Assembly (NCBI GenBank): GCA_025558095.1
Contig: JAIVFI010000001.1
Span: 1,543,649-1,607,648 of the forward strand
DNA from: Hyaloraphidium curvatum SAG 235-1
Lineage: Eukaryota; Fungi; Monoblepharomycota
DNA: 64,000 nt
Reading direction: 5' to 3'
Part shown: positions 1 through 64,000 of the stretch, piece by piece
Layout: each line of letters starts with the position of its first letter
How positions within the stretch are numbered: position 1 is the first letter of the stretch
Program-made: the position numbers and the translations under genes
The notes under the pieces: generated by a model
Seen by the model: the letters and a program-made list of their open reading frames with translations, nothing else
What the model was told of the DNA's origin: nothing
Database searches by the model: none

Positions 1-2156
1 GTCCCTCCGTGGCCAGATCCACGCAAACTCGGCGGTCCGGGCCAGCTCCTGCAGCACGGCCTTTCCGTGGCTCAAAAGACCGGTCGTGAGGAGGTTGTGG
101 AGGCGTGAATCCGCCTTTGCGGTTCCGGCGCGGGAGACGGCGGCGCCCCAGCCGTGCGCGCGGACTACAGCTTCCGCCGCGGCCCGGAACACGGGGCCCT
201 CTGTACCAGGCCACCCGATACGGGAGCCCCGGGTCAGCAAGGTGCGCTGTTCCGAAACATCCGAGGGAAAGAAGCGGGCGAGCGCCGGATCGGCGGCCAG
301 CACGGAGGCCATCCACGCCGAAAGGCGCCTCGGATCGTTGGAGAAACAGTAGAGGGCTTCCGCGGCATCCAGGGGCATCCCCGCGGCCGCGGCTGAAGCC
401 AGGCGCTGCGCCAGGATCTCCAGGACCGTGGTGTTGCGCTCCTTCCTGACCAGCTCGTGCAGCTTCTGGTGCGACACGGTCTCGGGAATCACCAGCGCCG
501 CCTCGGGCGGCAGCGCGGCCAGCAGCTCCTCGGCATCGGGGAGCACATCGGGGTCCAAAAGTTTCTCCCTGGCCAGCGTCGATCCGCCCGAACTCGCGAG
601 TGTCCTGCTGACGAGCTTCTCCACATGGCCGGCCAAGGCGAGCGCGGCGTCGCTCCGGATCTTGCCGCACAAGGTCACGCGGAGCTGCTCGTCCAGGTAA
701 TCCAGCTCCCCGTCGGCGGGCAGCGTGCGGCGGGCGCCCTCGGGGATCACCCTGCGGCGGCAGAAATCGGCAACGGCCTGGTCCGCGCCGACGAAATCCT
801 CGTCCACGTCGGGGAGCTCCTCCCAGTCCCCCGCACGGTACTCGAAGTCGTCCTCGTCAACGTGGAACCGCCGCATCACGTCGTCGCGCGCGTCGGCGAT
901 CACCTGCTTCCAATCTCCCCAGAGCGTGCGCTCGACCGACGAGGGTCCCTCGAGGTAGGCGCCAAGCCGAACGGAGCGGAGGATTTCCTCGGGCGCGGCT
1001 TCGGGGAAGCGAGCGAGGGCGAGACCGAAGAGCCGGGAGAGGGCGGGATCGGGCAGGGCTAGCGAGGGGAAGGCAGAGTCCCAGGCTCGTGCGGCCAGGG
1101 TATCGCGCTCCGACAGGGCGGGCAACTTCTCCTCCAGGTCCGCGCGACGCGCGGCCCACCATGCTGCCGGTTCCTCCAGCACGCCTTCGGGGTTCAAGTT
1201 GAGAGCCTGGGGGAAGCGTAGGCCCCACGGATTGGCGTCGGTGGCGAGGGAGGCGAGCACGCGTCCGGCGAGGCGGGCGGGGTCGATCCCGCGGTCCGTA
1301 GAGTCGATGACCGGATGGGTGCCGTCGAACGTGAGCGGGATGCCAATGGCCTTCGAGAGAGCGGGGAGATGCTCCGCGACGAGGGCGGTGGCACGGGCGC
1401 GGGTGGAGGCGATCTGGTGCGCAACAAGGCGGCGGAAGTTGGCGGGGCCGCCAAAGCTCATGTTCACGAAGCCGTCGAGCTCGCTTGCAGGCTGAGGGAA
1501 AACGGCGTCACCACACGGCTGCGAGTGGGGACAGCTCATCGAAATCCCACAACTACGTATCCGGAATCGTCAAAGAAGCCAATGGGCGACTCGCCGCTGT
1601 TCTCGCCGGACGTGGTCGTCACCAGCTCCGCGAGGACGCTGCTGCTGATCCCCGGCAGCTTCGCCAGGGCAACAACGTCGAGATCCGCGTCCCCCTGGAC
1701 GGCCAACGGGTCCGCGTGCTCGAGCAGGCCGACCTCCCCGTCCTCGGGCCATTCGTGGCCGCAGCGCCCGATGGTCGCGACGCACCTGATGCACAGACGC
1801 GCCTGGGTCCTGTCCTCGTGCTCCACGGTCCAGATCCGATCGCGCCGAACCAAGTCGCGGCACCTCGGGCAAACGGCTTTCCACACCCGTTTCACGTAGG
1901 CGGAAACAAAGGACGCGCTCGCCCGTTGCCCCGGCCCCCTTTCCCACCCCTCCTTGTCCGCCAATCGAGTCCAGTACGGCAGCATTTCGTAGGCATCCCA
2001 CAGGGCGCGGCACAACAGGCCGACACGGAAGGCGGCCGAGGTGCCCTGCGAATCGCAGACGAACTTGAGGACGCGCGTGCGGGTCTCCAGCGCGATGCCG
2101 TCGAGCGTCGGCCGGACGGCCGCGACGTCGTCTTCATCGATATTGATTTCCGTCAT
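1..2156 (-). CDS. Hypothetical protein, two exons, 3' end runs off the left edge of the window
   Basis: ATG at 2156 (MTEINIDEDD...). Probable intron at ~1493-1557 (GTAG...CTCAG on the minus strand). The frame then stays open to position 1 (...LQELARTAEFAWIWPRRD). Confidence 0.6.
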
Positions 2157-2239
2157 GATGGGCGATGGGCCGAATGCAGCGGGACATGAGAGAGGTCGCG
2201 GTTGAGATGTTGAGACGTCCCAGAGCGAACTGGCGGCGC

Positions 2240-2763
2240 TTCTCAACTCCTGTGCCTCCGGCAGGATCTTCCATGCGCTGCTTTCGCGGCCCGCCTTCCA
2301 GCCCGAAACCATCGAAGTATCCGGCTCGGATCCCGACGGGACTGTCGCGGACCTCCCCGTGTTTCGGGATCTCTTCAGGCTGCCTTCGATCAAGCATCTG
2401 CACCTCAACGTGATCGAAGCCGCCAACCACCTCGCCGACGTCGCCCTCCCGCCGTCCCTGCAGACCCTCCGCATCCACAGGTTGTGGATCCACAACCTGG
2501 ACAGGCCGTGGAGCGTCGCCCGGTTCGTCGAGAAGCTCCGCAAGCTCCCCTCTCGCCCCAGTCTCGGCATCCACGAAGACTGGATGCTCCAATTTGTGAT
2601 CGAAGAGTACGGAGACTTGAAGACCACGCGGCGCATGTACAGGTGCATGGAGGTCCTTTGGACTTGCGGCATCGCGGACATGACCGTCGCTAGGTGGAAT
2701 GGGGGAAACGGGAGAACCAGTGCGGATGCGAGTGATGCGGATCGGAGGGTTGGATCTCGATGA
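2240..2763 (+). CDS. LRR-like 'PAFxP...FxEELRxLP' family protein, copy A (5' end uncertain)
   Basis: Reads IFHALLSRPAFQPETI...LPSIKHLHL...LPPSLQTLRI...RFVEKLRKLPSRP. Aligns by eye with copies at 9873-10475, 15154-15700 and 49030-49400. Confidence 0.5.
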
Positions 2764-2891
2764 ACAGCCTCGTTGCGCCCACCTCGCACGGCGGCATCGC
2801 TGCTGCTGATTCGAGGCCTCCGATCGCGGCCCGGAAGCGGCGCCCGTGCTTCAATCAAGTTCAATTGCCGACCACGTTAGTGACATCGCAT

Positions 2892-4499
2892 TCACCTGAT
2901 CGGACAGAACGTCTCGACTGTCGCAAACACCCCCGCCGACCGCAATATGCTCCAGAGCCCCACTCCCAGCGTGAACAGGGTCGCCAGCAGCGTCCTCAGC
3001 ACCGAATACCCGACCGCGAACCCCAAGAACCGCGCCTTGTACCTCCCGACCTCGGCCTGCACCGCCAGCACCTTCTCGTGGTACCCCAGGTCCTCTCGTA
3101 TCCCGGGGGCCGCGCGCGGGGAGCGGGCGAGCAGCAGCCCGAGCTCGTCCCGCGCCTGGGCGTAGAGCAGCCCGACGGCGTCCACCTGCGCGTTGCTCAC
3201 GGCGAAGCTGGCCAGCTCGAAGGCCTGGTACGCCAGGCTGATGCCCAGCGCGCCGAGGGTCCACATGGTGATGCAGGAGCCGGTCGAGGCGGTGATGACG
3301 GAGCACAGGACGACGTTGCCCAGGGTTGACCACACGAAGAAGGCGAGGACGCCCTTGCCGTCGTCAAGGCGGTTCTGCCAGACCCGCATCAGGATCTGGT
3401 GCAGCCCTACGTGCTGCTCGTCCGCGTCCGGGCGAAGGGGATGGCCGCTTTCCAGAGAGCGCCTGGCGGTCTCGAGAAAGGACGAGAGCGAGAGGGACAC
3501 GGCCCTGTGGTGGCCCCGCAGGAGGAGCTCGAGCAGCCCGGGGTTCCAAAGCTGCAGCTGCATCATTGATCCAAAAAAGACGTAGAGCAGGCCGCAGACG
3601 ATCACGACGCAGGCGGGCAGCGCTGTCCACCACGTGGTCCAGGTGCGGCCGGCGAACGTCACCATCGGCGTCCAGAGCGAACCCAAGATCGTGACCAGCT
3701 GGGGCAGCCCGACGACAACCGTTCGTAGCAGTGCGTGCCACGCGGAGCGCGTGACGAGGCCGCCGGCGCAGCGGGGAAGGGGGCAAGGGCAGAGTTCGGG
3801 GCGGGATGGGTCGTGGTCGAGGAGCCTGACCATCCCCTGGGGCGGTATGCACCCGCTCTCGGCATTTTGCGAGAGCGTTTGGAGGTTTGCACACGAAAGC
3901 TGTGGCTCCCGAGCGGTATTGCTTGCTGGCTTTCCCCGCTCATCCGGGCATTCCTGCACGCCGCCTCCCAGGCGGCCGTTCCCCACCAGCTCGAGCCACC
4001 TGACAATGACGGCCCACGGCACACTGTTGAGCCCATCGTCCGGTCGCGCCCGGCCCATGGTGTACCAATACCTCGATATGGCCTTGGTGGCGACAAAGAA
4101 GAGCGCCGAGCATGTCCAGTTCCACAGAACGGCGGCGGTGCCCGCCACAAGCTGGCTGTGCCCAAACTGCCCGTCGTTGAACAGGAACACCGCGGTGCAG
4201 AGTGGAACCAGGGCGAGGACCGCGGCGGCGCTCAGGGCGTCGTTATGTACGGTGTGTGGTCCCAGCGAGAGGGACACCCGTGCTACCGTCCTCGTCGCGG
4301 GGAACGGTATGAGCGCGTCCAGCAGCCTCTTTGGCGTCACGGCATATGCTTTGCGAAAGTCTGCGGCCGTATCCGCGGGCCCCGGGGCGCCGGAGAGCGA
4401 GGGGGGGATGCGCGGCCAGGAGGGGAAGAGGAACGTTAATTCCTGCGGCGTGAAGCCGACGGGGCGCGGAGGCGCGTCTGGCACAGAGTCTGAGGCCAT
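2892..4499 (-). CDS. 7-TM membrane protein, gustatory-receptor-like/DUF3537-like (7TMIC candidate), copy 1, intact, 535 aa
   Basis: Single open ORF with seven hydrophobic segments, a CPCPLPRC loop motif and the C-terminus RYKARFLGFAVGYSVLRTLLATLFTLGVGLWSILR. Confidence 0.8.
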   Translation of the reverse strand: MASDSVPDAPPRPVGFTPQELTFLFPSWPRIPPSLSGAPGPADTAADFRKAYAVTPKRLLDALIPFPATRTVARVSLSLGPHTVHNDALSAAAVLALVPLCTAVFLFNDGQFGHSQLVAGTAAVLWNWTCSALFFVATKAISRYWYTMGRARPDDGLNSVPWAVIVRWLELVGNGRLGGGVQECPDERGKPASNTAREPQLSCANLQTLSQNAESGCIPPQGMVRLLDHDPSRPELCPCPLPRCAGGLVTRSAWHALLRTVVVGLPQLVTILGSLWTPMVTFAGRTWTTWWTALPACVVIVCGLLYVFFGSMMQLQLWNPGLLELLLRGHHRAVSLSLSSFLETARRSLESGHPLRPDADEQHVGLHQILMRVWQNRLDDGKGVLAFFVWSTLGNVVLCSVITASTGSCITMWTLGALGISLAYQAFELASFAVSNAQVDAVGLLYAQARDELGLLLARSPRAAPGIREDLGYHEKVLAVQAEVGRYKARFLGFAVGYSVLRTLLATLFTLGVGLWSILRSAGVFATVETFCPIR

Positions 4500-4940
4500 G
4501 AGAGCGGTTCTCGAGGTCGGAATAAGGATGCAACGTCCGCGGTTGAGGTGGTGTTGACTAGAGGTGGCTCGTCAAACGTCCGCGTCCCCGGCTCCCAAGG
4601 CTTCGGATCGGGCCTGTCGATAACTTCGAGCATTGCTCTCGAGTGCTACGCCATCAATTGCTACGATTCAGGTCGCGAGCAACCGACGAGCGGTGTTTTG
4701 TCCCTCCTGGCGCGCTTGACTGGTTCCTCTGCGTAGTATCTTTGTCCTTCCTTAGGTTAAACTTGCTTTCTCATACCTACTTTCGAATGACTGTGTACTG
4801 GAGGCTTGCGGCGTCTTTCCAGTTGATGGAGCGGGGCGTTCCGGTGCACAGTGCCGAAGCATGGAACATTCCGGGCGGGGAACAAATCCTCAACGACCTC
4901 ATCTCTTCTCACCACCGTGCCGACCTCCGAAACCGTTTAC

Positions 4941-6543
4941 ATGGCGTCGGAATCCTTATCGGACGCGCCTCCGTGCTCCGCGGGCTTCACTCTCCAGGAA
5001 TGGGCCTTCCTCTTCCCATCCTGGCCCGTCATTCCCCCCTCCCTCTCCGGCGTCCCGGGGCCCTCGGATCCGGCGGCAGACTACCGGAAGTCGTACCCCG
5101 TGACACCACAGACGCTGCTGGACGCGCTGAAACCGTTCCCCGTGACGAGGGCGGTCGCTCGGCTCTCGCTCTCGCTGGGCCACCACGTTACAAAGAGCGA
5201 CCTCGTGAACATCGCCCTGCTTCTCTCCATGGTGCCAATCTGCACCGCGGCGTTCCTTTTTGACGAAGGACAGTTCGGCCGCACCCAGCTTGTGGCGGGC
5301 ACCGCTGCGCTGTTTTGGAACGCGAGCTTCGTTGTCCTCTTCCACGTCGCCGTAAAGGCCATCTCGCGGTACTTATTCACCATGGGGCGTGTGCAAACGG
5401 ACGAGGCACTCAATGGGCTGCCTTGGGCCGTCGTGGTCAGGTGGCTCGAACTGGCCGGGAGCGCCCCGGAAAGTGCCCCGGATCGGTGCAGCGTGGAATC
5501 AACAGGGGCTGGCAGCACCGCCCGTGCGACGCACCAGTCATCCGCGTACCTCCGCACGCTCTCACATCGCGCTGAAGGCCGCGGCAAACCCCCCCGGCGG
5601 GCGGGACAGGCTCCTCGCGCACGATCCCGCCTGGCCCGACCTCTGCCCCTGCCCGCTCCCCCGCTGCGCCGGCGGCTTCGTCGCCGGCGCGTCGCGGCAC
5701 GCGCTGCTCCGCATGATCGTCGTCGCGCTGGCGCACTTTGTCGTGTACCTCGGCTGGCTCTGGACGACAGCGGTCACGTTCGCGCCGCGGAGCTGGAGCA
5801 CCTGGTGGACGGCGATAGCGGCCTGCGCCGCGATCGCGTGCAGCATCCTGTACGTCCTCCTCGGATCGCTGTTCCAGGTGCAATTATGGAACCCTGGCCT
5901 GCTCGAGCTCCTGCTGCGGGGCCACCACCGGGCCGTCTCGTTGTCTCTCTCGTCCTTCCTGGAGGCCGCCCGGTATTCCCTCGAAACGGGGCGGTCGCTC
6001 CCGGACGACGCGGACGGGCTGCATGTCGCGCTGCACCAGATCCTGACGCAGGTGTGGCAGAAGCGCCTCGACGACGGCAAGGGCGTCCTGGCCCTCTTCG
6101 TATGGTCGACCCTCGGCAACGTCGTCGTCTGCTCCACTATTACCGCCTCGACCGGCTCCTGCATCACCATGTGGACCCTCGGCGTGGTCGGGATCAGCCT
6201 GACCTACATCGCGTTCGAACTCTCGAACTTCGCGGTGAGCAACGCGCAGGTGGACGCCGTCGGGCTGCTGTACGCCCAGGCGCGGGACGAGCTCGGCCTG
6301 CTCCTCGCCCGCTCGCCCCGCACGGCTCCGGGGATCCGGGAGGACCTGGGGTACCACGAGAAGGTGCTGGCTGCGCAGGCGGAAGTGGGGAGATACAAGG
6401 CACGGTTCTGCGGGTTCGCAGTGGGATACTCGGTGCTGAGGACGTTGCTGGCGACGCTGTTCACGCTGGCGGTGGGCCTGTGGAGCGTACTGCGGTCGGC
6501 GGGGGTGTTTGCAACCGTCGAGACGTTCTGTCCGATCAGGTGA
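4941..6543 (+). CDS. 7-TM family copy 2, divergent from copy 1; one +1 frameshift in a C7 run at ~5589-5595
   Basis: The N-half (MASESLSDAPP...) lies in ORF 4851.. and the C-half in ORF 5389..6543. Both are highly similar to copy 1, and removing one C restores colinearity. Confidence 0.75.
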
Positions 6544-6689
6544 ATCATTGTCGCTCCAAGGTTGGAAATGAATGTCCGCTTGTTGTCTCTAGGGTGCCTG
6601 TTGCCGTTGCTGGACGAGACACATCGGCCAATTCCGCCGCCCTTTCGCCGCCCCGTACGAAACCTCCTCCTCCCGTCCGAGAGACCGCC

Positions 6690-7100
6690 ATGTCCGCCGT
6701 CCGCGCCTCGCCGTACCTCCTCTTCGCCGACGGCTGCGAGGCCGCACTCTCCTCCTACGCGGCGCACGGGCTCGGCCGCGTGACGTCGCTCGTCCGCCAC
6801 GGCGAGGGCGGCCTGCCCCTGCCGAACCCCGCAATGCGCGGCAAGGTCGCGCACGCGCTGTTCGAGGGCCCCGGAATCATGCTGTTTGCGTCGGACAACG
6901 ACGACGCGGAGCCGATGCGCGGCCACGCGATGTTGCTGGAATTCGGGGACGCGGGGAGGGCGCGGGCGGTGTTCGACGGGCTGGCAGAGGGGGGGCGGGT
7001 GACGACGGCGTTTGAAAAGCAGCCGTGGGGGGATCTATACGGCAAGCTGGTGGACGCGTTCGGGGTGCAGTGGATGGTGAAGTGCGGTGCGCCCCCTGAG
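6690..7100 (+). CDS. VOC/glyoxalase superfamily PhnB-like protein (3' end uncertain, probable intron at 7100)
   Basis: MSAVRASPYLLFADGCEAALSSY...KVAHA...FDGLAEGGRVTTAFEKQPWGDLYGKLVDAFGVQWMV is the typical PhnB-like signature. Confidence 0.8.
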
Positions 7101-7298
7101 GTGCGTCCGGGAGGGCGTCGGAGGGCGAGCATTTCGCTGAAGAAGTTCGATCCCGCTGCAGGTGCAGCTGACCGGAGCGATCTGACAACCACGGAAAAGG
7201 TCGTCGCTGGTTCCAAAAGCTCGATTCGCCGAAGACAGCGGGCTTCCTGTACGACCATTCCCGCCCACCCTTGTCGGTTCCGTCGCCGCCCGCCCCTG

Positions 7299-7985
7299 TC
7301 AGTCCAAATCGCCTCCAAACATGGCCGCCAGCACCGCGCCGTAGTCGGCAAACCCGTTGGGGATAACGTACACGGGCAGCGGGGCCAGCTGCGCGTCCAT
7401 CACATTGGCCGCGGCCCACCACACCTCCAGGTACCGCGTCACCCCGTCCAGCGTCGTCTCGGGCATGTCGTCCAGGAACCCCAGGATCGACACGGTGATG
7501 GGCTGCTCCTGGTTGGTGCCCTCGCCGTTTGTCACCTGCGCGACCGCGACGGCGCGCTGGGACGGCGCCCAGGCGGCGTAGTTGGCCGCGCCCGGGGTCT
7601 GGAACGAGAGCAGCCACGGCTCGAGGTCGGAGCACCACTTTGCGTCCACGCAGTCCCCGTCGAGGCAGCACCCCGCGCAGCTTTCGGGGGCGCACTGCGG
7701 GCACCCCTCGGCACTGCACTCGCCCATGGTCTCGCCAGGGGGGACTATGCAGCAGCCCGCCTTGCACAGCGGCAGCCCCGCTCCGCAAGGTTCGCCGTCG
7801 GGCGGCGGCGGCGGCGAGGGCGGCGCGCAGAAGAAGGGGTCGGCGCACACGCCCTCGGCGATGCAGCCCGTCGTGCAGGGTGCGCAGCTGCCGGTGGCGC
7901 AGACGGTGACGGTGCACTGCGCGTGCGCCGCGGGGAGCAGGCAAAACACGGAGAGCAGCGCGGCGAGGAGGGCAGCGGTCCGCAT
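7299..7985 (-). CDS. Small secreted cysteine-rich protein
   Basis: Signal peptide MRTAALLAALLSVFCLLPAAHA, followed by a Cys-dense N-terminal region with a Pro linker. Confidence 0.65.
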   Translation of the reverse strand: MRTAALLAALLSVFCLLPAAHAQCTVTVCATGSCAPCTTGCIAEGVCADPFFCAPPSPPPPPDGEPCGAGLPLCKAGCCIVPPGETMGECSAEGCPQCAPESCAGCCLDGDCVDAKWCSDLEPWLLSFQTPGAANYAAWAPSQRAVAVAQVTNGEGTNQEQPITVSILGFLDDMPETTLDGVTRYLEVWWAAANVMDAQLAPLPVYVIPNGFADYGAVLAAMFGGDLD

Positions 7986-8250
7986 CGCGTCGGAAGCAGG
8001 CGATGTAGGTAGTGGCCGCAGCACCCGCGATCGCTCCCCGTCCCCCTTTCCCCGGCATCGCAACAAGAGACGAGATCAAAATCACTTGATTGAATCTGAT
8101 TCCCCCTTCGATCTTCCGAGTTGACTAGAGAGCTGCCTCCGGCGCGCAAGGACCAGCGCCAAGCCCGCAGGAGAGCGAGATCATCAACAACCTCCTCAAC
8201 AACCAACTTGCGGGCCCTCACACTTCGATTCCGCCTTTGAAACCGTTTCG

Positions 8251-9565
8251 ATGGCGTCAGAATCCTTATTGGACGCACCCCCGCGCGGCGCCGGCTTCAC
8301 GCCGCAGGAATGGGCGCCGGCTTCACGCCGCAGGAATGGGCCTTCCTGTTCCCCTCCTGGCCCCGGATGTCTCCTTCCCTCTCCGGCCTTCCGGGGCCGG
8401 CGGACTCCGCCGCAGACTTCCGCAAAACACATGCTGTGACGCCCAAAACGCTGTTAGACTCGCTCGCCCCTTTCCCCGTGACGAGGACGTTCGCTCGGCT
8501 TTCCCTCTCGCTGGGGCCGCACAGCGCGAACAGCGACGTCCTGAGCGCCGGCCTGGTCGTCGGCCTAGTTCCGCTCTGCACCGCGGTGTTTCTGCTTAAC
8601 GACGGGCAGTTTGGTCGCGCCCAGCTCGCAGCGGGCACCGCCGCGGTGTTGTTGAACTGGACCTGCGCCGGGCTCTTCTTCGTCGCGAGCAAGGCCATAT
8701 CGCGATCCTGGTTCACAATGGGCCGCGTGCAGACGGACGACGGTCTGAACGGGGTGCCGTGAGCCGTTGCGGCCAGGTGGCTCGAGCTGGTCGGGAGCGG
8801 GCCCCCGGGAAGCGTGCTAGACCGACAGGACGAGGGAGGGAACGCAACAAGCACTGCAGCCCGAGAGACGCACCTTCGTCCTTTTTGGATCTATGCTTCA
8901 TCTGCAGCTTTGGAACCCCGGTCTGCTCGAGCTCCTCCTGCGGGGCCACCACAGGGCCGTGTCCCTCTCGCTCTCGTCCTTTCTCGAGACCGCCAGGCGC
9001 TCTCTGGAAAGCGGCCATCCCCTTCGCCCGGACGCGGACGCGCAGCACGTAGCGCTGCACCAGATCCTGATTCAGGTCTGGCAAAACCGCCTGGACAACG
9101 GCAAGGGCGTCCTGGCCCTCTTCATGTGGTCCACCTAAGCTACGTTGTCCTGTGCTCCGTCATCACCGCCTCGACCGGCTCCTGCATCACCATGTGGACC
9201 CTGAGCTCACTGGCCACCAGCCTGGCGTACCAGGCCTTCGAGCTGGCCAGCTTCGCCGTGAGCAACGCGCAGGTGGATGCCGTTGGCCTGCTCTACGCCC
9301 AGGCGCGGGACGAACTGGGCCTGCTCCTCGCCCGCTCACCCCGTGCAGCGCCGGGTATCAGGGAAGACCTGGGGTACCACGAGAAGGTGCTGGCGGCGCA
9401 GGCCGATGTGGGCAGGTACAAGGCGCGGTTTCTTGTGTTCCCTGTGGGGTATTGGTGCTGAGGACGCTGCTGGCGACGCTGTTCACGCTGGGGGTCGGGC
9501 TGCGGAGCATACTGCGGTCGGCTGGGGTGTTTGCGACGGTGGAGACGTTCTGTCCGACGAGATAA
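8251..9565 (+). pseudogene. 7-TM family copy 3, pseudogene
   Basis: 26-bp tandem duplication at 8290-8341, TGG>TGA at 8760-8762, internal deletion of the TM3-TM4 region, TAA at 9136-9138 and a frameshift at ~9455. Otherwise very similar to copies 1 and 2. Confidence 0.85.
8290..8341 (+). repeat. Perfect 26-bp tandem duplication
   Basis: gccggcttcacgccgcaggaatgggc x2. Confidence 0.9.
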
Positions 9566-9872
9566 GTGTGGAATCGATTCGTGGGATCGATCTCCTTCGC
9601 AGGAAGGAAGTTGGCCTAGAGGTCACTCCGCATCCATGTCCCCTACGCCGACCGCCGCCGCGCCTGCGCTCTCGTCGTCCCCGTCGCCCATGTTCTCCCT
9701 CCCCCATTCCAAGTACTCGGCGCCCGATGCGCGGAGCACAGGAGAGTCGGAGACGATCAGAGATCTGATCAGAGGCCGATGCGGCTCCCGGCGTTCGTTT
9801 CCTTCGTGCGGCACGATGATGGCATTAGCTTTCAATCGCTCGACCCGACAGTGTTGATTCCACTTGGCAACC

Positions 9873-10475
9873 CTATTCGTCCCGATCATGCCCTTCCTGG
9901 TCTCCTTCCACAGTCAGCTCGACTTCAACATCCACCACATCAGCCTCGTCGCCATTATCTTCTTCGCCGTTCCAGCCAATCTCCTTTGCTTCCGCATCAG
10001 TGATGACGGATTGCTCCATCTTCCCGAGCCTCAGCTCCGCCACGCCGGAAGCCCGGAGCACTTTCAGGCACTGGCGCATCCGGAGTGGGTCACCGAACAT
10101 ATTCTCCCGCAGGAACAAGGTCAATCCCTCCTTGAAAGTCAGAATCGGACGCGTGGGAAGCATGCGCAGCTCCTCGACGAACCGCGCCATGCCCTCGGGT
10201 TTGTCGTGTGCTTCGATCCAGAAGGCGTCGATGCGCAGAGTTTCCAACGTCGGCGGCAGCCTTATCTCGCCCAATCGAGAGGCAGGATTGATTTTGTTCA
10301 GGCGGAGGTGCTTGACAGAACCAATGCTGGCCAGGTCCTCGAACGAAGTCAGGTCGGCACCGTGGATGTCTCCTTCGGGACCTCCCGACGCATCGACCGA
10401 CTCGGGCCGAAACGCCGGGAGTGCCGAAAGCGCACTGAAGAGGTCCCAGTCCAGGACCGTGTAGCGCTTCCACAT
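9873..10475 (-). CDS. LRR-like 'PAFxP' family protein, copy B
   Basis: 200-aa ORF: WDLFSALSALPAFRPESV...SVKHLRL...LPPTLETLRI...RFVEELRMLPTRP. Confidence 0.55.
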   Translation of the reverse strand: MWKRYTVLDWDLFSALSALPAFRPESVDASGGPEGDIHGADLTSFEDLASIGSVKHLRLNKINPASRLGEIRLPPTLETLRIDAFWIEAHDKPEGMARFVEELRMLPTRPILTFKEGLTLFLRENMFGDPLRMRQCLKVLRASGVAELRLGKMEQSVITDAEAKEIGWNGEEDNGDEADVVDVEVELTVEGDQEGHDRDE

Positions 10476-10747
10476 GGAAGGTCCGATGCCGCCGCGGCGC
10501 CCCGGTCCGGACTCCGGTTGTGAGTGCGTTTTTCCTCATCTGGACACATGCGCTTTGGCGCAATAACCTAGTTGCATCGAATTCCTCATGTAGTACGATT
10601 CCGGCAGTTCCTCATGTAGTACGACGCCGGCGGATAGACCAGACCAGATCACACAGATCCGAGGATCGACCGCCTCAAGCCCGGCATCATCATCGCGCAC
10701 CGACGCAGCTCGTGATTAACCCTCATCATCAGCGTCATGGACGGCCC

Positions 10748-10930
10748 TCACGAGAGCAAGTTATCCGCCAGCTGCACGAACCGTGTCGCCTCCGCGATCG
10801 CCACGCCGTGCCCCGCCCCTTTGCCCACCACCAGCTCCGCGTTGGGTGTGAGGGCGGCCAGCGAGACCGGTGCGACGACGTCCGCGGTGCCCCAGAGGAT
10901 GACCGGCCGCAGAGCGAGTTCGGGCCGCCC
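10748..10930 (-). pseudogene. Inverted partial duplicate of the alpha/beta-hydrolase C-terminus
   Basis: RPVILWGTADVVAPVSLAAL-TPNAELVVGKGAGHGVAIAEATRFVQLA matches RPVILWGTADIVVPFSLAA...PNVELVVVEGAGHDVAIAEPARFVELA at ~14835-15008. Confidence 0.8.
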
Positions 10931-10947
10931 ACGGGCTGGCGGGCGCC

Positions 10948-11664
10948 CTAATAACACGACCCGTCCCGCACCACCGTGACCCCCGTCAGCATCCCCCACA
11001 TCCCCGCCAGCTCATCCACCCCGCACCCTCCCACATCCCCAAGATCCTCCACCAGCACCCTCGACCCCTCTTTCCGCCTCTCGCAAAACACCGCGAGCAC
11101 CCCTCCCTCCTTTGCCGCGCACCGCGGCGCGCGGAGCACCACCACCGGTGCCGTGCAGCACGCCAGGATCGTGTACACCGCCAGTGGCTCGGGGCAGTCG
11201 AAAACGGCGCGGGGGAAGCGCGACAGGGCGGTGGGGAGGTCCCGGGGGAGGTGGCCGCGGGGGAGGAGCACGGTGACGGAGCGCACGGGGTCCAGCCAGG
11301 GCGAGCCGAAATTGAGGCCTCGGAAATGCTTCGGGCCCTCCGCCAACAAGTCGGAATCCAACAGTATGTGGAGGATGCGGGGGGGTTTCTCGGGCAGCGG
11401 CCTCGCGAGCATCTGCCCCACGATCGCGGCGTTGGACCTCCCCACGTCCAGCGTCCGGTGCAGCACCGCCCGCCCGACTTCCCACGCGGCGCGGCACGAC
11501 GATGCCACGCGGAGCAGCGAGGCGCGCCGGCAGCGGGACGCGAGCGCGCGCATCACGCAGAGGAGGAGCTCGAGCGGGAGGAGCGGCGGCGCGGGCGGCG
11601 CGGGCGGCGCGGGCGGCGGGGTCGCGGCGGCGTGCTCGCTCTCAGACGGGGTCTGAGCTGCCAT
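10948..11664 (-). CDS. F-box-like protein
   Basis: LLPLELLLCVMRAL...LLRVASSCRAAWEVGRAVLHRTL is an F-box-like N-terminus after a Pro-rich leader. Confidence 0.55.
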   Translation of the reverse strand: MAAQTPSESEHAAATPPPAPPAPPAPPLLPLELLLCVMRALASRCRRASLLRVASSCRAAWEVGRAVLHRTLDVGRSNAAIVGQMLARPLPEKPPRILHILLDSDLLAEGPKHFRGLNFGSPWLDPVRSVTVLLPRGHLPRDLPTALSRFPRAVFDCPEPLAVYTILACCTAPVVVLRAPRCAAKEGGVLAVFCERRKEGSRVLVEDLGDVGGCGVDELAGMWGMLTGVTVVRDGSCY

Positions 11665-11939
11665 GGCGGGCGCGAACACGGGTACGGCGCGCTCTGTGGG
11701 AGGGATGTTTGGGTGAGATCCGTTGGGCGGGCGGGGTCGCGGAGCCCAGGCCCGAGGGACGCACGCACGGGACGCCTGCCTTGGACCCGATCGCGGGATC
11801 GCTGGATGGAATCGCGGCGGCTTGTAAATCGCGTGGCATCCATCACGCTCGGTGCAAGCTGGCGCGTCGGTGTCGACCGAGGGCATCATTCGCTCCTGTC
11901 GAGGAAGTCAAGATCCGGGTGTGCCAGTCCACCCGAGCC

Positions 11940-12054
11940 AGTGGGGATCGGGGCGACGGGGGGAGGGAGCATCGTGGGGATCCCGCTTAGCCCGCCGGCG
12001 GGAACCGTGTTCGTGAGCGATCCGGCGCCGCCGGCGAGGGTGAGCGGGAACTAG
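11940..12054 (+). pseudogene. Duplicated 3' end of the beta-helix protein gene
   Basis: VGIGATGGGSIVGIPLSPPAGTVFVSDPAPPARVSGN* versus VGIGPTGGGSIQGIPLSPPAGTVFVGDPAPPPRVSGN* at ~13623-13736. Confidence 0.85.
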
Positions 12055-12402
12055 CACTCTGCTAGGGGTGTCGCACTTGGGCACCTACAACTGGGGGACT
12101 GGGGCCACATGGCGGGCTGGGGCATTTGGAACAAGCGACCGAGTTTGGGCACTCGAGCTGAGAATGGTGGGATGACCGACGTGGCCTGGTTGTGGGCCTC
12201 CGAGGTTCCGTCGTGTCCATCCAGGTGGCCCAGCAGCGCCGATCCGAACAGCCTCGGACCGTCACCAGAGCTCAGCTTGCCTCGGAATGATGCCAGCGGC
12301 CCCCGGAATGGCAGTGGGACGCTCTCCTCTTTTCCAGGATCGGTCGGCGGCGGGGCTGTGGCAAGCGGCAACCCGCCGCCGTAAACAACCGAACCACCGC
12401 CG

Positions 12403-13736
12403 ATGCCTCGCCCATCCCGCGCCGTGCGGGCGCTCCTCGCCGCGCTTCTCGGGCTCGTATTCCTCGCCTCCGCTGTCCCGCCCGCCGCGGCGCAAAAGAC
12501 GGTCACCAAGACGGTCCGCGTCACGCAGTGCACAAAGACCGTCTCCCTCTGCCCGCGCCGGACCACGCCGCGGAAACGGACCACAACCAAGCGCATCGTC
12601 ACGACGTCCAGGGTGCCGCCGCCGGCAGGGCCGACGGTCACCGTCGGCCCGGGGCAGTTGTACACGGAGCCGGCGCAGGCGATCCCAAACATGCGGCCGG
12701 GGTTCAGCATGCTCGTCCTGCCGGGGACCTACTACACGCCGTTCGACATTCCGCCCGACATGGGACCGTTCACCATCGCCGGGTCGGGCGGCGGGAGGAC
12801 GGTTTTCGACGGCAGGGGCGGGATCGGGAGCGGGCACCGCCTGGCGTGGGGCAAGGGCTTTGTCCACGCCAGGAGCCCGGGGACCGTGAGGGATATCGTG
12901 TTCCGCAATGGGGGAGGCGGGGATGGGGAGGCGGACGGGGAGGCGGGGCTGTATGCGGAGCTGTTCTCCGCCCCCGGCACTCTCCACGCCGAGCGGTGCC
13001 TGTTCGAAGCCAACGAGAACGGGATCTTTGTGCCCTCGGGCGCCGCCGGGTTTCCCGGTGTCGGCATCTCGGTCGAGGTAAAGGACTGCGACTTTGTCGG
13101 GAACGGCGTCAGCGGGGACGGCGGCTCGCATGACGTCTACGTGCAGGGCGCAGCGTACAGTGAGACCAACTGCAACCACTACGGGAATCCTTGGGGAAAC
13201 AACATCAAGGTGGAGCGCGGCCGAACGTGGCGCATTGGCTCGGGCTGATGTGCTTCCATTGCAGGTCCGATCGCCCATCCTCTCCGTGACCGACGGTAGG
13301 CCATCCGCTTCCGAGCACCGCGGACACGGACTCATCCCGCCCCCCTTTCGCAGGATACCACCAAAACAGCCCGGCGGGCGCGCGGTGGATCGACTTCCCC
13401 AACGGCGGCACCGCCACCATCCTCCGCGGCGTCTACTCCATCAACTCGTCTTCGGTCGGCGGCAACGTGATCGGCTACTCCGAGGAGAGCACTTCCAACG
13501 GCATCACGGGCGGGATGACCTTCACCAACCCCACGCTCTACATCGGCCGCCTGTCGTACGTCAACCTTTCTCCCGGGGCGACGGTCAGGTTCGTGGGGGC
13601 CACGGTGCGGTGGACGGCGGACGTGGGCATCGGGCCGACGGGGGGAGGGAGCATCCAGGGGATCCCGCTGTCGCCGCCGGCGGGGACGGTGTTTGTGGGC
13701 GATCCGGCGCCTCCACCCAGAGTGAGCGGGAACTAG
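12403..13736 (+). CDS. Secreted right-handed beta-helix (pectin-lyase-fold-like) protein, 2 introns
   Basis: Signal peptide and T/K/R-rich N-terminus. Motifs GEAGLYAE, FEANENGIF, GGSHDVYV, NNIK|SR. Introns at ~13210-13264 and ~13296-13352. Confidence 0.65.
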
Positions 13737-13931
13737 GGATGCGGATGAGAGGGCTCGGCCGGGGCAGTTGGACATGCATGTCGCAGGAGCGCAAGAGAAC
13801 AGTACTGACGGCAGAAAATAGCCGCCTTTTCCTCTTTGCGGGCGATCCGCCTACGAGGAGCCGGGCGATCGGAGTGGATGCGCCGCGATCGGGCAACCCC
13901 GTTGGTCGCTGTCGCTCTCGCCGTGCGGAGG

Positions 13932-15008
13932 ATGGCCTCTCCGGCCGCCTACGTGGCCGCGGGCCTCGCCGCCGCCGCGGCCGCCTTCATCGCGGCGCGC
14001 CTTCTGCGCCCGGTGCCCGCCGCGCCGGGCCTCCCGGCGCCCGGCACGCCCGCGTTCGCCGCGCTGTCCCCCGCGGACCAGAAGGCGCTGTCCGCGCTGT
14101 ACCCGCCATCGTGCCTGCCGGGGTCGCAGTTCGCCGATTTAAGCCGCGGCCGCGTGCACTACTACCTCTCGAAGGGCAACGCAGGCGTCGACGCAGAGTC
14201 CCCGCCGGACGCGTCGGATGACGCGCTGCTCGCGGTCGTGCTGGGGATCGGCAGCCCCACCCCCGTGTACCGCCACATGCTGACGCCGATCGGGGAGAAG
14301 CACCCGGGCACGCTGGTGCTCGTTTTCGACCACTACGGGAGGGGAATGTCGGACGGGATCAGGGGCGGCGGGCCGTACGACATGGACGCCTACGTCGGCA
14401 TGCTGGAGGAGCTCTTGAACTCGATACCCCGCGCCCGCGCCCTCCTCCAGCAAGGCAAGCTGGCCCTCCTGGGGTCCTCCATGGGCGGCGCCGTCTGCGC
14501 CAACTACGCCGCCCGCCACCCGTCGCACCTCCGCTCCCTGGGCCTCATCGCCCCCGCCGGCCTCCTCGAGGCCCGCGGCGTCCTCGCCATCATCGTCTCC
14601 CCCCTGGGCCGCCTGCTGATCGACCTCTTCGAGCCGCTGCTGGCGTGGGAGCTCCGCAGGCGGACGCAGCCGCCGGGCAAGGACGCCGCGCCGACGGTGC
14701 TGGAGCTGGAGGACATCACGGCGCTGTACGGGAGGCTGCACAGCGGGTACTTCCGCTCCACGCTGCGGAGCCTCGCGGACGGGGTGGTCACGGGGCAGCA
14801 GGCCGCGTATCGCGCGCTCGGGAAGCTGCCCTTCCGGCCCGTCATCCTCTGGGGAACCGCGGACATCGTCGTGCCGTTCTCGCTGGCGGCCAGGGCGAAG
14901 GAACTTGCGCCCAACGTGGAGCTAGTGGTGGTGGAGGGCGCGGGGCACGACGTGGCGATCGCGGAGCCGGCGCGGTTCGTGGAGCTGGCTGGCAGGCTGC
15001 TGCCGTGA
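13932..15008 (+). CDS. Alpha/beta hydrolase with N-terminal membrane anchor
   Basis: FDHYGRGMSD, nucleophile elbow GSSMGG, acid WGTAD, His in GAGHD. Confidence 0.85.
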   Translation: MASPAAYVAAGLAAAAAAFIAARLLRPVPAAPGLPAPGTPAFAALSPADQKALSALYPPSCLPGSQFADLSRGRVHYYLSKGNAGVDAESPPDASDDALLAVVLGIGSPTPVYRHMLTPIGEKHPGTLVLVFDHYGRGMSDGIRGGGPYDMDAYVGMLEELLNSIPRARALLQQGKLALLGSSMGGAVCANYAARHPSHLRSLGLIAPAGLLEARGVLAIIVSPLGRLLIDLFEPLLAWELRRRTQPPGKDAAPTVLELEDITALYGRLHSGYFRSTLRSLADGVVTGQQAAYRALGKLPFRPVILWGTADIVVPFSLAARAKELAPNVELVVVEGAGHDVAIAEPARFVELAGRLLP

Positions 15009-15153
15009 GGACATGCACATCGAAGACGCTGACGATGACGGATAATTGCGCTACTCGTAGCTAAACGCAATACGATACAGGAGATAGACGGGACTACGGC
15101 ACAACAACTGCTTCCAGTACAATTGGTCACGCAGCTGTGCCCGGTCCTCCACC

Positions 15154-15700
15154 TCATTCGTTTTCGGCCCTCGCCATCTCCTCAAGCCAGGAGGCAATCT
15201 CCCCATTACGATCCGGGATCTCCAGGTCCACGTGTTCGGCTGTCCGGAGCACCTCGAGGCAGCGGGACACTCGCCGCGCATCATCGGGAGTGCGGTCGTC
15301 CTCCAGGTCCTTCCAACTCAGAAGGTCAAACTTGCAAGCCTCCAGCTTGGCGCGCGTCGGGAGCTTGCGCAGCTCCTCCGCAAACGCCCGCATGGTCTCG
15401 GGTGTGTCCTGGTCCCCGATCCGGACCTGCCGCAGCGTGAGCTCCTGCAGTGCGGGCCAGACGACGATGCTGTCGAGGCGTTCGACGCAGTAGCGGTGCA
15501 GGTACAGGCTGCGCACGCTGTCCTGCCTCGCCAGACACTCGAATCCTCCTCCGTCGGCCCGTCGTCCGGCGGGTCCTCGTGGCCTTCCACGGCGGTCGGC
15601 CTGAACGCCGGCCGGCGGCACATCAGCCGGAACAGGGACCAGTCGTCGGGCGAAGATCGACGGCAAAGGCCGCGGCCGCGTCGACCGAGCGGATCGCCGA
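15154..15700 (-). pseudogene. LRR-like 'PAFxP' family copy C, frameshifted
   Basis: DWSLFRLMCRRPAFRPTAV in one frame; SVRSLYL...WPALQELTL...RAFAEELRKLPTR in another. Confidence 0.5.
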
Positions 15701-16166
15701 ACGCAGCTCGTTCGTGGAGAGCGGGTGTTCGCGCCACAGCCGCGGGAACGGCGAGTCCGGCAGCGCCACGTCGACGGCGGAAAAGAGACCGCTCTCCACG
15801 GCGGGCGCCGAGTAGTTTGGAAACATCGCCAGCCACTCGGCGTCGGTGAAGGACGGCCGCTAGAATGTCCGGGATGCGTCCGCCGCAAAGGCCGCGTCCT
15901 TCTCGGGGTCTGCCGCCTCCGGTGCCCGATAGAAGGTTGCCGCAGTCTCGCGGTCCGCGGAAGCCATTTCGGTCAACCTGAATTTAACAAGGGGAGTCAA
16001 GGGGTTTACAACTGCGGCAATCAATCGGATGTACCTTCAGCTGAGGATGTGCTGTTCTTGGCCCCGGAGCTCCTGCTGCAGGTCGTCGAATTCGTGCTTC
16101 CGCCGGCCGATTCGCTACATGTTGAGCTCCCCCAAGCCGTCCCCGCTTCCATGCAACCGCCTTCCT

Positions 16167-19124
16167 TTACCTCCGCCCCTTGGCCTTGATGGTGACGGTC
16201 TTGAATGTCGTCACCCGTACAGTCTTGGTCGTCCTGACCGTGACCTTGGTCGTGCGGACGAGTGTGGTCGTGACCTTGCCCACCGTCTTGGTGAAGCTCC
16301 TCGTCTTGGTCACGGGCACCACAAGCTGCGACACCGAGACGCTCGTGACGACGCTGGTCTGCGTCTGCAGGACCGTGGTGGTCGTTGGAACCGGCACGGA
16401 GATGGTGCTTGATATCGTGACGGCGGCGAGCGAGACCGTGGTGGTCGAAGGCTGCAGCGAGATCGAGACCGACGTGACCGTCGAGGTCACCGGGGGGGCG
16501 CTGGAAACCGACGTCGAAAAGCTGGTGGCCGTCGAGACGCTGGTCACCGTCGACACGCTGGTGAGCGTGATCGATACCGATGCCGTGACCGTGACCGTGA
16601 CCGTGACCGTCGGGAGGGTCGTCGTGGTGCTCCGGGGTGCGGGCAGCATCACCAGGCACCAGCGGTGCAAGACGCCGTCATCTCCGGCCTGGACGTCCCC
16701 AACGGTGAGCTTCCACAGCCCATCCGCGTTAACGAAGCGTCCGATGTCGGCAAAGGAGGCGAGGGCGCCGTCCGGGCGGTACCGCGTGAGGTCGCAGTTG
16801 GGCCGCCGGAATCGGTCCGGCGCCGAGTCGTCGAAGGTCATCTGTATGTTGTCCGGGCGGTTGTCGGAACATCCGTCGTTGCCGGGGAAGGCGGGGAATA
16901 GCGAGACGGTGCGCTCGCCGTTGTCGTCGGCGACGGCCGTCAGGCGGACAAAGATGTCGACAAAGTACGTGTGGTCGATGGCCAGCTCGACGGCCAGATC
17001 GGTGATGGAGCCGATCCCTGTCAGCTGGATGGTGGAGTTGAGCTCTTGCAGGTCCAAGATGTCTTTGGGCTGGTTGTTGCACACCCTGATCCGGGAAGGA
17101 TCGATCGTCGCGGTAACCTTGAAGATTCGGGAGGGGATTCAATCATCAGAACTTGAATGAAGCAAATGAGAAAGCAAGCTCACAAAGTCCGTCTGCGCAG
17201 TACGCACGGCCGGGAAATGTTGGAGTTTACGTTCTGCGTCGAACGGGGAGGGGCCGGCCCACTTACCCTCCTCGTGCGCGACATGCTCGTCGTCGAAGTG
17301 TGCGTGGTGATCGTCTCCGTCGTCTGCGTGGTGATGGTTTGCGTGGTGGAAGACGGCGGCGGGGGGTCGAACGAGAGGCACCACGAGTAGAGGTACATGC
17401 GGCCCCCTTCCGGGTGGCGGCCTGCAGGCCCCATCTTCCGGAGGACACGCCGGACTCAAGCAGCGGCCCGAGCGGTGTCACGGGCTGATACACGTCCCCG
17501 AAGCATGCCTCTTCCTTCGTCAGGTTCTGGTACTCGGGTCCGGATTCCTCGAGGAGCGGGAGGAAGCGCAGCGCGGCACCGTCTTCAAACACCAAGGGCA
17601 GACCGGCAGGGCGGGCTCCGCAGCGTTCCGGCCCGTACGAGGTAAAGAGGTACGCCCCCGTCATCTCGTTGATGCTGTCGAAGGTCGCGAGGTACGCGCT
17701 CGCGAAAGGTAAGGCGTCCGCATCCAAATAGAGCTCGACGCGCATGCCGGGGGATCCGTCGACGACTTCCACGTCCATGAAAAAACTTTGGGGGGTGTTG
17801 AACTCCGTCAACTCCTCCTGCACCGCCGAGCAGAAGCGCTTGGCGCCTGGGCTGGGGGTGATGGAGCCCTGCGGCTGGACGGGGATCAGGGCCTTGGCCT
17901 CCATCGGAGGGTGCCGAAGCCGATGCATACCCAGGTCCTTGTAGTCGTTGGGGTCCTCGTCGGGGTTGTGGTCGGCGTGTTGGTCGTCACGGTGATGGAG
18001 CCGATGGCGACGCCGAGGGTGCCGCAGGTACGGCAGCCGGGAGTAGATGCCGAGGGTGTCCCCGCAAGCCAAACTCCAGCTCACCATGCCCACCTGCTCG
18101 AGGGTGCCATCGGCCGAGTACTGCAGCAGCGGGCTGCCCTGGTCACCCTGGCAGAAGCTCTTGCCGAAGTTGCCCGCGCACAGGTAGCTCGGGTGGAAGT
18201 CATCCGCCCCAAAGTCGCCAGAAGTTTGGTATTCTAGAAGCGTGGTGCACGCCTCGTCTGATACCGCCGTGATGTTGACCTCCTGCAGGACCTGCGGAAC
18301 GGATTTCTCGCGTTAGCGGCACGATGCACTCGGTGCGGGTTTGCACCGTACCTGGGCCAGCTCCGCGTCGGGGGTTTGGCCAAAGCCGATCGTTGTGACG
18401 ACGCTGCCCGGCGCGGGATTGCTCTCGGAGAAGTTAATGGGCACCGGGACGAGGTCGCTCGATCCCGTGACGACGGGTTCCGACAGGTAGAGCAGGGCGA
18501 CGTCGTTCGACAAAACCGCGTCTTGCCTAAATCTGGGATGCATCTCGAAGCTGAGAACGTTGAACTCCCACGCCCCATCATCCTCAACGCTCTTGCTGCG
18601 GTCCCGCCGGCCGACCTGCACGACGCCCTCGGTGATCCCCCTGGACGCCCAGAAAGACACACACTGTGCTGCGCGGTCGTCAGATAAGCTGGAAAGCGGG
18701 ATCGTGTGCCAGACTCGGTCAGGCAGGACCCACCAGCGGTCATGGCGACCCTGGGTGCGACCAGGGTGGCGCCGCAGACGTACTCCAGCACGCGGAGGCC
18801 AAGAAAAGACCAGCTCGGATCGACGTAGAGGAGAATGGCCATGAACGGATACTGCGAGCTCGCCGCGACGGGGTTCCCCCCGAACACGGCCGGCGGCGGG
18901 GCCGGTCCGCCGTTCCCAATGTCCGGGCGCAGGGCGGGCGTGGGATTGGGGATCCGGGCCGCGGCGGTGCGATTGGAGCGCTGCGCCCACATCCCGGCCC
19001 TGTCGGCGGCTTCGGCGGGGGGGAAGCGCTTCGGGCCGGCGGCGAGGGCCATCGGGACGGCGGTGCACAGGAGCACGAGCGCGGCCAAGGCGGCGAGGCC
19101 GGGGCGGGCGCGCTGCCGCTGCAT
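16167..19124 (-). CDS. Secreted trypsin-like (S1) pseudo-protease with P-domain-like modules and a Thr-rich stalk; multi-exon, some junctions unresolved
   Basis: Signal peptide, VFGG start, CGATLV, TAAQC, DVALL, CQGDQGSPL, GMVSW. Later WKLTVGDVQAGDDGVLHRWCL (proprotein-convertase P-domain-like) and a T/V/S-rich tail. Confidence 0.75.
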
Positions 19125-20250
19125 GCTGGCGCGGGCGGGCCGGGCGCGAATCGGCGATATCGACGGCTCAATGGCTCGCCCAAGGACGGCAGAAACGCCG
19201 GGTTGCCGAACTATCGGCGTGGGTGGCTGGGTCGCGGCGCCAGCGTCCCTGTTCCTACCCCTGCGGAGCAAAGGACGGCACTGCCGGCGCATCCGAGCAT
19301 ATCACGCAGTCGCATGCACGCGATCTCCTCGTGGAGTGCGTTTGACGCGTTACCGAGCTCGGCGGTGCTCTCCATGCGAACGCCGTCGGACCCCACCGAC
19401 GCCACCTGCTCGCTCCGCCCAGAGGCCGCGGGACCACACGCAGGGGGAATGGGACGGCGGGTCCCACAAGGCAATGAGATAGCCACACACGAGCGCCGTA
19501 CTTCTGCTGGTTTGCGAGATACATGGGTGCGGGGTTCGTTCCGCGGCGTTCATCTTCTTGGCTTTGCCACCGGCCGCTCCGCCTCGTCGCGACTCTCAGC
19601 GGGCGCACCAAGGCGGTGCAGCTATGCAGGACAGCCGTTATTGTCGCCACGGAGCCGCTGCGGAAGTAAGAGCGTGAAGACGGCGAGGGGCCGAACCGCC
19701 GCTGCCGCTCCGGTGCGCGGCGGATATCAAGTTCGGCGACCCGGAAGAGCTTCTGGGAAACGCTAAGGGGTGGCGAGAGCTCAGGGTGAGGACGGAGGAG
19801 CTGATCAGGACCGTGGCCGAAGCAGATACATTGGGGACAGGGCCCTGGCCGGAGGTCTCCGACTTTGACGCGGATCGGTGACCCGCGGCGAATCAACCGT
19901 GAAGGAGCTTCGGTTGTTCCAATGCAAGAAGCGGAATGCCTTTTCCGCCCACCAACTTCTCCGATCCAAGCTCGTGAACAGGAGGACACCGGACTGCGCG
20001 GACGCGCGGGACCCCAACACGGTGTGCAGCGGAGGCCGGGACGGCGGATGCCGCGGCCCCGGAAGCTCAGGATTCGGAGAGCTAGCTGATGGAATCTCAT
20101 TTTCCGGCATGCATTTGGCGACCGGTTGCGGCGAGGCGGGGGTGCCTCGGGCTGGTGGGGCGCGGGTCCGCTCTCGCGAGGTCAGGGACTACCGTCTCCC
20201 AAATCCCCCGGCGGCCCGCTCCCCGGCCATCGCGATCCATCGCTGCTGCC

Positions 20251-22379
20251 ATGGCCAACATTCTCCGGTTGGCCCTCGTGGCCGCGCTTTTCGGCCTCCC
20301 GCACACGCTCTCGGCGCCGTTTCCCGTCGGCGAAGTCGGGACCCCGTGCACGGTGGGCGGCGCCGACCATCGTTCCCCGTCGCACATCGGCGAAAAAATC
20401 TCCCGAAACCTTCCAGGCCTCGACGACCGCGCAATGCTGGTCCGGCTGCTGCCTCGGCGGCACCTGCGCGCCCTTCACCTCGTGCTTCGGCGTCGCCCAG
20501 GCACCCGCGGACCGCATCTTCTACGGCGGCCCCGTCGTGACCGTCGAGGACGACGGCCGCACCGCCGAGGCCGTCGCGGTGCGCAACGGGACCATCGTGG
20601 GCGTCGGCTGGACGGGGGACATCCTGCACCCGCGCTTCCAGGGCCCCAACACGGAGATGGTGGACCTCAAGGGGCGAACGCTGGTGCCCGGATTCATCGA
20701 CGGGCATTCGCACTTTTTCAGTTTCGGCTTCCAAGCCATCGGGGCGAACCTGCTGGCGGCACCGGACGGGCCCGCGGACACGATCGACGACATCGTCCGC
20801 GAGCTGACCAAGTTCGCCCAGGGGCCCGACGTCAACCTCACGGGGTGGGTGCTCGGCTTGCCGGGGAGCACATTGAAGTCGGCTGACTTCGCGACGCCAG
20901 ATGGATCTTCGGCCTGGGCTACGACGATTCCCTCCTAGGCCGGCACCCGAACCGGCTCGACCTCGACAAGGTTTCCACCACCGTCCCCGTGCTGGCCGCC
21001 CACATCTCCCTGCACTTCTGCGCGGTCAACTCGGTCGGCCTCGCACTCATCGGCTACAACGCCTCCACCAAGGACCCCGAGGGCGGCACTATCCAGCGCT
21101 TCCCCAACTCGACCGAGCCCAACGGCGTGCTTGAGGAGCTCGCAGCCATCCCCAACATGGCCAAGTTCCTGGCCCCCAACACCCCGCAGGACGCGCTGCT
21201 ATTCGCCTCGCGCGGACAGGAAATGGCGCTGCGTTTCGGGTACACGACAGTGCAGGAGGGCAGGGCGCTGGGGCCGCAGCACGTGGTGCTCAAGGGGTTC
21301 GCGGACACGGGGCGGCTCAAGATCGACTGCGTGTCGTACATCGACTACACGGAGAAGAAGATCATCGATGCCGAGTTCCGTGGGACCGAGTACAGGAACC
21401 GATACCGCGTGGGGGGCCTGAAGGTAGCGACGGGGCCGTGGCACATGGCTATTTCCGTCTTTGACGCCCCCGTCCATTGTGCAGATCACCCTCGACGGGT
21501 CCCCTCAAGGTCGCACCGCATGGCGCGGCGAGGACCGGCCGTACCTCGTCCCTCCCTACGGCCAGAACCCCGGCTTCTCGGGCAACGCGACCATCACGAA
21601 CGAGACATTCATCCTCGAGCTCCTCGACGAGGCCTACCGGAAGGATTGGTGCGTCCGCCCGCGTGCTCCGCCCCTCGTTCACGCTTGACCCGATCCAAAC
21701 CGGCTGCAGGCCGACGCTTGTGCACGCCAACGGCGAGGCCGCCATCGACCAATACATCCACACCATGCGGCCGATGGTGGACAAGTACGGGGTCAAGGAC
21801 CGGCGCAATGTGCTCATCCACGGGCAGTTTATCACCTCGGAACAGGTCGACGAGGTCGCGGACCTGGGCGACTCGCTGCTTTCGCTGTTCCGTGGGTCAC
21901 TCTCCCCTTGCTGCGCCCCGCTTTGTTGATGACGGTCCCCGTGTCCAGCTATGCACACGTTTTACTGGGGAGACTGGTACGACACCATCGTCGGGCCTGA
22001 AAAGGCCAACACCATCTCCCCCATGCGCACCGCGCTCAAGCGCTTCAGCACCATCACCAGCCACACCGACGCCCCCGTCGCGCTGCCCAACCTGATGCAG
22101 ATCGCGTGGTCAACCGTCAACCGGATCTCGCGCTCGGGGGCGGTCAAGGGCGAAGGGGAGCGGCTGACGGCTCTCGAGGCGCTCAAGACGTTCACTATCT
22201 GGGGGGCGTACCAGCACTTTGAGGAGGCGCGGAAGGGATCCATCGCGGAGGGGAAGCTGGCCGACCTGGTGGTGCTGTCGCACAACCCGCTCACGGTGGA
22301 CCCGCTGTTCCTGAACAAGATCCAGGTGATGTCGACGATCAAGGAGGGCCAAACTCTGTACACGCACTCGGATTGGTGA
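20251..22379 (+). CDS. Secreted amidohydrolase-3 (YtcJ-like metal-dependent hydrolase), multi-exon
   Basis: AEAVAVRNGTIVGVG, DLKGRTLVPGFIDGHSH, DGSPQGRTAW, HANGEAAID, IHGQF, HTDAPV, KGSIAEGKLADLVVL. Several short GT-AG introns. Confidence 0.85.
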
Positions 22380-22390
22380 AGAATTCGATC

Positions 22391-24289
22391 CTACACCATG
22401 GCCAGAGCTAGCAAGGCCGCAGCGGCCGCCCCCACACCCACGCCCGATCTCGCCCCCCGCGGCGCCCCGTTCGGCCTGCTCGTCGTCGAGGGCACCGCGG
22501 TCGCGGTCGCGGTCGCCGTCGCCGCACTGGCAGTCGGCGTCGCCGTCGGCACCCCGCACGCCTGGTCCTTTGGCACGATCCACGGATCCGCCACCCCCTT
22601 GGGCTTCACCGTCAGCGTCATGAACATCCCCGAGCCCGCGTGCAGGTCGATGTGGCAGTGGAACGACCACGGCCCGGGGTTGTCGGCCTTGATGCGGACG
22701 ACGGCGTAGCCGGGCGTGCTGCCGACGACCTGTGCCACGGGGACGGTGTCCCGAGACGCGGGGGCGGAGAGGTCCAGCGGGACCGAGGGGGAGAGCCGGC
22801 CGTCGGGCCCGAGGATGTCGCCGTTGCCCGTCGCGAGCACGGAGAAGGCGTAGCCGTGGATGTGCATGGGGTGCACCATCGTGGAGGGGTTGACGAACAC
22901 CACGTCGACGACGTCCCCGAGGTCGGCCTCGAGGTTGAGGGTGCGGTCCGTGGGCACGGAGGAGGCGTAGAAGATGTCGGGCACAGAGGCGGGCTTGAAG
23001 ACGACCCAGTTGAGCGCCCAACAGTACTTGGAGCCACCAGGGCAGGATCCGTTCTGCGGCGTCACGCCGTTGATGCCGTAGATGTTGCTGGATGCGTTGG
23101 CGAAGCCTGCCGGCGGGGAGGTTGCGGAGGCATCGGGCAGGTAGACGGTGAACTGCTTGTCCGCTTTCTGCGGTGGCTTGGGTGTGCCGGCGGCCGCGTG
23201 GAAGGTGGCGTTCTTGGGGTCCACGACGCCGGGGCGTCCTCCGATGCCAGACGCGCAGCCGAGGTCCTTGACGAGGGTCGCGGCGAGGCTGGTGTCGTTG
23301 GCCGGGTCCGCGGCGCCCTCGTAGTGGAGCACGATCGGCGCGTTGAACCCGTTGATCGTCGAGAGGTCGATCCAGTAGTTGGCCACGGGCTGGTTGGCCT
23401 CGAGCACCATGTCCATGCGCTCGCCCGAGCTGATGAGGATGCTCGAGGCACGGACGGGCTCCACGGGGCGGCCGTCGAGCGCGATGATGCTGAAGGTGTG
23501 GTTCCGCGGGGCGATCTGCAGCGCCCACGACGACATGCCGCCGATGAAGCGCAGGCGGTAGCGCTTTCCGCTTTGCACTTTCACGACGTAGGGCTCGCCC
23601 GAGGTCGCGTTGGCGCCGAAGATGAGGCCGTTGCCGTTGACCTGCGCACCGAGCCACGGGGCGTCCGAGATGTCCTGGTCGAGGAAGGCGGGGTCGCAGA
23701 GGGGCTTCATGTTGGCCATGCCCTGCATCTCGAGCTTGGCCAGCTGCGCCTCGACGGTGGTCGAAAAGACGTCGGCGAGCATGAGCACGTGCTCGTCCAG
23801 GTCGGCGTCGTACAAGCCGGCGTTGGGGTCGTTGGGGTCCGTCACAATCAGGGGACCCCGGAGCCCGTCGCCGTACTGCCCGCCGGTGTGCGAGTGGTAC
23901 CAGTGGGTGCCGGCCGGGAAGGCCTTGAAGCGGTACGAGAACGTCGAGCCGACGGGGATCGGGTACTGGTTGACGCCGGCGACGCCGTCGGCCCACGACG
24001 AGTTCAGCAGCTCCTGGCCATGCCAGTGCGTGCTGGTGCCGCCGGAAATGTCCTTGTTGGTCACGTCGACCTGCACGGTGTCGCCCAGCGCGACGCGGAT
24101 GAGGGGGCCCACGGCCGTGCCGTTGTAGGCGAGCGTCTGGTATGGCGAGGCGAAGTTGGCGGCCTCGAGCGAGAAGCGGCGCGTGCCGGCGGGCGGGTTG
24201 CCGATGTCGGGGCAGTTGGCGGCGCCGGCGAGGGTGCCGAGGGCGAGCGCCGCGATGGCGAAGAAGGCCGCTGAGGAAGTTCTGCGCAT
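22391..24289 (-). CDS. Multicopper oxidase (laccase/ferroxidase-like), secreted, probable GPI anchor
   Basis: All four copper motifs: HWHG, WYHSH, HPMHIHG, HCHIDLHAGSGM. Signal peptide and hydrophobic C-terminus after an A/T-rich linker. Confidence 0.95.
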   Translation of the reverse strand: MRRTSSAAFFAIAALALGTLAGAANCPDIGNPPAGTRRFSLEAANFASPYQTLAYNGTAVGPLIRVALGDTVQVDVTNKDISGGTSTHWHGQELLNSSWADGVAGVNQYPIPVGSTFSYRFKAFPAGTHWYHSHTGGQYGDGLRGPLIVTDPNDPNAGLYDADLDEHVLMLADVFSTTVEAQLAKLEMQGMANMKPLCDPAFLDQDISDAPWLGAQVNGNGLIFGANATSGEPYVVKVQSGKRYRLRFIGGMSSWALQIAPRNHTFSIIALDGRPVEPVRASSILISSGERMDMVLEANQPVANYWIDLSTINGFNAPIVLHYEGAADPANDTSLAATLVKDLGCASGIGGRPGVVDPKNATFHAAAGTPKPPQKADKQFTVYLPDASATSPPAGFANASSNIYGINGVTPQNGSCPGGSKYCWALNWVVFKPASVPDIFYASSVPTDRTLNLEADLGDVVDVVFVNPSTMVHPMHIHGYAFSVLATGNGDILGPDGRLSPSVPLDLSAPASRDTVPVAQVVGSTPGYAVVRIKADNPGPWSFHCHIDLHAGSGMFMTLTVKPKGVADPWIVPKDQACGVPTATPTASAATATATATAVPSTTSRPNGAPRGARSGVGVGAAAAALLALAMV

Positions 24290-25299
24290 TGTGGTGAAGC
24301 TGGGTATTGCTCAGGTTGCCGTCTCCCGCCATTCGGCCCGCCTTCTTGTAGCCACGCCGCTGTGCGGTGGATTCGCCGTCGACGATTCTTCGAAGGGGGC
24401 TCGGCGGCTGAACTCCCTGGACCCGGTCCGGGCACAAGTCCACTTCTCAGAACATCGTTCGATGTGACTCTCCGCGGCTCACTGAGGGTAGCGGGGCTCC
24501 ATTCAGCGTCGGCCACCACTGTCCGAGGGCAAATCGGGTGCCAGGCGGTGCTACGCGATGCAGCTAGGCCTGCTGATGGAGGGACCCCATTCGGTGCCTG
24601 CGTCGAGGACTAGCACGGCACGCTGTACTCCACGGACGCCGTCCAAGACGCGGAATTTGCGTTTCGGAATGGTTTCGGTTGGAATCGGTGCAAGAGGAGA
24701 GGTAGATGGGACCAAGGCAACACGGAGCCAAACAGTTGTCCTTTCCGGCCACATCGTTCACGCTTCGCACACTGCTCTGCTCCTTGCGGTCAGCTAGAAC
24801 TTGACACCGTGCCATCCTCGAGAGTGTATGCAATCTCTGCTTCCGATCCTTCGACCCGACGAATCGGAGGAGGTCGGCCACGCGCAGCAGGAGCTCCGGC
24901 GGAACGCGAGGTCCCTCGTCCTCTCCCTCGCAGTACCTTCGCCGGAGGAGGTCTCACAACCGAGGACAGGAATGGACAGGCCCGAGCGCAGCAGCGCGTC
25001 CTTCAGCGCCTTGTTCTCGAGTTCCAGCTCGGCGACGCGCGGCGCAGCGCGTCCATTGCCTTCGCCGCCGCTAGCCCCAGGGTCGGGCTCCGTTCTTCGT
25101 CGTCCTCCGACGTCAATTTCACAGTATGGCGATACGGGCCGGGGAACAGATCGGGGCCGAAGTGCGAAGGCGTGGCAGTGGCGAGGGGGCCGCCCGAGGT
25201 CGCCCGCCAGCACATAGTACCTAGCAGTCCTTGGGCCGCGCATGCTTCTTCAACTATCGTTGAAGTGCTACCCAGACGGTCTATCCGATGTCTGCGCTG

Positions 25300-26379
25300 C
25301 TACAGCCTCGTTGCCCCCTCGCTGGCCAACTTCGCCCCCGCCTCCCCCGCGTCGAACTCGAACCGCCCGCCCTTGTCCACGATCCGCCCCGCCGTCGGGC
25401 TTGGGAAGTGCGTCCCGATCACCAGCACGCCCTCGGAGGCCCACTTGCTGTACGACCGCACGCGGGTCTCGCGCGCCATTTGCGGGTTCCAGTCCAGGTA
25501 GAAGCGCGTGGTGGGGGCGGCGATCTGGAGGGGGTCTGTTGCAATGGGGCGGGTCAGCTGCCGTTCCATCACCGGCAGAGGATGAGGAACCCACTGTGGG
25601 TCATGTCGCCTGTGATCAGCGCCCGTTCGCCCTTGGAATCGATCCGCAGCGTGACGTGCCCGGGAGTATGCCCCAGAGTGGCCTCGAAGTACACGCCCTC
25701 GCAGATCCGGTGGTCCAGCGGCACCAGGTGCGCGAGCCCGGCGTCGACGATGGGCTTGACGCTGTCCTCGAAGATGGGATCGCCGTCCGGGTATTCGGTC
25801 TCCTTCCAGTAGTTGAACTCCTTGTCGGCGAACCTGCGGGCGGGTCAGGCAGGTAGGGCGGGCGCGGGAGCGAGACCCACAGGTATCGGGCATTCTTGAA
25901 GGTCGGAACCCATTTGCCGTCGACGAGCTTGGTATTCCAACCGACGTGGTCGACGTGCCTGCGGCAACTGGGGATCAGAACCACCACCAACCGCGGGCCG
26001 ACAAAACCAAGACCAACAGGTGGGTACAGAAAACCTCGGTAATGGTATCAGGGTGGTACCCGGCCTGCTCCATCTGCTCCAAGAAATTGGTCCGCAGCTG
26101 GTTGAACATCGGGTTCGCCTTCCGCGGCTTGTCGTTCCCGCCGCAGGTGTCCACGACGATGCGGTGCTTCCCGGTGTCGACCACGAGCGCCTGGATCCGC
26201 GCGCGGATCTTTCCGTCGCCCGAGACCCACAGCGGGCGGAGCCACGGGTTCTCCTTGGCGAGCTGGAGCACCGAGGCCTTGGTCGCGTCGGGAAACATGG
26301 CCTGCGGCGGCAGCGAGGTCTCGGACTCCTCGATGCTCGTGATCTTCACATCGCCAATCTGCCACCGCAGGAGGACCAT
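25300..26379 (-). CDS. Metallo-beta-lactamase-fold hydrolase, multi-exon
   Basis: IVVDTCGG, CTHL|HVDHVGWNT (HxHxDH split by an intron), PTFKNARY, GHTPGH, ITGDMTH, IGTHFPSPT. Confidence 0.85.
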
Positions 26380-26493
26380 CGTGGCGGCGAGCGGCAGTGG
26401 CAGGAACGGGATGTTGTGTCTCCCGCGGGTGGCAAAGGCAACTGCTCGATTCGCGTCCAAGTCTATCGATACGTTAGAACCCCATCTTGTGCT

Positions 26494-28810
26494 TCAAGCG
26501 AACGTCAGCCCCGGCAACTCGCTCTCGCGGAACTGCTTGAGCGTGTCGAGGTAGACCTTGGTGCCCGAGAGCCCGCCGAAGGGCGCGTTGCGGCCCATGA
26601 AGGCCGACGCCAGGCCGAGCTTGCCCTCATCGTTGTAGCTGGACGACGATGTCAGCTACGTGCCGCCAGATGCGTGTGGGAACCCACTATCCGGGAGTGC
26701 AGTTGGCCTGCATCGCCATCGCCTCGTTCGCCGTCTTCATGTGCTCCTCCAGCCAGGCCTCCTCGGCCTCGGCAGTGACCTCGACCGTCTTGGCGCCGCG
26801 CTTCTCCGCTTCGGCCACGATGTGCGCGACGTTGGTGACCATCTCGTCGATCCCCTGGGTGTTGGAGATGGTGACGACCGCCTGCGAGATCTGCGGCGCG
26901 GGTATGGTGAGCCCTCTGTCCCAGAACGCGCGAACAGGATGCCGCACCTGGATGAAGAAGGCGTTGGGGAAACCTGTGGTGAAGATCCCGTGGAGCGAGA
27001 TCACCCCGTCCTTCCACTTCTCCGTCAGCGTCAGGCCGTTCTTGCCTGTGAGCTCGAAGCCCTGGCGCCGCGCGTAGCTCGTGCCGAGCTCGAAGCCGCA
27101 GGCAAAGACGATGGCGTCGAGCTCGTACAGCTTGCCGTTGGCGACGATGCCGTTGGGCTCCACGCGGTCTATGCCCTTGCCGTTGGTGTCCACGAGGTGC
27201 ACGTTGGGGCGGTTGAAGGTCTCGTAGTACTCATCGTTGAAGGTGGGGCGCTGGAATGGGAGCGAAGTTAGCGGCGGCATGAAGATCGCCCAACAAGAGA
27301 CGTACCTTGCCTATTGAAAGTACCCGCAAAGGCAAGACAAGGAGGTGAGCCAACAAGCACGAAACAACAACAAAGGGGAGCACAAACAGAAATAGAAGTA
27401 CCACGGCTTCAGCTTCTCGGCCGTCTCCTTGTCCTTGACGATCTCGTCCACGCGCTTGCGCAGCCTCTCCTGCCACGCGTCGTTGGCCAGACCCATCCGC
27501 TCCACCATCGTCTCCGGCGGGCCAGCCATGGCGGCCTTGCCGACGAAGATCGACGCCCACGTCCAGCCGTCGTTGACCTGCGGATCCGATCAACTTCCGC
27601 CGTTGCCGGAAAGGGAGCGGAAACCCACGTCGTTCCCGTCCTCGGGCACGCCCATAATGATGTTCTGGAACTGCTCCCGGCGCCGCCTGGACCAACCCGG
27701 CTTGAGGTTCTTGGCCCACTCGGGGTCCGTCTTGCGGTTCCCGCGGATGTCGACCGACGAGGGGGTGCGCTGGAACACGTAGAGCTCCTTGGCCGCCGCG
27801 CCGAGGTAGGGCACGGCCTGGATCGCGGTGGCGCCGGTCCCGATGATCCCGACGCGCTTGTCCTTCAGGTTCTCGAGCTTGGGGCCGGTGTAGTTGTAGT
27901 CCCTGGCTCGAAGATCAGCCCGTGCTGGTACCCGATCGACGGCGGCACCCACCAGCGCGACGTGTGCCACGCGTGCCCCTCGAACGAGTCGATGCCGGGC
28001 ACGCCGGGCAGCTTGAGGCGGTGCAGCGGTCCCGAGCAGATGATCACGAAGCGCGCGCGGATGTCGTCCCCGCGGCTAGTCTCGACCGTCCAGCGCGACG
28101 CGGCCTCGTCCCACTTCATGCCGAGGATCTCGGTCTGGAACAGGGCGCGATCATAGAGGTTGTACTTTTTGCCGATCGACGACAGGTAGCTCCTGATCTC
28201 GTCCGAGTGGGCGTAGCGTTCGGTCGGGATGTAGCCGGTCTCGTCGAGGAGCGGCAGGTAGATGTGGGACTCGCAGTCGCACTGGGCGCCGGGGTAGCGG
28301 TTCCAGTCTGAGCTCGGCGTTGTGGATCAGTTCGGCGAGAGAGGGAGCGGCCAGGATGGACCTACACCACGTCCCGCCAAAGTCGCCGGCCTTCTCGATC
28401 ATCCGGATGTTGGTCACGCCCTTCTCCTGCAGACGGACGGCGGCGAGGATCGCCGCGATCCCCCCGCCCACGACGACGACTTCGGTCTCCTCCTTGATGG
28501 CGTCGCGCTCGAACGGCACGGCCCAGGGGTCTTTGAGGAAGGCGAGGTGGTCCCCGACATTCTCGTACTGCGCGGTGCCCTTCGGGTTGAGGCGCTTCTC
28601 GCGCTCCTCGATGCTGTAAAAGCCAGGGAAGAAGAGGAGGCGACCGAGGGGGGAGTCGGGGGCCGGCAGCGCGAGAGAGTGAGTGGCGCCATTGGCGGAC
28701 GGGGGACAATCGGGAGACACGCACTACTTGCGGTGGAGCGCGTCCGGGTCGAACGACGGGTGCTCGAAGTCGAGCACGGGCTCCACGTAGGTGTACTCGC
28801 CGTGCGGCAT
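26494..28810 (-). CDS. Baeyer-Villiger monooxygenase (flavin-containing), multi-exon
   Basis: VVVGGG, GDFGGTW|.[24 protein letters not shown] (BVMO fingerprint variant), [28 protein letters not shown]. Confidence 0.9.
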
Positions 28811-29516
28811 CGCGGAGGCTGCGGTCCGAGGTGTCGGGGGGGGCAGGCGGGAACTCGGATCAGAGGCAAAAGAGGTGGCAGTCACTTGCCACGCGCCTGA
28901 ACTCCGAACCACCGATCAATGTCCGACCCGCCAAGAATGATCGCAGTGGGTAAAGAATAGAGTCCCAATTCCTCGAAGACACGAAGTTCTTCTACGTCTG
29001 CACGATTGCAGCCGCCCGGGCACGAGGGTCGGATCAAAGCGACCGCTCGGGCGCCCATCTCCAGCAGCCGCTGGCCAGCATCCGCTCCACCTGCGTCTGC
29101 CTCCGGCCCCGCAGTCGCCGGTGATAGGGGAGGCAACAGTCGCAATGAAGGCGAGCCGAATGTCGGACCGGCGAAGGGAGTTCTCGGTTCGGTCCTCGCG
29201 GATCGCCCGGGCCACCGGAGCGTCCCATACCGCGGTCATGGCCTTCGCAAGTCCACACCGGTGACGATGCCCAAAGAGTATTGTGCGATCACTCAAGCTC
29301 CTGGCGCGGGCGATGCAGGGAACTTCGGAGGGCTCGGTGCTCGAGAAGAGTGGGTCCGGGTGGCCAAACGGCAGAGGAGGAACGTTGCGCCGTACCACTC
29401 GGACTGGGTGGCCCGGGGAGACGCGCACTTTGGCTTGGCCGCGCGGGAACCTCCTTGCACAGGTGCCGGGCCCTTGGCGCGATCTGCCTGCGGGTGCATG
29501 GAGGCCGGCGTCGCGC

Positions 29517-31166
29517 CTAACGTGCCTCGGGCGGCTGCAACACGGCACCGCACGACCCCTCCTGCCCGGCAAACCGTCCCCACACCTCGGCCCATCCGCT
29601 CGCCATAGTGCTCCCTCGGATCACGGTCCCCTTGTCCGCGCCTTCCATCCACGGTTTGTCGCGGTAGACCCAGTGGAGGGCCTTTGCCCCCGCCCACGCG
29701 GCGGCCGCCTCGCCGGGCCGGGAGGGGGTCCCCGCGACCACGGCGTTCCATTCCGCACCGTGCCACGCCGTGAAATTGGCAAGCAGCGCAACGAGGGGAA
29801 CCTGCGTGTGGGCACGGTACCCGCCGACGGCGGCGTTCAGGGCGGCCAGGCGGTGCGCGGCGTCGGCGAACCCAATGCTCCGGAGGCGGCATGCGTGGAC
29901 GGCGTACACGCCGACGTTGGGGAGCGGGAGATCCGAGAGAGCCGCGGCGGAGGGGCCTCCGGCGAGGGCCGTGAGGTGCCCCGCGCGGGCCACGTCGCGC
30001 GCATCCAGCCACGAGGAGACGGGCCGCGGGTTTCAGGCGAACGAGGCGGCGGCGTGCCGAGACCGAAGGAGCGAAGACACAGGACCGTAGCGAGGGAGGT
30101 ACCAAGACTTCATCACCGCGGGGATCCTCTCCGATGCGGCTAGGGAGTGACTGGGCGCGGGGTGGTCCCGCGTCGGGTCGTCCAGGAGCAGCGAGTCGAG
30201 GTCCATGACCCAGACAATATCGCAACCGAGCTCGGGCCACAGCGCAGTGAGCGCCAGGCGCGCCGAGTTGGAGCGATCGAAGAGGTAGCGGGCTGCGTGG
30301 CTCTGCGCGCGGTTGGGCGGCGGCAGAAAGGAGGCAGGAGGGAGACGCCGCACGTGCAGAGATCCACCGCGACCTCCCCGGGAGGCCGATCCGACCAGCG
30401 AGAGCGTGTCCAAGTCCGTGGCGTTGCCGTCCGTGGCGTGGAACGTCGCCACCGAGCGGACGGCGCCGTCCGCCGCGTCCTGGCGGACGAGCCCGCGGCA
30501 AACGAGATAGCGGATCAAGATCCGGGGATCGTCGCCGCACAGGACGTAGATGTCTGGCTGCGGGGTGTCGGGCGCCACGGCCATTCGTACTGAGGTGATG
30601 GCCGCGGCGAGGCCGAGGCGGTACGCCGAGCTCCCGGCGCCGAGCGAGAGGGCCACCTTGAGGGGCCGCACGTAGGGCCGTCGCGAGCGCAAGAACGCGG
30701 GGTCGGCATCGCAGGAGGCTCCCCCCGGCGTCCCCGACAGGCGGCAGTCCGGCAGGAAGCGGTTGGGGCGGTCGTCCGCCGCCGGCGGCTCCACAACGGT
30801 CGCGGGGCGACGCCACGGCATGGACGCTGCCGCGCGGATGCGGCCGACCTCGTCGTCCGAAAAGGGCCGCCCCGTGCCCGCGTCGCCGGCGTCGTCGGCG
30901 TCCGTCCGCCGGCGCGGGTCGAACGCGGCGCGGTCGCCGTCAAACGCCCGCCGGTCGGCCGCCACGCGGGTCGCGGCCGAGATGATTGCGCGGCGGCACG
31001 CGTCGCCCACGTCGGGCCGCGTGCCGTCGCCGCAGACGGCCGCGAGCGCGGCCGCGAACCGCGCCTCCGCCCCGCCGCCGGGGAGCCGCAGCCCGCCGAG
31101 GGCGTTCGCGAGGAGCACCAGCGCGGCGCCGACGGCAATGGGCGTCGCCGCGCTTCGCAGTCGCAT
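29517..31166 (-). CDS. Glycosyltransferase family 8-like type II membrane protein with an in-frame TGA at 30033-30035
   Basis: NSARLALTALWP...WVMDLDSLLLDD (DxD), NVGVYAV, EWN, ALHWVYRDKPW. ORFs 30033..31235 and 29517..29993 are in the same frame. Confidence 0.65.
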
Positions 31167-31532
31167 CGCTGGTCGGAGGAAGGTCTGCTCTGGTAGACAC
31201 TTTCCGTCGGCGTTCGCAATAATGTCCGCCGTCATGTCTTTCCGCCTGGACGATCTTCCGCACCTCGCGCTGTTTCCAGCACGTCCTCGCCGCCCAGTGC
31301 TCCAGCCCGCCGTATTACGTCAGCGAGGCGTGGGCGCAGGCCGCGAAGTCCCCCGTCTCCCCCTCCTCGAACGCCCGCCGCTCCTCCTCGGGTGGTGGCA
31401 ATTAGGGACACAATGCCCCGCCACGACCCTTTCCCCGCCCCCCGCTCACAACGACCTGCCGTTCCTCCGGTGTCGCGACGGACGCAGTGCGATGCGAAGA
31501 TTTGGGGATGCACAGCGTTTCCGTCGCCAACG

Positions 31533-32990
31533 CTACGCACGAACCGCCGGCAGGTTGCCCGGCAGCGCCAGCGCCGTGCCCCCCGTCCCGCGGCACTCCC
31601 CGTCCTCGGCCATCTCCCCGATCATCCTCGAGAAGGTGCTCGACAGCGTCCACCAGACGCGGGATGCGCACGACAGCGCGAGCTGGGTGAGCAGCCCGCG
31701 GATCACGTACGCAAGGGGGGTGCGCGGGCAGGCGCCGGGGAGCCACGGGTCGAGGAAGGCGGAAACGGGGAGGGCCGAGGAGACGAGGCGGCGCGCGTCG
31801 TCGCGGCCGTCCGTGGCGACGACGAGCGGGAGGTCCGTGCGGAGGAGATCCGCGGCCACGGGGGAGAGGGCGGAGAGGTTTGCGCCGCACGGCCGGTCCG
31901 GATCGTGTTGCCAGATCATCCGGCAAACGTTGCCGAGGTCCCCCGTGCGGAACTGCGCCGCCGCGAAGGGAGGGACGGCGGGAATGCCGCCGGGGGGACG
32001 GTCGAGGCAGTCGTGAATCGCCCGCAGCTGGGAGAGCGAGCGGGGGGAGACGCCCGTGGCGGCCAGCTGCCGCGCGTCCGTAGCCAGCAGCCGCACGACA
32101 AAGGCGGTCATGGAAGGCACGCGCGCCGGTGCGGCCCAGGGACTCGGCCGGCCGCCACCCAGTCCCGCGCTCCGCACGAGGAGCTCCTTGGCCATGTCAA
32201 ACAGCCAGGGATGGAACCGGATGTCCCCGCGGACGGCCCCCGGGCGGGCGAAGCCGCGCGAGTCTTCGGTGAAGAAGAGGTGCAGGGGCACGGGCACCCC
32301 GACAAACAGAACCCTGCTGCGATCGCCGGGCAGGGAGGGGGGAACGGGGCGTCGACGGGGGTTTGGAGCGGCACGACGCTCCAGCAGACGTCCGTATCCG
32401 ACGGCGAGGTATTCGGCGCACCGGAACCCGCCGTACACGTCCGACGAAAAGTCCGCCCGGCGCCCGGTGTAGCGGTAGCTCTCCGCCGCACGGGAGGCGT
32501 TGGCGCGGAACGGCAGGAACCGGCGCCGCATGTAGCGCGCGTCCAGCATGCACGGGACGCTCGCGTTGCCGAGCGCCGCGAGCGCCCCGGGCTCGTCGAC
32601 CCACAGCGGCGCGCCGTCGCCCCAGCCGTCGTCCAGCGTGCCCACGCGGAGGTCGAACAGCGCTCCGGCGTCCGTGTTTGGGGTGCGCCAATCCTCGGCG
32701 AGGCACATCTTGGGCAGCGCGGCGCGCACCGCGGCGCACCGCAGGCCCGCCGGCCGCCCGTCGAGCTCGAAATCGAGCGCATCAAAGTTGCGCGCGAGGG
32801 CGGCGAGGCGGAAGAGCGCCGCGTAGCCGTTGGCCGCGCCGTTTGCGCCGTGCGGGCACAGCGCGGCGACGAGCACGCAGCGCGCGGAGGGCGCCACGGC
32901 GGCGGGCCGGCGCGGCCGCAGGAGGGCAAGGAGTGCCAGGCTCGCGGCGGCCGCGATCGGGACGCGTCGGAGGAGCCGCGGCGCCCGCAT
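31533..32990 (-). CDS. O-fucosyltransferase-like (GT-B) type II membrane protein
   Basis: N-terminal TM. QFRTGD, LVVATD and TQLALSCASRVWWTLSSTFSRMI match the three GDP-fucose-binding motifs. Confidence 0.6.
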   Translation of the reverse strand: MRAPRLLRRVPIAAAASLALLALLRPRRPAAVAPSARCVLVAALCPHGANGAANGYAALFRLAALARNFDALDFELDGRPAGLRCAAVRAALPKMCLAEDWRTPNTDAGALFDLRVGTLDDGWGDGAPLWVDEPGALAALGNASVPCMLDARYMRRRFLPFRANASRAAESYRYTGRRADFSSDVYGGFRCAEYLAVGYGRLLERRAAPNPRRRPVPPSLPGDRSRVLFVGVPVPLHLFFTEDSRGFARPGAVRGDIRFHPWLFDMAKELLVRSAGLGGGRPSPWAAPARVPSMTAFVVRLLATDARQLAATGVSPRSLSQLRAIHDCLDRPPGGIPAVPPFAAAQFRTGDLGNVCRMIWQHDPDRPCGANLSALSPVAADLLRTDLPLVVATDGRDDARRLVSSALPVSAFLDPWLPGACPRTPLAYVIRGLLTQLALSCASRVWWTLSSTFSRMIGEMAEDGECRGTGGTALALPGNLPAVRA

Positions 32991-33780
32991 CCTGCCGACG
33001 GAAACCCGCCCGACGAGACAAGTCTGAGGCCTTGGCGTCGACCTGCGCTCCGACTCCTTCGGCCGCGCGTTCTCTGCTTCAAGCACCGGAATCCGCCGGC
33101 AGAGCTCCGCAAGGCATTACATCGAAGCCACTCGTATGTTTGCGCGATGCCAGCCGCCCGGGCACGAGGGTCGGATCAGTCGCTCGAGCGCCAATCTCCC
33201 GAAGCCGCTGGCCAGCAGCCGCTCCACCTGCGTCCTCGTCTGGCCCGCAGGGGAGCATCCGTTCCTGAACTGGGGCTCCGCGGACCCGACCCCGTTGAAG
33301 CACACCTCCCGCAGCGGCCGTGCCCTCGAGAGCTGTGAATATGCCCTACAAGGCTGCCGAGCCCGAAGCATTTTTCGGTGAGCTCGTACGCGGCCTTGCG
33401 CCTCTAACCTGGCGGCACGATTGCGCGGATCAGACGGCCCACGACGCGCAGAGAGACGTCCTCTCGGGCAAGGGGGTCGTGCGCCATCTCGGACTTGCGG
33501 TCCGTCCACAGGTCGTCGGCGTCCGCGGCGGAACATGCCTCCAAGTCTGACGACGAAGGACCAGAGCTGCACCGTGCCCATGCCGGGCACCTTGGCCAAA
33601 GCTACCCGGGGCAAAGACTCGGGGGACATTCATGGGCGCGAGCATGGTCCCGGCAACCTGGGTCCCCGAGTGGCGATCTCCGACAAAGTCAAAGCAGCAC
33701 GATAGAACCGAGACGAATTCAAAAAGAAACTACGAATGCAGCTCATTATTCGATCCATGGCGGTGGCCGGCGTCCCGCCC

Positions 33781-34974
33781 TCACAGCGCCTGCCCCCCCT
33801 TGTCGATGCTCGCGAAATCGAGCTCCTTGTCCTCGGCGATCTTGGCGTTGGTGAACCAGTGGTGCGTCTCGGCCCACTTGAGGCGCCACTTGAGGTCTGC
33901 AGTGCAATGGTCAGAGGGACGGGCACGAACGGCAGTCGAGGTCGGACCCACAATCGTCGGCGGTGCCCATGAGCAGGTCCATCAGCGGGAACCCGGCGTT
34001 GATCCCGTAGTTGCCCTCGAACGCGCGGTGGTGGTCTGCAGCGCGGACGGGTCAATGACATAGTCCCGCCCTGCCCCGGGTGACCCACGGTTGTGGAACA
34101 GCGCATTGGTGCTGAACGGCAGCGCGTAGCCCGAATGCGACGTGACGGTCTCGAAGTACCTGTACGCGATGAAGAACCACGCCGTGCTCGGGTGCACCGG
34201 CAGCAGCTGCATCGCCAAGCCCGCCGGCGCGTTCTGCCACACGTGCTCGAACGGGGTGGCGTAGAAGTTGGCGACCGAGAAGGGGTTCGAGTGCACGTGG
34301 TGCCGCTTGTGGGCCCAGGGGTAGAGCCACGGGAGATGCATCACGCGGTGGGACGTGTAGAGCCAGAACTCGAACCAGAGCTCGCAGAGCAGGTACTCCT
34401 TGACCGATTGGACGGCCGAGGGGATCTTCGTTGCGTGCTCGACGCCGCCGCGGCGGTACCAGATGGGCGAGACGACGTACTTGCTGACCGGGCCGAGGAT
34501 GAGGTACGTCGAGGCCAGCTGTCGACCACGAAATGAGCCTAGTTGAAGGAAGAGCAAGGGGCAGCAACCAACGTTCAGCACGGCAACTTTCGCCCAGTAG
34601 CTCGCCGGCGGCGGGTCGCGCGGCTGGATCCGGCGGCGGTAGAGCCACTTTGGCCACTTGAGCAGGTCCGGCACGGCGAACAGCAGGCTCATGACCCAGA
34701 AGGTCGCGAACCCGATCTTCCCGGTGAGCCCGTCCATCATGTAGCGCGCCCGCTCCAGCTTGTCCGGGAACCGCTCGACCAGGCTTTTGTAGAAGCGCCT
34801 CCCGAGCTCCGACTTGTTGAACGCGACCAGCGCGGCCAGGAACGCGAGCGTGGGCACGGCGTCGAGGAGGTCGACCATGTATATCCACCACGGCAGCTTC
34901 CAGCCCTTCGCCGCCGGCACGGCCGCGGGCTCGTCGGCGTCCGGTGCCAGCGGCTGCGACTGGACCGGCGCCAT
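33781..34974 (-). CDS. Fatty acid hydroxylase / sterol desaturase family protein (C-4 methylsterol oxidase-like), multi-exon
   Basis: His boxes HRVMH and HKRHH, plus YATPFEH and SHSGY; TM helices. Confidence 0.85.
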
Positions 34975-35113
34975 GTTGCTCGGCTGCGGAGGTGGCGCCG
35001 CACTAGTTGGGAGACCGGGTGGCAAGGAAGGGACCTGGCCGAAGTCTCTCACACATGGACCCAACTCAAATAGAAGCCTGACAGAGGCCGATCTCCGTTG
35101 ATGGCACAAGTAT

Positions 35114-38100
35114 CTACATTTCGCCTCCCTTCTCCTTCACCTGCCCCGTCGCAACCGCGGCCCCGAAGCTCGCCCCGGCGTTGCGCTTCGCCATCGCCCT
35201 CAGCACCTCCGCGTTGGCCGGCCCCGTCTCGTCCACGAGTGCCTTGAGCGGGCCCTCCTGGTCAACGAGCACCGCGGGCGTGTCGAACTGCACAACAAGG
35301 CCGTGGTCCATGACTAGGATGCGGTCGTAGTCCTTCACGCAACTGTCAGCAAGAGCAACAAGATCCGCCGACACACGGAGCTCACCATGACGGTCTGCAG
35401 CCTGTGCGCGATGGTGAGCACCGTCCGGTCCCTGAATCTCTCGTCCGTTCGTATGGTCTGCTGGATCAGCTCGTCCGTCGCGAGGTCCACGCTCGCCGTC
35501 GCCTCGTCCATGACCACGATCCGGCTCCGCCGCAGCATCGCCCGCGCGAGGCACATCAGGCCGCGCTGGCCCTGGCTGAGGTTCTCCCCGTTCTCGCTGA
35601 TCTGCATCTCGAGCTTGAGCGGGTCCGCGGCGATGGTGGCCGCGACGTCGCCCGACCGCTTGAGGCAGTCCCACACCTCGTCGTCCGTGTACTCGTTGAA
35701 GGGGTCCAAATTGTAACGAGCCGTGCCGCTGAAGAGCGTGGCATCTTGGGGGATGATGGCGAGCTTGGATCGCAGGTCGGCGAGGCCGATCTGGCAGATG
35801 TCGACGCCGTCGATGGTGACAGTCCCCGCCGACGGCTCGACGAGCCGAAAGAGCGCCTGCATAATCGTGGACTGCCCAGAAAGTGCTGTTAGCGGCGGCG
35901 AACACAATGCAATAGCGCGGTGAAGGCCCACCTTGCCTGCGCCCGTCCTGCCCACAATGCCGATCCGCTCCCCAGCCCGCACCTCGAAGCTGACTCCCCT
36001 GAGCACCGCCGGCAGGTCGGGCCGGTACCGCACCTCGACTCCCTTGAACTCGATCACCCCCTTGCCCGGCCATCCCTCAGGCGGCCGCACCTCCGTCACG
36101 GGGGGCGCCTCCTGCTCCAGGACCTCGGCGTAGTACAGCAGCCGCTCCACCCCGTTCATCTGCACCTCCGTCTCGGCCATCTGCCGCACCATCCAGTTCA
36201 TGGTGCCCGTGAGCTGCAGCGAGTAGGTGACGGCGAGCGAGAGGAGGCCCGCGTTGGCGGCGCCCGGGTAGGAGGTGCCGACCGCCAGCATCGCCGCGGT
36301 GAAGACCAGGCACGCGGCGATGCTCTCGAGGCGGAGGGCGAGCCAGCGCGGGATCATGAGGGTGAGGTAGTAGCACCGGTTGTTGAAGTCTAGGTGCTCC
36401 TCGTTCCGCAGGGCGAAGCGCGCCTCGGCGCGGAAGGCGCGGATGGTCGAGAGGCCGGTGAGGGTCTCGCCAAAGTTGGCGAAGAGAGGGGAGCGGGAAA
36501 TGGAGTCGAGGCGCTTCAGCTCGCGCGCGGTGGAGCGGTAGAAGGACTGAGCAAAGTAGTCTGCGGCGCGAAGAGGGACATCAGAACGACACACGGCGAC
36601 AGACCACGAAGCACGTACAGGCAACCATCATGGGCACCATGACGCCGATGAAGATGGGCTGCACGATAGAGATGAGGATGAGGGTGGAGAAGGCCGTCGA
36701 AAAGGTGGTGAAGAACATGCGCCACGTTTCGGGCAGCGTGTTGTCGGCCGCGTCGACGTCCTTGGAGAAGCGGTTCATGATGCGGCCGACGGGCGTCTGG
36801 TCGAAGAAGGAGGAAGGAGCGTGGAGCACCCTGCCGAGCGCGGCCTCGTGCATCCGCTTCGATGCCAGGCGGCCCTGGAAGGAGAGGAGGAGGCCCATCA
36901 AGAGGGCGCTGGAAGCGAAGATGTCAACACCACGATGGCAAAGGGGGCAAGGCTGCACCCACCACAGGCCCTGAAGCAGTCCGAGGACGACGTAGACCGA
37001 CATGTAGGTCGCCAGCGGGAACCCGAACGCGTTGACCGACCACTGCGCCAGCCACGTGTCCGTGCCGACCTTGGTCCCCTGCATCGCCAGCAGCAGGAGC
37101 AGCACAGACGACACGAACCAGACGCCGCCGGCGAACCGGATCCACTGCCAATAAACCCTGAACTTGACCGAGCCCGCGTTGCGCTCTTCGGCCGTCATGA
37201 GCGCCTTGGGGTCGCGGATGGTCGAGCCGAGATCCGGCGCCGTCGAGGCCTTGCGCGCGATGGCGATCTTTCCGTCCCCGACCGACTCGGCCCGCGTCTC
37301 GGTCTCCTCGCCCTCGCTCTCCTCCTCCCCGCCCTCCTTGGCCCCGCCAAACTCGACCATCAGCCGCTCGAGGTACCCGCCGCGCTCGGCCATCAGCTCC
37401 GCGTAGGTGCCCTGCTGCACGATCCGGCCGCCGTCGATGCACACGACGCGGTCGCACCGCGGGAGCACGTGGATCTGGTGCGTTGCCAGGACGCGGGTCT
37501 TGCCGGCGAGGGCCTCGAGGATGCACTTCTCGAAGAGGTGCCGCCCGACGTTGGCGTCCACGGCGCTGAGCGGGTCGTCGAGCAGGACGACGTCGGTGTC
37601 TGCATATACGGCGCGAGCGATGCTGACGCGGGCCTTTTGGCCGCCCGACAAGGTCTGTCATTTGGCAAAGAGCAGTTAGGCAACGGACGGCTCCGCGCCA
37701 GGGAACGCAACCCACGATGCCGCGCTCCCCAATCTCCGTCAAGTCCCCGTCAGGCAGGATCTGCAGGTCCCTCTCCAGCGCCGCCGCCTTGACCGCCCTC
37801 GCGTACTTCCTCTCGTCGAACGGCAGCCCGAACCGCACGTTGTCCCTGACCGTCGCGTTCTGTATCCACGGCGTCTGCGGGCACAGCGCCACCGTGCCTT
37901 TCACGGCGCGGGCGCCTCCCGCGCGCTTCATCTCGCCGACGATGGCCGAGAGCAGCGACGACTTGCCCGCGCCGACGCGGCCGACGATCGCCACCAGCTC
38001 GCCCGGGGCGATGGTCAGCTGGATGTCCTGCAGCCCGTTGAACGGCGCCGCGTCGGGCGCGGGCACGGGCGGCGCGGAGTCCGCGGCCCGCACCGCCCTC

Positions 38101-40230
38101 CGCGCCGCCATCTCCGTGCCTCCGGGACGCCCCGAGGTCGCCACCGTGTCCTTGCCCTTGAAGGTGCGCGAGAGCCACCCCTGGAACCCGCCCGGCGCCG
38201 CCGGCGCGGCGGTGGCGATCGTGTCCCCGCCGTAGGCGCCGCGGCGGACCGTACCGCCCATGCCTCCGGGGATGGCGCCCGGAGGGCCGGGTGGTCCGCC
38301 GCGGCCGCCGCCGCGCCGCGGCTTGGCGTCGGGGAGCACCTTGATCGGCGGTTCCCAGACGAAGCTGGCGTCAGCGAGGACGATGGCGGCGTTCGGGTCC
38401 ACGGGCGGCGGGGGGGCGGAAGGGCGTGTGGCGGGGAGCGAAGCGGGGCCGGGGGCGCCGGTGCCGGTCTTGGTGGGGACGGGGGGCAGGTCCTCGTCGC
38501 CGACCTCGGGGGCGAGCAGCATGGCCTGCACGCGGCCCATGGAGACCCAGGCGTCGGTGGTGCTGGTGATGACGAGCGGGAGCATCATGAGGGGCTGGGC
38601 GTGACGCTAGTCAGCTGAGCTGGGACCCAGCGGCGGGAAGCGACGCACCATCCGGAGCACGTTGAAGAGCGCGATCGACGAGAACACGACGGGAGGGGAG
38701 AGCGGATTGTTGAGCGAGTAGACGACAAAGGTGAGCACCGAGGCCAGGACCGGCGAGGTCATGGTGATGCCGGTGATGTACGCTCTGTGGGATGAAGGCA
38801 ACACAAGTGCGTCAGCCCCGGCGGAAACAGATGCCTCGCCCAACCCACCTCCAGTTCCCGATCCGCCTTACGTTCACCAGCTCCTGCCTCCGCACCTCCC
38901 CCAGGTGCTCCTCCATCGCCCCCTCCCACCCCAGGAACTTGATCACCCTGATCCCCGCCACCGTCTCCTGCGTCATCCTGACCCTCTTGTCCGTCATCGC
39001 GTTGGCCTGCACCCTGAGCCTCATCAGGAAGCGCATCACGTAGGCCTGCAGGGGGAGCAGCAGGAGCAGCAGCGCCATGCCGACCAGCGCCGACGGCCCG
39101 AGCTGCGCGACCAGCAGCCCGAGCGCGACGAGCACGACCATCGGGGCCGACCACAGCGTGTGCAGCTGGTACGACGCCGTGTCGAGCCGCGAGCAGTCGA
39201 CCGACATGAGGTTGACCGTCTTGCCGGCCGTGAACTCCGCGCGGGCGGCCTGGCTGAGGCGGAGCGTCTTTCCGTAGATGGCCTGGATGAGCGCCGCGCG
39301 GACCTGGAACCCCATGCGCAGGGCGCGGTTCATGTAGGCGTTTGTGGCCAGGGTCGAGAGCAGCTGGATGGCGAACAGGGTGCCGGCCATGGCGTAGCCG
39401 AAGCCCTTGGAGCGGCCGGGGACGGCGCCGCCGCCCGAGACGACCTCGAGGAGGTAGCGCAGGACGACGGGGGAGGCCAGGTTGCAGCCCTCCGAGAGGA
39501 GCTTGAGGAAGCCGGCCCAGACGAACTGCAGGCGGTACGTGTCCCAGAGGGCTCGAAGCAGCGACGGCGCGGCCTTGGCCTCGGCCTTTTCGGCGGCGGT
39601 CCTCTTCTCGCCCTTCTTCTTTGGCGGCGGCGGGGGCTTCCACGGGCCCCGCTTGGCCATCTCTGGCGCCCAGTTGGCCTGGAACTTGCCGGCGATGGTC
39701 TCGGCGCGGTAGCCGTCCATGAGCGGGTACAGGTCGTCCTGCCTGAGCGGCCGGGCGCCGCCGAGCAGCATCAGCGGCGTGAGCCACCACGCCGAGAGCA
39801 GCGACAGGAAGTTGGCGCTCTCCTCGGGCGACCTGCCGCCGTGCGACCACTCCGGCAGCGGCGCCGTCTGCGTGCGCGCCGAGATCGGGTCGTGCGAAGG
39901 CGGGGCGTCGTCCGGGGTTGTCCCGTTGGGTTCCTTCGAAGGGAGGCCCCCGCTGGCGGCCGCCCCCGCTCCGCCCCCTCCAACGGCCTCGCTGTCCGCG
40001 AAACCGCTCTTCCGATCACTGCCCTCCGCGCCATCGACCGGCGGCGTGGCGTCCGACTCGGCGTCGCCCTCGGCCGCGCCGTCCCCCGCGCGCGACGCGA
40101 GCAGCTCCGCGCCCTCGGCGCCCCGCGGCATCTCCGCCTCGGCGACGAGCTCCGCGTCGGCGAGGTACTCGGAGAACGCAGCCGCGTCGGCGGACCGCGA
40201 CCCGGCGTCGGGGCCGGGAGACGAGGCCAT
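35114..40230 (-). CDS. ABC transporter subfamily C (MRP/YOR1-like), multi-exon
   Basis: Two TMD/NBD halves. NBD1: GRVGAGKSS, LSGGQKAR, LLDDPLSAVD. NBD2: GRTGAGK, LSQGQR, MDEATASVD, TIAHRL. Confidence 0.95.
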
Positions 40231-40594
40231 TTTGGATCTCGGGTTTAGGCGAGCTGCGCGGGCGGGGAAGCGGAGGTGACGCGCAAGACAGGGATCCTTT
40301 CCACCCATTACGAAACCCCGGATGATGGGCGCATTTGAGCTAAAATGATACATCTGGATCTTTGGTCCTCGATGCCATATCGTCCCTGGGCCGGGGTGCC
40401 TCTGAGCAGCGGGTTGCCGACTGTTCCGCAGCGCCATACACTGTGCGGCCTTGATGTCTGACCAGACGACGAAGATTGCGCCGATCGGAGATAAAGCATC
40501 GATGGACGGATAATGATGAGCGGACCATGTTTCCCTCGTATTCCGGCGTCGAACCACGTGCTGGCCGCGTTCCATCGAACGCTCCCTCTCGACG

Positions 40595-41042
40595 ATGGGA
40601 GACAAACACGTCAGCGCCGATTTTTCCGAATCCGAATGGCTCGCAATCGTCCCCTCGCCGCCCGCGCCCGCCGGCTCGGGCGCGCTGTTCCGCGGCGGCG
40701 GCGGGGAGCAGCCACGGCCGCGCCTCGACGTTCCTGCTCTTTCTCGCGCGGGTGCACTTCGCCGTAGTCCCGTGGGCGTCGAGGATCCTCCTCAGGGCCG
40801 GCCTCTGGTCGCTTGCGGCTGGCGCGGTGGTGCTTTCCGAGCTCGCGTTCAACGACGGGCGGTACGCCGTGCCGCAACTCGCTGCCGGCCTGTTTGGGAC
40901 CCTGTTCTGCCTCCTGCTCCAATCTCTCGTCGTTCTTCCCTCCGCTCTGACGCAACTGTGGAAGTCTTTCGCCCCGGCAAAAAGCAAGCGCGGCGATGGC
41001 CCCCCCTTCGGAGCCCGACTCGCACGCGCTTGCGGGGCTCGT
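40595..41042 (+). pseudogene. 7-TM family copy 4, 5' half (interrupted by the retrotransposon)
   Basis: DFSESEWLAIVPSPP ~ GFTPQEWAFLFPSWP; LAFNDGRYAVPQLAAG ~ FLFNDGQFGHSQLVAG. Ends at the TSD, with two small frameshifts. Confidence 0.75.
41029..41042. repeat. 14-bp target-site duplication, left copy (cttgcggggctcgt)
   Basis: Identical 14-mer at 47982-47995. Confidence 0.9.
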
Positions 41043-41085
41043 GTAATGAGGAGCTAGCAATCCCACCGTACACTTAGAAATCCCC

Positions 41086-44000
41086 CTACGCCCCAAGAAT
41101 CAGCTCCTCATCTACATTCAAACCAAAAGCGACCGGCGCGGGGGCCGGAGCGTTGACAGCGGCGGCTTCGGTGCACAGCTGAAGCCAGTGTTGGAGTTGG
41201 GCCGCGACGCCAAGAGCCCAGGCCACCGCGATCCGTTCGCGGAAGCGCCGCACAAAACGAGAGTAAAGGCCATCGAGGTCCACGGGCTGCCCATCGCGGC
41301 CGACGATCCCGGGATACTGGATGCGCCCCATCTCCGAGGAGAAGCGCGAGAAAGTGGCAGAGACAGCGCTGTACGAATCAAAAGCAAGCACGATCAGAGG
41401 GTAGAAGTTGGCGTTGAAGACGAAACGGGAGTAGTCCTTCCTGGCGGCCTCGACCCGCCGTTCGACTGCGTGGCCCGGGACCGAGAAGACCAGGCCCGTG
41501 TGCAAATGGGCCATAGAGGTGAGGGTCTTGATCTCGAGCAACCACCGTTTCCGGGTTTCGCGGTGCGTGATGAGAATGTCGCCAAGGCGGCCAGCATCCG
41601 CAGGCGTGGGCGGGGTGACAGTCTCGTAGCCATGCGCAAGGAGGTTTGGCGGCATGGGGTGCACGCGGAGGAGCGGGATGGAGCGAAGCGCCGCGCGGAT
41701 GGCCGCGCAAATGTCGTCGTGACCAGGACTGAAGAGATCCCGGCCATAGCAGCCCGAGAACGCGTGCTCCCCCGTCAGCGACATGGCCGATCGCTTGCAG
41801 CCCCGCCGGCAGGGCAAGGAAAGACCAGGGTAGTCGGCCTCGTGCAGGAGCGGGAGGCAAAGCCGGAAGCGTACAAGTAAGCGGAAAAAGTTGTTGCGAA
41901 TGTGGTTGGCAAGCAGCGCGGGAGAGGCAGTCAGGAAAGCCGACAGGCCGTCCTGCGCCTGGACGAGCCGCTTGCGGCGCTCCAGACCAGCGGAAGTGTC
42001 GGGTTGCAAGGCAATCAGAGCCGCGAGGCGGCGCTGGTCCTCGAGACGCGTAAGGTCGCTCTGCAGGCCGTGCCAGACCGGCTGAGCGAAGAAACTGGCG
42101 TCCGCAGGGAGCGTACGGCGGGCGGGCGCGGCGCCCACCGGTTGCCCAGCACGCGCAGCCTCGGCGTACGCTGCGGCCGTGTCATCCTCGACACGCTCAA
42201 AGGCGGGGCGGAGGGCCTCGATGACAGGAACCAGTTCCCGCACGTGCTCCACGCCCACACCCCGGGCCGAGGTTCGAAGACCAAGCATGGCGTCCAAGGG
42301 GCCCGCCGTGAGGTTGAGTGAAGACAGGTAAGCCGCCGAGACCACCTTCTCCGATGACAGAAGCCCCATCCCCGAGTAGTGCAGACCCAAGAATACCTGC
42401 TCCCGCACAGTCCGACCCTCCACCGACAGCGGATCCAGATCCTCGGCCCGATCTCCCAGCAAGCGCAAAAAGGTGGTGAAAAGCGCGTTGTCAAGACGTC
42501 GAGCAAAGGGTTGGGTAACCGAGGGGGGGAGAATGCGGAGCCAAAACGAGAAGAGCTGGGTCACACAGAGACGGAGGAGGGAGTACAGGCCCTGGAGGGA
42601 GGGGATGTCGGCCGGCATGGCGTAGCCGAGCGCGGCGCGCTCGATGTCATCGAGAAGAGCGGCAATGGAGTCGATCTTGGCCGCGAGGAACGACTCCACG
42701 TAGGCAGGGGTGCCGACCGGGGCACCTACCACCTTGAGGCCGCACGAGCGAGCGAAGTCAGGCGAGCCCGGGGCCGACGCCGTGGCATGCACCTCGGGGT
42801 CGGCCTCGTGAGGCGGGAAGCCAGCGACGCGGATGTTGTGGGCCGCACCGGCCGCGCGCACCCGCTCCAGCACGGCCGGGTTCGTCGAGAGCGAAAGCAG
42901 GTAGCTCTTGTCCGGGCGGTGGGTCATGCCGAGGGAAGAAAGGCCGTCACGCACCTCTCCCAGGACGGCCATGACCGAGTCCAGCGGCCCGACCACGGTG
43001 AGGTCGTCGAGGTACCCAAGGATGAGGCAGTCGGGGTGCCCAGAGCGGATGGGCCGCAGCATGCGGCTCATGGCGCAGGAGAAGATGGCAGACGACAGCG
43101 GGTCGCCCTGGATGTTGCCCTCGTACATGGTGATCCGGAAAAGGAGCTCCGCCGAGCGCCGGTCGCGGAAGTAGGCGTGGGAAGGGCGCGAGTAAACGAG
43201 GTTGTAGTACGGGATAAGCTGAGGCACCTGGCGGACCACCTCGCGCGCGAAGAGGCGGCGCAGCGTATTGAAGGCGTTCCTAGAGTCGACCTTCATGACG
43301 ACGTGGTCGGGGAAGGCCGCCAGCCACGCGTTCACCGCGTGGGCGGTCGCCTCCGCGCCCCCGTCCACCCCGTGACCCAGGTCCTCCTGCTGTTGGAGCT
43401 TCCTCAGAAGAGCCTTGTGCCGCACGGCCAGGTACGAGCCCGCGAGCCGCGTGATGCCCTCCATAATGCCAATCGGCCGGAGCCCCCCCTCCGGCTTGAG
43501 CAGAGGGACGAGGATTTGATCCGTGAGGAGCGGCCGGAGCATGGGGGTGTCGAGTCGGCCAGTGCACACGCCGTGCACCATGGCCGCCAGCGGGCGGAGC
43601 TTCCGCCGCGTCGCGTCGTTCTCGCAGTTGTGCACGATGAAAAGTTTGGCCATGCTGAAACCCGACATGCCGGCCCCCACGCCGTCCTTCTTCCGGCGCA
43701 ACCGGGCCCAGATGTCCTCCAGGAAAGCCGCGTCCGTGTAGGCAGGGCAGGGCGCGGGCGCGTTGGGGGGCAGAGACAGCCGACACAGCGGCTCTCCCTC
43801 CCGCGGCCCCGGGTACAGCTCCTCCAGTTCCGCCTGAAGCGTGGGCGTGAAGCCAGCCGGAACGGCCTCCCCCGAGAGGGCCGCGGACGCAGCACCAGGA
43901 GCGCCCTTCAAGGCGGCAAGCACGATGGACTTGAAGAGCTGGTAGTTGAGCGGCCGCAGCCCGTCCCGCCGCGCGCCCCGGTTGACCTGACGGGCGGCGA

Positions 44001-44997
44001 AGTAGTTCTGCTCGTACATGTAGTCCCCCGACATGACGTAGCCGCCAAATGCAAGGTAGGCGGTGAGAGTGCGGTGCAGGTCGGTTTCCGGCGCCGCCGG
44101 GTCCTCGTAGGCCCGTTGGAAAGACTCGCTGGCCCGGAAGGCGAGCGTGCTCCAGGTGGTGGTCCGGTAGCGGTGCTTCAGCGGCTCCGGCGGCGGCGCC
44201 CCCGCGCCCCCGCCCGGCGGCGGATCAGGCCCGGGACCCCCGGGTGGACCACCGTCGCCCGGGTCGCCCGGATCACCGCCGTTGCCGTGCCCGCCAGCCG
44301 CGGCGTTGCCGCCCGGCGCGCCGTCGCCGCCTGGGGGATCACCGCCGTCCGGGGCGGCACGCGCCGCCGCCGCCGCCGCCGCCAGCGCCGCCCGTTGCGC
44401 CTGGCCGTCCTGCGGGGCGTCGGCCGCAACCCGGGCGGCCGCAAGGGCCGCCATCAGCGCGGGCGCGGGTGGCGAAGCACGGGGAGATGCCGACGATGCC
44501 GCTGGTGACGCCGGTCCCTCCGCGCGTCCCGTGGCAGCCGCCCGCTCGGCACGCACGCGGTCGAGGAACTCGACGAGATCGGGTGGAAGCGAAGCTAAAG
44601 AGACGCCGAGTGGCGGGTTAGCTGCGTCCGGGTTGCACGAGGTGTGCTGTCCAGAAACACCGGCACCAGAGGCGTTTGCGGCGTAGGGACGCCGGCAACC
44701 CCCGCACCGCGCTAGCCCCATGGCGCGCAACGCATCGGCAGACAGGCGCTGCATCGCCAACCAGTGCTCCGGGCTCCGTGTGACCCGAAGATGACCGTCC
44801 CGTTTGTTTTTGTTTGGAGTTGGCTGGAAGCGGCAACCATCAACCGGGCACGCATGGAGGCCGGGTTCAGCAGGCGCCTCCGCCATCGGCACATCGCCGT
44901 CGATGCAAGATTGGTGATGATGAGATAGAGCTCCGATGTTGGCGAAAGCTGCCGCGCAGCGGTGGCAGCTGTAAGGCAGGAGCGGCGTGCGGCTCAT
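41086..44997 (-). CDS. Retrotransposon ORF: C2H2-like Zn finger, reverse transcriptase, CCHC and PD-(D/E)xK-type endonuclease
   Basis: YSCHRC..F.....LSHH; PLLKPEGGLRPIG; GVDGGAE; KVDSRNAFN; GNIQGDPLS; YLDD; LKVVGAPVG; CRRGC...GEHAFSGC; HDDI; RLGDILI...LLEIK. Confidence 0.92.
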   Translation of the reverse strand: MSRTPLLPYSCHRCAAAFANIGALSHHHQSCIDGDVPMAEAPAEPGLHACPVDGCRFQPTPNKNKRDGHLRVTRSPEHWLAMQRLSADALRAMGLARCGGCRRPYAANASGAGVSGQHTSCNPDAANPPLGVSLASLPPDLVEFLDRVRAERAAATGRAEGPASPAASSASPRASPPAPALMAALAAARVAADAPQDGQAQRAALAAAAAAARAAPDGGDPPGGDGAPGGNAAAGGHGNGGDPGDPGDGGPPGGPGPDPPPGGGAGAPPPEPLKHRYRTTTWSTLAFRASESFQRAYEDPAAPETDLHRTLTAYLAFGGYVMSGDYMYEQNYFAARQVNRGARRDGLRPLNYQLFKSIVLAALKGAPGAASAALSGEAVPAGFTPTLQAELEELYPGPREGEPLCRLSLPPNAPAPCPAYTDAAFLEDIWARLRRKKDGVGAGMSGFSMAKLFIVHNCENDATRRKLRPLAAMVHGVCTGRLDTPMLRPLLTDQILVPLLKPEGGLRPIGIMEGITRLAGSYLAVRHKALLRKLQQQEDLGHGVDGGAEATAHAVNAWLAAFPDHVVMKVDSRNAFNTLRRLFAREVVRQVPQLIPYYNLVYSRPSHAYFRDRRSAELLFRITMYEGNIQGDPLSSAIFSCAMSRMLRPIRSGHPDCLILGYLDDLTVVGPLDSVMAVLGEVRDGLSSLGMTHRPDKSYLLSLSTNPAVLERVRAAGAAHNIRVAGFPPHEADPEVHATASAPGSPDFARSCGLKVVGAPVGTPAYVESFLAAKIDSIAALLDDIERAALGYAMPADIPSLQGLYSLLRLCVTQLFSFWLRILPPSVTQPFARRLDNALFTTFLRLLGDRAEDLDPLSVEGRTVREQVFLGLHYSGMGLLSSEKVVSAAYLSSLNLTAGPLDAMLGLRTSARGVGVEHVRELVPVIEALRPAFERVEDDTAAAYAEAARAGQPVGAAPARRTLPADASFFAQPVWHGLQSDLTRLEDQRRLAALIALQPDTSAGLERRKRLVQAQDGLSAFLTASPALLANHIRNNFFRLLVRFRLCLPLLHEADYPGLSLPCRRGCKRSAMSLTGEHAFSGCYGRDLFSPGHDDICAAIRAALRSIPLLRVHPMPPNLLAHGYETVTPPTPADAGRLGDILITHRETRKRWLLEIKTLTSMAHLHTGLVFSVPGHAVERRVEAARKDYSRFVFNANFYPLIVLAFDSYSAVSATFSRFSSEMGRIQYPGIVGRDGQPVDLDGLYSRFVRRFRERIAVAWALGVAAQLQHWLQLCTEAAAVNAPAPAPVAFGLNVDEELILGA

Positions 44998-45845
44998 GGC
45001 GAATACGGTGGCGGCGGCGATGCCGGTGTCCCGCCGCCAGGATCAGCTACCGCGGACGGTGCCTTGTCCGACGAGATCTCCCAATCGTCGAGCGCATGTG
45101 TCCGCATCCAAACCTCCTGTGACTCGGTCAGGTCGCCCCCCGCCCTGTGCCAGGCCGCAAGCGCCGACCACGCGTCACCGATAGCATCACGGCCGCCGTC
45201 ATCGAGGAGCTCGGAACCTGGCCATTCGAGGTGCGCCGGCGAACCGGGCTCCGTGTGAGCATACCAAGGAGGCAAGGTGCGCGTCGGAGTGGATACTTCC
45301 GAGGAGCTCTGCCCCCCCCCGGCCGTTGGTGCCGGCGGCGTGCCGGGGGTTGTGCGGGGCGGCGCAGGCGGCAGCTGCAAGCTCGGCACGGCGGTTGCAG
45401 CTGGGGTTTCCCACGGAGGATGGCCTGGGTGCGCCGAGAGCATGGAAGCGGCCGAAGCCGGGGCATCAGCGATCAAGATCTGCGATGACGAGGAGGGAGA
45501 TACTTCCGAGCATGCCGCCCCTTTCCCCCCCGCTGGTGCCGGCAAGCGGGAGGAGCCGCGGGGCGGCGTGGGCAGAGTGTGACCCTCGGCCAAGCTAGGC
45601 ACGGCATTTGGCCGAGGGGCCCCGGGGGACGCGGGGTCAATGTCGGAAGTCTCCCCTGCTGCCGCGAACGGCCTCGGAACTCGGTGAGACGTTGTAGATA
45701 GTGGTAGTTGGCGTACCGGTGAAGACTGCAAAACAGCAAAAGATGGAGGGGCTGACCGCGCCCGGGAGGTATCCGGACGAGCTCGGCGCCGAGAAGAGCA
45801 GCCCACTACTCGGCGTTGCCACTTGCTTGGTGGTGTTTTAGGCAT
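44994..45845 (-). CDS. Retrotransposon middle ORF, Pro/Ser-rich, 283 aa, function unknown
   Basis: Its ATG overlaps the ORF1 stop (ATGCCTAA) and its TGA overlaps the RT ORF start (ATGA). Confidence 0.5.
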   Translation of the reverse strand: MPKTPPSKWQRRVVGCSSRRRARPDTSRARSAPPSFAVLQSSPVRQLPLSTTSHRVPRPFAAAGETSDIDPASPGAPRPNAVPSLAEGHTLPTPPRGSSRLPAPAGGKGAACSEVSPSSSSQILIADAPASAASMLSAHPGHPPWETPAATAVPSLQLPPAPPRTTPGTPPAPTAGGGQSSSEVSTPTRTLPPWYAHTEPGSPAHLEWPGSELLDDGGRDAIGDAWSALAAWHRAGGDLTESQEVWMRTHALDDWEISSDKAPSAVADPGGGTPASPPPPYSP

Positions 45846-47976
45846 TCAAGGACGGTGAGCCAGGAGCCGGCAGCAGGGATCCGGTTGACGTGGAGGCGGC
45901 CTTGGCCTGGGGGGAGCCGAGCTTGCGAACGGCCGCCTTGGCCTTCCGTTCCGCTTTGGCGGATTTGACGTCGATTTGCTGATACGGCTTGGCAACCTTG
46001 TCCGGGTTTGTCCCTGCCACATCCTCCACGGGACGGCCCTTGCCTGCGTGCTTGGGGCCTGGGGCCATCGTAGGATCACCAACCGCGGATGCCCCAGCGG
46101 CCTCATCGGCCGTGTGCATGTCTTCGCTTGGTGCCTCCGAGTTCGAACCATCGCCCTCAGCAGAGGCTTCGGAGGCGGCGTCGTTTCCACCCGAGGCCTC
46201 AGAGCCGGTGGCATCCTCCTCCATCGCAGATTCCGTGCCCTCCATTGCGGGAGCAGCAAGCTCCAGATCCTCCAGCGCGGTATTGGCTGCAACCTGCTGT
46301 GCAGCACTGCTGATGGCGTTCTCAGCGGCCAGCTGGTCGGCACCACCCATGTCCTCGTCCCCATCCTTGTCAGCCGGCTCCAAAATGGGAAGACCATGGA
46401 AATCCATCTTTTCGGCGGCGTCAGACTCCCCCCAATCGACCGAAGCACCGGCACCACCACCACCGAGTGCCGAAAACCTGTTGTGGGACGCCTTGGCCAC
46501 TGGCTGGGCAAGAGCTGGGGGCGCAGAGCCTGCGCGCTTGCCGGACGGCCCAGCTGTAAGCCACTCGTTGGCCGCAGGGGCGGTGGGGGAAGCCAGATGC
46601 GGAGGAACGACCTCTTCCCTCAGGGGGGGCAGCCGCGGGGTCGTGGCGGGCTCCACCGTTGGGGGAGAGAGCCGTACGTTGGCCGGGTTGTGAATGCAGT
46701 CCGCCTCGTGCGCACGGCGTGCTTGCGGGCTGGCAAAGGCGCCGGGATTCATGCGGTTGAGACCGTCTGGGCAGTAAGCACAGTTGGTGCACGTGGCATC
46801 GTCACCGACGTGGCCGCCCGTGCGCTTGCAGTGGCCGCACTGTCCGTTGCTACTGTCATAGCGGACAGCTGGGCGAAGGAGCTTGTGCTGGAGGAGTGTC
46901 CCCCACGAGTCAAGGAAGCAGTACGAGGGTGGGCCAATGCGTGCTGCGCGGTCAAAGAAGGCATCAACCCCGCACTGCGAGACGTCGAAAGTGACCCGCC
47001 AGAAGGCGTTGCTGTCGGTGCCCGAGATGGGAGCCGCTTCAATGACTTGGCAAGGGGCCCCATAGTGGTTCTGGAAAGTCGCGTAGAGGCGGGCCCACCA
47101 GTCCGGGCACTCGTGCACCGAACCAGGGACGATCATGGGCCCGATCTTGAGCTCGGCGTGCGTGTCCTTGAAGACAGGGTGGATGCGCAGCCGACGCGTC
47201 GGGCCGTTTGGGAACTTGACCTCCAGCACCCCCTGCTCCACCAAGGCGTTGATAGCGTCTGCCCCGTCGACAGCACCAACAACACAGAAGAGGTCCAGTC
47301 GCGAGTAACGCGGGTTGTAGCCTCGCGTCTCGGTCGTGAAGACGGTGGTGGGGAAGGTCGCCTTCGCCACGGCTTCGGCGACGACGCGCCGTCGGTCCTT
47401 TGGCACACCGTTGAGGTCGATGAGGCAGTGGGGGACAGGCCCAATGAAGGCCGGCGTGTAGCCCCGACCGTTGGCGTGCGGTTGCACCCGATCGATGAGC
47501 TTGGCGTAGTTGGTGGGCGCCGAGAAAGGCATGGCAGAAGCCAGATGCTCCGCCATCGCGCCGTCCGTGACACGAACAATCGGGCGGTCGGGCGAGGTGC
47601 GCGACGTTGCTGCGGCGAAAGAGCGAGACCCCAGGCGCGTGGCGGGGGCGGTTGCTTTCGGGAGACGATTCTGCGGAGCCGGCTCCTCCCGGGCGCCGCC
47701 GTTGGCGGACGCGGGGCGGATTTCAGTGGTCGATTCAGCAGCGTCCTCCTTAGAACCTGTCAGCTGAGCCGTAGCACCAGCGGGGGCCGGCGCGGGCTCC
47801 TCTGCCGCGCCAGGGAGGCGAGGAGAGGCAGCGACGCCGGGAGCGTGGGAAGAGTGGACGGGATTCGCAAGCGCCTCCGAGGAGGCCGCGGCGAGCGCAG
47901 GGGAGACCTTGCCATCAGGCAGGACCACGGGAGCGGCCGCATCATTGGGCCCCTGCCCTGTGTCAGGGGGGTCCAT
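45838..47976 (-). CDS. Retrotransposon ORF1, gag-like with a zinc knuckle
   Basis: First ATG inside the element (MDPPDTGQG). Contains CGHCKRTGGHVGDDATC followed by CAYC...H...C, with disordered termini. Confidence 0.75.
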   Translation of the reverse strand: MDPPDTGQGPNDAAAPVVLPDGKVSPALAAASSEALANPVHSSHAPGVAASPRLPGAAEEPAPAPAGATAQLTGSKEDAAESTTEIRPASANGGAREEPAPQNRLPKATAPATRLGSRSFAAATSRTSPDRPIVRVTDGAMAEHLASAMPFSAPTNYAKLIDRVQPHANGRGYTPAFIGPVPHCLIDLNGVPKDRRRVVAEAVAKATFPTTVFTTETRGYNPRYSRLDLFCVVGAVDGADAINALVEQGVLEVKFPNGPTRRLRIHPVFKDTHAELKIGPMIVPGSVHECPDWWARLYATFQNHYGAPCQVIEAAPISGTDSNAFWRVTFDVSQCGVDAFFDRAARIGPPSYCFLDSWGTLLQHKLLRPAVRYDSSNGQCGHCKRTGGHVGDDATCTNCAYCPDGLNRMNPGAFASPQARRAHEADCIHNPANVRLSPPTVEPATTPRLPPLREEVVPPHLASPTAPAANEWLTAGPSGKRAGSAPPALAQPVAKASHNRFSALGGGGAGASVDWGESDAAEKMDFHGLPILEPADKDGDEDMGGADQLAAENAISSAAQQVAANTALEDLELAAPAMEGTESAMEEDATGSEASGGNDAASEASAEGDGSNSEAPSEDMHTADEAAGASAVGDPTMAPGPKHAGKGRPVEDVAGTNPDKVAKPYQQIDVKSAKAERKAKAAVRKLGSPQAKAASTSTGSLLPAPGSPSLNA

Positions 47977-47981
47977 TCTGC

Positions 47982-49028
47982 CTTGCGGGGCTCGTTCGGT
48001 GGTCTCAGCTCGTTCAGGAGGGTTCCGTCCCGCCCGAAGCCGCGGAACAGGGCGGTGGCGAGGCCTCGGCGCCCGCCATCCCATCTCCCCTTCTGCAGCA
48101 CAAGGCCGGGGATCCCCTGTGCCCGTGTGCGGCTTCCACCTGCGGAGGCGCCCTCGTTCGAAGCGCTCCGCTCCTGTGCCATGTCGAGGCCATGTCGAGG
48201 CTGGTCCCGCTCACGACGTCGTGCTTCCTGATTCTCGCGACCCCTCTGCTGGTGCACCCCACGTATTGGACCTCGTGGTGGGCTCTATCGGGAGCGCTGG
48301 CCATCTTGGGTTGCCTGGATTTCGTCCCCGTCAACGTCCTGGGGCGCTTTGCTACGAACGCGTCGCTGCTGCGGCTTTCCGTCCGGGTTCAGCGCCGCGC
48401 CATGCTGCTTTCGCTCCGCCGCTTCCTCGACGGATTCGATAGGGCTCTGTTTTCCGGGAACGGCTGCGGGGAAAGGGAGCTTGCCGACGTGCAGCTCTAC
48501 GTCCAGCTGCACTACCGCCTGGCGGACGCCTGGGAAAGGCGCGTCCCGTTCCTCGTTTCGGGACACATACTGCTCGGCTTTTCGCTCGCTGGGACTGCGG
48601 TACCCTTCGTCGTCAACCTCGCCGCGGGTTCCTGCATCCCCGCCTACCTGGCCGCCGGCTTCGTCTTCATCTTGGCTATCACCGTCGCGGACCTCGTGCA
48701 CGTCGCGCTCTCCAACGAGCAGATCGAGCGCATCACGGAGCTCTACCGGCAGGCGCAGACCGAGATCCGGGACAAGATCGTGCGCGCACAGGCGCTCCCG
48801 CCAGATCCCGACCGAGCGCCCGTGCTCAAGGCGCTGAAAGGCCACGACAGGCTGCTGGACTCGTTCCTGCAGGTTTCGGGGTTCCGCGGCAAGTTTTTGG
48901 GGTTCGTGGTGGATTTCGGGGTGCTGAGGACGTTCCTCGTGACCATCTTCACCGTGATGGTCGGGCTTTGGTCGATCCTGCGGGGGTCCGTGTTCTTCAC
49001 GCTGGGCTCGATCTGCCCGTCGCGGTGA
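47982..49028 (+). pseudogene. 7-TM family copy 4, 3' half (begins with the right TSD)
   Basis: LVRWSQLV ~ IVRWLELV; LLQHKAGDPLCPCAASTCGG ~ LLDHDP..LCPCPLPRCAGG; C-terminus GFRGKFLGFVVDFGVLRTFLVTIFTVMVGLWSILRG. Confidence 0.85.
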
Positions 49029-49029
49029 C

Positions 49030-49400
49030 CGAGACGAGCCCAATTTTGCTCCGAGAGCGGATGGTAGTCATCGCCCCTATCGGCGTTCTCGCCCTTCTTC
49101 GGCGTTCTCCAGATCGAAGCCCTCCGGATCGGCCCCGAAGACGATCCGGCGGGCGTGTGCCGCTTTGCCGAGGAGCTCCGCAACTTGGACGAGCCCGCCT
49201 CTGGCGCCGTGGAAACCGAGTGCGTGGACGGCGCAATGGAAGCGGCGGACGGCGGCGAGCGGCGCCGCCTTTTCGGCTGCATCAGGGTGCTCCGCGGCTC
49301 GCAGCACGTGGATCTGTCGACGGACAACCTGGTGGAGCTTCTCCGGTGGGGGGAGGAGAGCGTGCCGGCGAACGGACAGGGGCGGTCGGAATCGCGAGTG
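49030..49400 (+). pseudogene. LRR-like 'PAFxP' family fragment D
   Basis: LQIEALRIGPEDDPAGVCRFAEELRNL...RRLFGCIRVLRGSQHVDL resembles the C-terminal part of copies A-C. Confidence 0.45.
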
Positions 49401-49592
49401 AGTGGCAATGGGGGGAAGCATGCAGCTGCGCCGGAGGGCCGCGGATGCCCCGCGATCGAGGTCCTTCTTCGCTCGTCCAGCAGACTGTATACGTTACCCC
49501 GATCGAGGGTCCACCGCCGCTGGTCGGTATCCTCCCAACCCGAGGCTCCAAGACCGGGCCGGACAACCAAACAAACGACCGCGCTCGCCGCA

Positions 49593-51116
49593 ATGGCCCC
49601 GCATGCCGCCTCCGCGGCGGACGACCGGCTCGCCGCGCTGCTCTCCGCGCGGTTCGAATCCGACGTGCCGCGCGATGTGCCGCCGACGGTGCCTTTGGAG
49701 CTCCGCCCCGCGCTCCTCGCGTCGCCGAAGCTGCGGCACGTCGAGTGCGCCGTCGTCGGCGGCGGCATCGGCGGCCTCGCGTTCGCGCGGCTGCGGGCGA
49801 GGGCGCGGCGGGCAAAGGGACTGCCGGCGGACATCGCCGTGGTCGAGAGGGAGAACAGGTTCGGCGGGCGCGTGTTCGACGTCGACCTGTCGGGCGGCGC
49901 GGGCGAACACGTCGGGCTGGGCGCGTGGCGCGTCAAAAGGGGCGACAAACGGATGCTGGAACTGGCGGACAACTACGGGATCCGGTTGCGGCCCTGGTCG
50001 CTGAAGGACGTGCGGTTCGAGGCGCGGGGCGTCACGGCAACGTCGATGGACGGGCTGCGGAATATGGCGTTCCCCGAGATCGACGCGCTCTACCGCAGCA
50101 AACCCCCGGGCTACTCTTTAATGGACGACGTCGTCGCCCGCGTCGAGGCGGACCCCGTTTCCGCGCGGCGGCACGGCACCCTGGCCAACCTCATCGCCGC
50201 CGAGTTCGGCCCCGAGGCCGCGGAATGGGCCCGCGCGACGTACGGCCCGTGGACGGCGCACTACTACTCCGTGGACGCGGTGTGGCTGGTGCGGTGGTGG
50301 CGGACGCACGATTGGGGGGAGCGGGACGAGCTGCGTCCCCCGGGGGGTTTGGGCGAGATCGTGGCGGGAGTGGAGGGGGAGTGTCGGGAGCTGGGCGTCG
50401 AACTGTTGGCAGGGGACGCCGTCGTTGAGCTGGAAAAGTTCGACGACTCCCCCGATGCCGGATCCCGGTACCTCCTGCGCACCGCCTCGGGCACGATCCT
50501 CCTGTGCCGCACCCTCGTCCTCGCCCTCCCCCCCGCCGCACTCCGCCTCCTCCGCTCGGACTTCCTTTCCCGTTACTTGTTCCCGCAGCCCATCTTCTCG
50601 GACGTCGTCGGCATCCCCGCCTTCAAGGCCGCCCTCTCCTTTGCCTCGCGGTGGTGGGAGCCCGAGCTCCCTGCCCCCGGCGGCGACGGCGCCTACCCGT
50701 GCATGGCGACCAAGACGGCCACCCTGGGCCTGCTGGTGGCCCACCCCCCGGCCGGCGACAGGCACGTGCTGCACTGCGCCTACACGGACGACCCGCATTC
50801 CCTGGCGGCGATCGTGCCGCTGCTGCACTCCCGCGAGCTCGTCCTCTCCCACCTGGCGACGCAGCTCGCCCTCCTCTTCCCGCACAAGGCCATCCCCGCG
50901 CCCTTGGACCTCGCGTACGCATACTGGCGCGACGGCGCGTGGCACCAGCACCGCCCAGGCTCATGCTTCTCCGAGGACGCGTTCGCCGCGTGGAGCCCCG
51001 CCCCGCTGGGGGCGGGGGAGAGGGTGGCGCTGGTGGGGGAGGCGTGGGGGCGGGCGAGGGAGTGGTGCGAGGGGGCGGTGGACAGCGCCGAGGCGGCGTT
51101 CGCGAGGCTGGGGTGA
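49593..51116 (+). CDS. Flavin-containing amine / L-amino-acid oxidase family protein
   Basis: VVGGGIGGL, ERENRFGGRV, LGAWR and C-terminal LVGEAW...WCEGAVDSA. Confidence 0.8.
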   Translation: MAPHAASAADDRLAALLSARFESDVPRDVPPTVPLELRPALLASPKLRHVECAVVGGGIGGLAFARLRARARRAKGLPADIAVVERENRFGGRVFDVDLSGGAGEHVGLGAWRVKRGDKRMLELADNYGIRLRPWSLKDVRFEARGVTATSMDGLRNMAFPEIDALYRSKPPGYSLMDDVVARVEADPVSARRHGTLANLIAAEFGPEAAEWARATYGPWTAHYYSVDAVWLVRWWRTHDWGERDELRPPGGLGEIVAGVEGECRELGVELLAGDAVVELEKFDDSPDAGSRYLLRTASGTILLCRTLVLALPPAALRLLRSDFLSRYLFPQPIFSDVVGIPAFKAALSFASRWWEPELPAPGGDGAYPCMATKTATLGLLVAHPPAGDRHVLHCAYTDDPHSLAAIVPLLHSRELVLSHLATQLALLFPHKAIPAPLDLAYAYWRDGAWHQHRPGSCFSEDAFAAWSPAPLGAGERVALVGEAWGRAREWCEGAVDSAEAAFARLG

Positions 51117-51318
51117 TTGTGGACCGGCTGCAGACATGTACTTCTCATCTGTTGTGGCGGATGATGTTGGGCCCCCGATCGCTGCCTGCCAAGCCTGCAC
51201 GCGGAGGGGTCCGGGTTAGGCGAGATTGGGTGGCTGGGCCCTCGCGGGTTTACGCGCGGACCCCAATAACAGCCGACACCCAGCAGCGTGCCCCCCCTCG
51301 GGTCGTGCGGCCGCCGCG

Positions 51319-53373
51319 ATGTCGACGGTCGAGAAAGGGCGCGTGTCGCCGCCCGGGTCGGAGGACATGCTGTCGCCGCCGTCGCCCGCGGCGGGCCCGA
51401 AGCGGCCGTGGTACCGCCACCCGCTTTTCCTCGCGGCGTGCGGCGTGCTCGCCGCCGCCGCCATCGCCGTTCCCACCGCAATCGTGGTGACAAACAACAG
51501 CAAGACGGCGGCGGCCGGGGCGGGTGCGTCATCGGGCAGCGGGGCGGGCACCCCCGGTCCGGCGGTCGACGCCGACGCCGACGACGACGGCACGCCCGAC
51601 GTCCTGACGTACAACAACCGCACGCTCTCGTGCCGCCGCCAGGACCGCTCGTACCTCAACATCTCGCTGGCCGACGCCGGCGTCGCCGACAACGACCCGG
51701 CGCTGAACCGCGTGCAGTGGAACGGCACCGTCAAGGTCTACCCCAAGGACCCCGTGAAGAACCTGATGCCGTACAGGGAGATGGACTACCCCGTGCCGGC
51801 CGTCGGGCCCTTTGCCGCCTCGCCGCCGTGCTGGCGCCCCTCGCCCGAGCCCCCCGCCGGCGCAGATCGCTTCCAGCCCTTCCTGCCCTGCATCCTCGGC
51901 GCAGACCCCATCGACATCCACGCCAACTACTACCTCTCGCGCTCCGCCGCATCCTCGCGCCCGTTCGCCGCCGCACTGACCACGCTGTTCGACGGCGCCG
52001 AGGCCGACGCAAACTCCACGCGCATCTACACCGTCACTAACAAGAAGGTCTTCCCCCTGGTGCAGAACCCCAGGGACCCGCACGCATTCTTCCACGCGGC
52101 GCCCTACTACTTCCCCGACCCCACCTGCGTCGACAAGGCCACGGGCAAGAAGGACCCCGCGGCCTGCCCGTACATCCACTGCCCGCAGAGCCTGCTGTCC
52201 CCCGACAACCGCGCGTCCACCGACGTCAACGAGCTCCTGGGGACGATCAGGGCCGTGGGGCGGCTGGCTCTGCGCGCGTACTTTGCCGGCGCCGAGTTCG
52301 AGGTCCGCGGGCCGTCGGCGGGGTCGCTCCTGTTCGCGCAGGCGCCGGCCAACGCCACCTTCCGCGTGGCCGGCACCGCGGGCAACCTCACCGTGCGGGC
52401 GGCCGACGTCGCCGCGGACCAGGCGCGCTACGTCGCCCGCGCGCAGCGGATCCTCTCGGCCTTTTTCCTCGCGCCCGACACCTTCATGCGGCCCAACTTC
52501 ACCTTTGCCGGGTACGCCCACGGCTGGCCCGCGCAGGGCGCCTTCTTCGGGCAGTTCACCAAGCTGATCGACCTGGTGGACTCGATCACGCTGCTGGAGA
52601 GCCTGCCCGCGTGGAACACCACGCGCGGCGGGGTGGGCGGCGAGGGCGGCGCCGAGATCACCGCCGGGCTGCGCAGATGGTTCTCGGACCTCTACGAGTG
52701 GCACGCGACGACGCCCGCGACGGACAAGGACCAGGAAAGGATCAACAACATCGGGCAGTGGGTCGATGCCGTCTGGGTATCGGTGGCGCACTACGCCGGC
52801 CGCGCCGGGGCGCCCGCCTCCATCCTCGCCAAGGTGCCGACGCTGCGGCTGCAGCGCGCGACAAACACGGAGGGTGAGCTCGTAAGGGAGACGGTCAGGA
52901 CGGCGTCGTACGGGTACTCGACGTTTTCCCTCAACGCGCTCGCGACGCTGGCGTCGCAGGCGGACCGGTACGCCGGGGCGACGGCGGCGGGGTCGACAAA
53001 GAACCTGGGCGGGTTCTGGACCTGGTACGACGCCGTGGGCCCGCGCAACTCGTCGACGCTGCAGCGCGCCGTGGACTTCATCGTCCCCTACCTGCCGGGG
53101 GCCGAGACGTTCCCGGGGTCGGGCACCAGCAACCTCACCGGCAAGCCGTTCGAGATCGCCGGCAAACCGTGGCCCTTCCCTAACGACAAGGTGCGCACCG
53201 TCGAGGACCTGGAGTTCGTGCGGACGGCGTACCATGGGCTCGGCGGGGCGGCGGGGGAGGCGGCGGCGGACGCGCGGATGAGCACGCGGCGCTACCGCGT
53301 GGCGTGGGAGGAGGCCAACGGCGTGCCGTGGGGCGAGTGGGACGGGTCGGGGAGGCTGATGGAGCCGGCTTAG
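51319..53373 (+). CDS. Alginate-lyase-like (alpha/alpha barrel) type II membrane protein
   Basis: N-terminal TM. APYYFPDP, MRPNFTFA, LRRWFSDLYEW, NNIGQW, ETVRTASYGYSTFSLNA, LQRAVDFI. Confidence 0.65.
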   Translation: MSTVEKGRVSPPGSEDMLSPPSPAAGPKRPWYRHPLFLAACGVLAAAAIAVPTAIVVTNNSKTAAAGAGASSGSGAGTPGPAVDADADDDGTPDVLTYNNRTLSCRRQDRSYLNISLADAGVADNDPALNRVQWNGTVKVYPKDPVKNLMPYREMDYPVPAVGPFAASPPCWRPSPEPPAGADRFQPFLPCILGADPIDIHANYYLSRSAASSRPFAAALTTLFDGAEADANSTRIYTVTNKKVFPLVQNPRDPHAFFHAAPYYFPDPTCVDKATGKKDPAACPYIHCPQSLLSPDNRASTDVNELLGTIRAVGRLALRAYFAGAEFEVRGPSAGSLLFAQAPANATFRVAGTAGNLTVRAADVAADQARYVARAQRILSAFFLAPDTFMRPNFTFAGYAHGWPAQGAFFGQFTKLIDLVDSITLLESLPAWNTTRGGVGGEGGAEITAGLRRWFSDLYEWHATTPATDKDQERINNIGQWVDAVWVSVAHYAGRAGAPASILAKVPTLRLQRATNTEGELVRETVRTASYGYSTFSLNALATLASQADRYAGATAAGSTKNLGGFWTWYDAVGPRNSSTLQRAVDFIVPYLPGAETFPGSGTSNLTGKPFEIAGKPWPFPNDKVRTVEDLEFVRTAYHGLGGAAGEAAADARMSTRRYRVAWEEANGVPWGEWDGSGRLMEPA

Positions 53374-53534
53374 TGCGCGGAACGGCATCCGGAAGTGTGA
53401 CTCCCGGAGGCCGGTGCAGATGGACGCCGGCGCCGACACGCGATACGAATATGACGCTCGAATTGACAAAGGATCCACATTGCACTACGGGCCCGCCCAC
53501 CGCCAACGAATCCGCCCCGGTGCCGTGCCGGACG

Positions 53535-53557
53535 CCCCCCCCCCCCCCCCCCCCCCC
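53535..53557. repeat. Poly-C tract (~23 nt) between convergent genes
   Basis: Direct reading of the sequence. Confidence 0.8.
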
Positions 53558-53572
53558 GCCCTCCCGGAGGCA

Positions 53573-54960
53573 TCAGGCCGCCTCGGCCAGCGCCTCGGCC
53601 GGGTCCGTGGCCCAGAATGGGATCGTGCTGGGCCACTCGGGCATCCGCTCCAGGATCCAGAAGTTCTCCCTCGTCACGTCCGTCCCCGTCGGCAGCAGCC
53701 TCACGATCCTGAAGTAGGAGTTGAGGTTACCCGCGTCGGCGTAGTAGAACACCCAGCCCGTCTTGCGCTCCCGCACGATGCCCGGCGAGGCCTCGAGGAT
53801 CTTGCGGCGGTCGGCCTCCTCGCCGAGGTCCGTGATGGTGTAGTACTGGTCCCAGGCGACCATGGGGTCGCCGTCGGTGGCGTAGCGGATGCCGGGGACG
53901 AGGACGCTGGGGAGCTTGATGAGGTCCATCTTTGGGTCGAAGTCTGTCGAGGCGGGGGGGGGGGGCCGAAGTCAGCTGGTCGGTCCGCGGGGAGCACGCG
54001 CCGGTCACGCGTACCCTGAATGACGTCCGTGTCGGTGATCTTGTCCGTCGCGATGATGAAGGCGTCCGAGCCCAGGCCGCCGATGAGGTTGTCGGCCTGC
54101 CCGGCGCCGACGAGCGCGTCGTCCCCGGGGCCGCCGTCCAGCCGGTCGTCGCCCCGGCCGCCGACGAGCACGTCGTTGCCGGCGCCGCCCTCGATGATGT
54201 CGCTGCCGTCGCCGCCGAGGAGCACGTCCTGCGCCGCCGAACAATTTCGTCAGGCTCGTCCCGGTGGCCAGGAACAGGCCTCCGGGCACCCACGTTGCCG
54301 TTGCCGCCCTTGAGCGTATCGTCGCCGTCCCCGCCCTCGAGCCAGTCGTCGCCCGCGCCGCCCTCCATCACGTCGTTGGCCCCCTTGCCGTACAGCCGGT
54401 CGTTCCCCTCGTCCCCGCGCAGCGAGTCCTCCCGCGGCCCGCCGATGAGCAGGTCGTCCTCGGTGCCTCCGCGGAGGTTGTTGTACGCTGCAGACCCGTC
54501 AGGCGGTGGCGTTTGGTGCGCGCAGGAGCGGACGCACCGGTCGCGACCTGGCTCCCGAACAGGATGTCCATCCCGCCGTCCCCGAACATGTTGACCTCGC
54601 CTGCGCCGCGGCCCTGGATGTTGTCGTGGCCTGCGGCGGGGGAGGGGTCAGCCGTGCGGGCGGGGCGGCGTGCGGGGGGAGCCCACCCGAGCCGCCGAAC
54701 ACCTTGCCGTCGCCGACGCGCGCCATGTCCTGCCCCGGGCCCAGGTCGATCAGATCGGAGCCGCCCTGCGTGGCGTCGACAAAGTCGTTGCCGGCGAACG
54801 CCGTGATCGTGTCGTCGCCCGACGTGCCGGCGAGCGTGTCGCTGTTTTCCGTGCCGCGGATCGCCGCCCGCTCGCCGTACTCGACGACGAGCGGCACCGG
54901 CCGCGCCGCGGCGGACGCCGCGAGCGCCAGCAGGGCGAGCGCAGCCGCCGGGATCCGCAT
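53573..54960 (-). CDS. Secreted hemolysin-type (RTX) Ca2+-binding repeat protein, multi-exon
   Basis: Signal peptide MRIPAAALALLALAASAAA. More than 10 GGxGxD nonapeptides (e.g. GGAGDDWLE GGDGDDTLK GGNGN; GGAGNDVLV GGRGDDRLD GGPGDDALV). About four GT-AG introns. Confidence 0.85.

Positions 54961-64000: not shown

Follow-up and report, generated by a model that had tools for sequence, protein, structure and literature searches.

A large family of intronless genes with a predicted insect-receptor-like seven-helix fold in the fungus Hyaloraphidium curvatum

The 7TMIC superfamily takes in the insect odorant and gustatory receptors (Or and Gr), the GRLs, the DUF3537 proteins and PHTF (PMC9998090; bioRxiv 2023.08.30.555482). 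The GRLs of the chytrid Spizellomyces, SpunGRL1 and SpalGRL1, were found by sequence searches, with one protein listed per species, and their TM7 motif is degenerate, one of its four positions being conserved (Benton et al. 2020, PMC7746228). The Class-B or PHTF-like 7TMICs add to the stereotyped features of the superfamily a long IL1 between TM2 and TM3 (Himmel et al. 2023, bioRxiv 2023.08.30.555482). In a search of the literature, neither a report of a 7TMIC-type repertoire in fungi of the size described below nor a paper tying Hyaloraphidium to 7TMICs or chemoreceptors was found. The family presented here resembles the chytrid GRLs in coming from an early-diverging fungal lineage, in consisting of candidate 7TMICs and in the degeneracy of its TM7 motif. 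It differs from the GRLs of chytrids and other unicellular eukaryotes, which were compared by description only, in being hundreds strong and in having no sequence link to them by the methods used.

The stretch of DNA that was analysed, 64,000 nucleotides long and called the window below, comes from Hyaloraphidium curvatum and forms the end of its contig 1, where it is terminated by TTAGG telomere repeats (63828-64000, + strand). This repeat also terminates the other contigs from 1 to 5 and has 703 matches across the genome. The initial annotation of the window spoke of a fungal-type subtelomere; telomere repeats do stand at the contig end, but their unit is TTAGG and not TTAGGG, the usual telomere repeat of fungi. 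The same annotation listed four paralogues, and a tblastn search with the intact ORF of copy A recovered exactly these four loci, with E-values from 0 to 1e-34 that are far beyond chance. One copy is intact (A), one is nearly intact (B) and two are dead (C and D). The word "expanding", used initially for the family, is ill suited to the window, which is mostly a graveyard.

Copy A (2892-4499, - strand) is an intronless ORF of 535 aa, supported by the ORF list, by tblastn and by an AlphaFold2 model, and its product is predicted to have seven TM helices and a 7TMIC-like fold. It is the only intact copy, and copy B (4941-6543, + strand) is one base away from that state. The two copies are inverted, head to head, on either side of a 441-bp spacer (4500-4940) that is presumed to be a shared promoter region. 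They are 78% identical at the nucleotide level over 1.65 kb, and their similarity extends to a point about 20 bp upstream of the ATG on either side. Copy B is full-length and contains no stop codon. Its tblastn match (4944-6543, + strand) is divided between two frames that meet near 5590-5603, and a codon-level alignment attributes this single frameshift to a surplus base within a C7 run at ~5603 (codon ~223), within the variable cytosolic loop IL1. Copy B is thus either a very recent pseudogene or the product of an assembly error. Comparison of A with B gives a dN/dS ratio of 0.07 for the IL3-TM7 region and of 0.41-0.43 for TM1-4 (0.43 for TM1-2), at a dS of 0.4-0.7; during most of its past, copy B has therefore evolved under purifying selection.

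Copy C (8251-9565, + strand) is a decayed mosaic copy, a pseudogene resolved by DNA and codon-level alignment. Its tblastn match comes in pieces at 8316-9565, the ATG at 8251 being given by the DNA alignment, and its identity to copy A is 90% in the 3' half and 79% in the 5' half. Its lesions are a 26-nt insertion near codon 22, a stop codon in place of W162 and a 315-nt deletion that has removed aa ~202-305 (the HCCC motif described below, TM3 and part of TM4); in addition, 1 nt has been lost at codon ~391 and another at codon ~498. The NCBI gene model DFJ74DRAFT_701074 (P0002) sits on this copy with 'introns' that jump the lesions; it is an artefact laid over a pseudogene. For annotation, this means that at least one public gene model of a family whose members are labelled 'hypothetical protein' is artefactual.

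Copy D was killed by a retroelement plus frameshifts. Its N-terminal fragment (40583-41042, + strand, with the ATG at 40595) was recovered with the closer paralogues L029, L025 and L008 as tblastn queries and is also supported by the ORFs. It reads in three frames, and two frameshifts must therefore lie within it, at ~40720-40747 and ~40991-41002. The retroelement, of the non-LTR type and 6,939 bp long (41043-47981, - strand), carries three minus-strand ORFs, one of which (1303 aa) contains a reverse transcriptase domain (Pfam RVT_1, E = 8e-10). It is flanked by a 14-bp direct repeat, CTTGCGGGGCTCGT, found at 41029-41042 and 47982-47995, which is the target-site duplication. The C-terminal part of copy D (47982-49028, + strand), delimited by tblastn, runs from a conserved A..VRW motif to the stop codon and is matched by the copy A ORF at 47985-49028. 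Intact paralogues on contigs 39 and 19 are 63-64% identical to this part, and copy A is 32% identical to it.

Copies were also counted across the genome, as had been suggested, and at least 79 scored loci were found on 36 contigs, 5 of the 79 with an internal stop. In an exhaustive search of proteins, 346 representatives were obtained at E <= 1e-3, mostly 'hypothetical protein' entries, with a few from environmental relatives, and the family as a whole probably has a few hundred members. The genes are intronless, about 500 codons long and 25-35% identical in pairwise comparisons. Nine of ten sampled full-length representatives are H. curvatum 'hypothetical proteins', and the confinement of the family to the Hyaloraphidium lineage is supported. 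A word-indexed homologue search, run with a single protein and with an alignment, matched the window's own proteins alone. The lineage-specific, birth-and-death character proposed in the initial annotation is borne out by young inverted and tandem duplicates, by the local clustering of loci and by the three window copies out of four that are broken. Such turnover would have left in the window the inverted pair A/B, the decayed mosaic C and copy D with its retroelement and frameshifts.

The loci moderately favour the distal regions of contigs (Kolmogorov-Smirnov p = 2e-5). This bias is a broad one; a strict subtelomeric enrichment is ruled out by the 13 loci observed less than 50 kb from a contig end for 13.6 expected. 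Intronless genes that are scattered over at least 36 contigs with a distal bias, and of which three of the four in the window are broken and situated among retroelements, might be selfish or non-functional repeated ORFs maintained by transposition, for example as the cargo of mobile elements. Such an origin is most improbable, because 74 of the 79 scored loci are free of internal stops even though members are 25-35% identical, and the dN/dS ratio between A and B is well below 1. In addition, A and B share neither terminal repeats nor a transposase, and their similarity stops at the borders of the CDS, on which ground mobile-element cargo was rejected.

The seven hydrophobic helices recognized initially, three pairs with short loops and a last one, are found alike by hydropathy, AlphaFold2 secondary structure and loop statistics. 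The N-in orientation first proposed is also the one predicted for 84 members by the positive-inside rule. Indeed, the mean number of K+R per sequence is 5.8 in the N-terminus and 7.3, 8.8 and 8.1 in IL1, IL2 and IL3, versus 0.5, 0.5, 0.1 and 0.5 in EL1, EL2, EL3 and the C-tail, a distribution that predicts a cytosolic N-terminus and an extracellular C-terminus. The mean loop lengths are 69, 68 and 66 aa for IL1, IL2 and IL3 against 6, 15 and 4 aa for EL1, EL2 and EL3. Copy A has a long IL1 (107 aa) in the manner of the Class-B proteins, which are known here by description only, but the family mean for this loop is close to those of IL2 and IL3.

The AlphaFold2 model of copy A (pLDDT 88.6, pTM 0.87) contains helices at 290-316 plus 320-351, 359-407 (49 aa), 412-459 (48 aa), 465-482 and 498-521. 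In this model and in that of L029, a close intact relative of copy D, TM4, TM5 and TM6 extend as long cytosolic helices, whose packing is suggested by superpositions on Or/Gr structures. TM7 is split in both models; in copy A the helix is interrupted around G493, a residue shared by 82 of 84 members, and the non-helical stretch (483-497) separates a cytosolic TM7a (465-482) from a membrane TM7b (498-521). The conserved N-terminus of copy A forms short, confidently modelled helices at 18-24 and 46-62 (pLDDT 84-95), a segment that may or may not re-enter the membrane as TM0. TM7b is the most conserved helix, with a mean column identity of 0.58 versus 0.29-0.36 for TM1-6, and small or polar residues (T503, T507, T510, G514 and S517) form a stripe along one of its sides. 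The features by which membership of the 7TMIC superfamily is judged (PMC9998090; bioRxiv 2023.08.30.555482) are thus found by prediction: seven TM helices, an N-in/C-out orientation, intracellular loops longer than the extracellular ones, long TM4-6 and a split TM7.

The CPCxxxxC loop motif noticed at first corresponds to C237, C239 and C244, which together with H229 are invariant in 84 of 84 aligned members. This HCCC motif (H-x7-C-x-C-x4-C), located in the cytosolic loop IL1, is the most conserved of the family and is probably a zinc site. A Cys in EL3 is likewise invariant and another in the extracellular C-tail nearly so (82 of 83 members); the two probably form a disulfide. Of the other elements singled out by the initial annotation, the linker SNxQ...LYxQAxxE and the two terminal segments are present in copy A, and the canonical TYxxxxxQF motif, described there as lacking, is absent from all 84 members, even in a relaxed form.

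When the copy A model was submitted to Foldseek, the 12 best of 350,542 PDB chains were all insect Or/Gr, with probabilities of up to 0.99. The Foldseek searches gave weak E-values (0.02-0.5) and TM-scores of 0.26-0.42. The alignments comprise all seven helices in order, over ~300-350 residues, at 5-13% identity. With two aligners and two paralogues that are 28% identical, the L029 model included, chains of insect Or, Gr and Orco were the sole full-length matches in the PDB, in agreement with the fold anticipated from the sequence. Neither a transporter nor a GPCR fold, considered from the start as the rival outcome, outscored them. The best matches are MhOR5 (7LIC), AaegOR10 (8V02), AgamOR28 (8V3D), ApOR5-Orco (8Z9A/8Z9Z), BmGr9 (8VC1), Gr43a (8JM9) and Gr64a (8JME). 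Among the models of the ESM Atlas, those most similar in shape (TM-score 0.51/0.66) belong to unnamed clusters of Cnidaria, Chlorophyta and giant viruses.

The sequence profile link to 7tm_7 or DUF3537 envisaged earlier did not materialize. Neither the four window ORFs nor 84 members of the family match a Pfam family, the 7tm_7, 7tm_6, Trehalose_recp and DUF3537 models finding nothing in these members at E <= 1, and a profile of the family gives chance-level matches to PDB sequences (E about 0.5). A six-frame search of the genome with PF12056 and PF08395 was also without a match, a result that is uninformative by itself since the control genomes were equally silent. Homology consequently rests on the fold and on weak language-model neighbours, which, among named families, include DUF3537, 7tm_7, Trehalose_recp, SRR and GUR. 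The plant DUF3537 family (PF12056) is the nearest 7TMIC family by these features (0.90-0.92, with 176-189 of 256 shared) and is predicted in the literature to be built alike (PMC9998090), but its HMM is unmatched in the 84 members and in the six-frame genome.

The lack of a profile link, and the fact that the best named neighbour in the language model is Tmp39/TMEM39 and no 7TMIC family, would fit a convergent or generic resemblance, in which the long cytosolic helices of an unrelated seven-helix protein align by chance with the Or anchor domain. We consider this improbable. Two aligners and two divergent paralogues chose the same tiny set among 48,161 PDB clusters, and the Or/Gr chains in it are the only ones that span the seven helices in order over such a length. 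Three further features agree with them: a split TM7, which is rare, an N-in topology and asymmetric loop lengths. As for Tmp39, its match was flagged as probably wrong, its Pfam HMM is unmatched in the 84 members and it receives no structural support; this candidate was rejected. The 7TMIC fold of the family, as modelled, is well supported.

The likeness to the insect Or/Gr extends beyond the N-in/C-out orientation, the short extracellular and long intracellular loops, the long TM4-6 and the TM7a/TM7b split. In both cases the C-terminal half is more conserved than the N-terminal half, and the repertoire is large and divergent, containing pseudogenes as well as duplicates in tandem or inverted arrangement. 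In contrast to the insect receptors, which they exceed by ~100-150 residues, the Hyaloraphidium proteins have a conserved N-terminal region, a long IL1 that carries the H-x7-C-x-C-x4-C motif, and the additional EL3 and C-tail Cys. Its genes are fungal and intronless, and match neither Pfam 7tm_6/7tm_7 nor TYxxxxxQF.

By analogy with the solved Or/Gr structures, four subunits would meet through a cytosolic 'anchor' bundle and TM7b would line a central cation pore, a role to which its conservation and its T/G/S stripe lend indirect support. The fast-evolving TM1-4/TM6 half may, by the same analogy, be the ligand pocket, in which case the family would make up a diversified repertoire of channels gated by ligands. 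Such a repertoire, encoded by a large intronless family of the Hyaloraphidium lineage with the 7TMIC fold, is the reading that we favour, with moderate confidence. H. curvatum is not known to be motile, which counts against a chemoreceptor repertoire with a behavioural output. A lack of motility would suit proteins of 7TMIC fold that are probably homologous to the known ones, yet not chemosensory: constitutive or intracellular-membrane channels, or proteins of cell-cell or self/non-self recognition or of stress sensing, the large copy number then reflecting another selective pressure. The invariant cytosolic HCCC, which has no known counterpart in Or/Gr, points in this direction by suggesting a family-specific cytosolic regulation, and PHTF, DUF3537 and the trypanosome 7TMICs are members without a demonstrated chemosensory role (PMC9998090; bioRxiv 2023.08.30.555482). 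A non-chemosensory role is nevertheless rather unlikely, given that hundreds of divergent (25-35% identity) intact paralogues, in which TM1-4 evolve fastest and TM7b is the most constrained, form the pattern of ligand-diversified receptors and not that of housekeeping channels.

On the favoured reading of a ligand-gated repertoire, it can be suggested, tentatively, that a 7TMIC repertoire of insect size (hundreds), equipped with a family-specific cytosolic zinc-binding module, arose independently in an early-diverging fungus that is non-motile. If this is true, large 'olfactory-type' receptor expansions of the 7TMIC class are not an animal invention, and the family would provide a model from a microbe, intronless and easy to express, for the gating, ligand recognition, electrophysiology and structure of 7TMICs. 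A few hundred divergent, mostly intact genes with a 7TMIC fold in a fungus would represent a massive diversification of this channel class beyond animals, and would give the superfamily tree a branch that is unrecognisable by sequence and carries a cytosolic HCCC module. Such a family would also lead one to ask what a planktonic fungus without motility perceives through it.

The 7-TM proteins encoded in this window very probably adopt the fold of the seven-transmembrane ion channel (7TMIC) superfamily, which comprises the insect Or/Gr receptors, the GRLs, DUF3537 and PHTF. The presence of four paralogues, reported in the initial annotation, was confirmed by a tblastn search with the 535-aa ORF of the intact copy A, used here for residue numbering. 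This search recovered copies A (2892-4499, minus strand), B (4941-6543, plus), C (8251-9565, plus) and D (40583-49028, plus), and no others in the window. Pfam contains no family for any of the 84 aligned members and the PDB no sequence relative; sequence methods are therefore blind to this family. The features of the superfamily were taken from PMC9998090 and bioRxiv 2023.08.30.555482. The family possesses seven TM helices, and an N-in/C-out topology is predicted by a very strong positive-inside signal. Its loops measure about 65-70 aa on the cytosolic side and 4-15 aa on the extracellular side and thereby follow the pattern of the superfamily, as do two properties of the predicted structure: TM4, TM5 and TM6 are modelled to run on as cytosolic helices of 30-50 residues, and the last helix is split into segments 465-482 and 498-521, interrupted at the near-invariant G493.

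The structure of copy A was predicted from the 84-sequence alignment with a pLDDT of 88.6 and a pTM of 0.87. When it was compared by Foldseek with 350,542 PDB chains, the best twelve matches were all insect odorant or gustatory receptors, with probabilities up to 0.99, weak E-values (0.02-0.5) and TM-scores of 0.26-0.42. The closest shapes in the ESM Atlas belong to unnamed eukaryotic clusters (Cnidaria, Chlorophyta) and to a giant-virus cluster, with TM-scores of 0.51 by query and 0.66 by target. Among named clusters, the language-model neighbours include DUF3537 (0.90-0.92), 7tm_7, Trehalose_recp, SRR and GUR. The top named neighbour, Tmp39, was rejected, this match being flagged by the method as probably wrong. 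The structural interpretation initially proposed, that of gustatory-receptor-like proteins, has passed the tests suggested with it, namely topology and fold matches to Or/Gr. The absence of the TYxxxxxQF motif, also noticed at that stage, extends to all 84 members and distinguishes them from the insect Gr proteins, in which this motif is canonical.

Several conserved features of the family bear on its possible mechanism. Conservation is by far strongest in the helix TM7b, with a column identity of 0.58 versus about 0.3 for TM1-6. The conserved residues T503, T507, T510, G514 and S517 of this helix occupy an arc of about 80 degrees (computed from 100 degrees per residue) on one helical face bracketed by R502 and R520, and this one-sided arrangement is as expected for a pore-lining surface. 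The Or/Gr repertoires combine a variable pocket with a conserved pore. This pattern is mirrored by the dN/dS gradient between A and B, a young duplicate pair, which is lowest in IL3-TM7 (0.07), intermediate in IL2 and TM5-6 (0.20-0.22) and highest in TM1-4 (0.41-0.43). In cytosolic loop 1, H229, C237, C239 and C244 are invariant, family-specific and modelled at pLDDT 82-97; they may constitute a zinc site. Two other family-specific cysteines, C409 in extracellular loop 3 (invariant) and C532 in the extracellular tail (82 of 83 members), adjoin a small predicted beta-bridge between 409-411 and 525-527 and form a putative disulfide.

Copies A and B are head-to-head inverted duplicates, 78% identical at the DNA level over the entire CDS, and their similarity ends about 20 bp beyond it. 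For the comparison with A, B and C were translated column-wise with placeholders at the breaks. The codon-level alignment of B reveals zero stop codons, two in-frame 3-nt gaps and, at about 5603, a C7 run that is one base too long, in a poorly conserved stretch of cytosolic loop 1. This excess base is either a lesion of very recent origin or an error in the assembly. In copy C, 26 nt are inserted near codon 22, codon 162 has become a stop, a single nucleotide is missing at each of two sites, and a 315-nt deletion has eliminated TM3, part of TM4 and the Cys motif. This pseudogene (8310-9458) underlies the gene model of the public protein DFJ74DRAFT_701074 (300 aa); the "introns" separating its "exons" (8310-8756, 8908-9126 and 9222-9458) jump the stop, the deletion and one frameshift. 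In its 3' half, C has diverged less from A (dS 0.29) than from B (0.63), while in the 5' half A and B are about equidistant from it. These distances make C a mosaic, which would fit gene conversion or recombination. Three loci, at 2266-2763 (plus), 9873-10475 (minus) and 15202-15600 (minus), form a second, small family of paralogues, 31-43% identical, that contain motifs resembling leucine-rich repeats and match nothing in Pfam. One copy is tail-to-tail with A and another adjoins C, so that an old two-gene unit may have duplicated in inverted orientation.

Copy D, which shares 32% identity with A and 59-64% with intact genes on contigs 39, 19 and 10, is a member of another subfamily. Its N-terminal part is spread over three frames, which implies two frameshifts, and is separated from the C-terminal part by a 6,939-bp retroelement (41043-47981, minus strand). 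This element contains three consecutive ORFs of 748, 283 and 1303 aa that overlap by a few bases, the last one with an RVT_1 domain. Its two ends are bordered by identical 14-bp copies of a target-site duplication (41029-41042 and 47982-47995), and the reading frame of D runs on across the junction through the conserved A..VRW motif. In total, three of the four copies in the window are broken, versus roughly 6% genome-wide. The window is therefore a decay zone and not an expansion front, and the term "expanding" used in the initial annotation does not hold for it.

The window (1543649-1607648) is the final 64 kb of contig 1, the largest of the assembly, with a GC content of 63-73% throughout, and ends in a telomere (63828-64000) located about 60 kb from A and 15-23 kb from D. 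The telomere consists of the pentamer TTAGG, joined at its inner edge by a few units of TTAGGG, the usual fungal repeat. Contigs 1-5 are all closed by the same TTAGG repeat, and every one of the 703 genome-wide matches to a telomeric 30-mer lies on the plus strand at a contig 3' end. An ORF of 744 aa (61602-63836), whose product has Retrotrans_gag and Ty3-capsid domains, reads directly into the repeats; it appears that the telomere truncates or caps this Ty3-like element. The neighborhood is a typical chromosome-end mixture in which retroelements accompany a multicopper oxidase (22394-24289, minus), an ABC transporter (36927-40605, minus), a flavin amine oxidase (49155-51113, plus) and an alginate-lyase-domain protein (51226-53370, plus). 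The membrane and ATPase parts of the transporter are on separate ORFs, and its gene is therefore probably spliced.

At the genome scale, a six-frame search scored 79 separate family loci on 36 contigs, and an internal stop interrupts only five of these loci; the number of loci is a lower bound, 81 of the 769 first-look candidates having been scored. Pairwise identity among members is 25-35%. Neighboring loci are often mutually closest relatives in the alignment of family loci, as for pairs on contigs 9, 26 and 29, and five pairs less than 5 kb apart were observed versus 0.9 expected. Contig centres are poor in loci (Kolmogorov-Smirnov p = 2e-5), and the last 50 kb of contigs show no enrichment. 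The one named sequence relative of the intact ORF is a hypothetical protein of H. curvatum, and the family members looked up are mostly entries of this species. In an exhaustive HMMER search, 1.84 billion representative proteins yielded 346 matches at E <= 1e-3, of which 260 reached E <= 1e-10; nine of ten full-length mid-list matches were "hypothetical proteins" of H. curvatum. Further matches occur in metagenomes and Logan assemblies. One of them, on a 68-kb eukaryotic contig of run SRR26194948 (8001-9697), is 42-60% identical to A and called as two adjoining ORFs (428 and 124 aa). The conserved genes flanking it have only about 70% DNA identity to the H. curvatum genome; at least one relative of this organism thus also carries the family.

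In the literature searched, no paper ties Hyaloraphidium to the 7TMIC superfamily, and the fungal GRLs are limited to one each in two Spizellomyces species (PMC7746228). The likeness of the H. curvatum family to this superfamily probably reflects homology rather than convergence, and it is proposed more tentatively that these proteins might act as a diversified repertoire of ligand-gated channels.
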